From: a virus
DNA length: 64,000 nt
IMG/VR virus record: IMGVR_UViG_3300016469_000426
Span: 3,785-67,784 of that record
Strand: one strand, 5' to 3'
Below are positions 1 to 64,000 of the stretch, one piece after another (within the stretch, counting starts at the first letter, position 1; the number at the start of each line of letters is the position of its first letter). The translations under genes were made by a program, and so were the position numbers. The notes beneath the pieces were generated by a model that worked only from the letters and a program-made list of their open reading frames with translations, had not been told where the DNA came from and ran no database searches.

Positions 1-1869
1 AACTAGAGAATTACCACCTTCGCAATTTACATATCTAACTCTACATGGACTACCTTCTGGAGCTGTAATTTGATAACAGGTACATACCGGTAACAAACTT
101 GCTGTTACAGCATTAGGAGCAGTGCAACTAATAGGGTTAAATACTTCAATAATAGCTTCAACACAAGTAGGAGGACAACATTGTTGTAAGAAACACTTGC
201 ACAAATCCGGGTCATAGATAGCCTTTAAATCAAGAATTTGTTTCTTGATTATCCAGATATCAGGATCGTGGTCACAACAAATAGTTATTCCATATCTCTT
301 GGCCACCATTTCATCATATATCTGCTCAGCGAATTTACAGCTGATCTTTTCTGTGTATTCTGGAGGACAGCCTGGAGTATAGTAACCTGGTTTTATCCTT
401 CTAGGATGTAACTCAAAAGGCGGAGGGGGTGGAGGTAGACATGCGTTACAGTCTTCAACACAGTTTCGGATCTCCCATCCGGATGGTAAAAGAATACCGT
501 CCAAACAAGGACCTATAGCTGTAATAGTAAAACAGTAGCAATTTGTAATACCTTGTGTGGTAATACAAATTTCAACTACTTGACCAGCAAAAGCACTAAG
601 ATTTGGATCATTACTGTTAAACCCTGGAATAGCTCCTGTACATTCAACAACGCTATAACACTGGGGAGGATTACAAGATAGACAATCTACAAAGCTGATG
701 ATCTGCGCATCAGAATCAATGACAGTTGCTCCTTGACAATCTGAAGCCAAAGTTACGGTCCAACATGTATTTCCATAAAGATCCGGAATCTGTATAACTT
801 GTCCTACAAAAGGATCTAAAGATTCCCAATCTAAAAGAAGAGGAGCAAGTGTTCCAGAACAATGTGTTAAAGTATAGCAAGTGGGTTGTCTAAACCAAGT
901 CCAAACAGCATTTATTCCATAAGGAGAAGTCTCAGAAAGTGTTCCGGATGTTGCTCCATTACTAGTAAAAAGAATATTGGCATTAGTTGAAAAAAAACCG
1001 TTTTGATTCTGGTAAAAGTGTCCAGCCAAATGTTCAGGTCCACCTACTAAAAATGGAGAAAGAACACTCCAAGTGGTTCCTCCATCAATACTTTTGATAA
1101 TAATATCATTAGCACCAAAAGCCCATAATTCATTATCGTTAATCCAAGTAAGGTGTCGACCATCACGGATCCAATCAAATACTTGATTAAAAGTATTACC
1201 AGCATCTATAGATTGAAACATTCTTCCCCTACCGCATGCAACAATAGTTTGTTGATCAGAAGATAGGTGAATACCGACCATCCCTTGAGCATTTCCACTA
1301 GAACCTACTATGAAGTTTCCTCCATTAAGTACGGTCCAAGTTACACCACCATCGTATGTTATAAGTACATGTTCTCTAGCACCAACGACTCCTATAAGTG
1401 GTGTAATAAAATGAACGCTAAGAAGAGAAGGTATTTGAGGAGGACAAGCAATGCATTCCTGCAAAGCCGGAACTTGAGTAGATAAGTTAAAGGTCAAACC
1501 TCCATCTGTACTTACAGCAAGATATCCGTTATCTCCTACAACAAATATGTTATTCGAATCGAGTACGAATACTTCCCACCAACTATAGGTGCCACCTACA
1601 TTTTGGTTTAGATTATAATTTCCACCGGGAATATACCAAGAAGCACCTCCATCAGTGGAAACATAAATACCGTATAGACTATCTTGGAATAAACCTTCTC
1701 CAACAACGAAAACTTTGTCTCCGTTATTAGGATCGGTTTCTACATCAAATAGTTCTCCGAAAAGAGGTAATGAATTTGAAACAGAGACATCTACCCAAAG
1801 ACCAGTAAGGTCGTCAAGTCTTCTGACTCCGCCATTATCACCAACGGTATATGTTTTAGCTATAGCCAT
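1..1869 (-). CDS. BNR/Asp-box repeat (beta-propeller-like) protein with Pro/Cys-rich C-terminal part; putative tail or receptor-binding protein. N-terminal portion only; gene continues past window start
   Basis: Minus ORF with ATG at 1869-1867 (TAATG overlap with upstream gene), open to nt 1; hand translation shows five S-x-D-x-G-x-T-W/F repeats (STDGGASW, STDGGLTF, TYDGGVTW, SIDAGNTF, SIDGGTTW), then PPPPPP and >30 Cys. Confidence 0.6.
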   Translation of the reverse strand, partial: MAIAKTYTVGDNGGVRRLDDLTGLWVDVSVSNSLPLFGELFDVETDPNNGDKVFVVGEGLFQDSLYGIYVSTDGGASWYIPGGNYNLNQNVGGTYSWWEVFVLDSNNIFVVGDNGYLAVSTDGGLTFNLSTQVPALQECIACPPQIPSLLSVHFITPLIGVVGAREHVLITYDGGVTWTVLNGGNFIVGSSGNAQGMVGIHLSSDQQTIVACGRGRMFQSIDAGNTFNQVFDWIRDGRHLTWINDNELWAFGANDIIIKSIDGGTTWSVLSPFLVGGPEHLAGHFYQNQNGFFSTNANILFTSNGATSGTLSETSPYGINAVWTWFRQPTCYTLTHCSGTLAPLLLDWESLDPFVGQVIQIPDLYGNTCWTVTLASDCQGATVIDSDAQIISFVDCLSCNPPQCYSVVECTGAIPGFNSNDPNLSAFAGQVVEICITTQGITNCYCFTITAIGPCLDGILLPSGWEIRNCVEDCNACLPPPPPPFELHPRRIKPGYYTPGCPPEYTEKISCKFAEQIYDEMVAKRYGITICCDHDPDIWIIKKQILDLKAIYDPDLCKCFLQQCCPPTCVEAIIEVFNPISCTAPNAVTASLLPVCTCYQITAPEGSPCRVRYVNCEGGNSLV

Positions 1870-2084
1870 TAAGGTAAGCGATTATGAGGTGGAATATATT
1901 TCACAGAAACATTGCTAGGAGCTACCTGTTGTTTTGGAGCTTGAGTGGGCGTGGTAGATGGTACGACTTTACCAATTTTTGCTTCATAAGAAGTAAGACA
2001 GTTTGAACAAACAGTTTTACCATCTGAAGCTTTGCGAGATTGGCATCCGCAAGATAATTTAGTGTTACAATTAGGACAAGTCAT
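1869..2084 (-). CDS. small Cys-rich (zinc-ribbon-like) protein
   Basis: 71 aa ORF, CPNC...CGC...CSNC pattern. Confidence 0.4.
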   Translation of the reverse strand: MTCPNCNTKLSCGCQSRKASDGKTVCSNCLTSYEAKIGKVVPSTTPTQAPKQQVAPSNVSVKYIPPHNRLP

Positions 2085-2102
2085 ATGTTGGTTTGTTGAT
2101 TA

Positions 2103-2654
2103 CTAGCACGATTTACAAGTCATCTTATCAAGAAGCTTTACTGCGTAGTTAAAAAGCTCCATACCTTTTTGAGGTTGATGACAAAATTCAACTTGGGCTT
2201 TTGCAGCATCAAGATACATTCGAATCATATTTAGCTGCTTAAGCTTTTCTTTTTTCTCGGCCGGAGGATCGCATGCAGCTACATCCAGATCACAGAGAAT
2301 GTTGTAGTATCTCCACATAGCTTTAGTCATGCGAAGGTGATTATACTCTACGTAAACTAAATCATTCGGTGATACGCTATACTTAATAATGTAAATTCCA
2401 TCTGGGAGATCACTGAAAACCGTACCGCATTGAGCAGTCTGAATTTCAAGATCACATGCTGTCAAATTTACAATAAATCCTGGTTGAATAACAGATTCAT
2501 CAAAAGTTACTGGTCGATTGAAGCCTGGTAAAGTGACCTGAAGAACAGGACACGCAACCTGCACTTGACTATTGTAAACGCTTGTGTCTACAATACGAAG
2601 GATACACTTATTCATTGTATCCGGTGCTTCAAGACTTAAAGAGTGTTGTGCCAT
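2103..2654 (-). CDS. hypothetical structural-module protein
   Basis: 183 aa ORF co-oriented in tight gene array. Confidence 0.45.
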   Translation of the reverse strand: MAQHSLSLEAPDTMNKCILRIVDTSVYNSQVQVACPVLQVTLPGFNRPVTFDESVIQPGFIVNLTACDLEIQTAQCGTVFSDLPDGIYIIKYSVSPNDLVYVEYNHLRMTKAMWRYYNILCDLDVAACDPPAEKKEKLKQLNMIRMYLDAAKAQVEFCHQPQKGMELFNYAVKLLDKMTCKSC

Positions 2655-2739
2655 TATTATCTATTGTAGACGTTAATAAACAAAAAAGGGAGAGGAGAAA
2701 TAAACTCTCACTCTCCCGTATTTTGAAGTAATATGTTCC

Positions 2740-4071
2740 TTAGATAGGAACCACGTTACATGGTGTACAATCGTACACATCCAATGTTACGCAGTTCGCA
2801 CAGTTTTCAAGCCATGTTGTGAGGAACGTCTCAAGAGCAGCATTACGGCCGGTTGAGATAATCTCCAACATGTACTGGTCGTTATCAAACACACCTGTTG
2901 GGTTGTTCAAACGAGGAACATTGTGAAGGATGAAGTAACGAGTGTAAAGCGCATTACGATTTACAGAGTTCAAGATTTGGTCACCCTGAGTGATTTCACG
3001 GATACGAATATCAGTCGCGAAGAAGTTTTGCAGATAAGACTCAGAAAGAATCAAGTCGCGAACAACTTGCTCTCCGAAGCCCATTCCTTGAAGACCGCGA
3101 CACTCTTGGTATACGCAAAGACCTTCGAACACGCAAGGATCTCCGTTGTAATCCACAAGAGATGCGTAGATCAACACTGGCTCTTTTTCGAAGAAGTCAG
3201 TCAGCTGGAAAGAGCAGTTTCCAAACTTTGTTTCTACGTAAGCTCCGAAGAGACGAAGACCAGCACATGCATTTGCAGTGTGTCCAGGAGACACATAAGC
3301 ACTCCACCATTGAGCCGGCGTAATAGCATTACCCTGTGGGTCAACAGTGCTGTTTGGCGGGAACCATGCTGTTCCGGCTTCGTCATAAACAATTGGGAAC
3401 AAGAATGGAGTTAAGTACTGGTTTTCAACGATAGCTTGAGCCCACTGGATCATTACTAAAGTTGAATCAACCGGAGTAGGTGTAGGACCTGTGCAACATC
3501 CGGTGTAGGCCATCACGGTCTGGTAAGCCTGGTGATTCAGGTAACGCAGAGCTGGAGATCCCTTCACATCAATGCGAAGGTAATAGGTCTCATCACAAAG
3601 GAACTTTTTGCAGCAAAGAGGATCCAATGGTGAAAGAGTTTCAGTGTACGGAGTGTTTCCGATAGAAGTCACAGACTGCTGAGGAGCACACTCTTCCACT
3701 ACGTACGCCTTACTGATGTACTTAGGGTTGATAATTTTTGACTTGTTGGACTCTTTATAACCACCATGGAAAGGTCCGATCTTGTCATTTGCTAACAGGG
3801 AACCTGAAGCAAGAACAAGAGGACAACAAGCATTGTTTGACGCAAAGGTCAAATCAACAGACTGATACGTCTTAGGATCAAAGAATCCATAGGATCCTGG
3901 TCCATAGATCGTGTTGGGTGCACCAACAGTATTACCAAGTGCAGAAGATGGAATCCCTGCTACTGTGATAAAACCATTCGTCATGTTGACGTTCGGGTTT
4001 TGACCGGCCCCAGCTCCGGTTACCTGCGTTCCTAAGAAGCGCTTGGTAAAGGCATGATTAAAATACGCCAT
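2740..4071 (-). CDS. hypothetical Cys-rich structural protein
   Basis: 443 aa ORF, many Cys pairs (CC, CxxC), tight spacing. Confidence 0.5.
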   Translation of the reverse strand: MAYFNHAFTKRFLGTQVTGAGAGQNPNVNMTNGFITVAGIPSSALGNTVGAPNTIYGPGSYGFFDPKTYQSVDLTFASNNACCPLVLASGSLLANDKIGPFHGGYKESNKSKIINPKYISKAYVVEECAPQQSVTSIGNTPYTETLSPLDPLCCKKFLCDETYYLRIDVKGSPALRYLNHQAYQTVMAYTGCCTGPTPTPVDSTLVMIQWAQAIVENQYLTPFLFPIVYDEAGTAWFPPNSTVDPQGNAITPAQWWSAYVSPGHTANACAGLRLFGAYVETKFGNCSFQLTDFFEKEPVLIYASLVDYNGDPCVFEGLCVYQECRGLQGMGFGEQVVRDLILSESYLQNFFATDIRIREITQGDQILNSVNRNALYTRYFILHNVPRLNNPTGVFDNDQYMLEIISTGRNAALETFLTTWLENCANCVTLDVYDCTPCNVVPI

Positions 4072-4153
4072 GTGTAATTGGATTTTAAGGTTACAAACAA
4101 ACTATTATAATATAGCAAAATCTTGTCACTTGTGCAAGACTCTGCAGATTTTT

Positions 4154-4687
4154 TTACAATCCTTCTCCCATCTCGTTATCGAGTAAGCGTAAAGCTAATG
4201 GATCAGATCCGAAAGTCATAAGCTTATCGAGCCAAGTTTGGGTTTTGTCATGCTCTTCTACCTGTTCTTTTAAGTAAGAAAGAGCTAATTCGTATAACAT
4301 GTGATCTGCTTGTTTAAAAGCATCGGCTGCTAAAGCCTTTATCTGCTTGGTAACAACGATTTCATGTTCAAAGCTATCTCTGATAATTTCAGCCAAACAT
4401 CCAGGAAACTCTGTCTTCGGCTTTTGTAACATAGGTGTTGCCGGCGTTACACCCATAGCCAGAAGATAATTACGGGCCCAATCGGCATGAGCCATTTCCT
4501 CATCAGAATATTTTTTCCACAACTTAGCAGCACCTGTGTAACCTTCGTTATTAAGGCACATAGACATTGCTAGGTATAAACGGGCAGAAGCCTCTTCTTG
4601 CTCTATTCGAAAATTGAGAAGTTTCTCACTCGCTTCACTTAAGAGTGGATTACGAGATTTACGCATAGGACGTTTTAGTGCTTCCAT
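4154..4687 (-). CDS. ferritin-like (non-heme ferritin family) protein
   Basis: 177 aa; di-iron ligand pattern LNxxIxxExxAxxxYLxMS...GxAxxxxxxSxEEMxHAxxxxxYLxxxG and E.E..I..L...A.....D......L..Y..EQ.EE matches bacterial FtnA layout. Confidence 0.75.
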   Translation of the reverse strand: MEALKRPMRKSRNPLLSEASEKLLNFRIEQEEASARLYLAMSMCLNNEGYTGAAKLWKKYSDEEMAHADWARNYLLAMGVTPATPMLQKPKTEFPGCLAEIIRDSFEHEIVVTKQIKALAADAFKQADHMLYELALSYLKEQVEEHDKTQTWLDKLMTFGSDPLALRLLDNEMGEGL

Positions 4688-5391
4688 TAGTTATTTTGTT
4701 CTACAGATTGAGATGCTCTCTGCATTTGGTTCAACGATTCGATATCACCGGCAATAATTTTAACAGCTTCGTCTATGAATACTTCCACCATGTCGTCTTT
4801 AAACTCGCAGGGAATATCGACCGTGCTTGTTTGTTGAGTATAAGGATCTACACAGTTTAACATCTGTATTCTCACCGGTTGTCGATAATAGTACAATTCA
4901 GTATTAACGACGGCAAATTTATTATCCGTATAAATACGGACCTTATTGTCAATAAGCGTACAAAAGGTTTCTCCCCATTCATAGCTAGGTTGCTTATTCT
5001 TATCTCGAAGTAACTCGTCTACGTTTGCTTCTTCAGCAAGATAAATAATCATTCGACGAGGTTTATCACAACAAGGATTTACAACTTGAGCTGAGATTCT
5101 TTTCCACTCCATATAATCTCCGGGAAGAGCGGGAGATTCATAAAAAAGTTGACGGTCTGTCATCACTAAAGGGAGAGGCTTGAGTAATCTCTGAAGATCA
5201 TCAATTCTTCTTTTAGATTGTTCATCTCCCTCTTGTTTAATATTAGTACCATGAAGATTTCTACGACACCATTCCACTTGGCCTTTGTTAAAAGCCTCAA
5301 CAACTTGCCAGCATTCGATATTATCATAATCGTTACTGGCAAGTTTGTTAAGACGTTGCTTAACCTTTAGGAATATGGTATTGTTATCCAT
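4687..5391 (-). CDS. hypothetical protein
   Basis: 234 aa ORF, ATGA overlap with ferritin-like gene. Confidence 0.5.
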   Translation of the reverse strand: MDNNTIFLKVKQRLNKLASNDYDNIECWQVVEAFNKGQVEWCRRNLHGTNIKQEGDEQSKRRIDDLQRLLKPLPLVMTDRQLFYESPALPGDYMEWKRISAQVVNPCCDKPRRMIIYLAEEANVDELLRDKNKQPSYEWGETFCTLIDNKVRIYTDNKFAVVNTELYYYRQPVRIQMLNCVDPYTQQTSTVDIPCEFKDDMVEVFIDEAVKIIAGDIESLNQMQRASQSVEQNN

Positions 5392-5403
5392 CCTTCAGAT
5401 TAC

Positions 5404-5567
5404 TTTTTAGTCGATCCGCCTTTTTTGTAGGAAGATGCAGATCCTCCGGTTTTACGTTTTCCCATAGAAGCCGCAGCACGTTTTTCGTCTGCACGAGTTT
5501 CAGGTTTGTTAGTTGCTTTGGAACCGGGTTTTTCTCCGCCCATAGCCATCTTTTTCTTTGCTGACAT
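5404..5567 (-). CDS. small highly basic Lys/Gly/Ser-rich protein (not in ORF track, <60 aa)
   Basis: Hand-read minus ORF MSAKKKMAMGGEKPGSKATNKPETRADEKRAAASMGKRKTGGSASSYKKGGSTKK. Confidence 0.25.
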
Positions 5568-5585
5568 ATGTGTTGATTTTAGTGG

Positions 5586-5750
5586 TTACTTGTTTTTCTT
5601 TGGCACGTCACAAGCCGTTTTATTCAAACCGCCAGTATAACGCGTTGGATTTTGCACAACTTCAGGAGCTTTATTCATTCCTCCTTTGTAGCGTGTCGGG
5701 TTTTGTACAACCTCTGGACACTTATTGCTGTTCTTCATATTTCCAGCCAT
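5586..5750 (-). CDS. small protein with internal tandem peptide repeat PEVVQNPTRY(K/T)GG(M/L)NK x2
   Basis: Hand-read minus ORF of 54 aa between two longer genes. Confidence 0.25.
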   Translation of the reverse strand: MAGNMKNSNKCPEVVQNPTRYKGGMNKAPEVVQNPTRYTGGLNKTACDVPKKNK

Positions 5751-5767
5751 GGTATCGTGTTTTTATG

Positions 5768-6784
5768 TTATTTTTTCCAGTATGCCTCTACCACACTTAA
5801 AAGTTCTGCAAGAACCTTATCGTTCATAGGATTCTTCAGATACTCCAAACATTCATGTGCGTTGCGTCCCATCATACTCATAGTATTCATATGGTAAATC
5901 ATACCATCAGATTTAGGGGCAATCAATTTGTAGAAGCTTGCATCTCGGATAAGAGCTTTCAGCTTTAAAGTTTCGATGTCGAGTTCTGAAGCCGCTAAGA
6001 ATTGTTCAGCCGCTCTACGCAAGTTTTTCTCAACCCCTTCTCCTGTAATGAATCGATCCATGTTGTCATAGATCACATCATTCGGAGTAGACTTCTTGTA
6101 CTGAACGCTATTTCCATCAACTACCTTAGCTACATACATAAGCTTGTTCTGATTGTTCTTAAACATCTTCTCAAGTTCTGCAAGAGCTTTGTTACGAAGT
6201 TTCTTAACTTCAGTTTTAGTAGCTACAGTATGAATGTCCTTATCCAGGTAAAACTTTGGTGCAACTGCTCGACTTCGTGCATCTTCATAACTCTTGGCTA
6301 CAATTGAAAACCCTCCGGCTTCAATTGCACACACCTTAATCATATCCCAAGGGTTATGTTCAGGATCAAGAGGAACAGGTTGGTTACCACAACGAACTGT
6401 GATCTTTTCCCAGAATTCATAATTATCTGGACGAAGAAGTTTTACCTTATTCCAAAAATCCGGATCTTTAGGATCCAGAATATTGGCGTTAAGCTCAGCT
6501 TCAAGTTGAGCAACCTTTTTGTTTATTTCTCTGATACGAGCTTCTCTTTCTTCTTCAGGAAGAACTTTCACATCAGGAGCAAAAGGATTCAATCCTGTAA
6601 CATAACGCTTAGTACCGTTCATCTCAATACAAGCAAGTTGTTCTTCATGAAAAACTCCCTCATAAACTACCATTTGGTAATTCTGAAGACCTAAATTCTC
6701 AACATTCGGGTCAAAGAACGGTCTAATTGCAATCTTCCCTTGGTCTGAAACCGTAGGAACTTCTGTCATAGTAATCTTACTCAT
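5768..6784 (-). CDS. hypothetical protein downstream of capsid gene
   Basis: 338 aa ORF. Confidence 0.5.
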   Translation of the reverse strand: MSKITMTEVPTVSDQGKIAIRPFFDPNVENLGLQNYQMVVYEGVFHEEQLACIEMNGTKRYVTGLNPFAPDVKVLPEEEREARIREINKKVAQLEAELNANILDPKDPDFWNKVKLLRPDNYEFWEKITVRCGNQPVPLDPEHNPWDMIKVCAIEAGGFSIVAKSYEDARSRAVAPKFYLDKDIHTVATKTEVKKLRNKALAELEKMFKNNQNKLMYVAKVVDGNSVQYKKSTPNDVIYDNMDRFITGEGVEKNLRRAAEQFLAASELDIETLKLKALIRDASFYKLIAPKSDGMIYHMNTMSMMGRNAHECLEYLKNPMNDKVLAELLSVVEAYWKK

Positions 6785-6813
6785 ACGTTGGTTTGTTGGT
6801 TTGTGTAATATTG

Positions 6814-6907
6814 TGCCTAGATCAGGATCGAACCTACCGTAACTCTATTTCAAGTAACCATCTAGGCATGTGCGCCATTGAGAGAGGGATCGGAAGTACC
6901 CTCTCTC
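6814..6907 (-). other. two tandem perfect 9-bp-stem hairpins immediately downstream of capsid gene; the distal one is tRNA-like
   Basis: gagagaggg/ccctctctc (6880-6907) and tgcctagat/atctaggca (6814-6868); the latter encloses GGTTCGATCC T-loop-like motif in minus sense. Confidence 0.35.
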
Positions 6908-6917
6908 GGCGCGGGTA

Positions 6918-8543
6918 TTAGAATGATCCACCTGTAATCGGGTTTCTCATCACGATTTTCAAAACTTTAGTTGGGTCTTTTACCCAGATTGCCGGCATCG
7001 TTTGGGTCATGTATACACGGTACCCGTTGAACTGTCCAGAAGACTGGAAGCCTTGAGTACGTCCCATGTAGTCCATGGTTCCGTTTTGATACCACCACTT
7101 CAACTGGTTATCCCAAGCAAGCTTCAACATGAAGATGTTGTCGTTTCCGGTATCAGTGATGTCGAAGATCACGAAACTGTAAGAAGACAATGGGTTACCA
7201 TCGATGATCGGATTCTCGATGTCGTTAGTATGAAGGTTGTCGAATGCTGGGTTCAGCACGAACTTCACGTTCGCAAGGAACGGAATTACGTAGCTGGTGT
7301 AAGCGAATCCGAAGCCGAGATCCATACCTTGACCTGAGATAGCTCCGATACCGTTATTCTGAGCAGCTTGAATAACAAGACCGGAGTTAGATGCTTCTTT
7401 CTTGATAGCCTCGTTAACAAGGCGCATACCGCCCATACCGGTTTGAACAATAAGCTGACGCTTAGGATCTGGACCCTGGAATTCCACACGACCAGCATAG
7501 AAGTTGTACAACTCGGCACGGAACAACTCAAGGTTGAACGAACTTTTGTTGTACACACGCTTGAACGAGTTGTCCAACTGCTTCCAAAGACCCACAGACA
7601 TACGGATATCATCCGGACCGTCTTGCTTAACACGACCACCATGACCCCACATCAAGTAGGTTTCGATGTCAGTGGCAATCTTTGTAAGGTGGGCAGCTTC
7701 CATCGTGGTAAGGAATGTACGGGTCAAAGTACCATTGGCCATAGCACGCTTCACGTAATCTTTACCCATTTTGGAAGCCATTTGCTCAATGGTTGCAATT
7801 GATGGGTCCAAACTCTTGTCAAAGTTACGCCAGATTTCAGTTACCGGAACTGTACCATCAGCTTTCATACCACCACGAGCCATAAGGTCTGCGCGGCTAG
7901 AAACGCTATAGTGAACATGAGCTTCTGAACCTCCTACGAAGTTATAGAACTCACGGAATCCTGAGCGAGTTGTGATGTCAGAAAAACGCTCCCCGTATTC
8001 TCCGCGAGCAGAACCTTTACGGAAAATTTTAGTACCGTTTGCAAGGTACTTGTTGTCAAGGAACTTGTAGTTGTCGTTGTTCACCAACTGAACTGTATAA
8101 ACAAAACCGTCTCCCAAAGGAAGGATGTCATCAGCAGTGATGTACATTTCACAACCGTTGTACTTGTCGTAGGTGATGATATCACCGTGACCAAACTCAC
8201 GACGGTTGATTTTGATTTTGAAGGTTGTACCATCAATACCTTTTTGGGCGTTGTTCGGTTCAATGTCTTCGATGATGTACGGAAGATCCTGGCTTACCGG
8301 AGTTTGCCATTTGTACTCACCGCGGGCATTGTCAACCATGATGATGTTTTTACCACCAAAAGATGACAGCTGGTACAGAGGCATTTCTACCTTCTGGGTC
8401 ATAGCCCAGATATCCACTGGACCTAGGTCCATAGGCTCTGCATCTTTCAGCATGTTCACCAAGTGGTAGCTGTCTACGTGAGAACTAGCCTGGTAGTTCG
8501 TGTCACGTAAGAAGAGACCATTGTTTAAAACTGGAGTGCTCAT
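6918..8543 (-). CDS. putative major capsid protein
   Basis: 541 aa ORF directly downstream of acidic scaffold-like gene, portal and terminase (canonical order); size and position only, no motif. Confidence 0.5.
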   Translation of the reverse strand: MSTPVLNNGLFLRDTNYQASSHVDSYHLVNMLKDAEPMDLGPVDIWAMTQKVEMPLYQLSSFGGKNIIMVDNARGEYKWQTPVSQDLPYIIEDIEPNNAQKGIDGTTFKIKINRREFGHGDIITYDKYNGCEMYITADDILPLGDGFVYTVQLVNNDNYKFLDNKYLANGTKIFRKGSARGEYGERFSDITTRSGFREFYNFVGGSEAHVHYSVSSRADLMARGGMKADGTVPVTEIWRNFDKSLDPSIATIEQMASKMGKDYVKRAMANGTLTRTFLTTMEAAHLTKIATDIETYLMWGHGGRVKQDGPDDIRMSVGLWKQLDNSFKRVYNKSSFNLELFRAELYNFYAGRVEFQGPDPKRQLIVQTGMGGMRLVNEAIKKEASNSGLVIQAAQNNGIGAISGQGMDLGFGFAYTSYVIPFLANVKFVLNPAFDNLHTNDIENPIIDGNPLSSYSFVIFDITDTGNDNIFMLKLAWDNQLKWWYQNGTMDYMGRTQGFQSSGQFNGYRVYMTQTMPAIWVKDPTKVLKIVMRNPITGGSF

Positions 8544-8572
8544 GTGTGATTAGATTTGATTGTTATTTATGG

Positions 8573-9844
8573 TTATCGCTTGAAAAAGTTTTGGCTCGGT
8601 CTCTGAAGCTTCTGTCCTGCACGCTTTGCTGTTTCGTCATCGTCATCATGTGACGGTACAGAAGAACCGGCTTTCTTAGCCTCTTCTGATTTCAACATTC
8701 GTACTGTTTTCTCAGTCGCATCTTTTTTACCATTCTCTCTTACCTTGGTGCGGTAACCTTCTGGATCAGACAACAGCCATAGAGCCTCCGCGATTAACGC
8801 ATGGTTAGGTTCTACATACTGATGTTTTTCTAGAAGATGTCCAAGGAGATTGGTAGGTCTACCCGAGATCGAAGGGTAGTTTGGTTGAACTAGACCAGCA
8901 TATAACATGCTTTGGGTCTTTTTGTCGAGCTTCAGGCCGTTCAATTCGCCTGGTTCAAGTACTTTGTACACGTTATCCATGTACATTTTTGCTTGCTGCT
9001 GTTGTTGTTTACGCAAGTTTTCTTGCTGTTGTAGCTGGCGGCCTACAATTTGTTGTTGCATTGCATCCAACTTCGGCTTGAACTTTTGAGCTTTTGCTCC
9101 TAGTTCATCACGGTCTTTCCAGCTGTTAATCTCCTCTTCAATTTCTTCAGAGGTACCAAACTGGGTTGCGTGAAGGTAAGCACGTACAATTTGTTCCTGA
9201 TCGTTTTCACGTTGAGGATCCAACTGGCGTACTTCTTCTACCTGGGCCAATGTACGGAACAAGCTTTTGAAATCTGTTCCACCATCTGCATAATACTTAG
9301 CAGCTACTTGAAGCTCTTCAGGAAGGTTATCGAAGAATTCTAATGGTACTTCTTCACGGAGCTTACGTTCTTTCTCAGCCATGTTAGCTTCGAAGAGCTC
9401 TTTAAAGTCTTGCACAGTGTATTTCTCGATTGGCTTGTCATCATCAAACGGAATAAGTTGCTTGCTTTCGATGAGCTGTTTTGTAAGCTCGATCATAGCA
9501 TTTTTATCCATTTTAGGACGACCGCCTTTATCTCCTTCCGGATTATCAAGATCGCTCAGGTCAATGTCGGGATTCGGATTCGGATTACCCTTATCTTTTT
9601 CAAGATCTCCTTTATCAGGATTTGGGTCATCATTACCCGCCCCGCCTTGATCATCGTCATCATCATTGTCAAGGAACGACATGTCTACAGGTTTCGCTGT
9701 AAAGATGCTTGGCTTTTCAACCGGCTTCTTTCCATCATTGCCAGGCAGCATTACCTGCTCGGCCCCTGGTGTACCTAAGATCTCATTAATGTCGACATCC
9801 ACGGTTGTTACGGTTGTTGTACCGTTTTCGTTATTATCTGCCAT
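8573..9844 (-). CDS. acidic low-complexity protein, scaffold-like
   Basis: 423 aa; DDDDD, NPNPNP, QQQ and coiled-coil stretches; between portal and capsid candidates. Confidence 0.4.
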   Translation of the reverse strand: MADNNENGTTTVTTVDVDINEILGTPGAEQVMLPGNDGKKPVEKPSIFTAKPVDMSFLDNDDDDDQGGAGNDDPNPDKGDLEKDKGNPNPNPDIDLSDLDNPEGDKGGRPKMDKNAMIELTKQLIESKQLIPFDDDKPIEKYTVQDFKELFEANMAEKERKLREEVPLEFFDNLPEELQVAAKYYADGGTDFKSLFRTLAQVEEVRQLDPQRENDQEQIVRAYLHATQFGTSEEIEEEINSWKDRDELGAKAQKFKPKLDAMQQQIVGRQLQQQENLRKQQQQQAKMYMDNVYKVLEPGELNGLKLDKKTQSMLYAGLVQPNYPSISGRPTNLLGHLLEKHQYVEPNHALIAEALWLLSDPEGYRTKVRENGKKDATEKTVRMLKSEEAKKAGSSVPSHDDDDETAKRAGQKLQRPSQNFFKR

Positions 9845-9962
9845 AATCTGTTGGTTGGTTATTGTCTGACTGACATTATAATATACGCAAAAATACGTTT
9901 TTAAACTCTATACGTTTACACCTTGAAGCTTTAGATGCAAGATTTGGCGCACTATATGACTA

Positions 9963-12734
9963 TCAACTCTTTTTCTTGTCACTTGCTTTTTTGCCTGCGT
10001 CATATTTGTTCTTATTGGTACGAGCAATATCTAGATCCATCTGCTTCATATCTTTCTGTACCTGAAGCTTTTCTCTTTCAAGATCCATCTTTTCACGATG
10101 TTGTTGTTGTTTTATCGTTTCCTTGTTCTGATCAAAGCTCATCACTTGCTGAAATTCATCTCGCTTCCTGATATCATCCATGGTATCGCGGAAATCGCTC
10201 TGCATGTTTTGGTTGATGTCTTGCATAGCACCATAACCGGCAGCTCGAATCTCGGCCACAAGGATATCCTTACGACGATCTTTCTCAGCTTCCAGAGCAT
10301 CATGATCAAGCTCCATCTGCTTCTCTTTACTACGCTGCTCAGCTTCCATTTGCTTCATCTTCTCTTCATGTTGCATTTGTTCTTGACGTTGAGCAGTAGC
10401 TTTACGTTCTGTCTCTTTAAGAACAGTGGTAAGCTCAGATAAAGAGTCAGACTGGATAATATTTCCTAAGTCATAAATTGTAGCACCAGAAGTATTATTA
10501 CCAATAGCAAGTTGTTTCATCTGTTCAATTACAGCACGGTGATTAGCTTTGGTTGTACAGTAAACATTTATATCTCGTAGTAAAAGATCTGTACCATTGA
10601 TTGCAAAGTTTACCTGTTCATCTTTAGTGGTCATATACTGCAGACGAAGTGATGGTTTCTTCGAGTGATAATACTGAGCAAGGTCGGTTCTCATTTGATG
10701 AACACGAGGCATCAAATAATCACTGTGCTGAATGAAATACATTTCAGTCTGAGCGTAGGAACCAGCAATAGCTTGTTCTATACCTTTAGCTGTTTCAGTT
10801 TGACCGATCTGTTGACCCAAGCGCTGCGGTGTTATACCAATAGTTTCAAAGGCCTGTTGCTTGAAGTAATTTGCCAACTGGATCCTTGACATCATACGCT
10901 GTGTCTGTTCCAGGTTAAGTGTTTGGAAATGCTGGAAGTTAAGAGCGTTTTCTGTATTAGTGATCGAGGTATCCAGAGGCAACATCTGAAAATTCTTCAT
11001 TGCCACATAAGCTTTGGCCAGATTATTCTTACCCCAATCTTCACCCAGTGAATGGCGGGGTAGCGCGTTCTGATCCAACAGAATTACGGTCCCCAACTCA
11101 TCCACCAGGATATCCGCAATCTGATTGTTTACTATATTGTACCCAATCTGATAAGGCTTCATCAGGTCTACAAGAGCTGTAGAACGAGTATTACGATCGG
11201 AAAATACAGATCCCTCAACAGGTAGTTTACATCCGTAAAGGGTGTTGTCTCCTTTAAACTGGAATTTCAGAGGACCAATCTTGTTCTGGTTAATACCAAG
11301 GTACATCGGATTAACTCCTCCCGGGTTATTCATACCCCAGAAGCTTGGATGATTAGGTCCAATTTTCACTCCACCCCACGTTTGATTAATCCATATCCAG
11401 TCGATATGCTCACCAAAAACGAGGGTGTCTTTATTTTTATTCTTGATCAGAGTATTGTTGTACAAAGGTTTATCTGTGATACGATAGCTCTCGTCAACAA
11501 TATCTGTAATAGTTTCTCCGTTTTCTGTGATTTTAGTTAGATGACCAACCTTACGCTGAGACTTCCAATAAGCAGTAGTAACGCGTAACATGAAAGCCAT
11601 ACCCATGTCGAAATAGTCCTCCGACTCTCCGAGAATCCAGTTGATAATATCCCCTCCGTTATACACGAAGTTGTCATACATGGAAACAAACTGACGATAG
11701 GCAAGACCAGGCATGTTGGTATTCCATTCATGCGTTTTGGTAGCATCGTAGTAGGATCCGTCATTCTGGTATCCTTGTAGAGGATATCCTGCAGATCTTA
11801 CCGGATAAATGGCTTCAAGAGATTCAAGCTGTTCTTGCGTCATTAAGTAACCATACTTGTCGATTACATCAGCCACAGTCATCATCTCAATCTTACCTAC
11901 CCAGTTTCCTTGGGAGATATAGCGGATATCAGGAGATTTATGGTAAAAGGTTAGAACCGGGTTCCATAACTCGATCTCATAATCATCTTCGCCCATTCTG
12001 AAATGCCAGAACTCACGATCGGTAATTAAGCTATCGCGAAAACCGCGTTCTTCAAGCTCGTCCATTTTAAAGCGCTCTTCATCAATCTTGTGTTGATGGG
12101 CAGCCCATTGCTCACAAAGACTACGGTAGCTTTTATCAAAAAAACTCTGGATCTCTGGGAGCGACTTCAGATTTTCAGGAGCCATTTGCTGTTGCATATG
12201 CTGCTGAATCTCCGGATCATTAGGATCAGCTCCTTGCTCAATCATCTTAGTAATAAGCTTGTTTTGAGCATCTTGTAAAAGAACGTTTTCGATGGCCTGT
12301 CTTTTCAGCTCCATCTTTTCGTTGTAGGTGTATTCATCAACACCTCTGAAGGTTACTCGTGAATTACGTTTAGCAAACTCCGCGGTAAGGACGTTGATGA
12401 CATTGGGAATGATCGGGTAAAACTTAAGCTCCAAAGCACTGAAATCCTCTTCGATAAGAGTATCTACGATTTCTCGCATTTCGTTATCCTGCTCAACAAT
12501 ATAGTCTGTTTTGTCGATGATACCTTTGGCCAGCTTGTAGTTTTTCATTAACCGGCGAGCGTTTCGACGGATCTGTTTAAGACCTTGCCATTCCAGCCAG
12601 TCCATGTTCCAGGCGGTCCACTCATCATCCTTCTCTTTTCTCGGAAGAAACTGAATAGGCTGAGTAATAGAACCCATGCGGTTGTATTCCGCCTTGGCTC
12701 CAGCCTTTAACTGCATCGCATTTAATACTTTCAT
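9963..12734 (-). CDS. putative portal protein with C-terminal coiled-coil/charged extension
   Basis: 923 aa ORF immediately downstream of large terminase; position and size based. Confidence 0.5.
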   Translation of the reverse strand: MKVLNAMQLKAGAKAEYNRMGSITQPIQFLPRKEKDDEWTAWNMDWLEWQGLKQIRRNARRLMKNYKLAKGIIDKTDYIVEQDNEMREIVDTLIEEDFSALELKFYPIIPNVINVLTAEFAKRNSRVTFRGVDEYTYNEKMELKRQAIENVLLQDAQNKLITKMIEQGADPNDPEIQQHMQQQMAPENLKSLPEIQSFFDKSYRSLCEQWAAHQHKIDEERFKMDELEERGFRDSLITDREFWHFRMGEDDYEIELWNPVLTFYHKSPDIRYISQGNWVGKIEMMTVADVIDKYGYLMTQEQLESLEAIYPVRSAGYPLQGYQNDGSYYDATKTHEWNTNMPGLAYRQFVSMYDNFVYNGGDIINWILGESEDYFDMGMAFMLRVTTAYWKSQRKVGHLTKITENGETITDIVDESYRITDKPLYNNTLIKNKNKDTLVFGEHIDWIWINQTWGGVKIGPNHPSFWGMNNPGGVNPMYLGINQNKIGPLKFQFKGDNTLYGCKLPVEGSVFSDRNTRSTALVDLMKPYQIGYNIVNNQIADILVDELGTVILLDQNALPRHSLGEDWGKNNLAKAYVAMKNFQMLPLDTSITNTENALNFQHFQTLNLEQTQRMMSRIQLANYFKQQAFETIGITPQRLGQQIGQTETAKGIEQAIAGSYAQTEMYFIQHSDYLMPRVHQMRTDLAQYYHSKKPSLRLQYMTTKDEQVNFAINGTDLLLRDINVYCTTKANHRAVIEQMKQLAIGNNTSGATIYDLGNIIQSDSLSELTTVLKETERKATAQRQEQMQHEEKMKQMEAEQRSKEKQMELDHDALEAEKDRRKDILVAEIRAAGYGAMQDINQNMQSDFRDTMDDIRKRDEFQQVMSFDQNKETIKQQQHREKMDLEREKLQVQKDMKQMDLDIARTNKNKYDAGKKASDKKKS

Positions 12735-12739
12735 GGCTC

Positions 12740-14947
12740 TTATCTGATGTTTTTAAACGGGTTCCTAGGCGGTTTCTTTCCTGAACTCGCTGAGCTCCCC
12801 CCGATATGCCGGAAAGGGCTACTAGGTAATTTAAACAAATTCTGGGACTTTTCCAAGGGTTTCTTGCTCACGTTATCCACGCGTTTACGGTAACCACGGT
12901 TTGCTTGTTGCACTTTAGCAAAAGCGATTAGAGCGGCCAAAGATACTAAACGGTCAACGTTGACGTCGTCATCGTAATGTTCCATCTCAACCATGGCCAT
13001 GATATCAGGTATTCTTTCGATACCATACTTCCTTTTGACAATAGTACCATCTTCTTTGGTCTCTACATCAATCTCTTCTTTCAAGTACTCGATCAAATAA
13101 CTCAGCATGTGATTCTTGAAGAGAGTTCCTGTGTTCTTCCAACCGTAATCTTGAAACACATTAGTATTAGCACCGAGGTCTTTCAAAAAGGCTATCTGGC
13201 TTTTTGGTACAAGGTATCGCTGAAGACGCCTTGAAATCATGTGTCGGATAAAATGACTGACGTTGTTCTCAACAATGGTCCAGGCATTATACCACTCAAT
13301 AATTATTTCGAGGCGCTCATGAGTTTTATTGATATCATCAAATCGGCCACACCAAGAAGCAACGATTCCATCGTGTTCAACAAATGTTTCTGTCTGATCA
13401 CCGTTTATCCGGGTAACTTCGATCGGATTCTTATACACGTATATTGAACAAAGAGATTCTGATGTAGTAGTTTTTCCTTCTGAAACCGGGTCGACAGAAG
13501 CATAATATGTTCCCCATGGAGCAGTAGGATCAGGTCTTTCATAAACCACGATTACACCTGTTTTATCCTCAATGTCTTTTGTAATAGGGAATTCTGTGAT
13601 TGGTAACTTGTTGCTTATTTTGGCTTGGACCTTCCCATACTCGTCTCGCTGTAGATCTAAAAACTCAATAGGGTATTCCTTATCGAGGATACGTCTTTTT
13701 TGAGCACCAACTAGGTTAAGCGGGAACTTAGATACTTTTCTGTAAGCAAATGCCTCAGCAATATTTTTTGGATGCTGGGAAATACGGAGCTGGTATTTTT
13801 CTGGTGAAAGATCTCTCTTCCACTTTCCACGTTCTAGATCGATAGCCTTTACAGCTTCTTCAACAAGAGAGTTACCATACTGATCTATGTAAGGAGGCAT
13901 AGACCATTGCTCTGGAATAAACAATCCGGTGAGTCCTACAGTCCCTTCGTGATCGAGCAGATTTGACTCCACGGCATAAATACTATTCGCTCCTGGTTTA
14001 AGAACCATCTCTTTCAAAGGTTGACATTGATCAAGGTCACCCACAGATCCTGCAGCAATGAAAGTTCCAGTAGTAATGTGTCCAGATTGAAGCGCAGGGA
14101 AAAGAAACTCTACTGTTGTATCCATCTTGGGTGCGATACCAGCCTCCTCGTGGAAAAAGTAGGTACATGGACCACCGACACCAGATGTGGCATCCTTCTC
14201 AAAAGTTACCATTGAAAGCACACCCTTCAAACCTTTCATGTACTTTCTACCTCGAGTATCTGTTTCTTCAATCTGTTGTTGCCACATACCAACCTTACCT
14301 GGATTCATAGGTCTGTACCAGGCGGTGTGTTCATTCAAAAAAGACGAGTACTCGTTCAAGAACTTCCAAGAGCCTTTCTCATTCACATAGTCTTTTAAAG
14401 AAGCACCCATTTTAAGAATAGGCGTCTCCTCGAACCAGATTTGATTTATGAGTTTAGCACAGTGAAAGTATGAAGAAGCGATCTGACGTTTCTTTAAGAT
14501 AGCACAGTGGAGATAGTTCAGTTCAGCAAGAATTTCATACAAAGCCATGTGATACTGCGCATCGCGTACATCCGGAAAGTCGAACCTTCTAGTCTCCTTG
14601 TTGTTGATTGGGAGAAAGTTGATCCACATGTAGTAATCTCTAGTGAGATACCAAACCTTATCTCCGTTACGGAATATGACGCCTTTTCTACACTTAGTTT
14701 TTTGATCATCCCAATACTTGAGGAAATCTTTACTACGGAAGGGCGCTGCACAGTAGAAGCCTTGTCGATTATACCGACGACCCTCTTCATTGAAGAGGAA
14801 ACTGGTCTCGTCAAATCCATATTGACCCGGTTCTTTAAAGCAGGATCGCACAAAGATTCTAAACTCTTCCCGAGTTTCAAAGAGAGTAGGTTCTACCCAC
14901 TCACCATCTTTCCAAGTAGGAATCTCTATGTAAGAATTATTGATCAT
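12740..14947 (-). CDS. putative terminase large subunit
   Basis: 735 aa; Walker-B-like YFFHEEAG, RNaseH-fold nuclease-like GTYYASVDPVSEGK...LCSIYVY; sits upstream of portal. Confidence 0.55.
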   Translation of the reverse strand: MINNSYIEIPTWKDGEWVEPTLFETREEFRIFVRSCFKEPGQYGFDETSFLFNEEGRRYNRQGFYCAAPFRSKDFLKYWDDQKTKCRKGVIFRNGDKVWYLTRDYYMWINFLPINNKETRRFDFPDVRDAQYHMALYEILAELNYLHCAILKKRQIASSYFHCAKLINQIWFEETPILKMGASLKDYVNEKGSWKFLNEYSSFLNEHTAWYRPMNPGKVGMWQQQIEETDTRGRKYMKGLKGVLSMVTFEKDATSGVGGPCTYFFHEEAGIAPKMDTTVEFLFPALQSGHITTGTFIAAGSVGDLDQCQPLKEMVLKPGANSIYAVESNLLDHEGTVGLTGLFIPEQWSMPPYIDQYGNSLVEEAVKAIDLERGKWKRDLSPEKYQLRISQHPKNIAEAFAYRKVSKFPLNLVGAQKRRILDKEYPIEFLDLQRDEYGKVQAKISNKLPITEFPITKDIEDKTGVIVVYERPDPTAPWGTYYASVDPVSEGKTTTSESLCSIYVYKNPIEVTRINGDQTETFVEHDGIVASWCGRFDDINKTHERLEIIIEWYNAWTIVENNVSHFIRHMISRRLQRYLVPKSQIAFLKDLGANTNVFQDYGWKNTGTLFKNHMLSYLIEYLKEEIDVETKEDGTIVKRKYGIERIPDIMAMVEMEHYDDDVNVDRLVSLAALIAFAKVQQANRGYRKRVDNVSKKPLEKSQNLFKLPSSPFRHIGGSSASSGKKPPRNPFKNIR

Positions 14948-15449
14948 ATGCTAAACCGGCACCACCTCTTGTGTGAGTTTTTTGTTCTTCTTGTAGGTCT
15001 TTGTACACCCCCTTAAAGGATAATCTAATACCCTCAAAATTTTTGGCGGCGGCGACCAATGAGTTGATGTTACCATCTCGTCCATGAGTAATAGGCGTAG
15101 TCTCCATGTATTTAGCTAATCGATCCATCATCTTAGCCATACCATTATAAGCTCTGACAGTGGGTGTCTCATACAATTGTCGACACCTATCTTTAGCTAT
15201 AACGACCAAGTCATCTTCTGTAGAAAAGTCAGCCTTTATCTCTTGCAATATGATGTCTTCCTTATCTTCATCAGGCACGTTAAAGAATGGATTGACTTCC
15301 GGATTAGGACATGTCATGTAGAATAGATACTTGTACACCTCTATGTAAGTATCCGGATAAGCGTCCATTATGTTCTTGAGAAAACTCAAGGCATAACAAT
15401 GTTCCGTTGGAACAAGCTTATCATCCTGCACGTCAAATAATCTTATCAT
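14937..15449 (-). CDS. hypothetical protein (possible small terminase by position)
   Basis: 170 aa ORF directly upstream of and overlapping large terminase start. Confidence 0.3.
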   Translation of the reverse strand: MIRLFDVQDDKLVPTEHCYALSFLKNIMDAYPDTYIEVYKYLFYMTCPNPEVNPFFNVPDEDKEDIILQEIKADFSTEDDLVVIAKDRCRQLYETPTVRAYNGMAKMMDRLAKYMETTPITHGRDGNINSLVAAAKNFEGIRLSFKGVYKDLQEEQKTHTRGGAGLAYDQ

Positions 15450-15841
15450 GATTTCAGAGCTACTAAAGTATTAATCCTTTGAAGAACTTCTTCAGATGTA
15501 TGACCATCCCAGGTTGGAGCAAGATCTCTAGCTTTTACAAAGCTAGTCTTATCCCAATAACTCATAGGAAGATGATACGTAATTTGTTTACCAGGTTCTT
15601 CATCGATACCTAAGATAAACCAATCCGGGAATCTTGTGCCATCCGAGTGCCATTGAGATTTCCATACACGAGATGCTTCTCCTACATCACAAAGCATTTT
15701 ACACAAAGCAACATAAAGAATAATTCGGTGGTCATACAGTTCACCGAAGGAGTGATATCCATCTCTGATATCATTTGTTTTTATGAGCTTATCATCTGCA
15801 AGCTCTTTGATGAGAATGTTTAGTGCGTGTGTTTTATCCAT
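15446..15841 (-). CDS. hypothetical protein
   Basis: 131 aa ORF. Confidence 0.45.
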   Translation of the reverse strand: MDKTHALNILIKELADDKLIKTNDIRDGYHSFGELYDHRIILYVALCKMLCDVGEASRVWKSQWHSDGTRFPDWFILGIDEEPGKQITYHLPMSYWDKTSFVKARDLAPTWDGHTSEEVLQRINTLVALKS

Positions 15842-15856
15842 CTTGAAGAACTGTGT

Positions 15857-16690
15857 TTATTTGTTTTTGAGTGTTGGACGATTCTCGTGTAACCAGTTGA
15901 TCATGGCTATGACCTCTGATTTAAGATAAGGTACGTCATAAGGAAAGATTTCCTTTACAATAGGGTTACCTTGATCATCTTTTTTAGCAATAGGATAACC
16001 GTATTTATCTAACCCTTCTTCTTCAAATATGACGTGATGTAGTGTGAGTTTCCCAGGTTTAAGCTGAGGATTGTGCTTTATGATTATGTACATGTATACA
16101 CTAAGTTGTAAAGCATAGTGGTAGTAGTTACAATCATCCAGATGAGCACAAGGACCCAGCATTTTTTGGAAGATTCCATTGTAACTTTTGAAGCTCTTGA
16201 GCTTTATCTCTTTGTTAGTCTTATAATCGATGATATCAACCGTAGATTTGATAACTTCTACTCGGTCGGATTGACCACATAGACCTGCAGACTTCAGGTA
16301 AACGAAATGCTCTGGATAAATGCCTTCCACCAATCTTTGTTCTGGAGCTATCTTAAGTTCTCCATTATAGATGGGTTTTATGATAGGTATTTCTACACCG
16401 GCTCTTTGAATAGTAAGATGAGAGCTTATATCTTTTTCACGTTGATCGTGATACCATGTACCTAAGTCAGTTGCTCGTTTCCCTTCCGATTCCCAAGCAG
16501 CTACTATCTCTTCAACAGGTAGCTTGTACCACTTAGATTTAGGATTACGAGCTGATTTCACAGCTTGAGCTGCTGCATCAAACTTAGGTTTAAAGAGACC
16601 GACGAACGATGTAACACTCATCCAGTCTATGTTTTCTTCAGGATTTATGCTCTTGTAGCTGTGATCCTTCGCTTGGAATATTACTGACAT
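15857..16690 (-). CDS. PD-(D/E)xK family nuclease (RecB/Cas4-like fold)
   Basis: 277 aa; VDIIDYKTNK (D-x-x-D-YK) and QLSVY (QxxxY) motifs. Confidence 0.5.
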   Translation of the reverse strand: MSVIFQAKDHSYKSINPEENIDWMSVTSFVGLFKPKFDAAAQAVKSARNPKSKWYKLPVEEIVAAWESEGKRATDLGTWYHDQREKDISSHLTIQRAGVEIPIIKPIYNGELKIAPEQRLVEGIYPEHFVYLKSAGLCGQSDRVEVIKSTVDIIDYKTNKEIKLKSFKSYNGIFQKMLGPCAHLDDCNYYHYALQLSVYMYIIIKHNPQLKPGKLTLHHVIFEEEGLDKYGYPIAKKDDQGNPIVKEIFPYDVPYLKSEVIAMINWLHENRPTLKNK

Positions 16691-16856
16691 CTTGAGTTGG
16701 TTTTTGAGTTGACATATAACAAGCCGGCGGTAAACCGCTCAGCTTATTGATTATTCTAGCACCTCTACAAGTAGGACAAACCGGTATTGTATTAAAGGTA
16801 CCTGGACTAGGATCTACACCTGTCCCATTACATACTGGACATTTCTGAAAGCTCAT
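16638..16856 (-). CDS. small zinc-ribbon protein
   Basis: CPVCNG...CPTC pattern, 72 aa. Confidence 0.4.
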   Translation of the reverse strand: MSFQKCPVCNGTGVDPSPGTFNTIPVCPTCRGARIINKLSGLPPACYMSTQKPTQDVSNIPSEGSQLQEHKS

Positions 16857-17097
16857 ATTTTTGTTCTATTATAGTCTCGACCACGGTTAAGTTTTCTTCA
16901 TCTGGAGAATCTATCATCTGATCTAGGGTTATCTCCTCTTCCCTAGTTATCTTACCCTCTTTACGAAGTTCCGTCACAAACCCTTTTAAGATTGAACGTC
17001 GAGTAGGTCCTGTATATACAATGTTGACAACTCTTGTTGGATCTTTCACTATTACTCCTTGAAATGATAACATCATTTGTGCCCACGCATCCTTCAT
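16828..17097 (-). CDS. small protein carrying the shared IT.EE..L..M..S.D.EN module
   Basis: ...ITREEEITLDQMIDSPDEENLTVVETIIE near C-terminus. Confidence 0.45.
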   Translation of the reverse strand: MKDAWAQMMLSFQGVIVKDPTRVVNIVYTGPTRRSILKGFVTELRKEGKITREEEITLDQMIDSPDEENLTVVETIIEQKYELSEMSSM

Positions 17098-17099
17098 AA

Positions 17100-17432
17100 T
17101 TATGATTTGTCAGGATCAAAATCGATTTCCTTGTAAAGCTTATCTTCTTCATCCTGTTCCAGGACAGCTTGCCATTTAGCACCATCCGGATGAGGACACT
17201 CAGAAGATAATGACCTCGTTTTAAAAGCGAGCTTGCAGCCGCATACACTACAGCAAGGTTGTGTACCAGGCACCATGCATTTGCTTCCCTCATTGTCTAC
17301 TAGAGGACATTTAGCACAAGTATCAAGACGCTCTTTAGCAATCTTCTCTACGTACTCTTTCTTGAATAGAGAGTTTCCTACTCCTTCAAGAATTTGTTTC
17401 CGGTGATTCCAGATTTCTCTTATGTTCAGCAT
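17100..17432 (-). CDS. Cys-rich metal-binding protein
   Basis: CAKCP...C...CCSVCGC...C, 110 aa. Confidence 0.45.
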   Translation of the reverse strand: MLNIREIWNHRKQILEGVGNSLFKKEYVEKIAKERLDTCAKCPLVDNEGSKCMVPGTQPCCSVCGCKLAFKTRSLSSECPHPDGAKWQAVLEQDEEDKLYKEIDFDPDKS

Positions 17433-17802
17433 TGCGTTTTTCTTTTATCTGCTGCTTGCGACATCGATCTTCTTCAACCATCTTTTGCATCTTTGATATC
17501 TGCTCCATTCGTTGTTCGACCTCTGCTCTCACAGCATGTCTTTGAAATGTCATCTTCTCAGGATTGTGCTTAGTAAGCACTTTCTGATAATCATCTTTTG
17601 CTTCTTGAAGCTTCCAGCTTTTTATCCGGAAAGTTCCGAAGTTTGCTACTTCTACTCTTGGGCCACGCAGATCACTCAGAGCTTTACGAACTTCTTTCCA
17701 ATAGAAGTCGACGATATCTTGTACAAGATTCTCATCTGCACCTAAGGCTTCTGCCGTTTGCTTGACACACTCTTTAGGCTTCTTGGGATTCAACATGCAC
17801 AA
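17386..17802 (-). CDS. HU-like DNA-binding domain protein
   Basis: ...LSDLRGPRVEVANFGTFRIK matches the HU/IHF G-F-G-T-F core; basic coiled C-terminus. Confidence 0.45.
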   Translation of the reverse strand: MCMLNPKKPKECVKQTAEALGADENLVQDIVDFYWKEVRKALSDLRGPRVEVANFGTFRIKSWKLQEAKDDYQKVLTKHNPEKMTFQRHAVRAEVEQRMEQISKMQKMVEEDRCRKQQIKEKRNAEHKRNLESPETNS

Positions 17803-18145
17803 ACTTACAGTCTAAAAGTACGTTTCCAGTAGCTTGAATCTTCAGATCAGGATGAACCATTATTCTCTTTTTGTTCTTCCCTTCTTTGACGATGAACCCT
17901 TCATTCTCCATTTTCACCAAACAGTTTCGTACGGTCTGAGTAGTCTTGAAGATACCTTCAGTACTAGCCAAAGTACAGAACTCTGTCAGGTCATACTCAC
18001 CTTTTACAGCGAGTAGTGTCAAACAGTCCAGCTGTGATTCACTCAATGCTGCCTTTGTCAGGTAGCAATGAGTGATCAGCTGGAACTTAACTATGTCCCA
18101 TAGAGAAAGCCTAGCCCGCTTTTCTACGAGGTTAACCTTTGCCAT
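17774..18145 (-). CDS. winged-helix DNA-binding protein (MarR/ArsR-like)
   Basis: TQTVRNCLVKMENEGFIVKEGKNKK wHTH-like segment. Confidence 0.4.
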   Translation of the reverse strand: MAKVNLVEKRARLSLWDIVKFQLITHCYLTKAALSESQLDCLTLLAVKGEYDLTEFCTLASTEGIFKTTQTVRNCLVKMENEGFIVKEGKNKKRIMVHPDLKIQATGNVLLDCKFVHVESQEA

Positions 18146-18156
18146 GGTTTGTTGGT

Positions 18157-18759
18157 TTAAAAATCTACTCCTTCTTCAAGCAGAGTGTAGGTGAAGCTAT
18201 CACCGTTTCCTGCTGCTATATTCTTTTTGGCTATAGATAGAACATAAGCCAGATCCTTTTTGTATCGGTGTACTTGACACGCAGCACTGTTGTTCTTCAC
18301 GTTCACAGAATCATATCCGTGATGCTGGTTCACGCCAAAGAAACCTTCCATGATAGACTTAGGATCAAAGTCCATTATGTTGTCCTTGTTGCGGTCGCGG
18401 TAAAGCTTGACTTTGTTACCGGTTTGAACGAAGGCTTCGTACTGAGCAGCGCCATGCTTTCCGATCTTCCATACTCCACGATATTGTCCGCGGGCGAGAA
18501 TACCACAACCGGCCGGATTAAGAAGCTTCTGCTGCATGTAGTAAATACCAGGATCCGTAGTAAACTGATCATTTACCCAGATCATGTTCTTTCCGTTCTC
18601 TTGCCAGCATAGGATAAAAAAGTCATCCCAGTTGTCAACCTTACGATTTTTGGAACGTACACCGATCATGTTTACATTCATGTTTCCGGTGAAGAACTTA
18701 AAGCCAGCTTTCTCTACAGCAGCTTTTACTTTAGCATAGGTGAAATCTTCCTTTTTCAT
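18157..18759 (-). CDS. hypothetical protein, weak peptidase-like features
   Basis: 200 aa; NQHHGYD and SAACQVH motifs, no secure family assignment. Confidence 0.35.
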   Translation of the reverse strand: MKKEDFTYAKVKAAVEKAGFKFFTGNMNVNMIGVRSKNRKVDNWDDFFILCWQENGKNMIWVNDQFTTDPGIYYMQQKLLNPAGCGILARGQYRGVWKIGKHGAAQYEAFVQTGNKVKLYRDRNKDNIMDFDPKSIMEGFFGVNQHHGYDSVNVKNNSAACQVHRYKKDLAYVLSIAKKNIAAGNGDSFTYTLLEEGVDF

Positions 18760-19049
18760 GCTTCCTCCTTTTTAAGTTGACGAGCAGGTCTTTCTTCTTC
18801 TGAAGCTGGATCTGGCGGGTTAGGTGTTTGCTCCTTTTCTTGAGGAGGGCCTGCCATAATTTGAGCAATACGCATTGTCATGGTGACACGCTTAGCTCGT
18901 GCTTCTTCGATATCAGCAAGGAGAGTCTCATATTCTTTCTGAGACTTGAGCAAAGGAATTTGCTCTTTGTAGTACTGAATCATCTTCTCTCGGTAAGCCT
19001 TTAACTCAGCTTCCGTAGGTTCTCTGTCTTGTTGGTTGGTTTCTGACAT
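18756..19049 (-). CDS. acidic coiled-coil protein
   Basis: 97 aa, Glu-rich, overlaps neighbours by 4 nt. Confidence 0.4.
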   Translation of the reverse strand: MSETNQQDREPTEAELKAYREKMIQYYKEQIPLLKSQKEYETLLADIEEARAKRVTMTMRIAQIMAGPPQEKEQTPNPPDPASEEERPARQLKKEEA

Positions 19050-19183
19050 GACTGATTATGTTGGTTAAACTAACGCGAATGTACGCATAAAAGTTTAAAC
19101 TTGCACCATTTACTTACCGACAGGAGAAAAAAAAGGGACCGGAAGATCCGATCCCCTAGGGATATTGAGGAGGCAAAAAGCTC

Positions 19184-19858
19184 TTATTGAAGGTTATACC
19201 CTACAAAACCGAACCAACGACGAGGGCCGGTAAATCGGTAATAATAATGTTGTCCTGTTACAGGACGAAGAATTGGAGCTATGAAAGGTGTATTTATACC
19301 CTGAGCCTTGTCATAAGGAACTCGAAGGGTATTCCATGCTTCGGCCCATTCTGCTCCAGGAGTTAAACCTGTATCCAGAGTGGTTCCATCAGCAGCTTTA
19401 AGCTCTGTCGAATCGTCCCAGAATGTTCCCATCAAAGCTTCGTAACCATCGATCTCAGGCTTACTCCATGGACCAACTTGGTCAAATGGGTAAACGATAT
19501 TGAAGGAGCGAGAAATGGCAATCTGCAGCTCTTCCCATTCAGCTTCACTGAAAGCGACTACCATACCTAGTGTAAGAGAACGATTGTTCTGATTAGGCGT
19601 ATACTGTTTAGAGAATACTTCGCTGGCCGGAGGGGTTGTTCCCTCTAGCTGATTAGCAATCAAAAGCTCTCTCTGATAAACATCAGCGAAGAATTCTACA
19701 GCATCCGTATAAGGATTCTGATACTTGCTGGCTTTCTTTGCGGGAAGCTTATAGGTCCCTCCTGTAGAATAGCGTGTTCCCTTACGGTTGTTAGCCAAAA
19801 GAAGCGCTGTAGGGATCAATTTGTCTTGTGCTGCCATGATTTGTTGTTTACTTTTCAA
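19184..19858 (-). CDS. hypothetical structural protein
   Basis: 224 aa ORF. Confidence 0.45.
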   Translation of the reverse strand: MKSKQQIMAAQDKLIPTALLLANNRKGTRYSTGGTYKLPAKKASKYQNPYTDAVEFFADVYQRELLIANQLEGTTPPASEVFSKQYTPNQNNRSLTLGMVVAFSEAEWEELQIAISRSFNIVYPFDQVGPWSKPEIDGYEALMGTFWDDSTELKAADGTTLDTGLTPGAEWAEAWNTLRVPYDKAQGINTPFIAPILRPVTGQHYYYRFTGPRRWFGFVGYNLQ

Positions 19859-20438
19859 GTAGATCGGAACCTTTGCCTTTGTAGCAGATCCAACTCATAT
19901 CCTGGTAAAACCGGTATGATCTTGCTGGACTCATGCTATACCAGTTTTCCAAGAGACCTGTACCTACGTACATAATCCAGCTGGTAAACTCTGAGCAATA
20001 GAACGAGTTACTGTTCTTAGTTCCGTACCACTTACCTGATAATATAAGCAAAATCTGGTAGAATACCAAAGAAAAGTAGTCATATCTCAGACCGAGCTTC
20101 GACTTGATTATAGTCTTTAGCTCTTCTTTACTTTTTGTTCCATGGTTAACATAGAACTTACCAGGAATACGAGTGATGCAAAGTTTTTTATCCATGACCC
20201 AGTCTTTAAACTTGGTCTTCTTTATTTCCGGATCTGCTTCGTATACATAAAGCTCTGATCCATGCCATACAGCAATAGCTGTATGAGAATAGTATGCAGC
20301 TTCTGGTCCATAGCGAAGCTTTTGCATAAACCGGATAGCAGCTGCTAAATATCTTTGCGGCTTTTTCCAGTTGAAGGGAGAGTGTACATGAAGAACATCC
20401 AGATCTTCAATATACATTACACTATCAATGTTGGTCAT
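19848..20438 (-). CDS. permuted papain-fold (NlpC/P60 or YiiX-like) hydrolase; endolysin candidate
   Basis: His in HTAIAVW followed by Cys in FYCSEFTSW, the order seen in permuted NlpC/P60 amidases. Confidence 0.4.
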   Translation of the reverse strand: MTNIDSVMYIEDLDVLHVHSPFNWKKPQRYLAAAIRFMQKLRYGPEAAYYSHTAIAVWHGSELYVYEADPEIKKTKFKDWVMDKKLCITRIPGKFYVNHGTKSKEELKTIIKSKLGLRYDYFSLVFYQILLILSGKWYGTKNSNSFYCSEFTSWIMYVGTGLLENWYSMSPARSYRFYQDMSWICYKGKGSDLLEK

Positions 20439-20853
20439 CGCGTTTAGCTTTAAGGAAACCGGTAAGCTCTGCCAGAGAAGTATTCATAGTCTGTTGCATT
20501 GTTACAACACTATCAATCTTGTCTGAAAGCTTATCGTGTGCAAGTTTCTCCTCTTCTCGAATCTCATTCATCCGGGCATAGATCTGGTTCTCCTTTTTCT
20601 CGACTTCTTCTTTGTTGGTCTTGATGATATCCATGATCATCTGTATATTGGCTTTTTTACTATTCTTGGCGTGCAGGAATTTTTCCTCAACCGCTTTTTT
20701 GTACTCATCAAGATCCTTCTTTAAGGTAGCAGTTTCTTCTGCAGACTTCTCAGAAGTACGCTTAAGGGCATAGAGAAACCCTAAGATAGAGATGACAGCT
20801 ACTACGATAGTTATCACATCCTTGATATTAAATGTTAAGTCAGCAGCATTCAT
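20425..20853 (-). CDS. N-terminal TM plus coiled-coil protein (holin/spanin-like)
   Basis: ITIVVAVISILGFLYAL TM then KKDLDEYKKAVEEK coiled coil. Confidence 0.4.
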   Translation of the reverse strand: MNAADLTFNIKDVITIVVAVISILGFLYALKRTSEKSAEETATLKKDLDEYKKAVEEKFLHAKNSKKANIQMIMDIIKTNKEEVEKKENQIYARMNEIREEEKLAHDKLSDKIDSVVTMQQTMNTSLAELTGFLKAKRDDQH

Positions 20854-20862
20854 ATTTATACA

Positions 20863-21207
20863 CTATCTATTATCAACTATTGCAAGCACACAAGCTTCAT
20901 CTGTACAAGCTGTTACTTGAGCTTTTAAAACAGAACCAGATTGTAGTTGAGCATTCTTATAGTTAACCGCGCTCAAATAGAAGTTAGTCTTGTTAGCTAG
21001 CGAGAGAGTGTACAGGTTCTCATTTATATCCATGATCGCCAGGGGAAAAAGCTGATCTGGCAGATTAGGAAAGTTAGACCAGTTAATCTGAGCGGTAAAG
21101 CTCATAGAAAAAGTATGGCCATCAAATGGAAATCCCATTGCGATAAGCTCCTGAGTACGGAGATTTATCTCATTATACCTGATATCTTTTATCTCTTGCA
21201 GTGTCAT
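20863..21207 (-). CDS. hypothetical protein
   Basis: 114 aa ORF. Confidence 0.4.
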   Translation of the reverse strand: MTLQEIKDIRYNEINLRTQELIAMGFPFDGHTFSMSFTAQINWSNFPNLPDQLFPLAIMDINENLYTLSLANKTNFYLSAVNYKNAQLQSGSVLKAQVTACTDEACVLAIVDNR

Positions 21208-21800
21208 AATAATTCAGCTGTTGCGTCAATGAATGTGAGAGTATGTGTAATACCAGCGCCAGTAACAGTTTGATATTGCATATCGAGACTGTTAGCTATT
21301 GCTTTATTCCAAAGACCGGGTGCAATTGTTTTCACAGTAAGAATCTCCAGGGGAGTTCCTACCGAGTCGTCAGTTCTTTGAATACGAGCAAAAACTTGTG
21401 CAGTATTACCAGCTCTGAAATTGATCTCTACTTGAATAGTGTATGTGTCAATTGTACGAGCAGCATTACCCATAGATGTTGCAGTGAAAAGAAGAGTAAT
21501 GCCTCCTGTAACAACTTGCCATCTTGTAGTAGAAACCCCTACGGTCTTTGTATAGTTAGCTGTAAAAGAAAAACGCAGTGTGCGACCATCTTTAATCTGA
21601 GCATTTACCGGAATAGGGATGCTAATAACATTAGCCATTGCTGTGACACCAACTCTGCTAGCTACCACATCAGCAGTCCAAGCAACAGAGTTCGCATCTT
21701 GGAAAGTTTTGAAAGTATTGTTCGCAGATGGTGAGGAACCGAGACGTATAGCCTGGCTCTGATTAAATGTGAACAGTTGTTTTATGTCGCTCCAGCTCAT
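21204..21800 (-). CDS. hypothetical tail-associated protein
   Basis: 198 aa, Thr/Ser/Asn-rich beta-type composition. Confidence 0.45.
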   Translation of the reverse strand: MSWSDIKQLFTFNQSQAIRLGSSPSANNTFKTFQDANSVAWTADVVASRVGVTAMANVISIPIPVNAQIKDGRTLRFSFTANYTKTVGVSTTRWQVVTGGITLLFTATSMGNAARTIDTYTIQVEINFRAGNTAQVFARIQRTDDSVGTPLEILTVKTIAPGLWNKAIANSLDMQYQTVTGAGITHTLTFIDATAELL

Positions 21801-21802
21801 GA

Positions 21803-22825
21803 TTATACTACGCTAGTAATTAATAAATCTGTACCTGTTCCATTATAAGCAATTACTGCAAGAGTATCATCTTCGGCACCGGCAGCAAATGATACTTGCT
21901 CACCAGGAAGAAGAGTTGCTCCAAGAACTGTTGCGTTACCTGATCCTGCGTTGTAGAAAGATGCGGAACGAGCGCCGGCCGCTACGTTTCCTGGACCGGC
22001 TGCACGAGTCATTGTCGGAGTTCTTACAACTGCAGTAAACTTGCTGTCTAAAGAAGTGAGTGTTGCCTCAGATGCACGAGTAGACAATAACACGTCTAGG
22101 TTATCAGTCTTGGCCTTGATCAATAGCAATGTCGCTTCAGTAGCTCTGGTAAGTAATGTGGCTTCAGAAGCACGAGTACTTAATGCCACATCCAGGTCAG
22201 CATTGATCGCCGTTACTTGAGTAAGAACGGATGAAAGAGTAGCCTCACTTGCGCGTGTTGACAAAGCCACGTCAAGATCCGCATTGATAGCTGTAAGCTG
22301 AACCAATACAGAAGCAAGAGTAGCTTCAGTAGCGCGAGTTGAAAGATTCACATCCAGTCTACCGGAAATGGTAGTTAGGATGGTATTAGTTGCAAGAAGG
22401 GTAAGCTCCGAAGCTCTTGTTGAAAGAGCAACGTCCAAGTCAGTGTTAATAGCTGTGACCTGGGTCAGAATGTTATCAAGAACATACTGAGGATTCACAA
22501 TCTCAAGCGGGCCAATTGGAACAACCACTGCACCTGCAGCGTTGTAATAAATTGGTGGATCAAATGTGTGAGTAGTAGTATTCCAGATTCTGATCTGAAT
22601 ATACGTTGGATAAGGAGCTGGTGCACCAAGATCAAGAACAAGAAGTTGTTCAAATTCCTTACCATTCTGAATGGCGCTTAGAACTTGAACCAAGGTGGCC
22701 TCAGTAGCCAGACCTCCAGGAGGTGCTACAGATGCAGAAATGGCTCCCAATAACTGTAAAGCACTTATTTGATAGCCGAAATTATTACGCGGTCCGGCTG
22801 GATTATTCAACATTCCCTTACTCAT
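21803..22825 (-). CDS. tail fibre-like protein with tandem LSTRA(S/T)EATL repeats
   Basis: DLDVALSTRASEATL unit repeated ~7x in protein. Confidence 0.55.
   Translation of the reverse strand: MSKGMLNNPAGPRNNFGYQISALQLLGAISASVAPPGGLATEATLVQVLSAIQNGKEFEQLLVLDLGAPAPYPTYIQIRIWNTTTHTFDPPIYYNAAGAVVVPIGPLEIVNPQYVLDNILTQVTAINTDLDVALSTRASELTLLATNTILTTISGRLDVNLSTRATEATLASVLVQLTAINADLDVALSTRASEATLSSVLTQVTAINADLDVALSTRASEATLLTRATEATLLLIKAKTDNLDVLLSTRASEATLTSLDSKFTAVVRTPTMTRAAGPGNVAAGARSASFYNAGSGNATVLGATLLPGEQVSFAAGAEDDTLAVIAYNGTGTDLLITSVV
22050..22485 (-). repeat. imperfect tandem DNA repeats encoding ~27-aa units (VLTQVTAINADLDVALSTRASEATL)
   Basis: Repeated gcacgagt.../gcgcgtgt.../gcgcgagt... blocks; coordinates approximate. 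Confidence 0.45.
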
Positions 22826-22836
22826 AATTGGATGTT

Positions 22837-23127
22837 TTAAAGAGATTCAATGTGTTCACCAAATCCTATAAGATCTTTATGCATTACTGCCCACTTGAAA
22901 TTTGCAACTACGCCTTTTACGAGAAGCACTTCTTCTGTGGTCAGTTCCATTGTTTTACCTGGATTCTCCAGCTTATCGAGAATCTTGATACGATTACGCA
23001 TATCACCTATTGTAATTCCTTCTGAAGAAGCTGCACCCAAACAGACCTTTAAAAGATCAGCATAAGTCATTGGTGTGGCGTTTTCGCCTACTGTAATTTT
23101 TGTTTCAATATTCTGAAAGGTTGCCAT
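22837..23127 (-). CDS. hypothetical protein
   Basis: 96 aa ORF. Confidence 0.4.
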   Translation of the reverse strand: MATFQNIETKITVGENATPMTYADLLKVCLGAASSEGITIGDMRNRIKILDKLENPGKTMELTTEEVLLVKGVVANFKWAVMHKDLIGFGEHIESL

Positions 23128-23152
23128 GTATGTTGGTTTATTTTATTACTGA

Positions 23153-23392
23153 TCAGGTATTAGGATACTTCTCTGCTGAGAAGGTTGCAGCTTGCGTTTC
23201 AACAGATGCTGCCATTTCTACTCCAGTCATGGTAATAGGGCATTCAGCAAGAATAGTATCTTGCTTTGTGAAACCGTAAGTATCACCCACTACACCAGTA
23301 GTAACATTAGCATAGATCACAACTGTTGAAGGATCTCCTTGTTTTGTTTTTGGTGCACCTACCCAGGTCACATCTTTTACTTCGTATTGCAT
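23153..23392 (-). CDS. hypothetical protein
   Basis: 79 aa ORF. Confidence 0.4.
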   Translation of the reverse strand: MQYEVKDVTWVGAPKTKQGDPSTVVIYANVTTGVVGDTYGFTKQDTILAECPITMTGVEMAASVETQAATFSAEKYPNT

Positions 23393-23410
23393 AATATTGA
23401 GTTTTTATAG

Positions 23411-25006
23411 TTAAGCTAGTTCTACAGATAGTACTCCAGCATTAGTAAAGATACGATACCTGTTACCATTAGTTCTGTCTAACACAATGAAACCGCGATT
23501 ATTGGTGAGAGTTTCAACATCTCCGTTTACAGTAAGTTTAGATGTGATACCAGCATTAGTACCAATACCTACGTTTCCGGAACCATTCAGGTAAGAATCT
23601 GCTGTTTTAGATAAAGCAAAGCTTGGAGTAGTAGAGAGCCATCCCAAGAATAAAGCATCATCATGAGTACTTTCCATGTATCCGGAAGAGTAATTACCGT
23701 ATCCCATTACAATAGCTCCTCTATGAGAAGCTTTAGTAAAATACCCAACAGCTACACCATTTTGTGCACGAGCTTCAGCAAAAGAACTTAAGCTTAGTGA
23801 ATCTACAGAATTAGCTATGGTAGATACCCCGATGGCAATAGAATTTGCACCTGAAGCGGCAGCTAGATAAGCTATAGCCACCGAAAAGTTTCCAGAAGCA
23901 GTACATTGGGTACCAAGAGCCAGTGCCGCAAAAGCAGAGGCTGTACCAAAAGAACCGATAGCTGCGGCATAATCTGCTGTAGCAACAGATTGTGTACCTA
24001 GAGCTGTAGTTGATGGCCTTGTTCCGGAAGAATAAATCCCCATTACTACCGCGTTTGCACCTGTTGCGCTGGCCTCCTGTCCTATTACGATAGAAGCTCC
24101 GCTACCTAATGTGGTATTAGCATTAATACCCATGATAATACCACCATCATCTCTCAGATATGCAAGAGCTGCATCAGCAAAATTACGAATGTGTAAACTG
24201 TAAGTAGAATTACCAGCTCCAGCTCCTTTAACATTAAAAGTAGCATTACCGGTAATAGCATTCACCATTACTTTGGTATTCTGAATATAAATTTCTGGAA
24301 CTACACTGATTGCAGGAGAAGCCCCATCTACAATAAGAGCAATACTAGATATGTTGCTCTCGTTAGAAATTACAAGATTACCGGTGGTGCTTTTTGAAAG
24401 AACATATGCTCCTTGATACCAAGTCCCGACCTCATCTGTTTTCCCGTGAAGTGTAAGATGTGCAGTATCTGAACCACCAACCATGTATGATAAACGAGCA
24501 TATCTTGTAGGTCCAGTTTCCAACATCGCAGTTACAGGCTGACCTGCTCCGCTTTTATTTACATGTAGTTCATAAAGAGGAAGAATATTGATACCAACTT
24601 TTGCGTCATTGAGTGTTCCAAACTGAAGACTATGCCCACCAAAATTTACTGATCTTGGACCAGTAAATGTTCCATTACTGTTATAGATATTTACACTTAC
24701 CGGTGGAGGTAAAAGATCTATGAAATCTTCAATACTAACTGCAAAATTTTGGTAACTGCTTTGATTTCTGGAATCTTTTACTTTTTTACCAATGACCAAA
24801 AGATCTGCATTTTCTAGTTGCAATTCTGTAATCAAACGGCCGTTAGCTATAATGGCGGGAAAGTTTACAACATCCATGTGATAACTGTATTTACTATAAT
24901 ATACAGAATTATCATCACTTTGCCAAATTTTTTGTTGCCCGGGAACGATTTGAACGTCCGTTCTCTGGTCCAAAACCAGATGTCCTGCCGCTAGACGACC
25001 GGGCAT
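23411..25006 (-). CDS. tail fibre / receptor-binding protein
   Basis: 531 aa, Gly/Ala/Ser/Asn-rich beta repeats (GANSIAIGV, GNVGIGTNAG). Confidence 0.55.
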   Translation of the reverse strand: MPGRLAAGHLVLDQRTDVQIVPGQQKIWQSDDNSVYYSKYSYHMDVVNFPAIIANGRLITELQLENADLLVIGKKVKDSRNQSSYQNFAVSIEDFIDLLPPPVSVNIYNSNGTFTGPRSVNFGGHSLQFGTLNDAKVGINILPLYELHVNKSGAGQPVTAMLETGPTRYARLSYMVGGSDTAHLTLHGKTDEVGTWYQGAYVLSKSTTGNLVISNESNISSIALIVDGASPAISVVPEIYIQNTKVMVNAITGNATFNVKGAGAGNSTYSLHIRNFADAALAYLRDDGGIIMGINANTTLGSGASIVIGQEASATGANAVVMGIYSSGTRPSTTALGTQSVATADYAAAIGSFGTASAFAALALGTQCTASGNFSVAIAYLAAASGANSIAIGVSTIANSVDSLSLSSFAEARAQNGVAVGYFTKASHRGAIVMGYGNYSSGYMESTHDDALFLGWLSTTPSFALSKTADSYLNGSGNVGIGTNAGITSKLTVNGDVETLTNNRGFIVLDRTNGNRYRIFTNAGVLSVELA

Positions 25007-25015
25007 TGTAATCAG

Positions 25016-25087
25016 AGACCCTGGAGAGATTCGAACTCCCGACCATCTGATCCGTATTCAGAAGCGCTTCCGCTGCGCCACAGGGTC
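25016..25087 (-). tRNA. tRNA-Arg (anticodon ACG)
   Basis: Hand-folded: acceptor GACCCTG/CAGGGTC, T-loop TTCGAAT, anticodon loop ATACGGA. Confidence 0.7.
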
Positions 25088-25094
25088 AAATTGG

Positions 25095-25167
25095 GGTGAC
25101 CGGCGAGATTTGAACTCGCAACCTTCTGCGCCACAAGCAGACGTTCCACCGATTGAACTACGGCCAC
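25095..25167 (-). tRNA. tRNA-His (GTG)
   Basis: Acceptor GTGGCCG/CGGTCAC, loop TTGTGGC. Confidence 0.7.
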
Positions 25168-25169
25168 AG

Positions 25170-25243
25170 AGCCCGAGGACGGAATCGAACCGCCGACCCT
25201 CTGTTTACAAAACAGTAGCTCTAACCCGCTGAGCTACTCGGGC
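25170..25243 (-). tRNA. tRNA-Thr (TGT)
   Basis: Acceptor GCCCGAG/CTCGGGC, loop TTTGTAA. Confidence 0.7.
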
Positions 25244-25251
25244 TAATATTG

Positions 25252-25324
25252 TATCCCGGACGGGATTTGAACCCGTGTGACCAGACTGAAAACCTGGGAT
25301 CCTAGACCACTAGATGACCGGGAC
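25252..25324 (-). tRNA. tRNA-Glu (TTC)
   Basis: GTCCCGG acceptor, 3-bp D-stem, loop TTTTCAG. Confidence 0.7.
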
Positions 25325-25389
25325 ATGTGAGTGTTCGGGAGACCTGGTACTATATCTCCTCCTTTATCAGGCGTCATTATCACTCGTTG

Positions 25390-25463
25390 TTGCGGGAATG
25401 GGATTCGAACCCATGTCGTTCGGCTTATGAGACCGAGCTGGAACCGCTCCAGTCCACCCCGCA
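25390..25463 (-). tRNA. tRNA-Met/Ile2-type (CAT), atypical 4-nt acceptor-to-D linker
   Basis: Acceptor TGCGGGG/TCCCGCA, loop CTCATAA, D-stem CTGG/CCAG. Confidence 0.55.
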
Positions 25464-25471
25464 TTATTTTG

Positions 25472-25545
25472 TAGGCCCTACCGGGTTTGAACCGGTGACC
25501 TTTACCTTATAAGAGTACTGCTCTGACCAGCTGAGCTAAGGGCCT
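25472..25545 (-). tRNA. tRNA with anticodon TAT (Ile, AUA-reading)
   Basis: Acceptor AGGCCCT/AGGGCCT, loop CTTATAA, one G-A mismatch at top of anticodon stem. Confidence 0.5.
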
Positions 25546-25554
25546 ATTACTTGG

Positions 25555-25626
25555 AACCCCTGACCAGACTCGAACTGGTAACCTTGAGCTTAGAAGTCTC
25601 TTGCTCTTCCATTGAGCTACAGGGGC
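25555..25626 (-). tRNA. tRNA-Arg (TCT), weak anticodon stem
   Basis: Acceptor GCCCCTG/CAGGGGT, loop CTTCTAA. Confidence 0.5.
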
Positions 25627-25634
25627 AGCTTCAG

Positions 25635-25706
25635 TTCCCCCGCCGGGAGTCGAACCCGGCCCCATAGATTAAAAGTCTATTGCCTACACCAGTTTGCTAC
25701 GAGGGA
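25635..25706 (-). tRNA. tRNA-Lys (TTT), weak D-stem
   Basis: Acceptor TCCCTCG/CGGGGGA, anticodon stem ATAGA/TCTAT, loop CTTTTAA. Confidence 0.55.
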
Positions 25707-25808
25707 ATGTTAAATCATGCTGACTTACGTCTGCACTTTATCTTCTTTCGTATCAAGCTGTTGTATAACATGACTGTTAAATCTTCTTTTTTGCTTTGTT
25801 AATTGTTG

Positions 25809-25886
25809 TAGGAACAGAAGGATTCGAACCTTCGACTGACCCTGCTTGTAAGGCAAGCGCTCTGAACCGGGCTGAGCTATGCTCCT
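25809..25886 (-). tRNA. tRNA-Val (TAC), 7-nt variable loop
   Basis: Acceptor AGGAGCA/TGTTCCT, loop CTTACAA. Confidence 0.6.
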
Positions 25887-25894
25887 ATTTTAGT

Positions 25895-25965
25895 TGACAT
25901 GGCAGGGATTGAACCTACGACCTCCCGCGTATCAGGCGGATGCTCTACCGCTGAGCTACATGTCA
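25895..25965 (-). tRNA. tRNA-Ile (GAT)
   Basis: Acceptor TGACATG/CATGTCA, loop CTGATAC. Confidence 0.7.
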
Positions 25966-25972
25966 ATGTTTG

Positions 25973-26045
25973 CGGACTGTATAGGGTTCGAACCTATGAC
26001 CCTCGCCTTAACAGGGCGCCGCTCAGCCAACCGAGCTCACAGTCC
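25973..26045 (-). tRNA. tRNA-Asn (GTT)
   Basis: Acceptor GGACTGT/ACAGTCC, loop CTGTTAA. Confidence 0.65.
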
Positions 26046-26049
26046 ATTG

Positions 26050-26126
26050 CGGTCTATGTCGGAGTCGAACCGACCTGATGTCCCGCGTGACAGGCGGGTG
26101 TCCACAACCAAGCAGACCCATAGACC
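26050..26126 (-). tRNA. tRNA-Asp (GTC), 7-nt variable loop
   Basis: Acceptor GGTCTAT/ATAGACC, stem CCCGC/GCGGG, loop CTGTCAC. Confidence 0.6.
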
Positions 26127-26131
26127 ATTAG

Positions 26132-26205
26132 AGCGAGTGATGAGGCTCGAACTCACAACACCCTGCTTGGAAGGCAGGTACTCTAGCCAATTGAGCTACA
26201 CTCGC
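26132..26205 (-). tRNA. tRNA-Gly (TCC)
   Basis: Acceptor GCGAGTG/CACTCGC, loop CTTCCAA. Confidence 0.7.
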
Positions 26206-26318
26206 AGTATCAACACTGATGAGGCTTTTTCAGAACTTAAGCTACACCCAGCATAGCATACGGCCTTTAACCGTTCCTCATCCTCCCGCTTCTGGATTAC
26301 AGGAGTTGTTTCAACTTG

Positions 26319-26393
26319 TGGAATGGCTGGGATTTGAACCCAGGACCTTCTGCTTGCAAAGCAGCTGCTCGACCAGACCGAGCTCCGCACCCC
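26319..26393 (-). tRNA. tRNA-Ala (TGC) with G3-U70
   Basis: Acceptor GGGGTGC/CCATTCC (G3.U70, one C-C mismatch), loop TTTGCAA. Confidence 0.55.
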
Positions 26394-26447
26394 TAGTGAC
26401 CCTTTTCTTTAATTTTCAGTTTGTGGCGGCCGATCCATATCTGCTAG

Positions 26448-26520
26448 TCGGAGTTGCTGGACTCGAACCAACGGTCTCCTGGTCCCAAACCAGGCGCGAT
26501 ACCAACTTCGCTAAACCCCG
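26448..26520 (-). tRNA. tRNA-Pro (TGG)
   Basis: Acceptor CGGGGTT/AACTCCG, loop TTTGGGA. Confidence 0.7.
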
Positions 26521-26523
26521 TAA

Positions 26524-26560
26524 ACAAAAAAAGCCCCTGATTTCTCAGAGGCTCTTTCTT
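26524..26560. terminator. hairpin flanked by A7 and T-rich tracts (bidirectional terminator-like) inside tRNA array
   Basis: agcccctga tttc tcagaggct, flanked by aaaaaaa and ctttctt. Confidence 0.4.
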
Positions 26561-26751
26561 ATCAAGTTAATCCAAAATTCTTATTTCATGATGGACACAA
26601 CAAGAGCCTCTACGCAATTCGGTTCGTCACCTTTGCGCACGATATTCATTTGGGCCGTATGTTGTATGTTTCTCATTTGCGTTACAAATATACAAACAAT
26701 TTATACATGTGCAACACAACATGTATATTTTTTTTTGATTTTCTTTATATG

Positions 26752-26825
26752 TACTCCCGACCGGACTCGAACCGGTAGCTTACGGATTTTAAGTCCGCTG
26801 TGTTTACCCATTTCACCACGGAAGT
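26752..26825 (-). tRNA. class-I tRNA with anticodon TAA (Leu codon UUA) but short variable loop and Gln/Glu-type 3-bp D-stem; identity uncertain
   Basis: Acceptor ACTTCCG/CGGGAGT, stem GCGGA/TCCGT, loop CTTAAAA, variable AAGCT. Confidence 0.5.
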
Positions 26826-26829
26826 ATTG

Positions 26830-26907
26830 TACCCTCTGAGAGACTCGAACTCTCACCCGAAGACTAGATCCTAAGTCTAGCGCGTCTACCAATTTCGCCA
26901 AGAGGGC
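26830..26907 (-). tRNA. tRNA-Leu (TAG) with short (9-nt) variable arm
   Basis: Acceptor GCCCTCT/AGAGGGT, stem CTAGA/TCTAG, loop CTTAGGA. Confidence 0.55.
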
Positions 26908-26914
26908 GTATTAG

Positions 26915-27000
26915 CGGAGAACAGTGGCCCTGATCCACAATCGTAATATTACGATCAGACTGCTTAGCAGGCAGCTCCTACCCAGGTAGGTTTATTCTCC
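26915..27000 (-). tRNA. tRNA-Ser (GCT)-like, class II, atypical T-loop
   Basis: Acceptor GGAGAAT/GTTCTCC, loop CTGCTAA (as in E. coli Ser-GCU), long variable hairpin ATCGTAATATTACGAT, T-loop ATCAGGG. Confidence 0.45.
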
Positions 27001-27004
27001 ATTG

Positions 27005-27077
27005 AGGTACCGGCGTGATTCGAACACGCGTACTCGAGTTTTGCAGACTGAGGACTAAACCGCTCATCCACGGTACC
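27005..27077 (-). tRNA. tRNA-Cys (GCA)
   Basis: Acceptor GGTACCG/CGGTACC, loop CTGCAAA. Confidence 0.6.
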
Positions 27078-27083
27078 TTGTTG

Positions 27084-27156
27084 CACATGAGGAAGGGGTC
27101 GAACCTCCGACACCTGGTTTTGGAGACCAGTGCTCTACCATCTGAGCTACTCATGT
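27084..27156 (-). tRNA. tRNA-Trp (CCA)
   Basis: Acceptor ACATGAG/CTCATGT, loop CTCCAAA. Confidence 0.7.
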
Positions 27157-27160
27157 ATAG

Positions 27161-27251
27161 CGGAAAGCGGAGGACCCGACCCCCAGTCCAGTTACCCAGA
27201 CACCCGGTTTTCAAGACCGGTCGCGGCTCCAATGCCACTGCTTCACTTTCC
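27161..27251 (-). tRNA. tRNA-Ser (TGA), class II, atypical T-loop
   Basis: Stem CCGGT/ACCGG, loop CTTGAAA; similar to E. coli Ser-UGA; T-loop TCGGGT. Confidence 0.5.
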
Positions 27252-27256
27252 AATTG

Positions 27257-27340
27257 TGGGACCCGGTGGACTCGAACCACTCCTCCGAAGAGACCGAATT
27301 TACAGTCCGGCTGCCGTATCCAAGACGACTTTCAGTTCCC
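27257..27340 (-). tRNA. tRNA-Tyr (GTA), class II
   Basis: Stem CCGGA/TTCGG, loop CTGTAAA, variable hairpin CTCTTCGGAG. Confidence 0.6.
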
Positions 27341-27348
27341 ATGTTTTG

Positions 27349-27421
27349 TGGAGCCACCTGGTATCGAACCAGGATCTCAGGATTTTCAGTCCCACGCATA
27401 GACCGTCTTTGCTATAGCTCC
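27349..27421 (-). tRNA. tRNA-Phe (GAA)
   Basis: Acceptor GGAGCTA/TGGCTCC, loop CTGAAAA. Confidence 0.7.
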
Positions 27422-27450
27422 AAAAAAAAAGCCCGGATATTACTCCGGGC
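27422..27450 (-). terminator. Rho-independent terminator (minus orientation) upstream of tRNA array
   Basis: gcccgga tattac tccgggc followed on minus strand by T9. Confidence 0.55.
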
Positions 27451-27591
27451 CTTGTTCCATAATGCTTAACCTCAATACGAGACATTACTTCAATAGCTAC
27501 CCGGACCACCCTTAGGCGATAACCAGCAATAACTAAAGAGTAACGATTGTCTCATGGCACAAAGATAAGCATATTTTTCAAACACACAAGA

Positions 27592-28296
27592 TTAGTGGTA
27601 AGTTTTTATAGCATCTAAAACATCTGCTTCTGTTTTGATCCATCCCCTTTCTATAGCATTCACTACATATTTTTCAATTTGAGTTATAGTTTTAAGCTGA
27701 GCAGAGTTTGCGAGATTTCTCATGCCTCCTGCTTGGTGATAACCAAAAACTCTAGTGTTAATGGCTTTATAAACATTTTGATAAGTTAGCGCAGTAGCTT
27801 TACCGTTCAACATTCCGTTTATAGCTCCGTTAAGCGGTCTTACTTCAGTACCGGCCTCGATGCGATCAAATATCAAAGTATCGGTTAACCATATTACAAC
27901 CTTAGCATAGATCATGGGGTTGAGCTCCATAGCAAGAAGTACCCAGATATAGGGATCTGCCATTACAGTCTTGTTGCTTCCACGACCCGTAGTCTTCCAT
28001 ACTTCAAGACCTTTAAGAACGTTGACAATACCTTCTCTATCAACCATTTCGGTAAAACTAAGAAAACTTAGTTTTATGAGACCTCTCTCATACAGAAGGT
28101 GATAGGCCCTTTCCTTAAAATCTTTGGTTTGTAAAATCATGGTCAGGTTCTTATCACTCCACCCATGTTGCCACCTACCTTTTTCATAGGCGGCTTGTAG
28201 ATCAGACACAGATAAAAATCCCGGCTTTGTATTCTGCCGGATAGCCACACCAAACAACTCCCTGTCAGTGCTAGATAATGTTACGTTGGTTTTCAT
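27592..28296 (-). CDS. KilA-N/Bro-N-like DNA-binding domain protein (antirepressor-like)
   Basis: 234 aa; N-terminal FGVAIRQNTKPGFLSVSDLQAAY pattern resembles Bro-N/KilA-N. Confidence 0.35.
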   Translation of the reverse strand: MKTNVTLSSTDRELFGVAIRQNTKPGFLSVSDLQAAYEKGRWQHGWSDKNLTMILQTKDFKERAYHLLYERGLIKLSFLSFTEMVDREGIVNVLKGLEVWKTTGRGSNKTVMADPYIWVLLAMELNPMIYAKVVIWLTDTLIFDRIEAGTEVRPLNGAINGMLNGKATALTYQNVYKAINTRVFGYHQAGGMRNLANSAQLKTITQIEKYVVNAIERGWIKTEADVLDAIKTYH

Positions 28297-28441
28297 AAAG
28301 CCGAAAGTATGAATTCTTACTTATAAAGAAGGGATCATATATGACCTTTTATAAAAACTGTGTGGTAAAGTTATGAACATCCTGATATCTATTGATAGTT
28401 CTTGAACCGGCCTCAGGAATCTTGGAAGGATGAGAGTGTTA

Positions 28442-28453
28442 GGAGGGCCCTCC
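28442..28453. promoter_or_regulatory. perfect 12-bp palindrome GGAGGGCCCTCC in divergent control region
   Basis: Seen directly; lies between divergently transcribed modules. Confidence 0.35.
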
Positions 28454-28457
28454 AATC

Positions 28458-28466
28458 AACCCCCCT
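28458..28466 (+). promoter_or_regulatory. CAACCCCC motif copy 1
   Basis: caacccccc. Confidence 0.4.
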
Positions 28467-28703
28467 CGGTGTTTGGAAAGCGGGGGTACCCCGGGGTGCT
28501 TGACAGATCAAATCTGATTTCATGGGACATGAGGAAAAAGAATTCTTACAGGAGAATGTTTTCTGTGGCCTGATAGGATGAGAACATCTGGATGGTCTTG
28601 ATCATCCTTGTCTTGGTCATGTCTTGTGATGTCCAACGCACAAGGCCTGTGCTTGATTATACATTGATCTATGCACCTCGGGAACAAAAGCATATAAGGC
28701 GAT

Positions 28704-28711
28704 CAACCCCC
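28704..28711 (+). promoter_or_regulatory. CAACCCCC motif copy 2, 37 nt upstream of ATG 28748
   Basis: followed by TAAATGTTTAACC. Confidence 0.45.
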
Positions 28712-28747
28712 TTTAGCCTGTAAATGTTTAACCTTAATACCATCACC

Positions 28748-28972
28748 ATGAACAGTGTATTCAATTTTGAAAACGTTAACGGTCAGCGTAAGAAAACCGA
28801 GACAATTACTTACCGTAATGGTAACGTAGTAAAGAGAGTGTTTGACCACGTCAGCGATATCGTGCCAAGCGATATCATTCACGTTACAGATAATGCTCCT
28901 GTTGGTAAGATACCTGTAATGCCAATCGAGCATCGCGAGGTAGCCTTGTACAGACAGCACTACAACTGTTAA
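28748..28972 (+). CDS. hypothetical small protein
   Basis: ORF; start chosen at ATG following catcacc leader. Confidence 0.45.
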   Translation: MNSVFNFENVNGQRKKTETITYRNGNVVKRVFDHVSDIVPSDIIHVTDNAPVGKIPVMPIEHREVALYRQHYNC

Positions 28973-28975
28973 GAG

Positions 28976-29010
28976 AATAGCCAGGCCAAAGGGTCTGGCT
29001 TTTCTTTTCC
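28976..29010 (+). terminator. Rho-independent terminator
   Basis: agccagg ccaaagggt ctggct tttcttttcc. Confidence 0.45.
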
Positions 29011-29024
29011 ATGTTTCACATGTT

Positions 29025-29032
29025 CAACCCCC
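29025..29032 (+). promoter_or_regulatory. CAACCCCC motif copy 3
   Basis: 23 nt upstream of ATG 29055. Confidence 0.45.
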
Positions 29033-29054
29033 TTCGGGGATAAAACCCATCATC

Positions 29055-29357
29055 ATGAGAATATCCTTTGACCAAATGCGTACCATGAGATATGGTATCC
29101 ATTCTATAGGCACACATGTTCACGCAAAGCTACGCTACACAGCAGAGCTTACCGACAGAATGCTCACAGACAATGAGCTTCGTCCATACATGAATGACCT
29201 AACTGTCATGTTCAATAAGTCTAGGACGCATGCCCACATCGCATTCATAGCACATCAGAATGCTGGACTTGCACAATTGCTTTACCGCGTTGAACAAAGA
29301 CAAAGAGCTAAGCTTGCTATAGAGAAAGCGAGCAGAGTAATCGAGAGCCAGGCCTAA
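29055..29357 (+). CDS. hypothetical protein
   Basis: 100 aa ORF. Confidence 0.45.
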   Translation: MRISFDQMRTMRYGIHSIGTHVHAKLRYTAELTDRMLTDNELRPYMNDLTVMFNKSRTHAHIAFIAHQNAGLAQLLYRVEQRQRAKLAIEKASRVIESQA

Positions 29358-29372
29358 GCCTGGTTCTCTTCA
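29347..29372 (+). terminator. terminator-like hairpin plus T-rich tail overlapping gene end
   Basis: gccaggc ctaa gcctgg ttctctt. Confidence 0.35.
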
Positions 29373-29377
29373 TTAGT

Positions 29378-29384
29378 CAACCCC
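29378..29384 (+). promoter_or_regulatory. CAACCCC motif copy 4 (4 C)
   Basis: 26 nt upstream of ATG 29410. Confidence 0.4.
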
Positions 29385-29409
29385 TTAATCATCTCAAATA
29401 ACCATCACC

Positions 29410-29709
29410 ATGACAGCAACTCTTATTGACCCAAACTATGTTCTCAGCGATGAGAAGAAGACCAAGGTCTGTATGATTACAGACATCAACAAAGCCAACA
29501 AGCTATTACTTGGTCGCAATATCGATACTCAAGAGTTCGATATGCTTTACGATTCAGATGTGCACACACTGAGCGAAGTACTCAGACGTGTAGGCGAGGC
29601 TATCCGGTTCCGCATGAACGTGATCAACATAGCTCGTGAGCTATTTGAGATCAGCGAAGCAGCGAAACAATACCGTGAGAGACGGCGTTACGAGGAGGAC
29701 GGGAATTAA
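29410..29709 (+). CDS. hypothetical protein
   Basis: 99 aa ORF. Confidence 0.45.
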   Translation: MTATLIDPNYVLSDEKKTKVCMITDINKANKLLLGRNIDTQEFDMLYDSDVHTLSEVLRRVGEAIRFRMNVINIARELFEISEAAKQYRERRRYEEDGN

Positions 29710-29727
29710 TCCCGTTCTCTTTTTATC
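29697..29727 (+). terminator. terminator
   Basis: acggga attaa tcccgt tctctttttatc. Confidence 0.45.
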
Positions 29728-29732
29728 TGAGC

Positions 29733-29740
29733 CAACCCCC
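29733..29740 (+). promoter_or_regulatory. CAACCCCC motif copy 5
   Basis: followed by TATAAATATA then catcaccATG. Confidence 0.45.
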
Positions 29741-29765
29741 TTATTGATTATAAATATACATCACC

Positions 29766-30032
29766 ATGAAGAAGACAAGTAATGTAAGCAAGGTGTTACT
29801 CGTGACCTTGCTGGTAGCTGCAGTTGCATCTGCGGGCATCGAGTTATCTATCTGGTACTTCGGAGTAAAAGAGACCATGGTAGCGCTTGGAATCGTTGGT
29901 GGTATCGCATTCGCAATGATCATCTTCGGCCGTGAGAAGACAAGCTCACACTGGGTTGAAGATAATCGTGAGAGAATGTGGCATCAACAAAGGCTTACTG
30001 AAGAAGCCTTCAGGCAAAAGTACTGTAAGTAG
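29766..30032 (+). CDS. small two-TM membrane protein
   Basis: VLLVTLLVAAVASAGI and LGIVGGIAFAMIIFG hydrophobic helices. Confidence 0.5.
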   Translation: MKKTSNVSKVLLVTLLVAAVASAGIELSIWYFGVKETMVALGIVGGIAFAMIIFGREKTSSHWVEDNRERMWHQQRLTEEAFRQKYCK

Positions 30033-30220
30033 TACACTGGGTAGGGCAATAGCTCTACCCTTATCCTTCCGATTATCAGGTGATGGATAATGACACTGGG
30101 ACGCTCCTCATATGGAGGAGCTCTCAGCTGTCTTAAGTTTGGGACACGAGCCGCTCGCACTGATTACTTCAGGAACGCTCACCCAACGCACATGCCATCG
30201 CTTCATCCAATACACAAGAA

Positions 30221-30228
30221 CAACCCCC
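30221..30228 (+). promoter_or_regulatory. CAACCCCC motif copy 6
   Basis: followed by TAAATATTGTTTAACC. Confidence 0.45.
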
Positions 30229-30270
30229 TTTGGGTAGTAAATATTGTTTAACCATCTAAATCCAATCATC

Positions 30271-30654
30271 ATGAAAGCAACACTTGCACGCTCTTACAAG
30301 AGCAAGAACGGTAACACCGTATTCGTTTACGGCGTATCAGGCAAAGCAGACGAACTCGAAGCCTTTGCCAAAGCACAGGGCGATAACCATCGCGTTGACG
30401 AACAAACGGGTAAACCGCTTTGGTTCACCACACGTTGTATCGGCCAAACAGGTGAACTCATCATTACCACGAACGGTAAGGTCGTTCCCGACATGAGCGC
30501 CTTCGACCAGGCAGCCAGCCTTGCCAAGCAATACGGCGGTAACTTGGGCGACCAGCTTGCCAAAGCCGCAGCAGAGCAATTGCTCGGACATCGCGGCAAC
30601 ACAGCCAGCGTACCGCAGAACACACCTCAGGACACACCTGAAGAACAGTTCTAA
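30271..30654 (+). CDS. hypothetical protein, paralog A of duplicated pair
   Basis: MKATLARSYKSKNGNTVFVYGVSG...; ~70% identical to 31584..31970 product. Confidence 0.55.
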   Translation: MKATLARSYKSKNGNTVFVYGVSGKADELEAFAKAQGDNHRVDEQTGKPLWFTTRCIGQTGELIITTNGKVVPDMSAFDQAASLAKQYGGNLGDQLAKAAAEQLLGHRGNTASVPQNTPQDTPEEQF

Positions 30655-30660
30655 CAGAGA

Positions 30661-30695
30661 AGACACCCTTAACCGGGTGTCTTTCTTTTTTTTCC
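30661..30695 (+). terminator. Rho-independent terminator
   Basis: agacaccc ttaacc gggtgtct ttcttttttttcc. Confidence 0.6.
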
Positions 30696-30792
30696 TTCAT
30701 CAAAGATCTCCTACCAACAGGAGGTCACCTCGAGAGAAAGAAAGTTTTTACTATCATCCTCTCTGTCTGCCTCCATGACTCGCCGGCTCAAC

Positions 30793-30799
30793 CAACCCC
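30793..30799 (+). promoter_or_regulatory. CAACCCC(A) motif copy 7
   Basis: 21 nt upstream of ATG 30821. Confidence 0.35.
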
Positions 30800-30820
30800 A
30801 TTTCTTCATATCTTTGTGTC

Positions 30821-31123
30821 ATGGCTAAATCAACACGCAACAGCAATGCAGGGAAGTCGACAGGGAAGTCTGCCTCTGCCAAGTACTTTGCTTCTCACCC
30901 TGAAGCACGCGCTAAGAAGAACGAGTACAACAAGAAGTACCACGCAACCACCGAGCGAAAGAACTATCGTGAAGAACTCAACAAGGTTAACCGCCGGAAC
31001 AACGATGCCGGTTATGGCGACAACAAAGACTTAAGCCACACTAAGTCGGGTAAGCTCGTCCAGGAAAACCGATCATCTAATCGCGCTCGCAACGGTAAGA
31101 ACGGGAAATCCTCCAAGAAATAA
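30821..31123 (+). CDS. highly basic Lys/Arg/Asn-rich protein (nucleic-acid-binding candidate)
   Basis: 100 aa, pI clearly basic. Confidence 0.45.
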   Translation: MAKSTRNSNAGKSTGKSASAKYFASHPEARAKKNEYNKKYHATTERKNYREELNKVNRRNNDAGYGDNKDLSHTKSGKLVQENRSSNRARNGKNGKSSKK

Positions 31124-31140
31124 CCCCTTTCGCCAATCTA

Positions 31141-31168
31141 TAATCTTAGCTTACTAATCTTAGCTTAC
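31141..31168. repeat. perfect 14-bp tandem direct repeat taatcttagcttac x2
   Basis: Seen directly in 460-nt non-coding hub. Confidence 0.5.
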
Positions 31169-31272
31169 TACTCTATACTATATTACTCTTTACTGGTATT
31201 GTTAGGCGAGAAATGAACACGCCTAAGTGTCTGTGATTCTGCCATATAGCAGCCTTCCCGCTCACTTATCAA

Positions 31273-31288
31273 CCGACAAATTTGTCGG
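31273..31288. promoter_or_regulatory. 16-bp perfect palindrome CCGACAAATTTGTCGG (operator candidate, copy 1)
   Basis: Related copies at 32048 and 32155. Confidence 0.45.
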
Positions 31289-31319
31289 AAAAGCATTTGC
31301 TCTGTACTTGATCTCTTCC

Positions 31320-31327
31320 CAACCCCC
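31320..31327 (+). promoter_or_regulatory. CAACCCCC motif copy 8
   Basis: upstream of a 16-codon mini-ORF. Confidence 0.35.
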
Positions 31328-31494
31328 TTCTCCTTAGAACTTTTAGGTATGATTGAGAGTCGTCTGGTATGGCCTGACTATCTCATGATGCCATGAGTTA
31401 TTAACGCGAGAACGTTCAGAAGTGAGAGACATGTCAGTAAGTGGTGTCTTGAGCCGGCATTCTCGCTCACTTATTAACATCTTCAAGCTCCTAC

Positions 31495-31502
31495 CAACCC
31501 CC
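31495..31502 (+). promoter_or_regulatory. CAACCCCC motif copy 9
   Basis: upstream of paralog B; followed by TAATGTTTAACC. Confidence 0.45.
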
Positions 31503-31583
31503 TTTTCTCAGGACACATTGGCTCCATAGTCAGGATATGGAGATATGTGAGACATAATGTTTAACCCAAAAATCCAACTCAAG

Positions 31584-31970
31584 ATGAAAATCAAGTTGAT
31601 CCGCTCGTACAAGAGCAAAAACGGCAACACAGTGTTTGTGTATGCTGTAAGTGGAACCCAAGAGCAACTCGAGGCGTTCGCAAAAGCCCAAGGTGACAAT
31701 CACCGCGTGGATGAAGTAACCGGAACACCGTTGTGGTTCACAACTCGTTGCGTAGGTCAATCAGGAAACCTGATTATCACCACCAACGGTAAAGTTGTAC
31801 CTGACATGTCTGCGTTTGACCAGGCTGCAAGCTTGGCTGCACAGTACGGTGGTAACTTCGGTGACCAGTTGGCCCGTATGGCTGCTGAGCAATTGCTTGG
31901 CGGCGGTGCGAAGAGCACAGCTGTTGAAGCGAAGGCCGAACCGAAAGGTGAGGACATCAGTAAGCTGTAA
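31584..31970 (+). CDS. hypothetical protein, paralog B of duplicated pair
   Basis: MKIKLIRSYKSKNGNTVFVYAVSG...; alternative start 31557. Confidence 0.55.
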   Translation: MKIKLIRSYKSKNGNTVFVYAVSGTQEQLEAFAKAQGDNHRVDEVTGTPLWFTTRCVGQSGNLIITTNGKVVPDMSAFDQAASLAAQYGGNFGDQLARMAAEQLLGGGAKSTAVEAKAEPKGEDISKL

Positions 31971-31992
31971 AAGCGAGCTGATTTGCTTATAG

Positions 31993-32030
31993 GAGCTACC
32001 TTGAGAGATCTTGGTAGCTCTTTTTCTTTC
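31993..32030 (+). terminator. Rho-independent terminator
   Basis: gagctacc ttgagagatctt ggtagctc tttttctttc. Confidence 0.6.
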
Positions 32031-32047
32031 CCGACAAGGGTAAAACT

Positions 32048-32063
32048 CCGACAAAATTGTCGC
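32048..32063. promoter_or_regulatory. palindrome CCGACAAAATTGTCGC (operator candidate, copy 2)
   Basis: One-position variant of copy 1. Confidence 0.4.
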
Positions 32064-32154
32064 AAAATCGAGCACGCCAACTCGTAACTTATTGAAGATG
32101 AGAGAGAATGTGAGTGGGTATTAAACTCCCACTCCTTTCTCCACCTTCAAAACA

Positions 32155-32170
32155 CCGTCAAATTTGTCGC
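32155..32170. promoter_or_regulatory. palindrome CCGTCAAATTTGTCGC (operator candidate, copy 3)
   Basis: Half-site variant. Confidence 0.35.
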
Positions 32171-32224
32171 TAAGACAGACGACGACCTCGCACTATATAA
32201 CTATCACCACCTAATAACAAGCTT

Positions 32225-32470
32225 ATGGCTTTATCTGAAGACTCGATACGTTACCTATACTATCGTTATCAGGATCTTCTTAAAGATCTCAAGTATGAAA
32301 GAGACATTGCTCTAAAGCTAGGGGATAAAGAGCTATATGAAGTGCTAAGAGAGGCTATCGACCACGTTGAAGATTCTCAGAAGAAGGTTGATAACCATAT
32401 CCGCTTAACAAACGGCTCCAAAATCGTCCAACAGTTTAACAACTTACTGAAAGATGACTCGCTCAGCTGA
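32225..32470 (+). CDS. hypothetical protein
   Basis: 81 aa ORF. Confidence 0.45.
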   Translation: MALSEDSIRYLYYRYQDLLKDLKYERDIALKLGDKELYEVLREAIDHVEDSQKKVDNHIRLTNGSKIVQQFNNLLKDDSLS

Positions 32471-32681
32471 AGACGCTCTTGTAGAAGAGCATGAGAGATA
32501 CATGAAAGAAGTATCTGAGTCCGGCATGCCTTTGTGGATGCTGGATTACTACGCCAAGAGCAATGCTCAGTGGCAGGAAGAAGAACATCTCAAGAACCAA
32601 CTCAAAAACCCACACCATGAAGCCGACAAGGAAGATTCTCCGCCTCATGATGGAGGCGATGATCCCCATCTTTTTATATGA
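32454..32681 (+). CDS. hypothetical acidic protein (overlaps next ORF in another frame)
   Basis: 75 aa ORF. Confidence 0.3.
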   Translation: MTRSAEDALVEEHERYMKEVSESGMPLWMLDYYAKSNAQWQEEEHLKNQLKNPHHEADKEDSPPHDGGDDPHLFI

Positions 32682-32856
32682 GATAGGGGCAATAGGTTTC
32701 TGGTTACTAATATTTCCGTCGGGTACCCTGAGCGAAGTGCATTACCTTGCATGGAGACAGGATATACCCATTCTACTGGTCCTGTACAGTTGTCTGTACT
32801 TCACGGCCGGACTATGGTACCACTTTTATGCACATAGAGGTGAAGATGGAGATTAG
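32617..32856 (+). CDS. small membrane protein
   Basis: ATG after caccATG leader; IPIFLYEIGAIGFWLLIF and ILLVLYSCLYFTAGLW helices. Confidence 0.4.
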   Translation: MKPTRKILRLMMEAMIPIFLYEIGAIGFWLLIFPSGTLSEVHYLAWRQDIPILLVLYSCLYFTAGLWYHFYAHRGEDGD

Positions 32857-32952
32857 GTACACCAGCCAAAAAGTTTGTACAATCCTGGAAGATAATCCAG
32901 GGTTGCTAATGCATCATAATCCGGTTCCCAAGGCCGGACATCTGTAATATCC

Positions 32953-33348
32953 ATGAGCTCACCGATCAGCACTACATCGGAACACTCGCTTGATACCAAG
33001 CTATTACATATGAATGCAGAGGGGCAACCAATTAAACTAACGCGTATGAATGAGTATCTCGAACTGAGAAAAGAACTGAAAGATATCATCACTGGCCTAC
33101 TAGCCATGAAAGATCTTCAAGATCCCGACGGTGATCCTGCCGGTATACTTATTCAGAACTCAGCTACAGAGTACTGGTTACAGACCAGATACAATGCCTT
33201 TCTTAGGCTGGAAATATGTACTAAGTCCATGAACCAGTTCTTTACCAATGATGAGTTCCGACGACTCATACAAATGATAAGATCTGAGGACTCAGAGAAT
33301 GTTCATGTGGCTCGAGCCATACTGGATGAAAAGATTAAGACATTATAA
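32953..33348 (+). CDS. hypothetical protein with shared C-terminal module
   Basis: ...FRRLIQMIRSEDSENVHVARAILDE. Confidence 0.45.
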   Translation: MSSPISTTSEHSLDTKLLHMNAEGQPIKLTRMNEYLELRKELKDIITGLLAMKDLQDPDGDPAGILIQNSATEYWLQTRYNAFLRLEICTKSMNQFFTNDEFRRLIQMIRSEDSENVHVARAILDEKIKTL

Positions 33349-33546
33349 CATTGTTTCGCTAGGCAAGGCGAGACTGGTTGAAATACCTAATCTCCCAATC
33401 CGAATTCCATGAATGTAAAGAATCCTCTTGCACCTTCCTCTGGCGTTGCCGAGGGGTTGTCAGTCTCCAATGAGCTGGAGCAGTAATAGCGGGTGCAAGG
33501 CGCAGAACAGGATTGAGGATCAAAGCAGTCGCCAAATTGCTAAGAC

Positions 33547-33798
33547 ATGGAAAGCGAAACATCCCATTATAAACCAACTCAAACCCAACTCATTATGCAA
33601 GCTCAAGTTAAACTCTCAGATGCCTTATTCTCTACAGCAGAAGCCGTAGTAGCAATGGGCAAGAAGTCTGGTCTTGACATTAAGATCACCGACGTCTACA
33701 AAAAGGAAAACCTCGAAGGGTTAGCCATGATCTCAGGATTAATACGTCAGCTTGCAGAAAAAAGCAAAGGCGTCACGATTGAAGTACTTAATACTTAA
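33547..33798 (+). CDS. hypothetical protein
   Basis: 83 aa ORF. Confidence 0.4.
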   Translation: MESETSHYKPTQTQLIMQAQVKLSDALFSTAEAVVAMGKKSGLDIKITDVYKKENLEGLAMISGLIRQLAEKSKGVTIEVLNT

Positions 33799-33941
33799 AC
33801 TTGGGTAAAACACCCATGGATGATCTGCCTGAGTAAGATATCCGACTCACTAAAAGAGTCAAGACGTGAGGGTCGCACCCTTACCGGGCGCCTGGGCTAG
33901 GATCGGGGCGCCATTTTCTCTAACTATTAACTCAAATCATT

Positions 33942-34385
33942 ATGAAAAAGATACTCATACTTAGCTTAGCCATCATGGCTTTTACTGCTTGTAAGAAGGA
34001 GGAGAAGGCACCAACGCCTGCTCCTACACCTTCTACTACTACCTTGAATGCAACAGAGACTAGCTTAGCTGGCTCATGGGTGGTAACATATGAAGCACTG
34101 CTTGACACAGCAGGGAATATTATTCCGGGAAGTGTTATCACACGCACTGATACAACTAACTGCAGACTAGACCTGTTTACAACTCTGAATGCTACTGTAG
34201 GTAACAACTACAAGGATGGATATCAGGGATTGGCATGCATCTACGCAGTAACATACTGGAAAGCCACGCCCACTCATCTCGATTTATTCGGGACGCTTTA
34301 CTACATACGCACACTCACTTCCAGCATCCTCGAACTTACTTTTACAGCGGGTCCCAATACAGCAATCTTACACCTTGAGCGATGA
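33942..34385 (+). CDS. lipoprotein
   Basis: MKKILILSLAIMAFTAC signal peptide plus lipobox Cys. Confidence 0.6.
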   Translation: MKKILILSLAIMAFTACKKEEKAPTPAPTPSTTTLNATETSLAGSWVVTYEALLDTAGNIIPGSVITRTDTTNCRLDLFTTLNATVGNNYKDGYQGLACIYAVTYWKATPTHLDLFGTLYYIRTLTSSILELTFTAGPNTAILHLER

Positions 34386-34675
34386 AAAAGTTTTTAGCCC
34401 TATTGATCATATCACTATTCTTTATTTTGATGATGATGCTCATGAGTGGATGTGTAAACATGCCTCATAAAAGATACAAGATTGAATACTCTCCAGGTAA
34501 ACACAGCCGGTACATCTATACCAATTCTTACACTATCGATGAGAATGGATGCTTACATGTAAATGATGAAGGTTATATAGGTGGATGTGGATGTGGTGAA
34601 CCGGATATCATATGCGGTGACTTCACTATCACAGATAGAGGAGAACAAGGTGAATACAGCACAGTAGTTAATTAG
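34382..34675 (+). CDS. lipoprotein, Cys-rich mature part
   Basis: MKKFLALLIISLFFILMMMLMSGC lipobox; ATGA overlap with upstream gene. Confidence 0.55.
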   Translation: MKKFLALLIISLFFILMMMLMSGCVNMPHKRYKIEYSPGKHSRYIYTNSYTIDENGCLHVNDEGYIGGCGCGEPDIICGDFTITDRGEQGEYSTVVN

Positions 34676-35012
34676 TACTCGAGGATACGGCTCGCCTGCA
34701 GTAAGTCGCACGCGTAGTAAGTCGTAAAGCGAAGTCCGCCCTCGGGCAAACAATATTGCCGACCGGTCTAGGTTCGCCAGAAACAAGCCGTGACGTTGAG
34801 TATCCGGTATGCAACCTGGCTTGCCAGGATAACATCAGTGATCAGTGACTAGGTACGTGGAAACGGAAGGGTTCTCACCTGCAGGTAGACACGTCGGCAA
34901 CACCATTCCTGATTAAGCTTCATCGAGCACGTTTAATCAGAGGTCCGGTCTCAGCTACCTCCAAGAGATCGGACCACACTATTAAAGTTACACTCTCAAA
35001 ATAACCTAAGCC
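34676..35012 (+). ncRNA. ORF-free GC-richer structured region (candidate ncRNA)
   Basis: 337 nt without ORF, repeated gtaagtcg and cctgcag elements. Confidence 0.25.
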
Positions 35013-35315
35013 ATGAAAAAGAAAACCATTTTTGTAGTGTATACCAACGAAAAGGTAAACGCTAAAGAGGCAGGACGCTTAAAGCGATATGCCTTTAACA
35101 CGACAGCTCCAATCAAAGTAGGAGACATGTTGCAATCTCCAGAGTACTCAACCAAAATGCAGGTTGTAAACATACTGGACAGCGCTCATAAATATTTCAA
35201 CGGTTCCACCGGTGAATTGAGTGACAAGTTCAACTCAACAAGTCAGTGGGAGATTCGTGACTTCATTATCCGCGAGGACTCCGAGACCGCTGTCTACGGA
35301 AAAATCATTAAATAA
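35013..35315 (+). CDS. hypothetical protein
   Basis: 100 aa; preceded by aaaataacctaagccATG leader variant. Confidence 0.45.
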   Translation: MKKKTIFVVYTNEKVNAKEAGRLKRYAFNTTAPIKVGDMLQSPEYSTKMQVVNILDSAHKYFNGSTGELSDKFNSTSQWEIRDFIIREDSETAVYGKIIK

Positions 35316-35580
35316 TTGCCGGTGTTACCAGTGATGACGATCGCTGGATACGAAGTCTGTGAGAGCCCCGCTGGTGCATCGCAGTTAGCTGATCAGGCTA
35401 AAGCGGGATGACAGCCGGCAATACCCATTGGGGAGGAGGGGATGGGCAACCGCCCTCACTCATCACACTCCCTATAAGATTAAACCTGCTATAGATATAC
35501 TCCTGTAACACATGATGTCGTGATGCTCATGGGTAGAGGTATGTATAGCAGGTTTTCAATTAACCATTAAACCATTCACC
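35316..35580 (+). ncRNA. ORF-free structured region with long-range pairing (candidate ncRNA or ORF-less intron)
   Basis: ttgccgg...ccggcaa pairing enclosing ~95 nt; G-rich ggggaggaggggatggg. Confidence 0.25.
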
Positions 35581-35844
35581 GTGAAACTTATTGATAAACT
35601 CAAAAAACAGGTCAACGCCGCAGCAAAGGTAAAACCTGTAAAGAAAGGTGAGAAGCGATTGCTTTTCGTCTTCAAGGAAGAACATTACAAGAAAGAGATA
35701 TCTTCCGCCCAAGGATTCGGATCACAAGATCTTAAACCCAGCTATCTGGAACTGTACACCTACTTACTCGCTAAATACAAAGGAGCTCTTATCACCGAGG
35801 TAAGTAATCCGAGCAAGAAAGAAGTGAGTGTTTACATCAAGTAA
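35581..35844 (+). CDS. hypothetical basic protein (GTG start per ORF track)
   Basis: 87 aa ORF. Confidence 0.35.
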   Translation: MKLIDKLKKQVNAAAKVKPVKKGEKRLLFVFKEEHYKKEISSAQGFGSQDLKPSYLELYTYLLAKYKGALITEVSNPSKKEVSVYIK

Positions 35845-35871
35845 TAATTTTACCAACTCAACCCGCACTCT

Positions 35872-37287
35872 ATGGAAAACACAATGTTCAAACCTATACT
35901 TAAGACAGCGCCTGATCCAAAAAGAATGGAGCTGTTTGCCTGGATGTGCAAGAAAATTGAGAGCATGAGAAACCCTCTGCACAAGAGGACAGAGACCGAT
36001 GAAGTTATTACTTACACATACGGGACTATCGCCGATTCTAAATACGACGAGAAGATAAAGATGATAAAAGAAAATCATCCCAGCACAGTAGTAACTCCTC
36101 ATTATGAAATCGATCCGATAAGCCTCAGCCCAGAACCATCATGGCAATTCAAACGTGTTACCAAACACTTTTTGACAGTGCTATATGATAAGCACACTGG
36201 AAAGATATCTCTCTCAGACTTCGAAGTAGGTATGGCCTATAATCACAAGATTAAAAAGTATTACCCACTAAAGAAGAATCGTCCCATCTTTTGCTACAGC
36301 GATAAGCTTTACACATTCGTACACCCTTACAAAAAGAGTATGAAGGTTAAAGTAATGCCTGTAACTGGAGCTTTGATCAGCGAAAGTAGTGGAACGGATA
36401 AACTCACAAAGCTTTTTGCTGAAAAGTTATACGATCTGGACCGGTATGAAGAAGACATTACACTACCAATCACACTCAAATACTACGAGGGAACCACTAA
36501 TGAATACGAAGTAATAGAAAAACGTATGGGAATCAAGATACCTAAACGTCTCCGTGCTGCGTATCAACCTTATGCCCTCTATCAAGTTCTTCGCGTACTT
36601 CGTAATAAGAACGAGATAACAACGCTCAACATGTGGGTTGTCCAATCTAAAAATTCTTCTGTTGGAGGATTATTCCAAGGTGATTCCGGATGGTATGACA
36701 GGGGTGAAGCTATCTATAGACTGATGGCTTTACATATGCTCAACGATCCATCATCTTCATGGTTAATTCGAGACTGGGTAAAAGATCACATCAAACTTGG
36801 CAAAAAGCTAAGTCTTACTGTAAGATCTAAAATCCGGATCGAGGATGAGCACCAGAAGATGAGCAGGGAAATTTCTCGCAAAGAACTTAGTCCAATCAAG
36901 GTAGCAAAGAACTACCTGAAGATGTACAAAGCGTGGCCAATCCCTAACTCGGAGTTAATAACTACAAGAGAAAGACTCCGTGAAGAATCTGATATACAAC
37001 AACACTGTGTAGCCACATACGGTAACCAGATTAACTCGGGATCATGCGCAATCATTTCTATCTTATACAACGAGAAGAGATACACTCTTCAAGTTGCACG
37101 CGTTACCGTAGGTAAAAATCTTTATGACTACAGAAACGCTCAATTAAGAGGATATAGAAACGAGGATGCACCACAAGAACTACACGACCTTATTGATAAA
37201 TTCTTCTTGTCCATACGTCATCCTTATAATAAGATGATTGCTCCTGTACAGAAGAACCAAGATCAGTATGAGGATCTACCATTCTAA
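35872..37287 (+). CDS. PcfJ-like domain protein
   Basis: 471 aa; C-terminal ...ELITTRERLREESDIQQHCVATYGNQINSGSCAII resembles PcfJ core. Confidence 0.4.
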   Translation: MENTMFKPILKTAPDPKRMELFAWMCKKIESMRNPLHKRTETDEVITYTYGTIADSKYDEKIKMIKENHPSTVVTPHYEIDPISLSPEPSWQFKRVTKHFLTVLYDKHTGKISLSDFEVGMAYNHKIKKYYPLKKNRPIFCYSDKLYTFVHPYKKSMKVKVMPVTGALISESSGTDKLTKLFAEKLYDLDRYEEDITLPITLKYYEGTTNEYEVIEKRMGIKIPKRLRAAYQPYALYQVLRVLRNKNEITTLNMWVVQSKNSSVGGLFQGDSGWYDRGEAIYRLMALHMLNDPSSSWLIRDWVKDHIKLGKKLSLTVRSKIRIEDEHQKMSREISRKELSPIKVAKNYLKMYKAWPIPNSELITTRERLREESDIQQHCVATYGNQINSGSCAIISILYNEKRYTLQVARVTVGKNLYDYRNAQLRGYRNEDAPQELHDLIDKFFLSIRHPYNKMIAPVQKNQDQYEDLPF

Positions 37288-37313
37288 ATTATTGGGCGCG
37301 CCGGCTAACTATT

Positions 37314-37790
37314 ATGGTGATGGTTATGCCGGCGCTGTCCTTATTACTAACAATCAAAACCATTATCATGCGAGAATTAGACCCACTATGGGACGAAGGA
37401 GATTATCCTGTAGAAGAAATAAATCCGGATGCAGATCACCTGAACGATGCTCTCGGCATTTCTGAGAAAAAAAGTTTAGAACTCAGAATACTAGCTATGA
37501 AGAGTGTGCTCAAGCATAAGAATATTCATAAAGCTATGGAGGATGTGAGTGAAATATGCGTTCATCCTAATGAGCTTGCATACGGTAGCTACATCATAGG
37601 AGCCGAGGTAACCGTCTTCAAAAGTTTAGGAAATATCTACGAAGGAAAAATGTTGGCGGTCATAGAACAAATGGAAGCTCGACTCAGAGGTGAAGACAAA
37701 CAAGAGGAAAGCTTGCATGAGGTCGACCTGAACTTTCCGGAAGAAGAAGAGGAAAAAGAAGAGCCTCTTGTATTTGATGACGAAAACTAA
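37314..37790 (+). CDS. hypothetical protein with acidic tail; paralogous to next gene
   Basis: EICVHPNELAYGSYI vs ECVHANELFFVSHV in 37820..38164. Confidence 0.45.
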   Translation: MVMVMPALSLLLTIKTIIMRELDPLWDEGDYPVEEINPDADHLNDALGISEKKSLELRILAMKSVLKHKNIHKAMEDVSEICVHPNELAYGSYIIGAEVTVFKSLGNIYEGKMLAVIEQMEARLRGEDKQEESLHEVDLNFPEEEEEKEEPLVFDDEN

Positions 37791-37819
37791 CTATTTGTAA
37801 ATTTGCAAAATCTAAGCCC

Positions 37820-38164
37820 ATGAAAAAGATCAAAAAAATTTGGAACTCTCTCTTTAAACGCCCCAGATACATTGATGTAAAGTCTGGAGAGAAAGGTAAT
37901 CTTGTTGTTATTGAGATTGAAAAAGAAACCGGAAGCCTTACCGAAGGTTTAGGTGTTTCTCCGGAGAGAGCTAATCACCTGAGCAAACTTACACACGAGG
38001 TATTTCATAAATCTGATAACATTGTCGAAGTACTTGCTACCGTAAGTAAGGAGTGTGTCCATGCAAATGAGTTGTTCTTCGTATCACACGTAACAGCTAA
38101 TCTGCAGCGTGATAACCACCCTCCACGTTTTATCCAGGCTATCCTGGGTGGACGTAAGGGATAA
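37820..38164 (+). CDS. hypothetical protein
   Basis: 114 aa; preceded by caaaatctaagcccATG. Confidence 0.5.
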   Translation: MKKIKKIWNSLFKRPRYIDVKSGEKGNLVVIEIEKETGSLTEGLGVSPERANHLSKLTHEVFHKSDNIVEVLATVSKECVHANELFFVSHVTANLQRDNHPPRFIQAILGGRKG

Positions 38165-38188
38165 TTGAAATCAACATTCGCTGAGAAA

Positions 38189-38218
38189 GGGTCGGAGTGA
38201 TGGCCGACCCTATTCTTA
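38189..38218 (+). terminator. terminator-like hairpin
   Basis: gggtcgg agtgatgg ccgaccc tattctt. Confidence 0.4.
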
Positions 38219-38237
38219 AAGTTGCCCTGATGAGTCT

Positions 38238-38837
38238 TTGAAAATTAACAAAAAGGTGTATCTTTGCGGCATGACTTCAGCCGTATACATCATCAGAAAT
38301 ACTGTAAACAGCAAGATTTATGTCGGAAGTTCTCAAGATCTAAAAGGAAGATGGAAAACCCATCTTGATAAACTTCGTATAGGTAGGCATCACAACAAGA
38401 GACTTCAACACCATTACAATAAATACGGAGAACAATCTCTCATCATGGAAATTCTGGAAGAGGTATCGCACAATCTCTTAATACTTAGGGAACAGTACTG
38501 GATGGACAAACTGCAACCTTGGTTTAATCTTTGTCCTATAGCTGGAAGCTCCAAAGGAAGGGTATGTACTCAAGAACATAGAGCAAACTTATCTAAGGCT
38601 CACATTGGCAAAAAACATTCCGTAGAAGCCAGATCAAAAATGTCCGCTTCTCATAAAGGTACCAAGAAACCTTGGGCAAGAGGTAAAGGCAAATTAACTA
38701 TAGGACAGGTGCTGAAAATAAGAGATGAGCTCAGTATCAAATCTTGTGCTCAACTCGCAAAAGAATATGGAGTGAAGAGTTCAGCTATTAGCAAAATCAA
38801 ACAGGGTAGAACCTGGAACACCCTTTCTTTGTCCTGA
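38238..38837 (+). CDS. GIY-YIG homing endonuclease (I-TevI-like, with NUMOD3 repeats and C-terminal HTH)
   Basis: VYIIRNTVNSKIYVGSSQDLKGRWKTH (GIY-x10-YIG...R...H); three KGK/GK...S.E.R.K.S repeats; ...KSCAQLAKEYGVKSSAISKI. Confidence 0.8.
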   Translation: MKINKKVYLCGMTSAVYIIRNTVNSKIYVGSSQDLKGRWKTHLDKLRIGRHHNKRLQHHYNKYGEQSLIMEILEEVSHNLLILREQYWMDKLQPWFNLCPIAGSSKGRVCTQEHRANLSKAHIGKKHSVEARSKMSASHKGTKKPWARGKGKLTIGQVLKIRDELSIKSCAQLAKEYGVKSSAISKIKQGRTWNTLSLS

Positions 38838-39436
38838 TGATGTCAGGGGTGTATAAATATCAGACGAAACACTATGTGTCGGCAATGCACGAAGTTTAGC
38901 CGCCTAGACGCCATTCGAGCGAAGGCTGCCGGATACCTGGATCCGTGACAAAACCACAAGGTGGTCGAGTCTAAACCAGGAGAAATTGCTGGGAGCAAAA
39001 GTCGGGTGAGATTGTAAATCATCTCACTCGGCACTCTCAGCTTCTCATTAAAGGCTGCATACCGCACTTTAAAACAACGATCTGTTAAATCGAAAAGACG
39101 CAGCCTGCTCCTCTTAAGGACTCCGAACAGCACCTACAAACCACTTGCCTTTTAAGCAAACCCGGTGGAGTCCGCCCCTTTTTAAGGGATGCTTGCAGCA
39201 CTAAAAACCCATTTGAAACATGGCTTAGTGGCATCCTGCACCTATTGACTATAATGGATACATCAGCACTCTGAAACTATAAATCAGAGAGCCCGAAAGG
39301 GCAAACCTGGGAGAACCCTTTGCTCAATTAGCTAAGGTGGGTACCGTATCCTGTTATGTAGTCAACCCCACCGCCCGTGAAAAGGTGGTGGGTTCTCCCT
39401 CAATCCTCAAGTAACAACCATTAAATCTAAGCCGTA
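38838..39436 (+). ncRNA. 600-nt ORF-poor, highly structured region downstream of GIY-YIG gene
   Basis: GNRA hairpin gcccGAAAgggc, GGGAGAACCC...GGGTTCTCCC long-range repeat, GGACTCC...GGAGTCC. Confidence 0.3.
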
Positions 39437-40546
39437 ATGAGCAGACTTGTTAATGCAGCACGTAGCTATGACGCTACAACAAATAAAGGAGCAGTTACTC
39501 ACTCTACCTCCTTGAACTTCTGTCTCGATATGTTCTTCCTTGCAGGAGCATCTCGCAATATGGACGAGAAGTCTATGATCACCATCTTTGAAAGAGCTTA
39601 TGCTCAAGATCCAAACATTGCGGCCAAGATTTTATTCTGGTCTCGTGATGCTCGTGGTGGTGCAGGTGAGCGCCGATTCTTTCATACAATTATGCGACAT
39701 ATTCTGGATAAATATCCTGAGGTTGCAGACAAACTAATGGTACATGTACCAGAGTTTGGGTATTGGAAGGATGTGTTCGCAATAGAGAAACCGAACGAGA
39801 ACAACCTTAACTGGTTGAAACATTCTCTTGAGGAATCTCCTAATGCGAATCTCTTGGCCAAATGGTTCCCGCGCAAAGGTCCATGGTTTGTAGCCATGCA
39901 TCGTTATCTTGGTATGACGCCTAAAGAATTTCGCAAGAAACTCGTGGCAATGACTAAGGTAGTAGAAACGCAGATGTGTAACCAAGAATGGAAAGGTATC
40001 AAGTACGAAGCAGTACCTTCTATCGCGATGAATAAATACCGCAAGGCATTTTTCAAACACGATGAAGAACGTATGAAAGCATACGTTGAGGCCGTACATT
40101 CAGGTGAAGCTAAGATTAACGCATCAGTACTATTCCCTCATCAATTGTATCAAGCAATTAATAAAGGGGAGAATGAGCGTGCAGTCGAAGCACAGTGGAA
40201 TAACCTACCAGATTATATGGAAGGATCAACAGAACGCATCACTCCGGTGTGTGATGTATCTGGAAGTATGATGGGATTACCTATGGACGTAAGTGTAGCG
40301 CTGGGGATTTATATCTCTGAGCGTAACAAAGGTATCTTCAAAGATGCCTTCTTGACTTTCTCTGAAAGACCTGAGATGCAATACCTGAAAGGGTCACTTG
40401 CTCAAAGAATGCGTCAGCTGAATCAAGCTCCATGGGGTGGTACCACAAATCTGCAGTCGACCTTTGACTTAATCCTCAACAGTGCAATCAGAGAGAAAAT
40501 CTCTGAGGATGAAATGCCAACCAAGATCTTAATCATCTCGGATTAA
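39437..40546 (+). CDS. vWA-domain protein, 5' exon (frame stops at TAA 40544-40546 at intron start)
   Basis: MIDAS motif DVSGSM; ends ...KILIISD; preceded by taaatctaagccgtaATG. Confidence 0.65.
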   Translation: MSRLVNAARSYDATTNKGAVTHSTSLNFCLDMFFLAGASRNMDEKSMITIFERAYAQDPNIAAKILFWSRDARGGAGERRFFHTIMRHILDKYPEVADKLMVHVPEFGYWKDVFAIEKPNENNLNWLKHSLEESPNANLLAKWFPRKGPWFVAMHRYLGMTPKEFRKKLVAMTKVVETQMCNQEWKGIKYEAVPSIAMNKYRKAFFKHDEERMKAYVEAVHSGEAKINASVLFPHQLYQAINKGENERAVEAQWNNLPDYMEGSTERITPVCDVSGSMMGLPMDVSVALGIYISERNKGIFKDAFLTFSERPEMQYLKGSLAQRMRQLNQAPWGGTTNLQSTFDLILNSAIREKISEDEMPTKILIISD

Positions 40547-41504
40547 TCTTAGTCCCTCTCAGTAGAAATACTGATGAGAAAACGCTTTAAATTGCGGGAA
40601 ACTCTTTAGAACTCTAATTACCAACTCATCACAGTAATGTAGATGAGGGTGTTACTAATCATAACAGTATGGTAAAAACATTAGAGATTAGACAATCCGC
40701 AGCCAAACTTGTAAAATTATTTGTGTACGTGGAATTTAAACTGTATATTTGTTGTATGAAAACAAGACAATATACACTAGATGAAGACTTCTTCTCTGTC
40801 ATAGACAGTGAAGAAAAGGCTTATTGGTTAGGCTTTATATTTGCAGATGGTTCAGTAACTGTCCGGAGTGCTGGACAAGCCGTACTGCAAATAAAATGTC
40901 ATATTAAAGACGCAGCTCATCTAAATAAATTCCACAAGGATATTGGTACAAACAAGCCTATTAAATATTATAGTCAGAAAACAGTCTACTCAAATAGTAA
41001 GTATGCTCAATCAGCTTTAATATCTAATACACTTGTACAAGATTTAATCTCAAAAGGATGTGTTCCCAGAAAGAGTTTGATTCTCAAATGGCCTAACAAT
41101 CTTACAGAAGAATTAGCTCCTCATTTTATGAGAGGTTATTTTGACGGAGACGGCTCAATATGTGAAACAACTCAGAAAACCAAGCATGGTATCTGGAAAC
41201 ACCCTGCAATCAGTATTTGCGGAACAAAAGAGTTCCTTACCGAGTTTGCTAAAAGATTGAATATTGAAAAGTGTATCTATCCTGAGTACAGAAAAAAAGA
41301 CAAAAATTGTTGGTCTCTCAAGCTCAGCTCAAAAAAAAGATGTAAATCTTTCTTTGACTTGCTTTATAAAGATCAACATGTATGTCTATCTAGAAAACTT
41401 GAAAAGTTTTTAGAATTACAAGGAGGTTCAACGACTACAATAAGCGCACCTACACAGGTGATGGTATAGTCTGATCTTACATGAGAATGTAAGCTAACAT
41501 AATG
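40544..41504 (+). mobile_element. group-I-like intron interrupting vWA gene, carrying LAGLIDADG endonuclease
   Basis: Exon 1 ends on U (40543), downstream in-frame continuation MEFDSACSY... begins after G 41504; boundaries inferred from protein continuity. Confidence 0.5.
40669..41469 (+). CDS. LAGLIDADG homing endonuclease (double-motif)
   Basis: AYWLGFIFADGSV and MRGYFDGDGSI motifs. Confidence 0.8.
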   Translation: MVKTLEIRQSAAKLVKLFVYVEFKLYICCMKTRQYTLDEDFFSVIDSEEKAYWLGFIFADGSVTVRSAGQAVLQIKCHIKDAAHLNKFHKDIGTNKPIKYYSQKTVYSNSKYAQSALISNTLVQDLISKGCVPRKSLILKWPNNLTEELAPHFMRGYFDGDGSICETTQKTKHGIWKHPAISICGTKEFLTEFAKRLNIEKCIYPEYRKKDKNCWSLKLSSKKRCKSFFDLLYKDQHVCLSRKLEKFLELQGGSTTTISAPTQVMV

Positions 41505-41795
41505 ATGGAGTTTGATTCAGCTTGTAGTTATCGTAGATCAGGAACAAACCTAGATATCATCCGCGAAAAGTACCAGCAAGCTGGTTACAAGATGCCGGAG
41601 ATTATCTTCTGGAATGTAAATGGTCGTATCGGCAATTCTCCTGCACAGAAGAGTGATAAGGGAATCGGTCTTGTATCAGGATTCAGCCCGTCTATCTTGA
41701 AGTCAGTATTGAAAGGTGAGATCTACTCTCCTGAACAACTGATGATGGATACAGTGAATGTTGATCGATACAGACTCATCCAGGTAACTGAATAA
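41505..41795 (+). CDS. vWA-domain protein, 3' exon
   Basis: In frame with exon 1 after removing 40544..41504; exact 3' splice site within +/-3 nt. Confidence 0.5.
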   Translation: MEFDSACSYRRSGTNLDIIREKYQQAGYKMPEIIFWNVNGRIGNSPAQKSDKGIGLVSGFSPSILKSVLKGEIYSPEQLMMDTVNVDRYRLIQVTE

Positions 41796-41844
41796 GATCG
41801 GAGTATTATCCCGCTTGGCAACAGAAGGGATATCATGATATTGC

Positions 41845-41882
41845 GAGAGAGCTGTGACTTCACCACAGCTCTCTTGTTTTTC
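41845..41882 (+). terminator. Rho-independent terminator after vWA gene
   Basis: gagagagctgtg acttcacc acagctctct tgttttt. Confidence 0.55.
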
Positions 41883-41958
41883 ATCTTTGAGTAAAGAGGA
41901 ACAACTCAAAGCTCTGAAGGAAAGCTCGTTCCTCGAAAAACCATCTAAAAATCTAAGC

Positions 41959-42732
41959 ATGAAAATTGAACAAGTGCGAAAGCACCCAGCGCACGCGCTG
42001 CTTGCTGCAACTATCGGTGAAAAAGCAGCCGATGAAGCCATCATCAAAATGATGGAGGAAGAAATCAAGAAGAACCAAGCAGAGACTGAGTTCTCTACCG
42101 GAACTAAACGTATCATTCTTCCAGCCACAATGAATAAGTTGCAGGCAGCAAAAGAATTGAAGCGTCAGTGGGATGACGAAGAACAGGTAATTAATGTGGA
42201 CAGAATGTTCGGTGAATGGAACTGGAGAGATGTCCTTGTTGCAGTAAAGAAAGCTGCAGAACGTCACTTTGGTTGGATCCAAGGTAAGACTGTACATACC
42301 TTCTTCGGTACTCAGCGCCCTACAGACATTGAGATTGTCGTTGATATCAAAGACGGCAAGAAAATTACTGAGACCTGTTTCTACGGACAGTTCACCGCAA
42401 CTGTTTGGGAAGATGCAGTGGTCGAAGTAGGACCGAGCCACATCAGCGCAACTGTGAAGAAGCGCTATGCTCATGAAGCAAAAGAATTTTTCGACCTGAT
42501 CCAGAAAATCCTGGACACTGAGTCGATCTACCGTGGACGTGCAATCACTGTTACAAAGCAGACTTCACCATGGGGTGAGATCTCTTTGGATTTCGATATC
42601 TTCGAGATGAAGGTATCCGACAAGATTGTATTGAACGAAGACGTGGACACTGTTGTTCGCAACTTCATCATTGACGATCTTGGTGAAGATGGCAAGCGTT
42701 GCTATCTTTTCTCAGGTGGTTATGGAAATGGT
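41959..42732 (+). CDS. AAA+ ATPase, 5' exon (ends GGYGNG, first half of Walker A)
   Basis: Start after ctaaaaatctaagcATG; ...DGKRCYLFSGGYGNG then ORF frame runs into intron (stop 42751). Confidence 0.65.
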
Positions 42733-43756
42733 AGAATCAGAAATTTTGCGTAACTTTGTCACATGACAAAGTATGAACAAGGTGAAGAGTTATACAGACA
42801 AGGTATGTTCTTAAAAGACATTGCTCTGGAGCTAAAAATATCAGCTCATAGACTATCTGTATATCTCAGGAAAAGAGGTGTTCCGAAGAACCCTCATCAT
42901 TACAAGGCAACTGTAAAGTCTACTCTTAGAACCGACATCTTCAAAGATATCGATACTAAGGAGAAAGCCTATTGGCTCGGTTTTATCTTTGCTGACGGGT
43001 ATGTTTCAGAAAGAAACGTTTTTGAAGTGGCGCTATCCATTAAGGATATCTCTCACTTAGAAAAGCTAAAGCTCTTTCTAGGGATAAGCAATCCTATAAA
43101 GATTACAGACACAAGTTGTAGATTATATGTAACTGACAAGACTTTTGTTGCACACCTTAATAAGCACGGTGTTGTACCAAGGAAATCTCTTATCCTCAAG
43201 TATCCATCAATTGATCGAGCCTTTGACAAAGCTTTCATGATGGGCTATTTTGATGGAGACGGATGTCTTACATATAATCGTGTTAGAAAAAGACTTCAGC
43301 TCAGTCTAATAGGAACACCAGAGTTCCTAGAAGCATATAAGAAGAGACTTTCTACTACAGCAAAGCTGACTCTTTATCAGGATAAAAGACATAAGCCACA
43401 AACAAGATATATCTCCGCAGCTGGAAAACACGCTGTAGAAATCTATCAGCAACTTGTAGATGATTCCCCTATACACCTTGAGAGAAAACGCAAAGTATTC
43501 TCTGCCGCGCTAGGTAGTAATACTTAGTGTTATTAACGGGTAAAAACGGTGAAGGCTGAAATGCTAATACCGTGCTAAGACTTCTGATTACGAAAGGCAG
43601 AAGTACAGTGTAACGCATAGTCGGTGAATAAATATAATCCGACCAAGAGTATCCGTCACCCAAACAGTAAAGCTGTGGGTGAAAATGTATGCTGAGCTCA
43701 CACGAAAGACAAGTGTGAGAATCACAGGATAAAAAGCCTGTGAGATAACAAAACTG
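42733..43756 (+). mobile_element. group-I-like intron in AAA+ ATPase gene, carrying LAGLIDADG endonuclease
   Basis: 5' exon ends on U (ggT|aga), intron ends on G 43756; 244-nt structured tail after HEG ORF; splicing fuses GGYGNG|KT. Confidence 0.65.
42763..43527 (+). CDS. LAGLIDADG homing endonuclease with N-terminal HTH
   Basis: AYWLGFIFADGYV and MMGYFDGDGCL motifs. Confidence 0.8.
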   Translation: MTKYEQGEELYRQGMFLKDIALELKISAHRLSVYLRKRGVPKNPHHYKATVKSTLRTDIFKDIDTKEKAYWLGFIFADGYVSERNVFEVALSIKDISHLEKLKLFLGISNPIKITDTSCRLYVTDKTFVAHLNKHGVVPRKSLILKYPSIDRAFDKAFMMGYFDGDGCLTYNRVRKRLQLSLIGTPEFLEAYKKRLSTTAKLTLYQDKRHKPQTRYISAAGKHAVEIYQQLVDDSPIHLERKRKVFSAALGSNT

Positions 43757-44422
43757 AAAACAGAAACAGCTATGCGTATCGGTTCAGCCGGCCTTACAAA
43801 AGGTATGGCGTACTTCTACTGCAAAGATGCCGATGTATTCCACATGCTTCTTGGCCAAGCTAAGAACTACCAGCCGTGCATCGTGTTCCTTGAGGACGTG
43901 GATGAAATCGGTGCAGGTACCAAGCGTGATGCCGACATGAATAAGATCCTGAATACTCTGGATGGTGTACAGACTAAGGGTAACAACCTTACTGTAATCT
44001 TTACAACCAACCATGAGAAGCGTATCAACCCGGCTCTCCGTCGCCCAGGTCGTATTGACCTTGTGGTGAACTTTGAGAATCCGGACAAAGTTGCCGTTGC
44101 AGAAATCTATCATCGTTATCTGGCTCCATTGGATACAGAAAAGTTGTTGGATTACAACGTGCTTGCTGATCGCACTCCGGACTGTCCTGGTGCAGTTGTT
44201 GCTGAAATTGCTAAGCGTGCAGTTAAACTCTGCAAGAAGCGTGGCGCAGTAAATGATGACCTGGTAAAAGCAGCAGTTGATTCCATGAAGCATCATTTGA
44301 AACTGATGAAAGAAGAAGTGGAAGAACCACGTACTGGTGACATGACCATCACGGTTAAGAATGCCAGCATGAACGTTTCTGAAGCAGCTTCTAAGAATGG
44401 AGCGGCTGTCAAAGCCAATTAA
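43757..44422 (+). CDS. AAA+ ATPase, 3' exon
   Basis: Begins KTETAMRIG...; Walker B CIVFLEDVDE, sensor-1 TTN, Arg finger ALRRPGRID. Confidence 0.65.
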   Translation, partial: KTETAMRIGSAGLTKGMAYFYCKDADVFHMLLGQAKNYQPCIVFLEDVDEIGAGTKRDADMNKILNTLDGVQTKGNNLTVIFTTNHEKRINPALRRPGRIDLVVNFENPDKVAVAEIYHRYLAPLDTEKLLDYNVLADRTPDCPGAVVAEIAKRAVKLCKKRGAVNDDLVKAAVDSMKHHLKLMKEEVEEPRTGDMTITVKNASMNVSEAASKNGAAVKAN

Positions 44423-44474
44423 TATTGTGAGAGAATGGGCTGGCAATTAGGCTAGCCCATACTCTTTTTACACT

Positions 44475-44666
44475 ATGAAAAACGTGTTCTTATTTCTCGT
44501 AGGAGCGATCGTTGTTATCGTTCTGAACGGGCTCTACTTTGAATACTGCGTGAGTAGAGAAATGCCATTGTTCTTGTCTACAGTTGCTACTATAGTTATT
44601 CTATTAGTAGATGTGCTGGCAATGGTATACGCGGTAAAGTTACTAATCAAAATACTCAAAATCTAA
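44475..44666 (+). CDS. small two-TM membrane protein
   Basis: 63 aa, hydrophobic. Confidence 0.45.
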   Translation: MKNVFLFLVGAIVVIVLNGLYFEYCVSREMPLFLSTVATIVILLVDVLAMVYAVKLLIKILKI

Positions 44667-44670
44667 GCAC

Positions 44671-45654
44671 ATGATCTCATTGATTATTATCCTGCTTTCA
44701 ATCGTTGTCGCTGTTGGATGGCTTATCTCCACACGAAGTAATGCGTTCGGACCGGAACAAAAAGATCGTTACGGCGATGTTACCCGACCTTTCAATCCAA
44801 AGTGGTTATTTACTCCGATCGCCATTGTTGTAGTAGGACTCCTGACCGGAATGATTCAGCCTTATTCCCTTGAAAGAGTAGACTCTGGACATATCGGTAT
44901 TAAAGTGAAATTGACCGGTAATGAACGCGGCGTATCTGATTACACATACAAAACTGGATGGGTCGTATACAATACCTGGACGGAGAACCTATATGAGTTC
45001 CCCACCTTTCAGCAGCATATTGAATACGATAATCAGATTGTGATAACCAAAGGAGGATTTCAGGCTACTATTAAACCAACATTCAACTATTCACTCAAAG
45101 CCGATGCCGTAGGGGATATGTTCTCTGAACTACGCCTCGACATAAAAAGTATTGAGAAGGGATGGTTAATGACAGCTATTGTTGGATCTGTTAATGATGT
45201 GGCCAATCGGTGGGCAGTGGATGACATTTTCAATAAACGAGAAGAGTTTGAATCTGCAATCGTAGCTGAATGTAATAAGCGTGTATCCAAATGGTTCAGA
45301 GTAAGTCAGCTTAGAACTAATATTGTTCCCCCTGAAGCGCTAAAAGCATCCATCGAGGCAAAGACTAAAGCTGTGCAAGATGCCCAAGCTAAAATGCAGG
45401 AAGCATTAGTAGCAGAAGCAGATGCAAAGAAAAAGATTGCTATTGCCAGAGGTGACTCAGCACAAGCTGTAATTAAAGCATCCGGTCTAGCTGAATCCGA
45501 GATAATCGAAGCTCGAGGTACGGCAGAAGCTATGCGACTTAAACAAAAAGAGCTTAATGCTCTCTATGTGGAGTTCATTAAAGCTCAGAACTGGGATGGT
45601 AAACTACCAACAACTGTATTAGGGAATAGTACCCCTATGATCAACGTTAAGTAA
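44671..45654 (+). CDS. SPFH (band-7/prohibitin/HflKC-like) domain membrane protein
   Basis: N-terminal TM; SGHIGIKVKLTGNERGV...NQIVITKGGFQATIKP core; Ala/Lys/Glu coiled-coil tail. Confidence 0.6.
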   Translation: MISLIIILLSIVVAVGWLISTRSNAFGPEQKDRYGDVTRPFNPKWLFTPIAIVVVGLLTGMIQPYSLERVDSGHIGIKVKLTGNERGVSDYTYKTGWVVYNTWTENLYEFPTFQQHIEYDNQIVITKGGFQATIKPTFNYSLKADAVGDMFSELRLDIKSIEKGWLMTAIVGSVNDVANRWAVDDIFNKREEFESAIVAECNKRVSKWFRVSQLRTNIVPPEALKASIEAKTKAVQDAQAKMQEALVAEADAKKKIAIARGDSAQAVIKASGLAESEIIEARGTAEAMRLKQKELNALYVEFIKAQNWDGKLPTTVLGNSTPMINVK

Positions 45655-45701
45655 GGGCCAACGGTCCAGCCTATGACACGACCGATAATATCAACTCAAA
45701 A

Positions 45702-46112
45702 ATGAAAACTCTGTTTACACTCATTCTTTCGTTAATCTGTATGATTACAGTAGCTAACGAATCCGCTGCAATCAAATCCCTCACTCTTGATGGTCAATAT
45801 CTTGCAGAAAGAAACATTAAATGCGAAGTGTTTTTGTTACGACCAGACAGCACGATGAAATTAACCGAGACTATAAAAAGTCAGAGGTACTTCAGTGTAC
45901 AACTGGAAACATCGCTAAGCTATGTATTAAAATTTACTTCAAAGGATGCTAAGGTTAAGTATCTATACATCCCTGAAGTAATACCCGGTAAGTTCATATT
46001 CAGTGTAGATTTTGCAAGTAAAAGTTCGGCTACATTGAGATACGATGAAAAAACCCGGAAAATGAAGCTCGAGAAAACGGACAGACGCAAAATACCTATA
46101 CGTGAACAATGA
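45702..46112 (+). CDS. secreted protein (signal peptide)
   Basis: MKTLFTLILSLICMITVANE. Confidence 0.45.
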   Translation: MKTLFTLILSLICMITVANESAAIKSLTLDGQYLAERNIKCEVFLLRPDSTMKLTETIKSQRYFSVQLETSLSYVLKFTSKDAKVKYLYIPEVIPGKFIFSVDFASKSSATLRYDEKTRKMKLEKTDRRKIPIREQ

Positions 46113-46545
46113 AGATTACATAGAGGTAAAGATTCACAAGGAGCAAATCAGAACCCAGCTAAAAAAGATGCTGGGTTCTGAATACTCCGACTTGATATCC
46201 CAAGTAATCGTCGACAATCTGTCGGTGACAGAAGTGGGTCTCTCACAACTGTACAAGTCCTTCAGTGGACTGAAAGACGAATTCAAATTCAAGGTCGGAC
46301 AGAAGGTACTCCTAAACAAGTCGAATCTCTACTCGTGGAGAATAGACGAAGGAAAAATGATGGAAGCTGGTATGCTCAAACAAGGTAGAATAACCTGTAT
46401 GATAACCAAGCTTACCAAAACTCAAGAGAAGCCATACACTGTAAAGTATACTTATCTTGACTCTTCAGGAAAAGAAGGAGAAGACACTATAAATGTAGAT
46501 GAATCCGGAATGTTTCCTGTAGACGAATACCCTCTTGACCAATAA
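46102..46545 (+). CDS. hypothetical protein
   Basis: 147 aa ORF. Confidence 0.45.
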   Translation: MNNEDYIEVKIHKEQIRTQLKKMLGSEYSDLISQVIVDNLSVTEVGLSQLYKSFSGLKDEFKFKVGQKVLLNKSNLYSWRIDEGKMMEAGMLKQGRITCMITKLTKTQEKPYTVKYTYLDSSGKEGEDTINVDESGMFPVDEYPLDQ

Positions 46546-46556
46546 TACCTGATAAC

Positions 46557-46796
46557 ATGGAAAAGTTTGGCATCGTAAACAGTGATATCGTATCCGACCC
46601 GAACCTCTCGCTAAGAGCAAAAGGATTATACGCTATCCTGTCAAAGTATGCTGACTCAGAAAGGAAGTGCTATCCATCCATGAACACTCTGGCCGCAGAG
46701 GCCGGAACATCAGTGCGCACAATAGAGCGATTACTTAAAGAACTTAAAGAAAACGACTATGTCACTAGAGAAGGAAAATTCTTCAGGCTCAAGTAA
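46557..46796 (+). CDS. winged-HTH DNA-binding protein (replication-initiator N-terminal HTH type)
   Basis: LSLRAKGLYAILSKYADSERKCYPSMNTLAAEAGTSVRTIERLLKELKENDYV. Confidence 0.5.
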   Translation: MEKFGIVNSDIVSDPNLSLRAKGLYAILSKYADSERKCYPSMNTLAAEAGTSVRTIERLLKELKENDYVTREGKFFRLK

Positions 46797-47029
46797 AGCG
46801 CACAAACGCTATGTATACCTGAACAAATTCACAGACTACAGGGACAACACGGATCGAAAGTTTAACATTGTTGAAAACAACATGCGAGAAACTAAAAGAA
46901 AGATCCGCACGCTCACAATCTGGGCGACTGTCCTTACTATCATCCTCCTTGCTCAACTCGCCATCCAACTCACCACCTGAAAAAACATTTGCCCGTGTCG
47001 CAAACTTTGCTATATTTGCAACGGGAACC

Positions 47030-47323
47030 ATGATCTATCAACTACCAAATGGCAAGATCATACACTTATCTGTAGAAGAATATCTGGATCTTACTGATCA
47101 GGATATCCAATACCTCATGAGTGTTAATGCCGGGGACCACCCGACGTCTCCATGGCATGGCTCCGCTATCAAAAAGCGTAAACAAAGACCATCAGAAGAA
47201 GAAGATATCGATTCTTCTATCGACTATATGCCAGAACTTGATGAACCACTCGGACCCTCTGGCTCAGAAGAACCTTCTTATGAAGAAGAGTTCCCTGACT
47301 TTCCTGATGATTCCCCAGTATAG
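47030..47323 (+). CDS. acidic protein
   Basis: Start at MIYQLPNG after gaaccATG; Asp/Glu-rich tail. Confidence 0.4.
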   Translation: MIYQLPNGKIIHLSVEEYLDLTDQDIQYLMSVNAGDHPTSPWHGSAIKKRKQRPSEEEDIDSSIDYMPELDEPLGPSGSEEPSYEEEFPDFPDDSPV

Positions 47324-47437
47324 CCTCGTCGTTTCCTGACAACGACAACTATTATAAGACCGGATGAGCTGCCGGTCTTTTGCATTTATATGCACTCAAG
47401 CCAGCTCTCAATAATCAACTCACAAAATCAATTTACC

Positions 47438-47905
47438 ATGAACTCGAAAGTAAGAGTAACCGCTGATGCGGCCGGGAACGTTATTGTTCCATCAAAAAAC
47501 AACCCTGAGTGGGGTCACATTCGTGTTGAACAAACACGTATGGTGATTGACGAGCGCGGATTTGCTCGTAGAAAAACTGTTTCTGCCCTTATCCCGGGTA
47601 CCATTGCTGACCTTAAAGGGTTTGGCTGGTCTAAGGATCAGGAAGTAGAAGGAAAGATCATCGTAAAGGAGCGCCTTGAGCCCTTCAATACTGAAGATCC
47701 TGAACGCGATTATAAAGTCGCTGGAGAAACAAAAGTAGTATGTTGCCTTGATGGTCAACCAATCTACCGTAAGTCGTTCTACACCCTAAATGTGAACGCT
47801 CACGATGAAACCATCGAGCACAACAATGGCGATGCCATCAAAGCGGCTTATGCCGAACTTGCTGAAGCCAAGAAAGGTTCAGGCGAGTCTATCGATAAGC
47901 TGTAA
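47438..47905 (+). CDS. hypothetical protein
   Basis: Start at tttaccATG; 155 aa. Confidence 0.5.
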   Translation: MNSKVRVTADAAGNVIVPSKNNPEWGHIRVEQTRMVIDERGFARRKTVSALIPGTIADLKGFGWSKDQEVEGKIIVKERLEPFNTEDPERDYKVAGETKVVCCLDGQPIYRKSFYTLNVNAHDETIEHNNGDAIKAAYAELAEAKKGSGESIDKL

Positions 47906-47919
47906 TCGAATAAGAAGAT

Positions 47920-47960
47920 GAGGCGTAGGGACTAAACACCCCTATGCCTCTCTTTTTTTT
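47920..47960 (+). terminator. Rho-independent terminator
   Basis: gaggcgtaggg actaaacac ccctatgcctc tcttttttttc. Confidence 0.6.
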
Positions 47961-48010
47961 CTGTCGCCACAAAGAATTTTGCGAATGTTGAATCAGTTAA
48001 ACCATCACCT

Positions 48011-48523
48011 ATGACAAAAAAACACCCATCAAAGCAGGTTTTTCCGCCACCTGGAAAGGCGGATTATCAAGGTAGACTAAGCGACTACCAGGTAGAAGGA
48101 ACTTTATATCGTGGTAAGAGGTATCAGCAAATAGAACATGATCATCTCAACAGCCGACAAAACTTCCTTTACCATAGAGCCCTGTTTGGATTGAGTGTGT
48201 ACACGCAATTGGAGATCAAAGAGATGCGCAAAGACCAAAGAGAGCGTATCAAGAAAGTGCACAAGAGAACCCGACTTGTGCTGAATGTTTGGAAACAAGA
48301 ACTCATCAACCAATTCACCAACAACTTTTTCATCAAGTATTTTCCAAAGAGTCCTCTTACGAAGTCTCTTGTAGAAGGTACTACCATAGATCCAACATTC
48401 AAGTGCAGTATTAGTCTTGAAGCCTTAAAGATTGACAAGAGGCAGGTAGTGGATAAACTCATTAATGAGGGTATCCTTCCACACAATTTCTACGAACTCA
48501 AACCGGACCCAGTATGCAAGTAG
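48011..48523 (+). CDS. hypothetical protein
   Basis: 170 aa ORF. Confidence 0.45.
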   Translation: MTKKHPSKQVFPPPGKADYQGRLSDYQVEGTLYRGKRYQQIEHDHLNSRQNFLYHRALFGLSVYTQLEIKEMRKDQRERIKKVHKRTRLVLNVWKQELINQFTNNFFIKYFPKSPLTKSLVEGTTIDPTFKCSISLEALKIDKRQVVDKLINEGILPHNFYELKPDPVCK

Positions 48524-48753
48524 AATTTTTGGTGAACGGTGGCGTATCGCTACTGCTTAGCCCCGAAAACGAAATGGAAGAGCATTTGCTCAAGCAAATG
48601 ATGAAGCAGGACAATGAGCTAACCGAGATTCGGTCAAGTGTTGTAGTGCTGAACAAGACCTTCCGAAACGGAATCCTTGTAGCCAAGAAAACAAGCAACA
48701 AGAAGGAAGAAGAACCAAGTAAAGAAAATGAAGGCAAAGAAGAAACCGTGTGA
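48514..48753 (+). CDS. hypothetical protein
   Basis: 79 aa ORF. Confidence 0.4.
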   Translation: MQVEFLVNGGVSLLLSPENEMEEHLLKQMMKQDNELTEIRSSVVVLNKTFRNGILVAKKTSNKKEEEPSKENEGKEETV

Positions 48754-49171
48754 TGGTTGCGGGAATGATAAGGTGATTTGGAAAAATCACCAGGGGAAGC
48801 GTTACTGTAAGCAGTGCTGGAGTGCTCATTCAGTTACTACTCAGCCTAAACCAACGGCTAAACGGAAAGCGCTTCCTCATCGTTCCCAAAAACGTATAAA
48901 AGAGGAAGCAGAATATTCTCAGAAGAGAAGGGTGTTTTTACTAAATCATCCGATGTGTGAAGCTCATCTGTTAGGAATCTGTACTCAACATGCAACCGAT
49001 GTTCATCATAAAGCCGGTCGCACCGGAACTCTTTACCTCGACGAAAAATACTGGTTAGCCACATGTCGCAGTTGCCACATGTGGATTGAAACACACCCGA
49101 AGGAAGCCCGGGAAATGGGGCTTTCATTATCAAAGCATAATCAGAATGAGCAAGAAGAAGGAACTCCCTAA
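48728..49171 (+). CDS. HNH-type nuclease domain protein (NinG/Rap-like)
   Basis: N-terminal CDGCGN...CKQC zinc ribbon; C...HATDVHHKAGR...CRSCHMWIETH. Confidence 0.45.
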   Translation: MKAKKKPCDGCGNDKVIWKNHQGKRYCKQCWSAHSVTTQPKPTAKRKALPHRSQKRIKEEAEYSQKRRVFLLNHPMCEAHLLGICTQHATDVHHKAGRTGTLYLDEKYWLATCRSCHMWIETHPKEAREMGLSLSKHNQNEQEEGTP

Positions 49172-49406
49172 GATAGGTTCCAAGATGTACGCTATTCATC
49201 GTAAGTACATCGATGAAAATCTTAACTGTCGTGTGCTTGTTGCCACTGTGCGAACATACGAAAGAATAAACGGTCAAATTCGACCTGTATTGAACGTTGT
49301 GGGTAATCCTAAGCAGGAAGTCCACCATGACACTCATTATGTCTACGAAGACTTACCAGCCTGTATGAAAGCCTTGAAAGGAGGTAAACGTGGAGCATCC
49401 AAGTAG
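49146..49406 (+). CDS. hypothetical basic protein
   Basis: ORF overlapping upstream gene end. Confidence 0.35.
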   Translation: MSKKKELPKIGSKMYAIHRKYIDENLNCRVLVATVRTYERINGQIRPVLNVVGNPKQEVHHDTHYVYEDLPACMKALKGGKRGASK

Positions 49407-49689
49407 AACTTATCTTAAGAGGATCATGAAGAACTTCTGGAAGACTAAGTGGGTACCCGGTAGATCTCCTGAAATTTGGGCGAATGTTTATCAACGAAAT
49501 TGTCGCGATAGAGAAAGGATCGGACAGGCATTGCTAAAGCTTGAGCTGGAAAAACGTATTACACCTGAAGAAAAAGCTAATCTATCAAAGATGCTCGAAT
49601 CGCCTGATCATGAAAATATCTATATGGCTATATCTGTTATGGCCGGTTTAGCTCCTAGGAAATTTCAACGGAGAGAAAGGAATCGTTAA
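49390..49689 (+). CDS. small protein with shared module
   Basis: ...ITPEEKANLSKMLESPDHENIYMAISVMAGL. Confidence 0.5.
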   Translation: MEHPSRTYLKRIMKNFWKTKWVPGRSPEIWANVYQRNCRDRERIGQALLKLELEKRITPEEKANLSKMLESPDHENIYMAISVMAGLAPRKFQRRERNR

Positions 49690-50705
49690 TGGATGTACAA
49701 GATAAGATTGCTCGTGACGAATATGAGGTAATGAAGGCCAAGTTATCTCAAATGGTAGGAGGAGACCCTCAAAAGTTGGAGATTCTTCTTAACACAAAGC
49801 TTATGCGTTGGCTTAAAGGTAAAAATCAGTGGAGGTACAAACACACATTTGCAACCGGTAAAAGAGCTGGTCAAACACACGAATTCGTTTACAACGGTCG
49901 CATAAAACGTGATGTAAGAACTGCCAAGATTTTGTTACCTAAAGAGATTGAGAAGCTTTATGCTGCTCAGATCATAACAGAAGAGGAACGCGCAAATTTT
50001 AAGGCAATGTTGAAGTCTCCAGATGATGAAAACATTCTCATGGCTGAACTTAGTATTAACGAGCTTCGAAAGAAGCGTCTGGCAAAAGAAGCCAGAAAAA
50101 AGAATAAGAGCATAATGAAAACGCTACAAGAAATCTTTGCGCAAGACATGGCACAATTTCGGTACGAGATTAAAAACTTTATAGAAAACTTCTTTGAAGA
50201 AAATAAAGAGGTTCGTCCAATAGTGTTTGTACTCGAAAGAAGTGAAAGTAAAACCAAGTTCGGAATCCTTGCTGGTATTGGTCAGTTGTTTACAAGCGAT
50301 GAAGGAAAAAATCAAGCTGCTGAAATTCTTCGTGAATTCATTAAAGAACATAAAGTAATCGCAATGGCTACAGCTTTTGAAGGTTGGATGCGTGCAGTAC
50401 CGATTGAAGATAAGGATGAAGTCCTTGATGAAAACGGAAACTACCGTAATGACGTTCCGCGTCCTTCAGAAGCACCGGATCGTGTAGAAGTGCTCATGAT
50501 AAATTTCGAAACTCACAATCAGGAATCGAAAGTTTTCTACAAGATTAATCGTGAAGAAGCTGAACCAAAATTAGAGATTATGCAAAATCTAGATTGGTCA
50601 GAGAAAACTGGCAAATCTAAAGGAAGATTTGATGATCTTCTTAGTGAGAACTATACAGAAATGGCAGAACATCTCCGCGAAAGTATAGAAAAGAGCATGA
50701 ATTAA
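49689..50705 (+). CDS. hypothetical protein with shared module
   Basis: ...IITEEERANFKAMLKSPDDENILMAELSINEL; 338 aa. Confidence 0.5.
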   Translation: MDVQDKIARDEYEVMKAKLSQMVGGDPQKLEILLNTKLMRWLKGKNQWRYKHTFATGKRAGQTHEFVYNGRIKRDVRTAKILLPKEIEKLYAAQIITEEERANFKAMLKSPDDENILMAELSINELRKKRLAKEARKKNKSIMKTLQEIFAQDMAQFRYEIKNFIENFFEENKEVRPIVFVLERSESKTKFGILAGIGQLFTSDEGKNQAAEILREFIKEHKVIAMATAFEGWMRAVPIEDKDEVLDENGNYRNDVPRPSEAPDRVEVLMINFETHNQESKVFYKINREEAEPKLEIMQNLDWSEKTGKSKGRFDDLLSENYTEMAEHLRESIEKSMN

Positions 50706-50785
50706 TCTTGATTTGCAAGAACAGTAAAGATCGTCCTGGTCTTGCAAAATAATTATTGGCGATCGACAAGAGTAACATTAATCAA

Positions 50786-50977
50786 ATGAAAACCGGAACA
50801 GTAAAGTTCTTTAAAGAAGACAAAGGCTACGGCTTTATCACTGATGACGCATCTCAAACAGAAGTATTTGTGCACATCACAAATTGTAAGGGTGACATCA
50901 AAACTGGAGATCGTGTAACCTTCGAGGTCACCAAAGGAAAGAAAGGTGATCAAGCTACCAATGTAAGTAAAATCTGA
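50786..50977 (+). CDS. cold-shock protein (CspA family)
   Basis: MKTGTVKFFKEDKGYGFITDD...VFVHI. Confidence 0.75.
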   Translation: MKTGTVKFFKEDKGYGFITDDASQTEVFVHITNCKGDIKTGDRVTFEVTKGKKGDQATNVSKI

Positions 50978-50978
50978 C

Positions 50979-51281
50979 ATGGGTAAGCTAAAGCAGCTAT
51001 CTCTCGATCATCGAGGGTATGAAATCAGAGGTGAAGTCCTGATTAAAGCCTGGGGAGGAAAGATGGGTACAGTGTCAATGACTCCTGTATTTTTACCTGC
51101 TTTAAAATTAACTCACAACGCCATTAAGCGCTCCGTCAATGACGGAGGCTTTGGCTGTGAGAGAATAGAACAAGCAACCGTTATGATCTATGACGTATAC
51201 GGTTTCACACCAGCGTACAAACAATTCAATCGAGTCATAGAACTCGACTTCCTACAATGCCGGGAAGCATTCACAGGCTAA
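50979..51281 (+). CDS. hypothetical protein
   Basis: 100 aa ORF. Confidence 0.45.
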   Translation: MGKLKQLSLDHRGYEIRGEVLIKAWGGKMGTVSMTPVFLPALKLTHNAIKRSVNDGGFGCERIEQATVMIYDVYGFTPAYKQFNRVIELDFLQCREAFTG

Positions 51282-51282
51282 T

Positions 51283-51699
51283 TTGTCAACAGTTATGAGC
51301 AAGAAAAATGAACTAGGAGTAGCTTTAGTCAAAGAAGCCTGTCGTTTATGCGGAACCATCTATGATGGACCAATTGTGATGAATACAAGGCTGACTGTAT
51401 CCATGGCTGAAAAGGTAGAAGCAATGCATGGCAAGGTAATCGGATTTCTTCCCGAACCCTGCGATCAATGTAAAGACCTAATGAGCAAGGGATTTCTTAT
51501 CATCGGCGTAATAGAAGAAAAGACTGATGATAAAGATAATCCTTGGCGCTCTGGTCATCAATGGGTATTGCGCATGGACAAAGCTCGAGAAATATTTACA
51601 AAAGACGTCTGCGATAAAGGAGCGGCTTTTATTGATATTTCCTTAGCCAAAGCTTTAGGATTGCCTGTAGCAGATGTGACACCAAAAGCAGAGTCATGA
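51283..51699 (+). CDS. hypothetical CxxC...CxxC protein
   Basis: 138 aa. Confidence 0.45.
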   Translation: MSTVMSKKNELGVALVKEACRLCGTIYDGPIVMNTRLTVSMAEKVEAMHGKVIGFLPEPCDQCKDLMSKGFLIIGVIEEKTDDKDNPWRSGHQWVLRMDKAREIFTKDVCDKGAAFIDISLAKALGLPVADVTPKAES

Positions 51700-52034
51700 A
51701 AACACTACACTTTGAAAAGGAAAAAGGAGGATGGTTCATCGTCCTACCCGAATGGACAGGAAGCAAAGCTGACTTGGCCATGGTTGCCGGAGCCGACAAA
51801 CTTTTGGATGTATTAGCTCTAGGAGCTGATAAGGTATCTTTAAAAGTAGCTCAAGCACCAATCGATGATTTTTATCGTCTCACTCTAAAAGAGTATACAC
51901 CAAAAGAAGGAGGAGCGATATACAAGACATACGGTAACAAAGATTTCCCTAAGGAGATCTGGTTATGTGATGTCACCAAATTTGTGTTCGGTGGTTATAT
52001 GCCAACAGAACTATACTTCAGGAGAATCTACTAA
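51696..52034 (+). CDS. hypothetical protein
   Basis: 112 aa ORF. Confidence 0.45.
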   Translation: MKTLHFEKEKGGWFIVLPEWTGSKADLAMVAGADKLLDVLALGADKVSLKVAQAPIDDFYRLTLKEYTPKEGGAIYKTYGNKDFPKEIWLCDVTKFVFGGYMPTELYFRRIY

Positions 52035-52045
52035 ACAACTATAGC

Positions 52046-53143
52046 ATGGAAACAAGAGACCAAATCAAAACTCGTGTACAAGGTGAAGCTCTTGCTAAAG
52101 TGCTACCTCTACGAAGAGCCGGTGTATATTTATCGATGGGTGTTGGAAAAACCTTACTTGGTATTAAGCACATGGCTGAAAATTACACAGACTACTCCAA
52201 GTTTTTGATTGTTGCACCGAAGATCTCTATACACGATGAGTGGATAGAACAGGCTAAACAATACGGCTATGAGTATCTTATACCACATATGCACTTTACC
52301 ACATATCTATCTCTCCCAAAGCAGGATTTGGATTACGATGTAGTATACCTAGATGAATGTCACTCATTGCTCTTTTCACATGAGGAATGGTTGCGCGAAC
52401 ATCCAGGTAAAATACTCGGATTAACCGGAACACCGCCAAGGTATGAGAGATCAGAGAAAGGTAAAATGGTATCGCAGTTCTGTCCGATTGTCTATGAGTA
52501 TGAAATGGAAGATGCAGTGGGTGATAAGGTATTGAACGACTACAAGATTATTATCCATATGCTCTCACTGGATCCTAATAAGACTATGCGTGTAGAGCGT
52601 AAAGGAAAGGTATGGTATACGTCTGAACTTGCAACTTATCAGTACTGGAGTCAAAGACTTGATGCAGCTGCTCACAAAAAAGAACAGCAGATCATGAGTG
52701 TGATGAGGATGAAGTCTATGATGGATTTTCCAAGTAAGGAGGTACTAGCAGCAAAAATTGCCTCTCAAATAACGGACAAGCACATAATCTTTGCTAATAC
52801 GCAGGATCAAGCAGACAGATTGTGTTCTCACAGTTACCATAGTGGTAACCCTGATTCAGAGGATAACCTCATCCTGTTTAAGAAGGGAGAAATAAATCGA
52901 CTCTCAGCTGTACTACAGTTGAATGAAGGTGTAAACATCCCTAACCTTAGAGAGGGTATAATCCTGCATGCTTATGGAAACGAGCGAAAAGCTTCTCAGA
53001 GAATCGGAAGATTGCTGAGATTAAATCCGGATGATGTCGCAACAATCCATATCCTATGCTATCGAGACACTGTTGATGAAAGGTGGGTCAAATCCGCTCT
53101 TGAAGACAGAGATCCTAGCAAAATTTCTTACCAGCAATGGTAA
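52046..53143 (+). CDS. SF2 (DExH-box) helicase
   Basis: Walker A LSMGVGKT, motif II DECH, motif III LTGTP, motif VI QRIGRLLR. Confidence 0.6.
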   Translation: METRDQIKTRVQGEALAKVLPLRRAGVYLSMGVGKTLLGIKHMAENYTDYSKFLIVAPKISIHDEWIEQAKQYGYEYLIPHMHFTTYLSLPKQDLDYDVVYLDECHSLLFSHEEWLREHPGKILGLTGTPPRYERSEKGKMVSQFCPIVYEYEMEDAVGDKVLNDYKIIIHMLSLDPNKTMRVERKGKVWYTSELATYQYWSQRLDAAAHKKEQQIMSVMRMKSMMDFPSKEVLAAKIASQITDKHIIFANTQDQADRLCSHSYHSGNPDSEDNLILFKKGEINRLSAVLQLNEGVNIPNLREGIILHAYGNERKASQRIGRLLRLNPDDVATIHILCYRDTVDERWVKSALEDRDPSKISYQQW

Positions 53144-53144
53144 A

Positions 53145-53315
53145 GCTACCGTGGCGGAATTGGCAGACGCTCCACTTTGAAGCGCGGCATGTGCTTCCCG
53201 GCACCTAATAATGCTCAGCTGAGTGGTACGTAGGGATAAAGACTCTACTCCTTGAGGGTAGGACCTTGATCAGGTGACGACGGTCATGCAGGTTCGACTC
53301 CTGCCGGTAGTACCA
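53145..53315 (+). ncRNA. tRNA-like element with encoded CCA and ~95-nt internal insertion (intron-containing tRNA or tRNA-like RNA)
   Basis: 5' GCTACCG + D-arm GCGGAATTGGCAGACGC at 53145-53170; 3' GCAGG TTCGACT CCTGC CGGTAGT A CCA at 53288-53315; acceptor halves complementary. Confidence 0.35.
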
Positions 53316-53336
53316 ACTTCTAAAAAAATCATCTCT

Positions 53337-53708
53337 ATGTCAAACAGAAGAAAGCCAGCTGGGGCTAAAAAGCCAGCAAAATCAGCCGTTGTAAAAAAGG
53401 CAGATCTCGGGGATAACCCTTTCGAGATTGAATCGGGTGTTGTATTAACTGCTAATCGTTCTTCATCAAGCTTACACATTCAGCAGTTACTTGAACGAGT
53501 AAGAGAACTTCCTGTAAGCAAAGAAGTCTCGATTCTTATTCCCAAGAGTATTGCAGAGAAAGCTTCAGATGCTTCGAATCTTGTATTAGGTGTAAGGCGA
53601 CTTATTGCTGAAGATGCAAGTTTTCCCAAGAACTTTACGATAACTCTGAAAACCTTTAAGGATAATCAGGGTAACTATCTGAATGCTCGCATATGGAGGA
53701 TTCACTAA
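53337..53708 (+). CDS. hypothetical protein with basic N-terminus
   Basis: Start at internal ATG after tRNA-like element. Confidence 0.4.
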   Translation: MSNRRKPAGAKKPAKSAVVKKADLGDNPFEIESGVVLTANRSSSSLHIQQLLERVRELPVSKEVSILIPKSIAEKASDASNLVLGVRRLIAEDASFPKNFTITLKTFKDNQGNYLNARIWRIH

Positions 53709-53908
53709 AAGATCAGCGCCGATACGAAACTGCTCAACGAATCTACGACACAATGCTTATGGACATCAACCTTAAAGATAACCAAGGTAATGTCGATTAT
53801 GATGAGGTGGCAGACAAAGCCGTTAGAGCAGCTGATGCATTCATAAACAGACTATATTTGCATCATGAATCAGAAGGAAGGAATAGGGGCTCTAGCAAAA
53901 GCTCTTGA
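53693..53908 (+). CDS. hypothetical protein
   Basis: 71 aa ORF. Confidence 0.35.
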   Translation: MEDSLKDQRRYETAQRIYDTMLMDINLKDNQGNVDYDEVADKAVRAADAFINRLYLHHESEGRNRGSSKSS

Positions 53909-54054
53909 AGGTTTTGACAAAAGACACTGTCCTTCAGGTGAACTACATGTATTCCAGATGATAAAGGGCTCCGGAAAAAAAACCGGAGTCCCAACCTGGA
54001 AATGTGTTCGATGTGACAAGAAGGTCAAGTCTAATTAATCTTTATATTTGCGCT

Positions 54055-54348
54055 ATGCCAGTAACATCAGTAGAAATCCCCCAACAAGATGGCAGCAAGA
54101 GAAGGCTGCAATTTTATACTGAGCAACATCCAACCGGATTATTCGTAGGAGTAAGACAATGCGATCAGGAATGGATACCATTCGGAGAGCCTGCTGAAAC
54201 CACAGATCCTCGCTCAGAAGAAACTTACCACAAAGAACTGCGTCAAGCAGCTGTGGAAAAAGGACAATTCGTAGCTCAGTATTCAACTAACCCGGAGTGG
54301 AATCCAGGTTATACACCACCAGAAGATGGAGATCAAAGTACCCTTTAA
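54055..54348 (+). CDS. hypothetical protein
   Basis: ORF, start at gcgctATG. Confidence 0.4.
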   Translation: MPVTSVEIPQQDGSKRRLQFYTEQHPTGLFVGVRQCDQEWIPFGEPAETTDPRSEETYHKELRQAAVEKGQFVAQYSTNPEWNPGYTPPEDGDQSTL

Positions 54349-54637
54349 GGTCATCTGTATAGATGACAAATTCCGACCAGATGGAATCCCTACATCGAAG
54401 TGGGTAAAACATGGTCAGGAGTATACCGTTATAGAGGTAACGAAGATGCTTATTCAGGGAGGCATGCTTGGATACAAGCTTCAGGAACTAAACATTGACG
54501 ACTGCTTCCCTTATCAATACTTTGCAGCGAGACGTTTCGGAATCGTTGTAACAAATGATATGTTGCTTGAGATGCAACTGGAGAAACTCTTGGAGGAAGC
54601 TAAGAAGGAAGCAGCAGAACAACTGCAGCCAGCATGA
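54326..54637 (+). CDS. hypothetical protein
   Basis: 103 aa ORF. Confidence 0.45.
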   Translation: MEIKVPFKVICIDDKFRPDGIPTSKWVKHGQEYTVIEVTKMLIQGGMLGYKLQELNIDDCFPYQYFAARRFGIVVTNDMLLEMQLEKLLEEAKKEAAEQLQPA

Positions 54638-55143
54638 CACTACAAGAAACACTTACTGATCCAAAGATCGAGTATGAATCTTATATAACGGGCCCTAAAG
54701 GGGCTCGTTTTGTTTTGTACCCGGTGAAGGATAAACATACCACAGAAGATGTGAAAAGAGCCAGGCAATGGCTCTATCGAGAAAAAGATGTGGTAAGCCT
54801 TCAGATAAGGTGGAAAAGAGAAGGAGATGATGCTCCGCCACCTGAGAAAATACCAGACTACATTATGCTCAAAGAGCTTAAAAAACAGCTGGGAGAAAAA
54901 GAATCTTACATCGAAGAGCTTGAAGATAAGATCAAGCAGATGACGATCAGCTATAATCAAGAGCTGGATCGTGACGCACGCAAGCAAGTAAAAAGCGAAA
55001 CTCTATACAAACAACTTAACGCTCAACTCGAGAAGGAAAAGAAGACAAATAACAATCTCAGAGCTACCATATCGGAGCTCGTAACTAAACTCAACAAGTA
55101 TGAGCACAATAATGGGACAAACACCCAAGGAAACCTGGGATGA
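54634..55143 (+). CDS. coiled-coil protein
   Basis: 169 aa, heptad-rich. Confidence 0.45.
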   Translation: MTLQETLTDPKIEYESYITGPKGARFVLYPVKDKHTTEDVKRARQWLYREKDVVSLQIRWKREGDDAPPPEKIPDYIMLKELKKQLGEKESYIEELEDKIKQMTISYNQELDRDARKQVKSETLYKQLNAQLEKEKKTNNNLRATISELVTKLNKYEHNNGTNTQGNLG

Positions 55144-55324
55144 CTTTACCGCGATAGGTATAGCGGAAGGCTTCATCGAAGAAAAAGATGAAAAGAAGAT
55201 TATCTCGGCATGGCAGCACCTTGTTGATACAGGTTTAGCTTGGCGTCTCCAAGGCTGGTTCGGCCGGCAAGCAAATGCAATGATAGAGCAGGGACTCATT
55301 AAACCCGCAGGAAGTGACCGCTGA
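55100..55324 (+). CDS. hypothetical protein
   Basis: 74 aa ORF. Confidence 0.35.
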   Translation: MSTIMGQTPKETWDDFTAIGIAEGFIEEKDEKKIISAWQHLVDTGLAWRLQGWFGRQANAMIEQGLIKPAGSDR

Positions 55325-55350
55325 TTCAGGTCTACACAAAAAGCTAAGTT

Positions 55351-55572
55351 ATGATTGTCAAAATACAATCCAGCCAGTTTTCCTCCGATGGAATAGGGCG
55401 CTGTCTTATTTACGATCGTTCAAGAAGGGTCTATTATGAGACTGATAAGCGTGATGAAGTCGAGCCTTTAATGAAGGTGCTTAAGGGTCGCCCAAAGGCT
55501 TACTTCAACGCTGAACTCAACAAAGAGGGGAAAGTTATTGTCAAAGATGAAGCACCTAATCAAGACTGGTAA
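55351..55572 (+). CDS. hypothetical protein
   Basis: 73 aa ORF. Confidence 0.45.
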   Translation: MIVKIQSSQFSSDGIGRCLIYDRSRRVYYETDKRDEVEPLMKVLKGRPKAYFNAELNKEGKVIVKDEAPNQDW

Positions 55573-56303
55573 TGGAAACACAAACTCAAAAACAAGCACG
55601 AAGATCATTCGGTAAACCTTATGATTGTCTTAAACCATGGCCAGAAGATTGCGGAGTGCAATGCGGCGATTCAGGTATTGTCCTAGGTGGAAAAGGTTCC
55701 TTAGGTAAAGTACTAGGAGGAGAAGATCCTCTAAAAGAATTATCTGAAGCTGCAGCTCACGAAGAAACTTACACTACAGCTTTCTTTGAGGCTTTTCCTA
55801 AGAATCCTTCATGTTTCATCAGAGGTGAAGGTAAAACCATAGAAGAAGCTGAAGAAAAAGCTTATCAGAAATGGCTCGGTATTCTCAACTGTCCCGGACA
55901 TGAGTTTGAAGCTCGTGGTAGAAAAGATGGTTACGGATATTGTAAGCATTGCACACTCTCTAAATCGGGAGTTCTTCCTATACTGAACAAGTGTTGTAAG
56001 TGTAAAGTTCCTACTAACTGGATGAGTGATACCAAAGGTAACATCTATTGCAAGAAGCATGCGCAGAATATTCCTAAGAAATACCTCAGCAGATGGCTAC
56101 AGGAAAAGCGTACTCCTCGCAAGATAAAGAAGCTTTACAAGAAAGCCTTTGCAATCTTATTGACTCGAGAAGGAAAATCCTTCAAGAAGATCAAGATGCA
56201 AGGTAAGTATGCAGAAGTTCTCGTAGCTGACTCTAAATGGCAGCTCGCTATTCCTTTCAGAAGGAGAAAGCTCATAGAAATTGCGAGAAGAAAAATATCA
56301 TGA
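55572..56303 (+). CDS. Cys-rich basic protein
   Basis: 243 aa; CPGH...CKHC...CCKCK. Confidence 0.45.
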   Translation: METQTQKQARRSFGKPYDCLKPWPEDCGVQCGDSGIVLGGKGSLGKVLGGEDPLKELSEAAAHEETYTTAFFEAFPKNPSCFIRGEGKTIEEAEEKAYQKWLGILNCPGHEFEARGRKDGYGYCKHCTLSKSGVLPILNKCCKCKVPTNWMSDTKGNIYCKKHAQNIPKKYLSRWLQEKRTPRKIKKLYKKAFAILLTREGKSFKKIKMQGKYAEVLVADSKWQLAIPFRRRKLIEIARRKIS

Positions 56304-56472
56304 AACTAAAGATGCCCCGGCGATATACGGACCGGTTGGAGACTCACCATCTCCGGAATGGTAAAGTGGTGTGGAATAAACCCTGTGTCACGGTCACTGC
56401 ATGCAAACCGTTGTAAACAGACTGGTACTATACCGGATCGTACCCGGATCAGGGTCTAAAAACAAAAAAAAA

Positions 56473-56934
56473 ATGGGAAGCAATAATCACTTACACAAAG
56501 AAGAATGTGAAGCATGTGCAAACGGAATGGATGCTGTGCTAGAAAAAGAGCGTAAAAGTATGGAAACTATGGGCTGGTATGCACATTATGTACCAGATGC
56601 TCATGACTGTCCTTTTGGAAAAAATTACCATACACATGGTTTACCAGAAAGTTTTAATCATCCAGATTTGCAAATCTGTTTAGGTATGAGACCTGAAACA
56701 GCACATATGATTATCTCAAATGCTGTGGAAGAAATCAAGAAAGGTAAAAAGTACGAGCACGGGAAAAGATATGATGACTTAATTGTCGCTACAGATCCTA
56801 ATCTCAAATATGACGTACTTGTATTAGAAGCTGAAGAGTGTGAGCGTCCAGTACTTCGTCTAATTATGCCGGATAAAGCTGGTACTTTTGATGGAGAACT
56901 CGCAGCACAAATGGAAGGCTGTAAAGAAATGTAA
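56473..56934 (+). CDS. hypothetical protein
   Basis: Start at A9-ATG; 153 aa. Confidence 0.45.
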   Translation: MGSNNHLHKEECEACANGMDAVLEKERKSMETMGWYAHYVPDAHDCPFGKNYHTHGLPESFNHPDLQICLGMRPETAHMIISNAVEEIKKGKKYEHGKRYDDLIVATDPNLKYDVLVLEAEECERPVLRLIMPDKAGTFDGELAAQMEGCKEM

Positions 56935-57012
56935 CAACTCAAGTAGTATATTGACCTCTCATGCCTAGAAATAGGCTGACGCCCATGAATGGCAAAAGAG
57001 CTCTGTTACAAT

Positions 57013-57080
57013 GGAGGACGTAGCTCAGTTGGTAGAGCAACGGTTGCCGTGGGTCGTAGGTTCGAGTCCTACCATCCTCC
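57013..57080 (+). pseudogene. tRNA-like sequence with truncated anticodon arm (tRNA pseudogene or tRNA-derived element)
   Basis: GAGGACG TA GCTCAGTTGGTAGAGC (canonical D-arm) then ACGG-TTG-CCGT mini-hairpin, T-arm GTAGG TTCGAGT CCTAC, acceptor CATCCTC; ~68 nt. Confidence 0.4.
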
Positions 57081-57123
57081 CTAACTTAAAACAACAGTTA
57101 TTCACTAAAAAACGTAGAAGAAG

Positions 57124-57282
57124 ATGAGAAACCTAATCATCGCAGCGGTAGTACTTGTATCATGTAGTACACCAAAGCAACCTGAGTACACACCCGAAGA
57201 GTTAAAGAACACTAAAGAATTGGATTCCATGCAGAAGAAGTTGGATTCTATCGAACACGTTAAAGATTCATTAGGAATATGA
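57124..57282 (+). CDS. small lipoprotein (52 aa, below ORF-track cutoff)
   Basis: MRNLIIAAVVLVSCSTPKQ... lipobox. Confidence 0.4.
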   Translation: MRNLIIAAVVLVSCSTPKQPEYTPEELKNTKELDSMQKKLDSIEHVKDSLGI

Positions 57283-57743
57283 GCGAAGAAAAACAACCAC
57301 AGGAAGGCCGCCACGTAAACAGACATGCTTGCAGAAGACTGGTGTATCCTAGATTAAAGAAGCAGACCAGACCATCTATTAGAATTGCTCATCAAAGATG
57401 GTTAATGGTGATGAGACCCAAACTTCACGGGGTGAACGCGGAGAACTAAATCTCCAGGAGGAAGTAAAAATATGGGCACATGGCGCGACCGATGTGACAG
57501 CCGAAAAGTTGCAATACTTTTCCCCAGCGTAAGCTCATGGGTTAATGAGTGGCGTCTCTGCAACGGGACAACTAGAGAGGGAAACTAAGTCTAAACTGCG
57601 GTGAGGTACAACTCATCTAGGCTCGTATCCTAGTGCCCGGACTGAATCTCGAGGGCCAACCAGGGCGCATAAGCGGCGGGGGCTAACCCGAGGGGGCTGA
57701 TTAGGGTTCGATTCCCTTTGTGTCCACTAAAAATCTAAGCAAC
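57283..57743 (+). ncRNA. 460-nt ORF-free structured region containing a T-arm-like AGGG-TTCGATT-CCCT
   Basis: G-rich hairpins ggcgggggctaacccgaggggg; T-arm-like motif at 57695-57712. Confidence 0.2.
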
Positions 57744-58073
57744 ATGATGCATTTTACTTTTACTGGTGTAAGCCAGATCGAGCTTTCCTATGAGAAGGGA
57801 GCTCCAAAATCAAAGCACGTAGCAACTAATATTCGCTTGGAGGTATCAGAAAACTTGGACAAGAAACAATATCTTGATCCGGAAGGAAGACCTACAGCTG
57901 AAGGATGTCGTGCTTTAACCCATGCCTTAATCCAAGGTTTGGTAGCAAATATTCACAACGCTCATCAAAAAGGCTGGAGGGATTCAGCTGAGCATCTGCG
58001 TCATGTAATACAAGAGCTTGAAAGAGGTTTTGTTCAGGTAGCAGATGTGCAAGATGGCACAATGGATCAGTAA
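57744..58073 (+). CDS. hypothetical protein
   Basis: Start after ctaaaaatctaagcaacATG. Confidence 0.45.
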   Translation: MMHFTFTGVSQIELSYEKGAPKSKHVATNIRLEVSENLDKKQYLDPEGRPTAEGCRALTHALIQGLVANIHNAHQKGWRDSAEHLRHVIQELERGFVQVADVQDGTMDQ

Positions 58074-58075
58074 CT

Positions 58076-58453
58076 ATGAAAGCATTTGGACTAGAACTCC
58101 GCAAAGCTGGAGACTTTAAGAATCTTTACAGAGATGTGGATGCTATCCTATCTCGTGTACCTCCTGGAGGAATAAACGGTAACATCCAGTTTAACGCTGT
58201 TGCTCATTCTTTACACGCCATGATGAAGCCCGGAAAGTGGTTAGACATCTGCGCTATAAGAGAAGCATCTGAATTAACTGGTATTCATATCTCCTCAGAA
58301 CGTTTGAGTGTTTATCGCTTAGCACACTGTATCCATTGGAATGATATGGATCCTGAGTATCGACAAACCTTAATGGCTATGATACTGGATGATTTTCGCT
58401 CAGTACTGTGTCCTGATCAAGTAGAAATCGTAGTAAAACATGACGACGGATGA
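58076..58453 (+). CDS. hypothetical protein
   Basis: 125 aa ORF. Confidence 0.45.
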   Translation: MKAFGLELRKAGDFKNLYRDVDAILSRVPPGGINGNIQFNAVAHSLHAMMKPGKWLDICAIREASELTGIHISSERLSVYRLAHCIHWNDMDPEYRQTLMAMILDDFRSVLCPDQVEIVVKHDDG

Positions 58454-58688
58454 GTGGTTGTCTCTACAACCAGGAGATGTAATCTCCAACCAAAAAGGAA
58501 CCAACTGGAGGGTTGTTTTGAGCAGCAAAAACGGGTCAATAAGAATACCCTCTGATAGAGATTGGGGTAGAAGAGGCTATACAGTATACGGTAGAGGGGA
58601 TAAACGTCTCTTCAAGAAAACAGGACTAAGAGTAAAACTGATAAGAAGATGGCACACTATTACTATTGCAAAGGATGTGACCAAGTAA
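58440..58688 (+). CDS. hypothetical protein
   Basis: 82 aa ORF. Confidence 0.4.
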   Translation: MTTDEWLSLQPGDVISNQKGTNWRVVLSSKNGSIRIPSDRDWGRRGYTVYGRGDKRLFKKTGLRVKLIRRWHTITIAKDVTK

Positions 58689-58846
58689 TAGTCCGCAAGG
58701 AGCCTATTACAACATCTTACTGCGAAACTTCTGGCAAAACTATCAAGATGAAGGCTCTTACTCCAGAAGAAGTTAAAGACCTCCGCTTTTTGCAGAAGAA
58801 GGCAAAGAAATGAACCGAGTCAAACCGGAGTACAGGGCAACGGTAT

Positions 58847-59155
58847 TTGATGAGCAGATCAGATACCGTCCCTTTTACACAAAAGCTTATGACACTTAAA
58901 GAATACATCAATCAAAAAGATCCTGAGAGGATGCCTCATGTAATACTCAAGATCGAAGAGTATACTGAAGGTGTAAGAAGAAAAACTCGGATGGGTGATA
59001 TTCATACTCAGATCTTTATTACATCACCGTTATTCCATGAAGCTTTCCCTGAAGCACGTGGAGAATATTTGATGATGGGTAAATGGCCAAGACTCTACGC
59101 TGTAGACTCAGACGGTAATCCGAAAGGAGCAAGTTGTTTTAGAATAGAACTATGA
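58847..59155 (+). CDS. hypothetical protein
   Basis: 102 aa ORF. Confidence 0.4.
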   Translation: MMSRSDTVPFTQKLMTLKEYINQKDPERMPHVILKIEEYTEGVRRKTRMGDIHTQIFITSPLFHEAFPEARGEYLMMGKWPRLYAVDSDGNPKGASCFRIEL

Positions 59156-59361
59156 GCATGGAAGAAACAAAGAACAAATGGTGGGGATATGTCCACACCT
59201 CAGGTAGCCTTCAAGCAAAGCGCTACTTCGGGCCTGAAGATATTCAGGAAGCTAATGAGAGCCCCTTTTGTAAACAAGTAGTGGGGCCTTTCGACGCTAA
59301 AGATCGTGATGAAGCTTTAGAGATCGTTAAACAGAAAGTGCTGAAGCCAGATGTGTCGTAA
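59152..59361 (+). CDS. hypothetical protein
   Basis: 69 aa ORF. Confidence 0.4.
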   Translation: MSMEETKNKWWGYVHTSGSLQAKRYFGPEDIQEANESPFCKQVVGPFDAKDRDEALEIVKQKVLKPDVS

Positions 59362-59710
59362 ATGTATAGAAAAGCGTCAAGAAGAGCAGTTAAAACGTGC
59401 TAAGCTTGAAAGAAAAGAACGCGCAAAGGAAAAAGCATATTTGCTATTGAAGGCAGATCTTATAGCCGGCAGTCAATATGACTCGCTCTGTAAGATGATA
59501 GATTCTTCCGATGATGAAAATCTCACATTAGCAGAAAACATTATAGTGAACGTAAAAAGATCATCTGTTCGATACACCATCGAAGATGTTATTAAAGCTG
59601 TGGATACTTGTTATGTGATGGCCTCTAATAGTAGTCGTGAAGAAGTCTATGAAGAAGTAAAGATCAAACTCTCTAATGTTATACAAAATGAGATATCGCA
59701 GATACAGTGA
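59351..59710 (+). CDS. hypothetical protein with shared module
   Basis: ...YDSLCKMIDSSDDENLTLAENIIVNV. Confidence 0.45.
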   Translation: MCRKCIEKRQEEQLKRAKLERKERAKEKAYLLLKADLIAGSQYDSLCKMIDSSDDENLTLAENIIVNVKRSSVRYTIEDVIKAVDTCYVMASNSSREEVYEEVKIKLSNVIQNEISQIQ

Positions 59711-59776
59711 AAGAAGTACTCATGCTCTTATCATAGCATATGTTGCTCTGTTGATAGCTCTATTATCTTTAGTGCG

Positions 59777-60028
59777 ATGAAGGTAAACCTTAAGGAACAC
59801 TGGCAAATGAAGGAAACTCTAAAGTATATCCAGAGTGTACTTCGTGATCAGCCGGTAACAAAAGGTCTGGCCAGAAAGCTAGACAAAAGTATTCTCTTCT
59901 ACGAAGAAATAGAAGTAGACCTGGAACTAGGTGGTGAATCGATCATTGAGTTGGACCAGGAGCGTCTTGAAGCAATTCAAGAGCGCAATAAAGCACAATC
60001 ATTTATGAACCAAGCAGATGATTTATGA
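59777..60028 (+). CDS. hypothetical protein
   Basis: 83 aa ORF. Confidence 0.4.
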   Translation: MKVNLKEHWQMKETLKYIQSVLRDQPVTKGLARKLDKSILFYEEIEVDLELGGESIIELDQERLEAIQERNKAQSFMNQADDL

Positions 60029-60252
60029 GCCAAAACCAAGTAGAAAAAATGGTAGAGGAACCAGAACCAACGGAAAGCAGAGCCAGATGGATTGATACAC
60101 ACAGATTGTATCAGCATCTTTTACACTTGCACAATATGCAAGCTATAACACCTGACCAATACAAAACCTTATACAAACAGATAAATTCTCGAGATGAAGA
60201 GAACCTAGTTGTAGCACAGGAAAGTATTGCACAGTTGATCAGCAGTCTATGA
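60025..60252 (+). CDS. small protein with shared module
   Basis: ...ITPDQYKTLYKQINSRDEENLVVAQESIAQL. Confidence 0.45.
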   Translation: MSQNQVEKMVEEPEPTESRARWIDTHRLYQHLLHLHNMQAITPDQYKTLYKQINSRDEENLVVAQESIAQLISSL

Positions 60253-60434
60253 CAATTGAGCAACGAAATAACGCAATCACAGCTTTCATGGGTGGTCCAA
60301 GTAATGTACAAACCTTACTTCGAGCTCTTGAAGATTTTCTGTAGATGGAATGAAGTTTATCCTGACAAATTCTATGAAGAAGTGGAGGGTATAAACATGG
60401 ACGAACAAAAAGCTATAATCGAAACCTTGTAAGT

Positions 60435-60842
60435 ATGAGTGAGAAACACAACATATTCCACGGACAATTCGTAAAGAATATCTATGGAGAACTTGTACCT
60501 GCTACAACAGCAGATGCTACACGTTACGGAGAATTCAAGAAAGGTATCGTAGATGGGCAAACCATTGAGATCTTTATGGAGTCTAACGTTGACAATGGTA
60601 GTGTACCTCAATTAGCAAAAATCCATGCATGTATTCGAGAACTTGCAAAAGAAATCGGTTATAGCTTTGAGGATATGAAGCTGGAGGTAAAAAGACAGGC
60701 CGGATTATGTATAAGAAAACACTTAGGTGGTGATACCTTTATGGTGTGTAAATCTTTCGGAGATTGTTCCAAGGATGAATTAGCCCTTGCAATTGAGGCT
60801 ATTATTGAGATTGGAGATACTGTGGGAATGAATCTGCGTTAA
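60435..60842 (+). CDS. hypothetical protein
   Basis: 135 aa ORF. Confidence 0.45.
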   Translation: MSEKHNIFHGQFVKNIYGELVPATTADATRYGEFKKGIVDGQTIEIFMESNVDNGSVPQLAKIHACIRELAKEIGYSFEDMKLEVKRQAGLCIRKHLGGDTFMVCKSFGDCSKDELALAIEAIIEIGDTVGMNLR

Positions 60843-61135
60843 TCAACACCTTCTTCTGGAATCTCAATCTCTTCATCTTTTAAGAGGTTCTGCTCTTTAG
60901 CAGCATTCTCAATCTCCCAGATGAGAATGGTCAAAGTTTGTATGTGATACTCAAACTCACTTTTAGCCTGTTCATTTTTAGCTAGAGCTTGCATGGCAGC
61001 TACTAACTCTGAATGAGGTTTAGAGTTTCCATAGTGAACAACTAACTGTTGAACACGAGCATAGAAACTGCCGGGGATTTCGAGCTTAATCTTAGCATCG
61101 AAGGGGATTGTGCTTACCTTATACTTTTTTGCCAT
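60839..61135 (-). CDS. hypothetical protein (convergent to neighbours)
   Basis: 98 aa minus ORF in gap between plus genes. Confidence 0.35.
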   Translation of the reverse strand: MAKKYKVSTIPFDAKIKLEIPGSFYARVQQLVVHYGNSKPHSELVAAMQALAKNEQAKSEFEYHIQTLTILIWEIENAAKEQNLLKDEEIEIPEEGVD

Positions 61136-61178
61136 GCCTCAAAGATAGGCATAATTCGCTAAACTTTACAAGTGTAAC

Positions 61179-61427
61179 ATGAGTAATCTAGAAAGTGTAA
61201 ACTTACAAGAAGTACAGATGAAACTGTACGAGAGGTTAAAACCCTCAGGCTGGGGAGATAAGCTTAAAGGCTTTCTCCTTAGCGATGATTTCGGAAAGAT
61301 ACTAGAGGTGCTACTTGCTGAGGCAAGAGATAATCGAAGGTTTACTCCCGTAATCAAGCAGCTATTTAGAGCATTCGAAGAATGCCCTTATAGCGATCTC
61401 AAGGTAGTCATGATCGGTCAGGATTAG
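61179..61427 (+). CDS. ung: uracil-DNA glycosylase (family 1), 5' exon ending ...KVVMIGQD
   Basis: FTPVIKQLFRAFEECPYSDLKVVMIGQD matches the UDG ...F.AF..TP...VKVVILGQDPYH block; frame stops at TAG 61425-61427. Confidence 0.7.
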   Translation: MSNLESVNLQEVQMKLYERLKPSGWGDKLKGFLLSDDFGKILEVLLAEARDNRRFTPVIKQLFRAFEECPYSDLKVVMIGQD

Positions 61428-62280
61428 TTGCACAGATCAACAAAAAGCTATACCTTCGTCAACAAAACTGTTGTGTATGGTATATGAGAGAATAGCTCCA
61501 ATGAGAAACTATGACAAGACAACTGATACGCGTAAGTGTAAGAAGTGTAATGAGTGGAAACCTCTATCAGAGTTTAGTAGTAGAGTAAGGATCGCAAGCC
61601 CTACTACCAAAGACCTTGTTAAGAAGGTACCTACATTATACTATAGAAGTGAGTGTAAAAGTTGTTCACTTCTATCAATACGTAAACCTGAATACTGTGG
61701 ACCTGATGCTCGTAGGAAACAACATGCATTAGATCCTCGTAAAGTGATGCTTGTTCATGCTCGAATCAGAGCTAAGAAGAAGGGTCTAGTATTTGGTATT
61801 ACTTACGATGATATCATAGTTCCTAAAGTCTGTCCATTACTTCAGATACCTATCCAAGTATCTAAGGGAAAAATAGGACCTGGTAGTCCTAGTATAGATC
61901 GCTTAGACCCTACAAAAGGTTATGTGAAGGGAAATGTCATGGTTATCTCTCATAAAGCAAATACTGCAAAGAATACACTAACTCTTGCAGAGCTTGAATT
62001 GTTGGTCCGTAACTTAAAACGGGTCCTGAATAAAGAGGAAGAATTGCTGGAAAGCTAATGAAATATGGGGCTCGGCATGGTAACCAGTCCATAGTCTAAG
62101 GAGGGAAGTACTCCTGTGGGCTCCACCATATTTTTATGCCAATCAGCAGCCGAGCCCAAGGGGAGACTTGGGAAGGTTCAGAGACTAGGGACACTACGGT
62201 GAGCCCAGAGCATCCTCCACTCAATAGAGTGATGATATAGTCCGATCCTCGTGGAAACATGAGACAAATGGATATAGCCG
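61425..62280 (+). mobile_element. group-I-like intron in ung carrying HNH endonuclease
   Basis: 5' exon ends on U 61424, intron ends on G 62280; 222-nt structured tail after HEG. Confidence 0.6.
61471..62058 (+). CDS. HNH homing endonuclease
   Basis: SIDRLDPTKGYVKGNVMVISHKANTAKN HNH core; N-terminal CKKC...C zinc motif. Confidence 0.7.
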   Translation: MCMVYERIAPMRNYDKTTDTRKCKKCNEWKPLSEFSSRVRIASPTTKDLVKKVPTLYYRSECKSCSLLSIRKPEYCGPDARRKQHALDPRKVMLVHARIRAKKKGLVFGITYDDIIVPKVCPLLQIPIQVSKGKIGPGSPSIDRLDPTKGYVKGNVMVISHKANTAKNTLTLAELELLVRNLKRVLNKEEELLES

Positions 62281-62748
62281 TATCCATATCCAAACGTAGC
62301 AGACGGAATAGCTTTTTCATGCGGAAACGATGGAAAAGTTCAGGCCTCTTTACGATACATGTTCAAGGAAATAGAAGATACCGTTTATCCGGAAGGATAC
62401 ACATGGGATCCTGATCTGGCCCGCTGGTCAAAGCAAGGAATCTTAATGCTCAACATTGCTCTTACTACAACAATAAACCGAGTAGGTCAACACTATATAT
62501 TGTGGCAACCTTTTCTGGCATACTTGTTCGATATCTTATCGTTCAACAACCCAGGGCTTGTGTATGTGTTTATGGGTAAGAAAGCACAAGAATGGGCCAA
62601 ATCTATTCCTGAGAATAACTGGAAGCTGATGTGTAGTCACCCTGCATCCGCAGCACATCAGAACCAGGAAAAGTGGGATTCAGGTGACATATTCAACAAG
62701 ACAAGCGATCTAGTTCTTAAACACTACAAATACAAAATCATATGGTAG
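62281..62748 (+). CDS. ung: uracil-DNA glycosylase, 3' exon
   Basis: (Y)PYPNVADGIAFSCG...SLRYMFKEIEDT...WSKQGILMLNIALTT...HPASAAHQ aligns with UDG HGPNQAHGLAFSV...PPSLLNMYKEL...QGVLLLN...HPSP; 3' splice site 62281 or 62284. Confidence 0.65.
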   Translation, partial: YPYPNVADGIAFSCGNDGKVQASLRYMFKEIEDTVYPEGYTWDPDLARWSKQGILMLNIALTTTINRVGQHYILWQPFLAYLFDILSFNNPGLVYVFMGKKAQEWAKSIPENNWKLMCSHPASAAHQNQEKWDSGDIFNKTSDLVLKHYKYKIIW

Positions 62749-63146
62749 AAAGACATGCCAAAGGTGTAGACTGTAAACAAAAACATGTTGTGGAAGTAAC
62801 TGACCGTAAACAGGTAACATGTCCTCGATGCAAAATCCTTCTCACAAATCCCGAGATAGCTAAAGCATTTGAAGAACAAGCTTTCATGGAAAAGCTAGAG
62901 CTAAATCAGAGGATGAGAAGAATAGCTCAGGAACGTCTAGAGAGTATAGAATCTAAGGTAAAGGTAGATTTTTACACTGGACAACGCGCTTTTCGGATAA
63001 TATGTCCTCAGTGCGGAAGAGATATGCATCGAAGACAAAATAAGAAGAATGGAAGGCACTTTTGGGGGTGCACAGGATATCCTCGCTGTAAGGCTACAAG
63101 AAACGACTCTTCAGTTCAGAATGAAATAAACCAAAGCTCCACCTAG
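62742..63146 (+). CDS. topoisomerase-type C4 zinc-finger protein
   Basis: GRHFWGCTGYPRCKATR, plus CPRC and CPQC pairs. Confidence 0.5.
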   Translation: MVERHAKGVDCKQKHVVEVTDRKQVTCPRCKILLTNPEIAKAFEEQAFMEKLELNQRMRRIAQERLESIESKVKVDFYTGQRAFRIICPQCGRDMHRRQNKKNGRHFWGCTGYPRCKATRNDSSVQNEINQSST

Positions 63147-63521
63147 GATTACACTGGTAGATCCCCATCCAAACTTAAGCCATTTACGCTTGGTTTCAGA
63201 GCTCTCAAGTCTAAGGTTTATCTCCTTGATTTCTTGCTCTTTAACCTCGATGATCTTATCCTTAAGAACAAGCTGTCCTGAAAGCTGAGCAATCTCATAG
63301 TCTTTCTCCTTGATCAAGGTATCCCGGTTTGCAAGCTTAGCATTTGCATTGGACAATAAAGTATCACAAGCCCTGGCCTCAACCAGGGTTGCAGCTATAT
63401 GCTGGAGCTCGGTAATCCCGTAACACCTAACGGTATCGGGATTTGGTTTTCCAGTTTGTGCGGATGATGCTGTCCAATTCATCAGGAGTAGCAGTGCTGT
63501 AAATAAACTTGATCTTATCAC
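63111..63521 (-). CDS. secreted coiled-coil protein with C-terminal TM (spanin-like)
   Basis: Signal MIRSSLFTALLLLMNWTASSAQ; C-terminal WGSTSVILGGALVYFIL. Confidence 0.35.
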   Translation of the reverse strand: MIRSSLFTALLLLMNWTASSAQTGKPNPDTVRCYGITELQHIAATLVEARACDTLLSNANAKLANRDTLIKEKDYEIAQLSGQLVLKDKIIEVKEQEIKEINLRLESSETKRKWLKFGWGSTSVILGGALVYFILN

Positions 63522-63759
63522 GGGTCTTTGAAATTACGATTGGGTCAATGGCAAGTAGGCTATCAAATGACTTCTGCAGCTTCTCCTGGCGAACATGACT
63601 TGAATCAATGTTCCTTTGTAGAAGAATGAGAGAATCTCGTAATACTTGCTCCTTACCGATCACCTCAATAACCTGAGGTTTACGGAAGAAGATTATAGCC
63701 AGGAGAATAATAATAATTCCCAGAAGGCTGACGTATGCTATGATGTTAGCCTTACTCAT
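63427..63759 (-). CDS. N-terminal TM protein
   Basis: IIAYVSLLGIIIILLAIIFF; overlaps next ORF. Confidence 0.35.
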   Translation of the reverse strand: MSKANIIAYVSLLGIIIILLAIIFFRKPQVIEVIGKEQVLRDSLILLQRNIDSSHVRQEKLQKSFDSLLAIDPIVISKTRDKIKFIYSTATPDELDSIIRTNWKTKSRYR

Positions 63760-63995
63760 TATTGTTCTTCTGTACTTACGTTTGGGTCTGGACCCTCATC
63801 TTTCTTTATCTGCATCTCCTTAAAATTACTGACAGAATAAGTAATAATAAGAGAAGTAATCATGCCACAGAGAATCCCTATTACGGTAGATAAATTCTCC
63901 GAATTAGTGTACACAATGCAAAGCAAAGATGTAAGCCAGAAAAAGCCTACAGCTAACAACTTACGTAAGGAGTGCCCACCAGGCTTGTTATTCAA
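63759..63995 (-). CDS. two-TM holin-like protein
   Basis: LLAVGFFWLTSLLCIVY and VIGILCGMITSLIITYSV helices, charged C-terminus. Confidence 0.35.
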   Translation of the reverse strand: MNNKPGGHSLRKLLAVGFFWLTSLLCIVYTNSENLSTVIGILCGMITSLIITYSVSNFKEMQIKKDEGPDPNVSTEEQ

Positions 63996-64000
63996 GCCGT

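Follow-up and report, generated by a model that had tools for sequence, protein, structure and literature searches.

A predicted three-helix domain with an S-x-D-x-E-N turn recurs on otherwise unrelated proteins of an uncultured phage clade

Why does one phage genome carry the same short peptide module in several ORFs that have nothing else in common? An earlier note on the window, the whole 64,000-nucleotide stretch of viral DNA that was analysed, had placed a module of ~30 aa in seven otherwise unrelated ORFs, and read it as a single HEAT/PBS-lyase-like unit, possibly a docking or packaging tag. Here we examined which ORFs carry the module, what kind of domain it is, how far it has spread, and which function fits it best.

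A module shared by six ORFs

A profile HMM of six copies was run over the six reading frames of the window, which hold 1099 stop-to-stop ORFs of 30 aa or more. The results showed six module ORFs at 67-74 bits, namely 16828-17097 on the minus strand and 32953-33348, 49390-49689, 49689-50705, 59351-59710 and 60025-60252 on the plus strand, and the next best ORF reached 6.6 bits. The seventh ORF of the earlier note, 59777-60028 (plus strand), has to be dropped, as it was matched by neither the regular expression nor the HMM, and its orthologues in loci L001-L003 likewise had no module. When each copy was left out of the profile in turn, every left-out copy was found with E values of 1.6e-5 to 6e-11, against at least 0.13 for the best non-module ORF of the window. 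BLAST detected no similarity among the six proteins outside the module, so they are otherwise unrelated as proposed. The remainder of the source contig had no additional copy, and the count stands at six in one 68-kb genome.

At the DNA level the copies had only 58% identity per column, and synonymous codons varied at the invariant residues S (TCT/TCG), D (GAT/GAC), E (GAA/GAG) and N (AAC/AAT). Because third-codon positions vary at invariant residues, a DNA-level repeat or recent gene conversion was ruled out, and the constraint acts on the protein.

In four of the six proteins, no more than 10 residues lay between the end of the module and the C-terminus. ORF 16828-17097 encodes 89 aa with the domain at aa 33-82 by HMM (nt 16852-17001), and the exact protein occurs in public metagenomes (P0002). 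ORF 32953-33348 (131 aa; C-terminal domain by HMM at aa 78-129, nt 33184-33339) holds the most divergent of the six copies, with SEDSEN at the turn and the leave-one-out E value of 1.6e-5; a near-identical database protein is P0007. ORF 60025-60252 (75 aa; domain by HMM at aa 24-73, nt 60094-60243) has little besides the domain, with an N-terminal tail that is acidic and probably disordered, and is thus essentially domain-only; its orthologues P0003-P0006 retain the module.

ORF 49390-49689 (99 aa; domain by HMM at aa 40-89, nt 49507-49656) is basic (pI 10.3), with the 'KNFWKTKWVPGRSPE' part N-terminal to the domain and a basic tail after it. Its non-module part defines a 15-member group, and one protein of this type gave a sub-threshold match to DUF5454 (24.3 against 25 bits, 'faint' in precomputed data), a family for which no literature was found. 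It is the first gene of a two-gene cassette with ORF 49689-50705, and this cassette was kept in loci L002 and L117. The second gene encodes 338 aa with an internal domain (aa 79-128, nt 49923-50072), whose helix 3 runs on as a ~60-residue helix into a C-terminal alpha/beta domain; S-P-D-x-E-N was invariant in its orthologues down to 41% identity. The domain is also internal in ORF 59351-59710 (119 aa; by HMM at aa 20-70, nt 59408-59560), between an N-terminal CxxC plus basic coil and a 49-aa C-terminal part. Presence of this gene varied among close relatives: L158-L160 have it, and in L002 the orthologues of 59152 and 59777 have no such gene between them. The module is kept in orthologues of both 49689-50705 and 60025-60252.

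Fold, family and genomic setting

To describe the fold, AlphaFold2 was run on the C-terminal 54 aa of ORF 60025-60252 with a 114-sequence alignment. The model had a pLDDT of 97.2 with helices at 4-16, 22-32 and 37-53, and the domain is thus predicted to be a self-folding, closed three-helix bundle of ~50 residues. The conserved unit is ~50 aa and not ~30 aa because the helix upstream of 'IT' belongs to it, and the single HEAT/PBS-lyase-like unit gives way to this bundle. The signature is h-x-x-L-x(5)-I-T-x-E-E-x(3)-L-x-x-M-[IL]-x-S-P-D-x-E-N-L-x-V-A-x-x-I-I. Across the family, helix 1 is followed by helix 2, capped by I-T-x-E-E and carrying L-x-x-M-[IL], by the turn, and by helix 3 with V-A-x-x-I-I.

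The S-x-D-x-E-N turn between helices 2 and 3 was near-invariant, being found in all six window copies and in 145 of 156 relatives. Family conservation was 100% for S and D, 98% for N and 95% for E, values inflated by ascertainment because all profile-building copies have the turn; degenerate turns (SADIES, SSALDN, GTPADIN) were seen in syntenic or tandem copies. The structurally equivalent N-cap Thr of helix 2 was just 72% conserved, and core positions 57-88%. Outside the turn, conservation falls on positions that a three-helix fold itself requires, namely a hydrophobic core and two helix-capping boxes. Exposed positions were highly variable among paralogues, and there is therefore no clearly conserved binding surface. 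The domain is mildly acidic, with a median net charge of -2; helix-turn-helix DNA binding was rejected on this charge and on geometry, as that class calls for a basic recognition helix, open tri-helical geometry and a match to HTH families, a description that the domain does not fit.

Relatives were plentiful, as an exhaustive profile search returned 376 protein clusters at E <= 1e-3. With these matches and the conservation in orthologues, the outcome that the earlier note named as a refutation did not occur. Repetitive protein P0135 and giant protein P0011 were false positives among the profile matches. The domain matched no Pfam, PHROG, PDB or BFVD family and is an undescribed family, which we call the 'SPDxEN' three-helix domain. 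Nearly all matching clusters were metagenomic proteins of 60-130 aa with the domain at the C-terminus. Among 156 relatives (median protein 93 aa), the module ended within 10 residues of the C-terminus in 79%, which bears out the earlier view that it often lies at or near this end. The family is modular: the non-module parts of 161 proteins fell into 103 unlinked groups, and from protein to protein the domain was C-terminal, internal or N-terminal. In several phages it lay N-terminal to Dda-like SF1B helicases, and alignment to cultured Dda homologues began only at residue ~56-65, the module being absent from them. One unit per protein was the rule (155/156), with two units ~70 aa apart in P0088, and 16 of 156 proteins were domain-only. 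Tandem arrays of up to 4 module genes were found. Reversed domain order was seen in one protein.

We next considered the taxonomic range. A strict core DNA pattern, which covers ~28% of known copies (44/156), gave 100 matches in 185,579 species genomes against ~104 expected by chance, with 0 true copies, and 54 matches in IMG/VR, of which ~40 were true copies. A cellular or prophage origin was rejected on this result; since the pattern covers ~28% of known copies, rare cellular copies may exist. Full six-frame HMM scans of the nearest cultured relatives, FpV4 and Lbo-JY46, found no domain, and tblastn of the consensus against cultured phages gave no match, with a low-complexity filter that possibly masked the query. 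In the data searched, the domain is restricted to phages, and judged by sequence it has so far been found only in a large uncultured clade with crAss-type capsid genes (at least 599 IMG/VR contigs with the same terminase).

The module genes are accessory and occupy hypervariable slots. In the slot upstream of the terminase gene, a module gene with a capsid-protein fragment was present in 8 of 44 related loci and missing from 82%, so such genes are dispensable and the domain is no essential hub. A 135-aa protein at 60435-60842, with no recognisable family, was next to a module gene in 8-9 of the 15 loci that were sampled independently; as this was not so in all 15, it was rejected as an obligate partner by synteny and is a candidate only.

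Short, promiscuous domains are easily overlooked when they are carried by small phage proteins that evolve fast, and such proteins are thought to hold much of the biology of host takeover and counter-defence. A domain that is absent from Pfam, PHROGs, PDB and BFVD, yet occurs in hundreds of protein clusters of a phage clade that is abundant and uncultured, offers a handle on otherwise uninterpretable ORFs.

What the domain may do

An interaction or docking role is the most plausible function. We infer, tentatively and a little short of an even chance, a protein-protein docking (adaptor) domain with one partner common to the family. Duplication of genes and shuffling of domains would have carried it within and between genomes, so that it follows any of over 100 unrelated short N-terminal parts, precedes Dda-type helicases, or stands alone. 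In favour of this reading are the modularity of the family, the fusions to helicases and to a capsid-protein fragment, the restriction to phages in the data searched and the acidic charge, which does not suit a DNA binder. It would tether the part fused to it onto a common partner, which could be a phage protein, a host protein or another copy of the domain. The S-x-D-x-E-N turn would be the likely contact site, because S, D, E and N (95-100%, ascertainment included) exceed the equivalent N-cap Thr (72%) in conservation. The 16 domain-only proteins count against this reading, as a pure tag does not explain them, and so do the variable exposed positions, the copies with degenerate turns and the dispensability of the module genes. 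If the reading holds, one identified partner would make all module ORFs annotatable, and should the domain prove to be a common address label, proteins of this phage group could be directed with a tag that is compact and portable.

It is somewhat unlikely, though the strongest of the alternatives, that the motif merely specifies a stable three-helix mini-fold that serves as a diversifying binder scaffold with no common partner. Each paralogue would then bind its own target through its variable surface or N-terminal part, for example in host takeover or counter-defence, much as protein A-type domains are binders. The four turn residues argue against this, being far better kept than the helix 2 cap or the core, and the repeated fusion to unrelated parts and helicases is more in keeping with a common address than with a variable warhead.

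The capsid raises another possibility. In the largest module-bearing subfamily, which includes ORF 16828-17097, the domain is fused to a fragment of the phage's own major capsid protein (MCP), an unusual combination. The MCP was identified via Pfam Crass_capsid (E 3.5e-32), and its residues 319-388 (7380-7589, minus strand) recur as a copy in the N-terminal part of this subfamily ('type A', R-x-F-V-V-x-T-G-x-x-G-M). Comparison of A6 with the MCP gave an hhalign probability of 96.6% (E 6.2e-10) and, by HMMER with the module masked, E 4.2e-10; P0014 and P0049 had weak Crass_capsid matches at the corresponding profile positions. MCP residues 510-535 (…IWVKDPTKVLKIVMRNP; 6939-7016, minus strand) resemble the N-terminus of ORF 16828-17097 and its close relatives (…VIVKDPTRVVNIVYTGP), where ~30 aa are similar to this C-terminal strand. 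For A7 against this segment, hhalign gave P 4e-5 with a probability of 70%, and HMMER E 2.5e-4. These similarities suggest small proteins that interact with the capsid protein or imitate a portion of it.

Acting as the packaging tag considered in the earlier note, and by analogy with the logic of the P22 coat-binding hairpin, the T4 capsid-targeting sequence and the P1 Dar proteins, the domain might load accessory proteins, helicase included, into or onto the head for co-injection, and the capsid-fragment subfamily might be the anchor. The own-MCP homology of the largest subfamily (E 6e-10 and 4e-10) speaks for this, as does its place in the head-gene cluster, between an HU/IHF-like gene and the exonuclease, terminase, portal and MCP genes; module-bearing proteins are also small and accessory, as injected effectors often are. 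We nevertheless consider it distinctly unlikely. Only one of the six window module genes lies in the head and packaging block and five lie in the opposite, replication-side block; the domain is position-independent with no sign of a cleavage signal, is fused to Dda helicases, and is acidic, in contrast to the basic P22 hairpin; and most related loci do not have the capsid-fragment gene. A broader version, in which the domain is the address label of a phage docking system with a capsid-fragment anchor and virion-carried effectors, is a long shot. In it, the MCP fragment with its domain would form an anchor protein on or in the head, to which other domain-bearing accessory proteins, sometimes a Dda-type helicase, would be recruited through domain-domain contacts or a shared receptor; the virion would then carry a variable, exchangeable effector set and deliver it along with its DNA.

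It is also very doubtful that copies bind each other, as solitary ARM/HEAT- or SHOCT-like units, into hetero-oligomers. Several copies per genome, the tandem arrays, the conserved pair 49390-49689 and 49689-50705 and the one two-copy protein would fit such association, as would ARM-like spacing in helix 2-turn-helix 3 and recurrent weak SHOCT matches. Against it, AlphaFold2 gave a closed monomeric bundle at very high confidence, the ARM similarity was not significant (P 0.12), and SHOCT itself failed an oligomerisation test (PMC3581485). Chance or compositional similarity of the coiled-coil-like, low-complexity kind, or an in-frame DNA repeat, has a negligible likelihood: E, K, I and L abound in this short motif, and both false positives were of this sort, but the reading is refuted by leave-one-out E values of 1e-5 to 1e-11 against a background of at least 0.13, four positions invariant across more than 145 sequences, varying synonymous codons, retention in orthologues and a confident fold prediction.

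Comparison with known domains and systems

The phage domain was compared with SHOCT (PF09851), a mainly bacterial domain of ~30 aa with two amphipathic helices and strongly conserved Gly and Glu (PMC3581485, Eberhardt et al. 2013). Both are short, all-helical and promiscuous with no known function, and the phage domain is, like SHOCT, mostly C-terminal with many different partners (79%; 103 groups). The SHOCT core resembles the first half of the module, G-K-I-T-x-E-E-Y-x-x-L. Among 114 members, SHOCT (9), SHOCT_2 (5) and SHOCT-like (2) were the sole recurrent weak Pfam matches; the SHOCT matches lay below the gathering score of 27 bits (best E 0.004; best among the matches listed 16 bits), and the window proteins reached E 0.19 at best. 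Unlike SHOCT, the phage domain has ~50 aa, three helices and S-x-D-x-E-N, which SHOCT lacks, and occurs on phage contigs only. Of the SHOCT-type residues, the Gly before I-T was 18% conserved and the Glu of T-x-E-E 76%.

The ARM consensus …LVQLLSSPNEQILQEA… is spaced like helix 2-turn-helix 3 of the module, L-x-x-[LM]-[LI]-x-S-P-D-x-E-x-x-x-x-A. Alignment by hhalign against this consensus, an indicative test only, shared the register at a probability of 0.5% (P 0.12), and kinship to ARM/HEAT therefore lacks statistical support. One Arm match (E 0.0019) was found in Pfam among the 114 members, and neither HEAT nor HEAT_PBS appeared at E <= 1 among the matches listed, the top 25 families, which take in every family matched by at least two members and some matched by one. 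An ARM/HEAT solenoid needs tandem units, whereas the phage domain is nearly always single. Generic three-helix-bundle binders were compared as well, namely the paramyxovirus phosphoprotein X domain, the staphylococcal protein A domain, coronavirus nsp7 and designed minibinders.

Dockerin-cohesin, the T4 capsid-targeting sequence and the coat-binding hairpin of the P22 scaffolding protein are docking elements shared by unrelated proteins. Dockerins are extracellular and bind Ca through a duplicated loop-helix motif, with the cohesin scaffold as a multi-site receptor; the phage domain had no D-x-D-x-D-G-type loop, the Pfam scans gave no dockerin family, and an unsystematic look at the window recognised no repeated receptor protein. 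The T4 sequence is an N-terminal, cleaved ~10-mer with a fixed terminal position and co-expression with head genes, whereas the position of the phage domain varies. The P22 hairpin is basic with two helices, and the phage domain is acidic with three. What the phage domain has in common with these elements is the arrangement itself, one short element on many unrelated proteins of one genome, as a common address would be.

Six copies of the SPDxEN domain and its predicted fold

The earlier note had placed a shared module of about 30 residues in seven ORFs, and six of these carry it: 16828-17097 (-), 32953-33348, 49390-49689, 49689-50705, 59351-59710 and 60025-60252. The motif was also looked for in ORF 59777-60028, and was not found there. 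When an HMM built from the six copies was run against all 1099 six-frame ORFs of the window, the six scored 67-74 bits and the runner-up ORF 6.6 bits. In leave-one-out searches, the five-copy profile recovered the sixth copy at E values from 1.6e-5 to 6e-11, versus at least 0.13 for the best unrelated ORF. Chance similarity was excluded. The carriers are otherwise unrelated, as had been proposed, since masking the module left no detectable similarity among the six proteins. The DNA of the copies showed only 58% identity per column, and the synonymous codons used for the invariant S, D, E and N differed between copies, indicating that it is the protein that is constrained and that the copies are old. 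The remainder of the contig was scanned and yielded no additional copy.

AlphaFold2 was given 114 aligned module segments, with the last 54 residues of ORF 60025 as the lead sequence, and the resulting model (pLDDT 97.2, pTM 0.80) has helices at residues 4-16, 22-32 and 37-53. The unit, named SPDxEN after its S-x-D-x-E-N turn, is thus predicted to be a closed three-helix bundle of ~50 residues, and not the single helix-turn-helix hairpin first described, because it includes an extra, weakly conserved helix upstream of the I-T with which the motif had been taken to begin. The same bundle reappeared in the model of full-length ORF 49689, where helix three extends as a ~60-residue helix followed by a C-terminal alpha/beta domain. 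Among 156 relatives, the conserved positions of the first half were I (82%), T (72%), E (76%), L (84%), M (88%) and I/L (91%), those of the turn S (100%), P (59%), D (100%), E (95%) and N (98%), and those after the turn V (62%), A (87%), I (58%) and I (71%). By general helix-capping rules, I-T-x-E-E-Y would be the hydrophobic staple and capping box of helix 2, and S-P-D-x-E-N forms the turn and the N-cap for helix 3. With a median charge of -2 and a pI of 5.2, the domain is mildly acidic.

The phage genome and its accessory genes

The contig is a phage of ~68 kb with 42% G+C, and the window takes in most of it. The late block on the minus strand encodes a major capsid protein of the crAss type (MCP; 6918-8543), which matches Pfam Crass_capsid at E 3.5e-32, the portal (9963-12734) and the large terminase (TerL; 12740-14947), and at its end a 531-aa protein with a YadA-head repeat (23411-25006, -; E 3.3e-13), a probable tail fibre or adhesin. 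A dense array of ~21 tRNA genes (24935-27421, -) separates this block from the early, plus-strand block, within which one further tRNA lies (57014-57080, +). The listed ORFs 25894-26256, 26219-26839 and 27015-27401 run across tRNAs encoded on the other strand, and they may not be genuine. The long plus-strand block after the array carries a helicase, a uracil-DNA glycosylase (UDG) and numerous small ORFs, and DnaB, AAA_24 and primase genes are found on the same contig just outside the window. The nearest cultured relatives, Flavobacterium phage FpV4 (TerL identity 24%) and Leptolyngbya phage Lbo-JY46 (MCP identity 29%), are remote. Related TerL genes were present on at least 599 IMG/VR contigs, the best 80 being 65-99% identical, and the clade is therefore an abundant uncultured one. 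One 122-kb contig, IMGVR_UViG_3300044843_000700 (loci L003, L136, L168 and L182), has a TerL 99% identical to that of the window and has several module genes in common with it; the window's contig measures 67.8 kb, so that either it is incomplete or the longer contig contains a large extra region.

Selfish endonucleases are unusually abundant in this genome. The UDG gene is split (61179-61427 and 62359-62748, +) by a group I intron (61973-62264, +; Rfam 73.9 bits) containing an HNH-type endonuclease ORF (61471-62058, +), and in the related loci L118 and L142 the UDG-like ORF is single and uninterrupted (252 and 270 aa). ORF 41854-42753 lies between two LAGLIDADG endonuclease ORFs (40669-41469 and 42763-43527, +), after which comes an AAA ATPase fragment (43772-44422, +) that covers only the latter half of the AAA model. 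This arrangement suggests that introns or inteins have split up a gene in the 40669-44422 region. Homing-endonuclease-like genes of the GIY-YIG/HNH (38271-38837, +) and HNH (48728-49171, +) types were also identified. Upstream of the 49390/49689 cassette, genes for a vWA-like protein (39437-40546, +; DUF2828 and DUF7788) and an SPFH/Band-7 protein (44671-45654, +) lie close to the AAA ATPase fragment, and this block is syntenic in another contig (L117). The 471-aa product of 35872-37287 (+) contains a PcfJ-like domain (E 4.9e-6), whose family is known otherwise from conjugative plasmids.

Distribution, gene slots and capsid-fragment fusions

A profile search had been proposed in the earlier note; run exhaustively over 1.84 billion cluster representatives, it returned 376 proteins at E <= 1e-3, with two false positives (one repetitive, one giant protein) among the top 150. 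The remaining matches were nearly all metagenomic proteins of 60-130 aa, and any name given was 'hypothetical protein'. The domain is often at or near the C-terminus, as first observed, ending within 10 residues of it in 79% of relatives, and those orthologues that are present retain it. The non-module parts of the relatives fell into 103 groups unlinked by BLAST, and 16 of 156 proteins consisted of the domain only. On Dda-like SF1B helicases of several phages the domain is N-terminal (protein P0116; loci L118, L124, L142 and L149), and cultured Dda homologues are without it, their alignment starting only at residue ~56-65. With the strict core pattern, a back-translated M-I-x-S-P-D-x-E-N, 185,579 bacterial and archaeal species genomes gave 100 matches versus ~104 expected by chance and no true module, and IMG/VR gave 54 matches, ~40 of them true. 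FpV4 and Lbo-JY46 were scanned in full in all six frames, and no domain was found. As far as these searches reach, only uncultured phages carry the domain.

Module genes occupy variable slots, two of which recur. The first lies upstream of TerL, between Cys-rich and HU/IHF-like genes (17100-17802) and a PD-(D/E)XK exonuclease (15857-16690); the second, where the Dda fusions also sit, adjoins the UDG gene and gene 60435-60842 (+). Sampling independent of the module showed that both slots are facultative. Among 44 TerL-selected loci with both flanking genes, eight had module genes in the first slot (seven with one, one with four in tandem), and the other 36 had unrelated genes there or were empty. 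In 8-9 of 15 loci chosen via a 60435-like gene, a module gene lay within ~2 kb, and one of the remaining loci had a degenerate copy at the same spot. Gene 59351 is absent from one close relative, and the adjacent pair 49390 and 49689 is kept in distant relatives. The 135-aa product of 60435-60842 has no family in Pfam, PHROGs or PDB and is conserved in many contigs at 40-97% identity; its gene very often adjoins a gene for a module protein or for a fusion of the module with a Dda helicase, making it a candidate functional partner. At 16638-16690 (-), and at the corresponding position of L185, L188 and L227, the gene before the exonuclease ends in …PTQDVSNI.SP… even when it is unrelated; this stretch overlaps the exonuclease gene start in another frame, and its conservation probably belongs to that start region. 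In L227 (695-1803) and in L115, L119, L120, L139 and L144, three or four module genes stand in tandem, and the signature turn decays from copy to copy (SEDEES, SPDHEN, SADIES, SSALDN), pointing to rapid paralogue divergence within one locus.

The largest non-module group comprised 23 proteins with the consensus R-x-F-V-V-x-T-G-x-x-G-M-x-x-F-N. It was homologous to MCP residues 319-388 of the same phage (hhalign probability 96.6%, E 6.2e-10; HMMER against the window's ORFs with the module masked, E 4.2e-10), and two members gave weak Pfam Crass_capsid matches at the corresponding profile positions. This subfamily is therefore an unusual fusion of a capsid-protein fragment to the domain. ORF 16828 is a shortened member (hhalign E 1.2e-17), its N-terminus (…VIVKDPTRVVNIVYTGP) resembling the C-terminal strand of the MCP (…IWVKDPTKVLKIVMRNP; hhalign P 4e-5, HMMER E 2.5e-4). 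The fusions are encoded within the head and packaging block, and in one relative (P0138) the order of capsid fragment and domain is reversed.

Possible function and comparison with known families

The domain is real, folds autonomously, is restricted to phages in the data searched, has been freely recombined with other parts and resides on accessory genes, and it brings order to the otherwise opaque ORFs of an abundant uncultured phage clade. We tentatively favor a role in protein-protein docking, in which the near-invariant S-x-D-x-E-N turn would be the contact and the carriers would share a common partner. The turn is far stricter than the equivalent helix 2 cap or the core, which argues for a shared site. 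Against such a site, the copies from which the profile was built all had the turn, degenerate copies exist, and the remaining exposed positions all vary. The main alternative, a diversifying binder scaffold whose carriers have no common partner, appears rather unlikely. The packaging tag suggested in the earlier note seems improbable: the capsid-fragment fusion hints at it, but five of the six copies belong to the replication side and the domain is not confined to one position within its carriers. Homotypic association, which the tandem and paired genes would fit and the confident monomeric AlphaFold2 model does not, is less probable still.

As for relatives of this putative docking domain, neither Pfam nor PHROG gave anything above threshold for the six proteins or 114 relatives, a sequence profile search of PDB gave no match, and Foldseek against BFVD gave none at E <= 1e-3. 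Weak Pfam matches recurred only for models of the SHOCT type, seen in 9, 5 and 2 of the 114 relatives, with SHOCT_2 giving the lowest E (0.0016); there was also one Arm match. The spacing of the ARM consensus equals the helix 2-turn-helix 3 pattern of the domain and hhalign aligned the two in the same register, but the match was not significant (P 0.12), so the HEAT/PBS-lyase label first attached to the module reflects resemblance only at the level of pattern. SHOCT is a shorter, two-helix bacterial domain whose commonest carriers are Band-7 proteins (PMC3581485); a link between the Band-7 block of this phage and the module was not found. SHOCT and the present domain are alike in behavior only, both being short, C-terminal and promiscuous. 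On present evidence this is no new kind of system; SPDxEN is a new family within a known class, that of short promiscuous helical interaction domains.

Follow-up and report, generated by a model that had tools for sequence, protein, structure and literature searches.

The question raised by this locus is whether a dense run of phage tRNA genes, several of them oddly shaped, is a working set with ordinary meanings, a supplement for particular codons, a sign of altered decoding, or a collection of decaying genes. An earlier note on the window (the whole 64,000-nucleotide stretch of viral DNA that was analysed) had described a dense array of 23 tRNAs that started at 25016 and lacked tRNA-Gln. The dense array was confirmed, on the minus strand: ARAGORN returned 23 genes in 24934-27421, and the Rfam tRNA model recovered 20 members above its gathering score. 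Asp, Ser(UGA) and Tyr fell below the Rfam tRNA threshold, and Ser(GCU) gave no tRNA match. The 23 ARAGORN calls and Ser(GCU), which is supported by comparison with homologues, make up 24 tRNA genes in tandem, all on the minus strand, over about 2.5 kb (24934-27421); ARAGORN found no tRNA gene in the rest of the 64 kb. All 23 tRNAs listed earlier are present with the anticodons given for them, and 21 were called identically by ARAGORN. The start and the count were off, as a tRNA-Gln(TTG) gene, contrary to the reported lack of one, lies 9 nt beyond that start. Because this gene is present, all 20 amino acids are covered by the 24 members. The features of the array, from the first tRNA gene to the last, are as follows (bits refer to the Rfam tRNA model unless stated).

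27348..27421, minus: tRNA-Phe(GAA), first of the array (ARAGORN; 59.4 bits)
27256..27340, minus: tRNA-Tyr(GTA), long variable arm (ARAGORN; below Rfam tRNA threshold)
27160..27251, minus: tRNA-Ser(TGA), 8/4 type (ARAGORN; Rfam tRNA-Sec model only, 30 bits)
27083..27156, minus: tRNA-Trp(CCA), canonical (ARAGORN; 64.6 bits)
27004..27077, minus: tRNA-Cys(GCA) (ARAGORN; 46.6 bits)
26915..27000, minus: tRNA-Ser(GCT), 8/4, allo-tRNA-like (hand fold and homologue comparison)
26829..26907, minus: tRNA-Leu(TAG), 9-nt stub variable region, TCTTCGGGT (ARAGORN; 57.6 bits)
26751..26825, minus: tRNA-Leu(TAA), no long variable arm (ARAGORN; 68.6 bits)
26581..26676, minus: 31-codon ORF within the array, MRNIQHTAQMNIVRKGDEPNCVEALVVSIMK
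26447..26520, minus: tRNA-Pro(TGG) (ARAGORN; 65.8 bits)
26319..26393, minus: tRNA-Ala(TGC), anticodon loop UUUGCAA (40.7 bits)
26206..26318, minus: 112-nt spacer, ~95% identity to the related contig L001
26131..26205, minus: tRNA-Gly(TCC) (ARAGORN; 64.6 bits)
26049..26126, minus: tRNA-Asp(GTC), 7/5 (ARAGORN; below Rfam tRNA threshold)
25972..26045, minus: tRNA-Asn(GTT) (ARAGORN; 52.1 bits)
25893..25965, minus: tRNA-Ile(GAT) (ARAGORN; 68.9 bits)
25808..25886, minus: tRNA-Val(TAC) (ARAGORN; 59.4 bits)
25634..25706, minus: tRNA-Lys(TTT) (ARAGORN; 50.8 bits)
25552..25626, minus: tRNA-Arg(TCT), encoded CCA (ARAGORN; 60.5 bits)
25471..25545, minus: tRNA-Ile(TAT) (ARAGORN; 65.4 bits)
25389..25463, minus: tRNA-Met(CAT), the only CAT tRNA (ARAGORN; 33.6 bits)
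25251..25324, minus: tRNA-Glu(TTC) (ARAGORN; 51.6 bits)
25169..25243, minus: tRNA-Thr(TGT) (ARAGORN; 63.8 bits)
25092..25167, minus: tRNA-His(GTG), encoded G-1 and CCA (ARAGORN; 65.9 bits)
25015..25087, minus: tRNA-Arg(ACG) (ARAGORN; 58.4 bits)
24934..25005, minus: tRNA-Gln(TTG), last of the array, U1-A72 (ARAGORN; 57.4 bits)

The array sits at the upstream end of a minus-strand gene block that holds the head and packaging genes, and a terminator-like hairpin (27428-27453) lies 6 nt upstream of the Phe gene; no promoter for the array was identified. A CCA end is encoded in only two genes, Arg(TCT) and His(GTG), and the window yielded neither a CCA-adding enzyme nor a gene for tRNA repair. Because 22 of the 24 genes have no encoded CCA, host enzymes are expected to add it, and they would also process the transcript and charge the tRNAs. 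Related IMG/VR contigs, 122-129 kb long, carry syntenic arrays, and relatives keep the same full tRNA complement, with tRNA-Gln likewise in the terminal slot in L001/L002 and L011. Over the array, identity between the window and L001 is 80%, and the stem differences are largely compensatory: the entire anticodon stem of tRNA-Glu is swapped compensatorily, and the differences in that of tRNA-Asp are compensatory too. The 7-nt variable loops reported earlier were seen in Asp and Val, which have D loops of 10 and 11 nt, respectively. No close relative of the phage was found among 50,697 deposited phage records, and its terminase large subunit shares only ~24% identity with crAss-like and Flavobacterium phages.

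Two elements other than tRNAs lie in the array. The 31-codon ORF differs from that of L001 at five sites, all five synonymous, and is followed downstream by a hairpin and T-run (~26525-26560). The 112-nt spacer is conserved against L001 at least as well as most array tRNAs, and its fold is a multibranch structure with a z-score of only -1.96; in the L011 array the corresponding spacer measures 41 nt. The spacer may be an extra small RNA.

Each codon box is served by a single one of the 24 tRNAs, without any codon being read by two. Under standard wobble rules, and if U34 reads every codon of a four-codon family (which depends on its modification state), the set reaches 60 of 61 sense codons; the one left uncovered, CGG, occurs less often in the window than any other codon (31 of 15,787). 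Of the family boxes, seven would be read by U34 tRNAs and one by Arg(ACG), which is presumably converted to inosine by deamination. The two-codon sets would be served by G34 or U34 tRNAs. Ile(UAU) would read AUA, Trp(CCA) UGG, and the single Met(CAU) AUG. The code in use is the standard one. The window's genes employ all 61 sense codons and the three stop codons normally, and ORFs are long and intact under table 11. Depletion of CAA and CAG, which had been proposed as a check, was not seen; they occur at 24.3 and 18.2 per 1000 codons. In one highly conserved protein, a small sample with homologues of ~70% identity or more, 22/22 TTA, TTG or CTN codons fall at conserved Leu positions, and 6/6 CAA or CAG codons at conserved Gln positions. 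Normal codon use and these positions give no sign of the decoding oddities that the earlier note had raised.

That note had also pointed to several non-canonical members, and the short Leu and 8/4 Ser tRNAs bear this out. Bacterial Leu tRNAs normally have a 3-bp D stem. The TAA tRNA, said to combine a short variable loop with a 3-bp D stem and to be unlike any Leu tRNA, indeed has both traits in the ARAGORN call (74 nt, 5-nt variable loop), and its likeness to Leu tRNAs is close. Its D-arm, GTG-AAATGGGTAAA-CAC, is almost identical to that of the annotated PA5oct phage tRNA-Leu(UAA), GTG-AAATTGGTAGA-CAC, and the T-arms are identical, so that the essential difference is the lost variable arm; the nearest database matches are all annotated tRNA-Leu. 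It carries A1-U72, A73, A14, A15, G18G19 and U48 (A15-U48). In 11 homologous short Leu tRNAs, U8, A14, A15, G19, A21, U48 and A73 are invariant, 98.2% of cells are paired, 17 of 20 pairs show changes on both sides, and none of 500 shuffles reached as high a covariation. The Leu(TAG) gene has A73 and a Leu-type D-arm, GCG-AAATTGGTAGA-CGC. Its versions in relatives (74-76 nt) lack the arm wholly. The 9-nt stub retained in the window, beside a TAA tRNA with no arm, suggests separate or ongoing arm loss. Both genes would thus encode leucine tRNAs that shed the long variable arm. In E. coli, Leu identity is set by A73, A15-U48 and G18G19, not by the variable arm, and animal mitochondria have Leu tRNAs without a long one (PMC9976931). 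Bacterial LeuRS has no need of the arm. The short design is shared by cultured phages, by at least 120 contigs of IMG/VR and by at least 120 species genomes of GTDB. Pseudomonas phage ZC03, cyanophage P-RSM6 and Streptomyces phage Moab have 74-77-nt genes, annotated simply as tRNA-Leu, that share the Leu anticodon, short variable loop, 3-bp D stem, A14-A15...GG...A loop and A73. The window copy's sub-lineage, unlike these, has D- and T-arms nearest to the PA5oct and Mosig tRNA-Leu(UAA) (82 and 85 nt), in which the variable arm is still present.

The aberrant T loops noticed earlier in both Ser tRNAs were confirmed (GTCGGGT in Ser(TGA) and ATCAGGG in Ser(GCT), against the usual TTCRANN; T54 and A58 are replaced in both), and they reflect a known 8/4 architecture rather than degeneration. 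Ser(TGA) has an 8-bp acceptor stem, a 4-bp T stem (GGGG/CCTC), a long variable arm and G73, and RNAalifold places GC (3), UA (2) and AU (1) at pair 8:65 in six homologues. Ser(GCT), which neither ARAGORN nor Rfam found in the window, combines an acceptor stem of 8 bp, in which A8-U is invariant, with a D stem of 5 bp that closes a 4-nt loop. Its anticodon stem has 6 bp and one bulge, its variable arm is long, its T stem has 4 bp (GTGG/CCAC), and it carries G73. Nine diverged homologues in related phage contigs show compensatory changes in 15 of its 29 predicted pairs, and the homologue in L013 is called tRNA-Ser(gct) by ARAGORN. Tyr(GTA) probably has the same arrangement: the ARAGORN drawing fits an 8-bp acceptor and 4-bp T stem, the 7/5 register leaves an A49-C65 mismatch, and there is a weak Rfam tRNA-Sec match (23.6 bits); pair 8:65 does not vary among relatives. 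The cited part of Mukai et al. 2017 (PMC5389517) reports 8/4 tRNA-Ser from bacteriophage tRNA clusters and 8/4 tRNAs that are translationally active in E. coli, and both window Ser tRNAs would be accepted by SerRS in this arrangement. They share with that (8/4) tRNA-Ser/allo-tRNA group the 12-bp branch (8+4) and a long variable arm as well as G73, and Ser(GCU) also the long D stem with tetraloop and the extended anticodon stem. They differ in their cognate Ser anticodons (UGA, GCU), where the allo-tRNAs have missense or nonsense ones, and in Ser(UGA) the tRNA-Sec-like D arm gives way to a D loop of ordinary size with a connector of 5 nt. The same part of PMC5389517 describes the shape for Ser, His, Cys and Sec, whereas in the window Tyr also appears to have it.

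The TAT anticodon is real in the ARAGORN call, and the earlier proposal that an Ile(UAU) tRNA would read AUA without lysidine is supported by its presence. The body of this tRNA is that of a lysidine-type tRNA-Ile2 (CAU), and position 34 is T. Homologous CAT tRNAs are present in the relatives L011 (in the same slot), L009 and L005, and the best match in known phages is a 'tRNA-Met' (CAT) of crAss-like phage cr108_1, 81% identical. We infer that a C34-to-T change would have converted a lysidine-type Ile(CAU) into Ile(UAU), in which case host TilS would no longer be needed. In Mycoplasma mobile and Bacillus subtilis tilS-deletion suppressors AUA is likewise read by a U34 tRNA-Ile (PMC3575796, PMC3919564), whereas the window tRNA is phage-encoded and has a body that is clearly tRNA-Ile2(CAU), and close relatives of the phage still have CAT. 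Viral contigs commonly encode tRNAs with a TAT anticodon; a biased sample of 953 tRNAs contained 34.

Met(CAT) has an initiator-like acceptor stem (U1-A72, G2-C71, C3-G70, A73), and its D stem (CTGG/CCAG) is shifted in the 3' direction by 2 nt, which makes the connector 4 nt long. The same architecture is found in L001, L006 and L009, and matches in known phages are annotated tRNA-Met. As it is the single CAT tRNA, either initiator or elongator Met must come from the host unless one tRNA serves both, and the set is therefore not strictly self-sufficient. The acceptor stem of Ala(TGC) pairs only with C26387 bulged or with a C7-C66 mismatch. The bulged register contains G3-U70, and keeping this pair would give the tRNA its orthodox meaning. 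Its T stem, CTGGG/CCCAG, corresponds to GTGGG/CCCAC in L001, a compensatory difference. An 89-nt 'Gln(ctg)' call by ARAGORN at 26318-26406 was rejected; it needs two A-C mismatches, and Rfam aligns Ala(TGC) here. Ala has an imperfect acceptor stem and Met a displaced D stem, and the small number of close relatives offers no informative variation for either, so that we regard the function of these two as less certain than that of Leu and Ser.

Compared with known systems, the genes are tandem and on one strand with few-nt gaps, as in the 8-tRNA cluster of phage T4 and in larger arrays of jumbo and uncultured phages, and extra small RNAs or ORFs are embedded, as in the T4 cluster (rnaC, rnaD, segB). 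Anticodons are U34-rich as in T4 (Leu(UAA), Ser(UGA), Arg(UCU), Gln(UUG) and an AUA-reading Ile). T4, however, has a subset where the window has a complete one-per-box 24, its Ile gene is CAT, and its Leu tRNA is 87 nt with a long variable arm. Minimal sets of organelles and Mollicutes have one tRNA per box, U34 'superwobble' and a single or near-single Met tRNA. The window set resembles them in having one tRNA per box, a presumed reliance on U34 superwobble and one Met tRNA, but it belongs to a virus whose host cell has a full tRNA complement, its code is standard, and Tyr and Ser retain long variable arms.

At a first look, a tRNA that pairs a Leu anticodon with a short variable loop seems non-bacterial, and some distantly related crAss-like phages reassign stop codons, which would fit a deviant code in which the short UAA and UAG tRNAs do not carry Leu but another amino acid, or Gln decoding is altered. 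We consider this highly improbable: a Gln tRNA is present, every Leu and Gln codon counted in the small sample stands at a conserved Leu or Gln position, the LeuRS determinants A73, A14, A15-U48 and G18G19 are invariant, the closest sequence relatives are annotated tRNA-Leu genes, and ORFs stay long in table 11 with three stops used. It is also improbable, if less so, that Ser-GCU, Ser-UGA, Tyr, Ala, Met and Leu-UAA are decaying pseudogenes or tRNA-like decoys. Low or missing Rfam scores (none for Ser-GCU; sub-threshold for Asp, Ser-UGA and Tyr; low for Met and Ala), the replaced T54 and A58 and the imperfect Ala acceptor stem point that way. Against this, compensatory evolution is strong in Leu and both Ser, whose anticodons stay strictly the same in diverged relatives, 8/4 tRNAs are active in E. 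coli, and without these members Ser, Tyr, Ala, Met and UUR would go undecoded in a set whose other boxes have exactly one tRNA each. The decoy reading may apply to Ala and Met.

Codon-usage compensation alone, with the completeness of the set incidental, is the most widely accepted account of phage tRNAs according to the cited part of PMC10264068. The codons concerned, AUA, UUA and AGA among them, are fairly frequent (14.6, 13.7 and 15.8 per 1000), and all are higher in plus-strand than in minus-strand genes (17.5/11.0, 14.7/12.6 and 20.0/10.4). Yet every box has a tRNA, including boxes abundant in any organism (GAA, AAA, GCN, GGN), the set is exactly non-redundant, and relatives keep the full complement; as the whole explanation, compensation thus seems to us unlikely. 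We favour as quite probable, on the sequence evidence, a complete, non-redundant phage set of 24 predicted working tRNAs with orthodox meanings that would sustain phage translation.

The cluster is ordinary for a phage in that the tRNA shapes of its odd members are already present in many other phages. A full one-per-box set exceeds what rare-codon compensation needs, and rare-codon top-up is less likely as the purpose than insurance against loss of the tRNA pool. The cited parts of PMC10264068, PMC11555353 and PMC11464382 propose or show that phage tRNAs counteract anticodon nucleases and defences that deplete tRNAs. The set most likely sustains phage translation regardless of the host tRNA pool, which may be lost through host tRNA-cleaving defences or phage-induced shut-off.

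The tRNA array proved to be complete. ARAGORN called 23 tRNA genes in the window, all on the minus strand within 24934-27421, and 20 array members scored above the gathering threshold of the Rfam tRNA model. When Ser(GCU), supported by comparison of homologues, is added to the ARAGORN calls, the array holds 24 genes on one strand (24934-27421) and covers 20 of 20 amino acids. The earlier note had described, from hand-folding, 23 tRNAs with Gln missing. The array itself is real, but its members number 24 and tRNA-Gln(TTG) is among them, at 24934-25005, 9 nt past the first coordinate at which that note had placed the array (ARAGORN; Rfam 57.4 bits); Gln(TTG) occupies the same terminal position in related arrays. 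ARAGORN matched 21 of the 23 hand-folded tRNAs exactly, and the folds of Ala(TGC) and Ser(GCT) were upheld by other evidence. At the Ala locus, Rfam aligns a tRNA of normal length (26319-26391, 40.7 bits) with the anticodon loop UUUGCAA. Read by hand from the sequence, its acceptor stem pairs when C26387 is bulged, and G3-U70, the alanine identity pair, is then formed. The ARAGORN "tRNA-Gln(ctg)" at 26318-26406 (minus strand), an odd 89-nt body with two A-C mismatches, was rejected in favour of the normal-length Rfam tRNA with anticodon UGC; at the equivalent locus of L001, one of the two closest relatives, ARAGORN calls Arg(ccg). Ser(GCT), at 26915-27000 on the minus strand, was detected neither by ARAGORN nor by Rfam up to an E-value of 10. 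Standard tRNA finders err on such arrays: ARAGORN gains a spurious second Gln here and loses Ala, and Ser(GCU) escapes ARAGORN and Rfam alike, so that automated tallies of the amino acids covered by a phage can be wrong in both directions.

Genes for portal protein, large terminase subunit and major head protein identify the window as phage DNA. The head and packaging genes lie downstream of the tRNA genes on the same strand, and the tandem, same-strand layout inside a phage genome is that of a phage tRNA gene cluster. A comparison with 50,697 deposited phage genomes revealed no close relative of the window; for the large terminase subunit, identity to those of crAss-like, Flavobacterium and Cellulophaga phages is about 24%. 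For the promoter motif TTTG-N17-21-TANNTTTG, of Bacteroidota type, 7 sites were counted where 1.5 would be expected; the sites are not clearly intergenic, and they are a weak hint on the host. Related IMG/VR contigs (122-129 kb) with the same type of array were retrieved by one array-adjacent protein and two DNA patterns. In the closest of these, L001 and L002, gene order is the same, array identity is 80% (2330/2901 alignment columns) and stem differences from the window are largely compensatory; in more distant related contigs the arrays are partly rearranged. Covariation in the Leu and both Ser tRNAs, together with the compensatory stem changes against L001, indicates that the cloverleaf folds are under selection. 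Among array members, only His and Arg(UCU) have an encoded CCA, and no CCA-adding, repair, tRNA-processing or modification enzymes were found within the window. On sequence evidence, the array is a well-formed, complete phage tRNA cluster of predicted tRNA genes, from an uncultured lineage of about 125 kb.

Codon usage and a conserved-protein test on one protein led to the rejection of codon reassignment. All 61 sense codons are in use in the 87 ORFs counted in the window (15,787 codons), and the ORF stops are TAA (52), TAG (13) and TGA (22). CAA and CAG, for which the earlier note had proposed a depletion check, are not depleted (24.3 and 18.2 per 1000 codons), and AUA, UUA and AGA stand at 14.6, 13.7 and 15.8 per 1000 codons. 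The protein used was a DUF2828 family member with about 70% identity or more to its homologues, scored at positions with at least 80% agreement of 115 homologues. TTA/TTG/CTN codons fell at conserved Leu in 22 of 22 cases and CAA/CAG at conserved Gln in 6 of 6, and the single ATA codon fell at a conserved Ile. The genetic code is standard, and the "decoding oddities" once offered as an explanation of the array are unsupported. We assumed that G34 reads C and U, that U34 serves the A- and G-ending codons of split boxes and every codon of a family box, and that A34 as inosine reads U, C and A. Under these standard wobble rules, the 24 anticodons reach 60 of 61 sense codons, each through a single tRNA; CGG alone is left out, and with 31 occurrences it is the least used codon of the window.

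Both Leu tRNAs lack the long variable arm that gives bacterial Leu, Ser and Tyr tRNAs their shape. Leu(UAA) is 74 nt long and has A1-U72, A73, 3 bp in the D stem, 5 nt in the variable loop and CUUAAAA as its anticodon loop; the variable region of Leu(UAG) is a 9-nt stub, and its homologues in relatives are 74-76 nt long. The UAA tRNA had been described as having a Gln/Glu-like D stem unlike any Leu tRNA. This description does not hold, because bacterial Leu tRNAs have a 3-bp D stem too, with an A14-A15...G18-G19...A loop, and its nearest matches in deposited phages are annotated tRNA-Leu genes. Compared with tRNA-Leu(UAA) of Pseudomonas phage PA5oct (82 nt) and Pelagibacter phage Mosig (85 nt), its D-arm and anticodon arm are nearly identical, its T-arm is identical to that of PA5oct, and the sole real difference is the missing variable-arm hairpin. 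An origin from a Gln or Glu tRNA was rejected, since positions 35 and 36 and the discriminator are unsuited to GlnRS and the D- and T-arms match annotated Leu(UAA).

Covariation was analysed in 11 short Leu tRNAs (seven UAA, four UAG) of related contigs. Results showed that 98.2% of cells are paired in the cloverleaf and that both sides have changed in 17 of 20 pairs; this score was not reached in any of 500 shuffles, and the structure collapses in slid registers. U8, A14, A15, G19, A21, U48 and A73 are invariant in the set and G18 is at least 90% conserved, with A73 present in both the UAA and the UAG tRNA of the window. Leucine identity in E. coli depends on A73, A15-U48 and G18G19 as key elements, together with other D-loop and tertiary elements (A14, A after position 20), while the anticodon and the long variable arm, a structural hallmark, are dispensable for leucylation and arm-less variants are still active (PMC9976931). 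The short Leu tRNAs carry these LeuRS determinants (A14, A15-U48, G18G19, A after position 20), and the UAA and UAG tRNAs are predicted to be tRNA-Leu of bacterial type and substrates of LeuRS.

A scan pattern that joins a UAA anticodon arm to a T arm at the distance set by a short variable loop gave at least 120 matches in IMG/VR and at least 120 in genome contigs. Among the IMG/VR matches listed, ARAGORN called 121 tRNA(taa), 118 of them 73-79 nt long. Among the matches listed from bacterial and archaeal contigs (one genome per species; loci L145-L264), 116 were tRNA(taa) of 74-79 nt; 69 of these listed tRNAs, mostly from Actinomycetota, had no other tRNA called beside them in a locus of up to 8 kb, and 39 lay in arrays of at least 10 tRNAs, e.g. 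in Nostoc. Lone short UAA tRNAs were seen in many Actinomycetota genomes (Arthrobacter, Nocardia, Mycolicibacterium, Rothia), and Nostoc copies inside arrays of 20-30 genes; L148, L155 and L164 are examples from the whole set of loci. Annotated tRNA-Leu genes of 74-77 nt also occur in the cultured phages ZC03, P-RSM6 and Moab. Literature searches on phages and bacteria yielded nothing specific on Leu tRNAs without a variable arm. As far as sequence comparison can tell, the TAA tRNA is an ordinary member of a widespread, little-discussed class, "widespread" being drawn from database scans and not from a paper. With short forms so frequent in viral contigs and cultured phages, and present also in some genomes of bacteria, the textbook rule of an invariably long variable arm in bacterial-type Leu tRNAs becomes less firm and is therefore a poor basis for flagging oddities.

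The aberrant T loops noticed earlier in both Ser tRNAs are real (GUCGGGU and AUCAGGG). For Ser(UGA), RNAalifold on six homologues predicted an 8-bp acceptor stem followed by a 4-bp T stem, hereafter 8/4 as opposed to the usual 7/5 register; pair 8:65 is G-C in three, U-A in two and A-U in one of the six. In this tRNA the D stem and the anticodon stem have 5 bp each, the D loop has 6 nt and the connector 5 nt. For Ser(GCU), RNAalifold on nine homologues likewise predicted an 8-bp acceptor stem, with A8-U paired in 9 of 9 and never varying, and a 4-bp T stem. Its predicted D stem of 5 bp closes a 4-5-nt loop, its anticodon stem reaches 6 bp with one bulge and covariation at both extra pairs, and its variable arm covaries. 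With compensatory changes in 15 of 29 pairs among the nine homologues, the hand-fold of Ser(GCT) was right despite the software miss. A tRNA-Sec-like D arm (long stem, tetraloop) and a lengthened anticodon stem are present in Ser(GCU), not in Ser(UGA). Both Ser tRNAs have lengths that fit 8/4 exactly, with no leftover nucleotide, and both combine G73 with covarying variable-arm helices, which are SerRS determinants (G73 or U73, long arm). Their T arms are invariant in the sets collected, an invariance built in for Ser(GCU), whose homologues were fetched with the T-arm 18-mer itself. Tyr also fits 8/4, with G8-C65 where 7/5 would give an A-C mismatch; variation among relatives is uninformative on this point. 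Mukai et al. report 8/4 tRNA-Ser in bacteriophage tRNA clusters and showed such tRNAs to be functional in E. coli (PMC5389517), and the arrangement predicted for the Ser tRNAs of the window is that of the 8/4 tRNA-Ser and allo-tRNAs described there. Separately, tRNAs of about 90 nt with a UAU anticodon and a long variable arm were observed in the viral loci L073, L084, L108, L122, L127 and others. They resemble the Ser-accepting allo-tRNAs with non-Ser anticodons that Mukai et al. describe (PMC5389517) and, if charged with Ser, would misread AUA.

The Ile tRNA with a TAT anticodon is present as the earlier note had it, with the anticodon loop CTTATAA on a tRNA-Ile body. This body is that of a lysidine-type tRNA-Ile2: its best deposited-phage match is a "tRNA-Met" (CAT) of crAss-like phage cr108_1 (81%), T4-type Ile(CAT) tRNAs of phages match it as well, the annotated tRNA-Ile of T4 being CAT, and homologous CAT tRNAs occur in relatives, in L011 in the same array slot. 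Given these homologues, a C34-to-T change in the sub-lineage of the window and L001 would be the simplest history, and such a change would remove dependence on host TilS. The tRNA is predicted to read AUA; whether AUG is spared would depend on how U34 is modified or on the ribosome. Bacterial precedents for tRNA-Ile(UAU) exist (PMC3575796, PMC3919564), and TAT tRNAs are frequent in viral contigs, making up 34 of 953 in a biased sample.

The sole CAT tRNA of the array (Met) has an initiator-like acceptor stem, TGCGGGG/TCCCGCA, with A73. The formylase determinants G2-C71, C3-G70 and A73 are present, whereas the initiator-type 1:72 mismatch (C1 x A72) is replaced by a U1-A72 pair; a weak 1:72 pair is tolerated by formylase. 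The three G:C pairs 29-31:39-41 are represented by two of three, the stem TCGGT/GCCGA giving G29-C41, G30-C40 and U31-G39, and GGG/CCC anticodon-stem pairs are found in the CAT tRNA of the relatives L011 and L007. The D stem of this tRNA is displaced by 2 nt.

Further elements of the array and the window
26206-26318, minus strand: 112-nt spacer between Ala and Gly
26581-26676, minus strand: 31-codon ORF between Leu(UAA) and Pro
27428-27453, minus strand: strong terminator-like hairpin, 10 pairs and a T-run
38238-38837, 40669-41469 and 42763-43527, plus strand: homing-endonuclease ORFs, one GIY-YIG and two LAGLIDADG
57014-57080, plus strand: tRNA-like element
57474-57726, plus strand: tmRNA-like region
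61973-62264, plus strand: group I intron (Rfam 73.9 bits)

The 31-codon ORF is followed by a hairpin and a T-run, and its five differences from L001 are all synonymous, which suggests a real small protein. The 112-nt spacer shares about 95% of its sequence with L001, a conservation no lower than that of the tRNAs, and folds into a multibranch structure closed by GATGAGG/CCTCATC. A hidden tRNA was rejected here, the z-score being just -1.96 with no tRNA model match; by analogy with T4 rnaC and rnaD, the spacer may be a small stable RNA. The array of L011 has a 41-nt spacer at the Ala-Gly position. The terminator-like hairpin ends 6 nt before the first tRNA gene (Phe), and a similar hairpin likewise precedes Pro. 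Either processing or attenuation takes place at these hairpins, or transcription reads through them into the tRNA blocks.

The element at 57014-57080 scores 54.1 bits with the Rfam tRNA model and has perfect acceptor, D and T arms, with no ARAGORN call. It has no anticodon loop, its anticodon arm being ACGG-TTG-CCGT, and exactly at this place the element carries a 52-nt insert in the close relatives L141 and L143. It may serve as a processing signal or a decoy, or be what is left of a disrupted tRNA. An 8/4 reading was rejected, since the ordinary 7/5 register fits and is perfect in L143. In the tmRNA-like region, GGGCACA near the 5' end can pair with TGTGTCC, followed by A, about 245 nt downstream. 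The 3' strand directly follows the T-arm GGGTTCGATTCCC. An acceptor stem with G3-U70 would result from the pairing, and the sequence between is GC-rich and conserved. A tmRNA was rejected at this site because neither ARAGORN nor the Rfam tmRNA and tRNA models support it and close relatives have A-C as the first acceptor pair. Four viral contigs conserve the 3' T-arm/acceptor motif, which could have been copied from the 3' end of a host tRNA. The DUF2828 gene lies at 39437-40546. Its product has 369 aa, against about 461 aa in homologues, and a LAGLIDADG ORF comes after the gene; an intron or intein therefore appears to split it.

The non-canonical members of the array all belong to classes already in databases or the literature, and known mechanisms explain everything in it, with no new decoding mechanism needed. 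Codon-usage compensation, the other purpose suggested earlier, would have the phage tRNAs supplement codons that are rare in the host; we consider it unlikely, since an exactly minimal, complete one-per-box set exceeds what rare codons require. The same completeness fits replacement of a depleted host pool. Independence from the host tRNA pool, taken as the purpose of the array, fits better than a rare-codon top-up, and we infer it from the make-up of the set. The array offers a clean example of an exactly minimal set, complete and non-redundant, in which 24 anticodons serve 60/61 codons. Yang et al. 2021 reportedly proposed host shut-off as a cause of such depletion. Three papers propose that phage-encoded tRNAs stand in for host tRNAs lost to anticodon nucleases and other defences (PMC10264068, PMC11555353, PMC11464382).

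It is also conceivable, and in our judgement quite unlikely, that the array is an organelle-style, self-sufficient decoding kit with one tRNA per box, a dual-role Met and rebuilt scaffolds. The single Met with its initiator-like acceptor stem would then serve initiation and elongation, as in animal mitochondria, and the arm-less Leu, the 8/4 Ser and Tyr, the displaced-D-stem Met and the TilS-independent Ile(UAU) would be deliberately rebuilt scaffolds. Host tRNA-directed nucleases and modification dependencies would be bypassed, with host synthetases still charging the tRNAs. If this were true, the phage could translate after complete loss of the host tRNA pool.

Follow-up and report, generated by a model that had tools for sequence, protein, structure and literature searches.

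A strand-specific C-rich motif upstream of small early-type genes in a divergent crAss-related phage: a candidate lineage-specific early promoter

The early-type genes and the motif in front of them

Judged by its gene content, the 64-kb stretch of DNA analysed here (hereafter the window) belongs to a divergent crAss-related phage. It carries crAss-type genes (Crass_capsid MCP, portal and TerL) and 23 tRNAs, and it encodes HTH_36 and HTH_Crp_2 proteins; within its 64 kb we found no sigma or RNA polymerase (RNAP) genes, and an Rfam scan of the whole window returned tRNAs, one group I intron and nothing else. Genomes of this lineage measure 110–128 kb. The absence of Shine-Dalgarno (SD) sequences, together with the crAss relationship, suggests a Bacteroidota host, and since the loci of related lineages range from 32% to 45% G+C, different lineages may have different hosts.

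At a divergent junction, the motif cluster that is the subject of this study opens a + strand module more than 35 kb long. Seven credible genes lie in the motif region:

28748-28972, + strand: early-type gene 1
29055-29357, + strand: early-type gene 2
29410-29709, + strand: early-type gene 3
29766-30032, + strand: early-type gene 4
30271-30654, + strand: parA, a conserved early protein
30821-31123, + strand: basic 100-aa protein, phrog_6437
31584-31970, + strand: parB

Apart from parA, the basic protein and parB, which are conserved, the small genes are mostly lineage-specific ORFans. Five of the seven early-type genes start in the context CATCAYCATG or one close to it, and a 299-nt coding duplication between parA and parB (72% identity) is the region's only long repeat. 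The mechanically called parB ORF starts at 31557, which differs from the conserved start at 31584. A TROVE-like protein is encoded in the same + module; the early genes of crAss001 include a TROVE protein (PMC8375218). Six of the seven genes end in a strong hairpin (z -3.3 to -6):

28971-29008, + strand: terminator-like hairpin with a T-rich tail after gene 28748-28972 (dG -22.8 kcal/mol, z -5.95)
29343-29368, + strand: terminator-like hairpin after gene 29055-29357 (dG -21.0 kcal/mol, z -5.86)
29692-29722, + strand: terminator-like hairpin with a T-run after gene 29410-29709 (dG -19.6 kcal/mol, z -4.57)
30039-30060, + strand: terminator-like hairpin after gene 29766-30032 (dG -16.3 kcal/mol, z -3.83)
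30656-30688, + strand: terminator-like hairpin with a T8 run after parA (dG -17.2 kcal/mol, z -4.77)
31991-32022, + strand: terminator-like hairpin with a T-run after parB (dG -21.2 kcal/mol, z -3.28)

The original prediction of nine motif copies on the + strand within about 3.1 kb is borne out by seven exact copies and two one-base variants. The sequence CAACCCCC has seven exact matches, all on the + strand (28457, 28704, 29025, 29733, 30221, 31320 and 31495), against an expectation of 0.71 from dinucleotide shuffles, none of which reached seven in 100 trials; CAACCCCTT at 29378 and CAACCCCATT at 30793 complete the set of nine, all of them intergenic, over a span of 3.05 kb. The form CAACCCCCTT is the top over-represented 10-mer of the window, with six copies against 0.04 expected and zero copies on the - strand. 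It has no self-complementarity, and its six to nine occurrences are all on the + strand.

28457-28466, + strand: copy 1, CAACCCCCCT, with six C; heads the conserved early region
28704-28713, + strand: copy 2, CAACCCCCTT; ATG 28748 is 44 nt on
29025-29034, + strand: copy 3, CAACCCCCTT; hairpin 28971-29008 ends 16 nt before, ATG 29055 at 30 nt
29378-29386, + strand: copy 4, CAACCCCTT, with four C; hairpin 29343-29368 ends 9 nt before, ATG 29410 at 32 nt
29733-29742, + strand: copy 5, CAACCCCCTT; hairpin 29692-29722 ends 10 nt before, ATG 29766 at 33 nt
30221-30230, + strand: copy 6, CAACCCCCTT; ATG 30271 (parA) at 50 nt
30793-30802, + strand: copy 7, variant CAACCCCATT; ATG 30821 (phrog_6437) at 28 nt
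31320-31329, + strand: copy 8, CAACCCCCTT; distal member of a tandem pair upstream of parB
31495-31504, + strand: copy 9, CAACCCCCTT; proximal member of the pair, conserved ATG 31584 (parB) at 89 nt

The pairing of one copy with each small gene, as first proposed, holds for the seven credible genes but not for the copies at 28457 and 31320, which precede non-coding stretches: after copy 1, about 240 nt are conserved but non-coding (28467-28703, folding z = -2.56), and copy 8 has only a 15-codon ORF after it. Six copies lie 28–50 nt upstream of an ATG, inside the 20–75 nt originally given, but the copy at 31495 is 89 nt from the parB start, the ORF start at 31557 not being the conserved one. 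Likewise, a position just after a terminator applies to three copies (gaps of 16, 9 and 10 nt) but not to two others, which stand 160 and 104 nt past the hairpin. Because three motifs begin 9–16 nt past a hairpin, these sites leave no room for a separate promoter.

Two accompanying features had also been described. An A-rich block (TAAAT, TAAAA or CAAAT) does follow five of the nine copies, but at 6–7 nt past the 10-mer rather than the 9–10 nt proposed, and it varies by substitution in the sister genome, whereas the motif core does not. The sequence TGTTTAAC is indeed present three times (28725, 30245 and 31558), but it lies 15–26 nt upstream of the start codon, and its position tracks that codon and not the motif. 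Compared with the motif, the A/T block and TGTTTAACC count as weaker features or as separate ones. In the same region, the palindromic CCGACAAATTTGTCGG occurs in three copies and looks like a sequence of the operator class.

Motif copies occur in just the first 3 kb of the module, so the rest of the more than 35 kb needs another mode of expression. In the sister genome, about 52 kb of the late/virion module contain neither CAACCCCC nor AACCCC[CT]T.

Conservation and concerted change across related lineages

Homology to the sister contig L013 starts about 20 nt upstream of copy 1, and the sequence further upstream is unalignable. Over about 90 motif bases, the window and its sister differ by a single change in C-run length, at copy 5, which is one C shorter in the sister contig; the intergenic region of copy 4 is 100% identical, and the bases directly 3' of the motif core gather substitutions. 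Going by this comparison, the motif core is under constraint.

The original prediction had taken absence of the motif from homologous regions of related phages as evidence against it. The motif proved not to be absent there: each related lineage that we recovered has a clustered, strand-specific motif at equivalent positions, with a sequence of its own. Seven related metagenomic lineages carry two to seven intergenic copies each, on the + strand only. The variants are ACAACCCCTT in L015; CACAACCCTTTCT and CCAACCCCYTCTTG in L021; CAACCCCYTT in L022 (six copies against 0.03 expected); TACACCCCTTA in L024 (four against 0.01); TTCCTTTCTT in L016 (seven against 0.10); CCTKTCCTTGT in L023 (four against 0.06); and TATTTCWMAAAC in L090 (six against 0.00). 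Within each genome, the copies drift in concert, giving ACAACCCCTT, CCAACCCCTTTA, TTACACCCCTTA, TTCCTTTCTT, CCTTTCCTTGT and CTATTTCTAAAAC.

The tandem pair upstream of parB is kept in L015, L016, L021 and L022, and the equivalent of the proximal copy lies 81–96 nt before the parB ATG in six lineages; conservation also extends to the parB leader 3' of the motif. Pair and spacing are thus retained while the motif sequence changes, which is the pattern expected from co-evolution with a genome-encoded reader.

Known promoter classes and the RNA polymerase of the sister genome

Several established classes were considered for the motif. Sigma-70-type promoters, defined as a TTGACA-like -35 and a TATAAT-like -10 element with a 16–18 nt spacer, number 11 in 27500-36500, where 15.0 would be expected, and the motif copies are free of them. 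Bacteroidota primary-sigma promoters consist of TTTG at -33 and TAnnTTTG at -7. The -7 element of this pair matches 54 times in the window (53.8 expected), and only one match, at 30809 and 5 nt from an ATG, is downstream of a motif copy. This is the type expected for a Bacteroidota host, yet its consensus is missing at the motif sites and unenriched in the window. The claim that the motif matches neither of these host types therefore stands, with no overlapping sites and no enrichment. A promoter of the N4 type, with a stable 5–7 bp stem and a 3-nt loop on the promoter strand at each site, does not fit either: five of the nine sites fold as DNA with a minimum free energy of 0 to -0.9 kcal/mol, none of the nine beats its own shuffles, and a common structure is absent. 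A dimeric HTH operator is at odds with the lack of dyad symmetry and with CAACCCCCTT sites on one strand only; a segmental-duplication repeat, with repeat families around the copies that are 14–33 nt long; and a known Rfam family, with just two chance-level matches in 28300-32300 (E 0.45 and 0.73). A look-up of transcript-like contigs returned one 3.7-kb metagenome contig only.

A candidate reader is encoded outside the window. On a 122-kb contig 90%-identical to it, a 3,492-aa ORF (L071:5501-15976) contains SGSDFDIDKL at residue 2369, and with this DFDID motif the sister genome encodes a crAss-type giant two-barrel RNAP homologous to gp66 of phage phi14:2 (BLASTP: 22% identity over 1,057 aa, E 1.3e-32; tblastn against phi14:2 g066: E 5e-25). 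The core of the protein has hits in 115 Crassvirales records; one of these is phi14:2 g066, 'Catalytic RNA polymerase subunit'. Giant ORFs form the block that contains its gene, which adjoins that of a 1,706-aa protein matching 'virion structural protein' PHROGs; this is no more than suggestive of virion packaging and of entry into the cell together with the DNA.

Known phage systems resemble the locus in part. Small ORFans bracketed by a stem-loop terminator and an early promoter, the PeSL cassettes of T4-type phages, were reportedly described by Arbiol et al. in 2010. The string of small ORFan genes, each with terminator and promoter and with a content that varies between relatives, is similar here, but the promoters there are host sigma-70 early promoters, whereas the present motif fits no host model. 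T7-like phages (T7, T3, SP6 and K11) have short, oriented, conserved promoters that differ in step with their polymerases and are unlike host promoters; those of T7 are about 23 bp long and serve the middle and late genes once the RNAP has been made. The motif shares with them its shortness, strict orientation, high conservation, position directly upstream of units and a variant per related phage. It differs from those of T7 in having a core of about 10 nt that would serve the first genes, and in sequence, which shows no similarity; moreover, the T7-like enzymes are Pol I-like single-subunit RNAPs and not two-barrel ones.

In phage N4, the early promoters are DNA hairpins with a 5–7 bp stem and a 3-nt loop, read by an injected virion RNAP. 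They are likewise few, clustered and phage-specific, with the N4 early units at one genome end, but five of the nine sites here are essentially without hairpin potential and the RNAP families are unrelated (for context: PMC13434306). Closer in enzyme type is gp96, the two-barrel virion RNAP of P23-45, whose AT-rich pre-early promoter motif was validated by ONT-cappable-seq and ChIP-seq and is shared by RNAP-carrying relatives, a comparative argument used by the authors (bioRxiv 10.1101/2022.12.01.518664). There, too, a conserved motif upstream of the first genes is linked to a two-barrel RNAP; the motif described here is C-rich, however, and known from sequence alone.

In phi14:2 itself, gp66 is delivered with the DNA and transcribes the early genes in a rifampicin-resistant manner (Drobysheva et al., bioRxiv 10.1101/2020.03.07.982082). 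The two phages have in common a homologous giant two-barrel RNAP with the DFDID catalytic motif (here in the sister genome), crAss-type capsid, portal and terminase genes, an early module directed away from the structural-module junction, and long non-coding stretches among the first genes. They differ in the size of the RNAP (3,492 aa here, 2,180 aa there, about 22% identical), in transcription units (single genes with their own terminators here, operons there) and in the sharp motif before each unit: the authors report no common motif upstream of the phi14:2 early transcripts (bioRxiv 10.1101/2020.03.07.982082), and our k-mer scan of the first 14 kb of phi14:2 gave none either. For this reason, there is no defined promoter family for the motif to join, and motif-directed initiation is not established for the gp66 RNAP family.

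A candidate early promoter and competing explanations

The earlier suggestion of a phage-specific promoter or regulator-binding site gains support from the lineage-wide motif, the lack of fit to host types and the giant RNAP encoded in the sister genome. We put at about an even chance the reading that the motif is a lineage-specific early promoter, each copy starting its own unit and most likely read by the virion RNAP. CAACCCC(C)TT would be the core recognition element, and each copy would start a short transcription unit, comprising one small host-takeover-type gene or a non-coding RNA, with most units ending at the next hairpin terminator. The reader would most likely be phage machinery, namely the crAss-type giant two-barrel RNAP delivered by the virion or a specificity factor travelling with it, and less likely the host sigma-A holoenzyme. 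The RNAP would initiate at the motif, and we expect the first purines after the C-run, at a distance of a few to about 20 nt, to be the transcript starts; leaders would measure 15–40 nt for most genes, and parB would have a conserved leader of about 80 nt. That the downstream genes are of the early class is suggested by their place at the head of the + module, by the small ORFan genes and by analogy to phi14:2 and crAss001. The C-run, which varies from four to six bases among the copies, is unusual for rigid recognition of double-stranded DNA and counts against a promoter.

Position and orientation would suit any promoter, including one read by host RNAP through a primary sigma in an unrecognised architecture or through an alternative or ECF-type sigma, with lineage differences reflecting host differences. 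The A-rich block after five copies resembles TAAAT or TATAAAT, hosts may differ given the G+C range of the loci, an unusual host sigma is conceivable, and phi14:2 uses host-type promoters for its middle and late genes (bioRxiv 10.1101/2020.03.07.982082). We nevertheless consider a host promoter rather unlikely, with zero sigma-70-like -35/-10 pairs over the copies, no enrichment of TAnnTTTG, an A-rich block that is unconserved between sister genomes at its 6–7 nt from the core, and a motif limited to the first 3 kb of the module. Moreover, a primary-sigma consensus is stable within a phylum, and CAACCCCCTT, TTCCTTTCTT and CTATTTCTAAAAC have no common host-like consensus. Repetition once per unit would equally suit a site for a phage or host regulator that switches early units on or off, the true promoter being the weakly conserved surroundings, and the window does encode HTH_36 and HTH_Crp_2 proteins. 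The motif's asymmetry and restriction to one strand, however, favour a promoter over a dyad operator of the typical dimeric kind; it is the separate palindromic CCGACAAATTTGTCGG that looks like an operator, and, with 9–16 nt between terminator and motif at three sites and motif-to-ATG distances of 28–33 nt, nothing but the motif is conserved where a promoter would have to lie. Such a regulator site seems to us quite unlikely.

Strand specificity and proximity to start codons also agree with a signal at the RNA level, that is, a 5'-leader or processing element (for cleavage, stability or translation) that yields monocistronic mRNAs from a long read-through early transcript. The hairpins could then be 3' stabilisers and not terminators, the parB leader after the motif is conserved, and early non-coding transcripts are abundant in phi14:2 (bioRxiv 10.1101/2020.03.07.982082). 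Yet copy 1 stands where conservation begins and has no conserved promoter ahead of it, the hairpins with their T-runs (T8 after parA) are classical intrinsic terminators, the motif has neither a consistent structure nor an Rfam match, and its C-rich tract does not pair with the anti-SD in a region whose genes lack SD sequences; we judge this explanation very unlikely. Highly improbable, finally, is a passive recombination scar or cassette junction left by the shuffling of small ORFans, with no regulatory role. It would agree with the mostly lineage-specific ORFans between the copies, as in hyperplastic cassette regions, but copies also precede conserved genes at conserved distances in all lineages, their core is better conserved than the flanks, similarity around them stops within 10–28 nt, and their concerted drift within each genome needs selection by a trans-acting reader.

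The motif may further give the crAss-type giant virion RNA polymerase family its first recognisable promoter consensus, with natural specificity variants at orthologous sites (CAACCCCCTT, TTACACCCCTTA, TTCCTTTCTT, CCTTTCCTTGT and CTATTTCTAAAAC) recording its co-evolution; this we advance tentatively, at a little below an even chance. The consensus would be visible here because the immediate-early region of this divergent lineage is divided into many units of one gene each. A candidate promoter matters since we know of no promoter sequence for this giant, particle-carried RNA polymerase, and, if the proposal is true, the variants could locate the promoter-recognition determinants within about 1,600 RNAP residues that have no known fold relatives.

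The divergent junction and its C-rich motif

The window belongs to a divergent crAss-related phage, as its portal protein is merely 22–33% identical to those of Leptolyngbya phage Lbo-JY46, csAssE-Sib, Cellulophaga phi17:2 and classical Crassvirales, and as positions 28300–31700 yielded no nucleotide similarity to GenBank phages. The window is organized in two divergent modules. The plus-strand module, from approximately 28450 to 64000, starts with small ORFans and continues with replication-type genes; it includes a helicase, nucleases, a TROVE-like DUF2828 protein, homing endonucleases and a group I intron. The copies of the motif cluster precisely at the divergence point of these modules.

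Landmarks of the window
6918–8543, minus strand: major capsid protein, 541 aa (Pfam Crass_capsid, E 3.5e-32)
9963–12734, minus strand: portal, 923 aa
12740–14947, minus strand: TerL
24934–27421, minus strand: tRNA array of 23 genes, with most amino acids represented, separating the structural module from the divergent junction
28296 down to 1, minus strand: the above minus-strand features, together with an amidase-like protein and tail-type proteins
39437–40546, plus strand: TROVE-like protein (DUF2828 plus DUF7788; phrog_850, ‘RNA-binding protein’)
57014–57080, plus strand: 24th tRNA-like Rfam match, apart from the array
61973–62264, plus strand: group I intron (Rfam RF00028, 73.9 bits)

The plus-strand module further encodes two LAGLIDADG proteins and one GIY-YIG/NUMOD3 protein. 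A TROVE-like protein is likewise encoded among the early genes of crAss001; here, its gene is preceded by a conserved hairpin (39363–39400, CAACCCCACC...GGTGGTGGGTT), which is also found in the sister genome described below (locus L013) and in a more distant lineage (L023).

The top over-represented 10-mer of the 64-kb window is CAACCCCCTT, with six copies against 0.04 expected and none on the minus strand. CAACCCCC occurs seven times, always on the plus strand (28457, 28704, 29025, 29733, 30221, 31320 and 31495), where 0.71 copies are expected and none of 100 dinucleotide-preserving shuffles reaches seven. If one position is allowed to vary, CAACCCCTT at 29378 and CAACCCCATT at 30793 join these, which reproduces the nine plus-strand copies of the original prediction. 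Two other plus-strand occurrences of CAACCCC fall outside this class, one within a minus-strand gene (6031) and one in the 5' arm of the hairpin mentioned above (39363).

Organization of the putative early transcription units

Seven copies are followed by credible genes.

Motif copies, the start codons that follow them and their distance (all plus strand)
Copy 28704, ATG 28748: 44 nt
Copy 29025, ATG 29055: 30 nt
Copy 29378, ATG 29410: 32 nt
Copy 29733, ATG 29766: 33 nt
Copy 30221, ATG 30271: 50 nt
Copy 30793, ATG 30821: 28 nt
Copy 31495, ATG 31584: 89 nt

The proposed rule of one motif per gene describes these seven, but not the copies at 31320, which precedes nothing but a 15-codon ORF, and at 28457. 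The latter is followed by a 240-nt non-coding stretch (28467–28703) that is approximately 95% identical in a sister contig and folds somewhat better than shuffled sequences (z −2.56). We regard this stretch as a candidate early non-coding RNA, which recalls the plentiful early transcripts from intergenic DNA described for phage phi14:2.

All but one of the seven genes end in a strong hairpin with a T-rich tail (dG −16 to −23 kcal/mol, z −3.3 to −6). At three junctions, the hairpin is directly followed by a motif, after 16, 9 and 10 nt, as had been proposed, and a separate promoter cannot fit between terminator and motif. At two others, the gap amounts to 160 and 104 nt, but these motifs still lie near the next ATG, which argues that the motif is part of the downstream unit. 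In the mechanism we envisage, every copy would head a short, terminator-bounded transcription unit, presumably expressed early.

Two accompanying elements had been noted as well. An A-rich block (TAAAT, TAAAA or CAAAT) is indeed present at five copies, 6–7 nt past the 10-mer, but its bases are substituted in the sister genome (GATAAAACC versus ACAAAATCC, TAGTAAAT versus TAACAAAT), where the motif core is unchanged. Likewise, TGTTTAAC occurs three times (28725, 30245 and 31558), but it holds its spacing to the ATG and not to the motif; given this constant distance and its conservation in parB leaders from other lineages, we regard it as a leader element, not as a part of the motif.

Searches with the early proteins against PHROGs, Pfam, PADLOC and the PDB returned a sole match, phrog_6437 (function unknown), for the basic 100-aa protein (ATG 30821). 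This protein is always flanked by the products of parA (30271–30654) and parB (31584–31970), duplicated early genes of approximately 127 aa and 75% identity, which are kept across all related lineages (59–96% identity, 41 invariant columns) and have no match in Pfam, PHROG, PADLOC, the PDB or GenBank phages. Together with the lack of a GenBank DNA match, the latter result indicates that no cultured relative sharing this early region is available.

Several other elements were observed in the plus-strand module. There are two distinct start-codon contexts free of Shine-Dalgarno (SD) sequences, belonging to two gene sets: CATCAYCATG in early genes (28741, 29048, 29403 and 29759, with a variant at 30263), and AAATCTAAGC, which occurs five times, only on the plus strand (37808, 39423, 41949, 44659 and 57731), each 0–3 nt before the ATG of a later gene. 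A palindrome, CCGACAAATTTGTCGG, with the variants GACAAAATTGTC and GTCAAATTTGTC, is present at 31273–31292, 32048–32067 and 32155–32174, flanking the parB unit, 68 nt before ATG 32225; a similar one, GTCAAATTTGTCG, lies upstream of a gene in lineage L022 (about 3100). It is distinct from the C-rich motif and looks like the operator of a dimeric regulator. A pyrimidine tract, ACTCCTTTCTCC (32130–32150, 89 nt before ATG 32225), resembles the motif variants TTCCTTTCTT of lineage L016 and CCTTTCCTTGT of L023, and may be a degenerate tenth copy controlled by the adjacent palindrome.

The putative parB promoter region also contains a 22-nt direct repeat, GCMTTCYCGCTCACTTATYAAC (31252–31273 and 31457–31478), located 68 and 38 nt upstream of the eighth and ninth copies; the pair of putative promoter regions resembles a module that was duplicated, with one copy having received the palindrome. 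A perfect tandem duplication of TAATCTTAGCTTAC is found at 31141–31168. The parB leader (approximately 80 nt, 31505–31590) is conserved across lineages, especially in TAATGTTTAACCC-AAAA-CCAA-TCAAGATG, and can form a hairpin whose stem reads CTCCATA/TATGGAG in the window and CTTGAC/GTTGAG in lineage L015, with a common GTCAGGA loop; taken alone, the fold is not significant (z −0.2).

Conservation in related lineages

Related loci were collected from IMG/VR, 12 with the parA protein and one by profile search. The sister contig IMGVR_UViG_3300044843_000700 (122 kb) is 90% identical across the region; its alignment begins approximately 20 nt upstream of the first copy, before which the sequences are not alignable. 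The nine motif cores differ at one site, a C-run of four instead of five. Absence from related phages had been named as grounds for rejecting the original interpretation; instead, each of the more distant lineages (parA identity 59–71%) has its own variant. In every case, these variants are found on the plus strand only, are intergenic and cluster within 0.1–3 kb upstream of small genes.

Motif variants in more distant lineages (copies; expected number)
L015: ACAACCCCTT (2, the contig beginning within the cluster; 0.03)
L016: TTCCTTTCTT (7; 0.10)
L021: CACAACCCTTTCT and CCAACCCCYTCTTG (5; n/a)
L022: CAACCCCYTT (6; 0.03)
L023: CCTKTCCTTGT (4; 0.06)
L024: TACACCCCTTA (4; 0.01)
L090: TATTTCWMAAAC (6; 0.00)

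The gene order parA, basic protein, parB is conserved, and most of the remaining small genes are lineage-specific. Five lineages share a tandem motif pair upstream of parB, 113–175 nt apart, and in six, the proximal copy lies 81–96 nt before the ATG, even where the motif sequence is altered. As positions are kept while the sequence differs, orthologous sites change together in each genome. Such concerted drift is the signature of a cis element that co-evolves with a trans-acting reader which the genome itself encodes or which is specific to it.

When viral contigs were scanned for the exact pattern CAACCCCCTT-N(10–40)-CATCAYCATG, only two relevant, near-identical contigs emerged (L004 and L012), the remaining ten matches being single chance matches. 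A search for transcript-like contigs with ends marking start sites returned one ordinary metagenome contig only.

Candidate polymerase and reading of the motif

The window itself contains no sigma factor or RNA polymerase (RNAP) gene. We located an RNAP homolog by walking along the sister contig past the window's left end, where giant ORFs of 1,706, 821, 821, 1,027 and 1,646 aa precede a 3,492-aa protein (L071:5501–15976) and a further ORF of at least 1,839 aa. The 3,492-aa protein bears SGSDFDIDKL at residue 2369, aligns with residues 859–1743 of phi14:2 gp66 (22% identity over 1,057 aa, E 1.3e-32) and matches 115 Crassvirales records through its core, including phi14:2 g066, ‘Catalytic RNA polymerase subunit’ (E 5e-25); gp66 is approximately 1,300 residues shorter. 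Among the neighbors, the 1,706-aa ORF matches virion structural protein PHROGs and has no significant similarity to phi14:2 gp67. The four ORFs of 821 to 1,646 aa lack an RNAP signature; the first of these has an N-terminal ParB-like match (E 6.9e-10) and the other three gave no family match.

In phi14:2, gp66 is delivered along with the DNA and transcribes early genes despite rifampicin (Drobysheva et al., bioRxiv 10.1101/2020.03.07.982082). That work, the only experimental study, detected no motif at early promoters, and in purified form the enzyme used single-stranded or denatured DNA only as template (bioRxiv 10.1101/2020.03.07.982082). Scanning the early region of phi14:2 for k-mers, we saw no repeated motif, the same or any other, and literature searches retrieved no early promoter consensus for crAss-like phages.

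We consider it probable that the motif is a promoter of some kind. The best-supported reading, with in our view an even chance of being correct, is that it constitutes the core element of an early promoter specific to the lineage, where the most likely reader would be a crAss-type RNAP packaged in the virion, or a co-delivered factor; the main counter-evidence is that no promoter motif was seen for the only enzyme of this family to have been studied. Use by the host RNAP is unlikely. As originally noted, the motif resembles neither sigma-70 nor Bacteroidetes −7 elements: no sigma-70 site overlaps any copy, and TAnnTTTG, with 54 matches against 53.8 expected, is not placed after the copies. An N4-type hairpin promoter does not fit either, as there is no common hairpin and five of the nine sites are unstructured.

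A regulator-binding site, the second original suggestion, is somewhat less likely than a host promoter; a dyad operator is at odds with an asymmetric and one-stranded motif. We are slightly more doubtful still about an RNA-level leader or processing signal, for which Rfam offers no relevant match. Nor does the minus-strand reading, AAGGGGGTTG, act as an SD sequence, since no consistent minus-strand ORFs start downstream and the genes of this phage lack SD sequences. Least of all do we expect a recombination scar: repeat similarity around the copies spans 14–33 nt only, which rules out remnants of segmental duplication, and the sole long repeat is the parA/parB coding duplication.

crAss-like phages rank with the most abundant viruses in the gut and in many aquatic habitats, and to our knowledge all of them carry a giant virion RNAP. 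The motif offers a first testable candidate recognition sequence for the crAss-type RNAP family, and together with its natural variants in sister lineages it provides a concrete template for testing polymerase recognition. It would also offer compact orthogonal promoter–terminator parts for Bacteroidota-type hosts. In metagenomic genomes of this clade, the motif would allow the annotation of early transcription units and would flag immediate-early, host-takeover genes.
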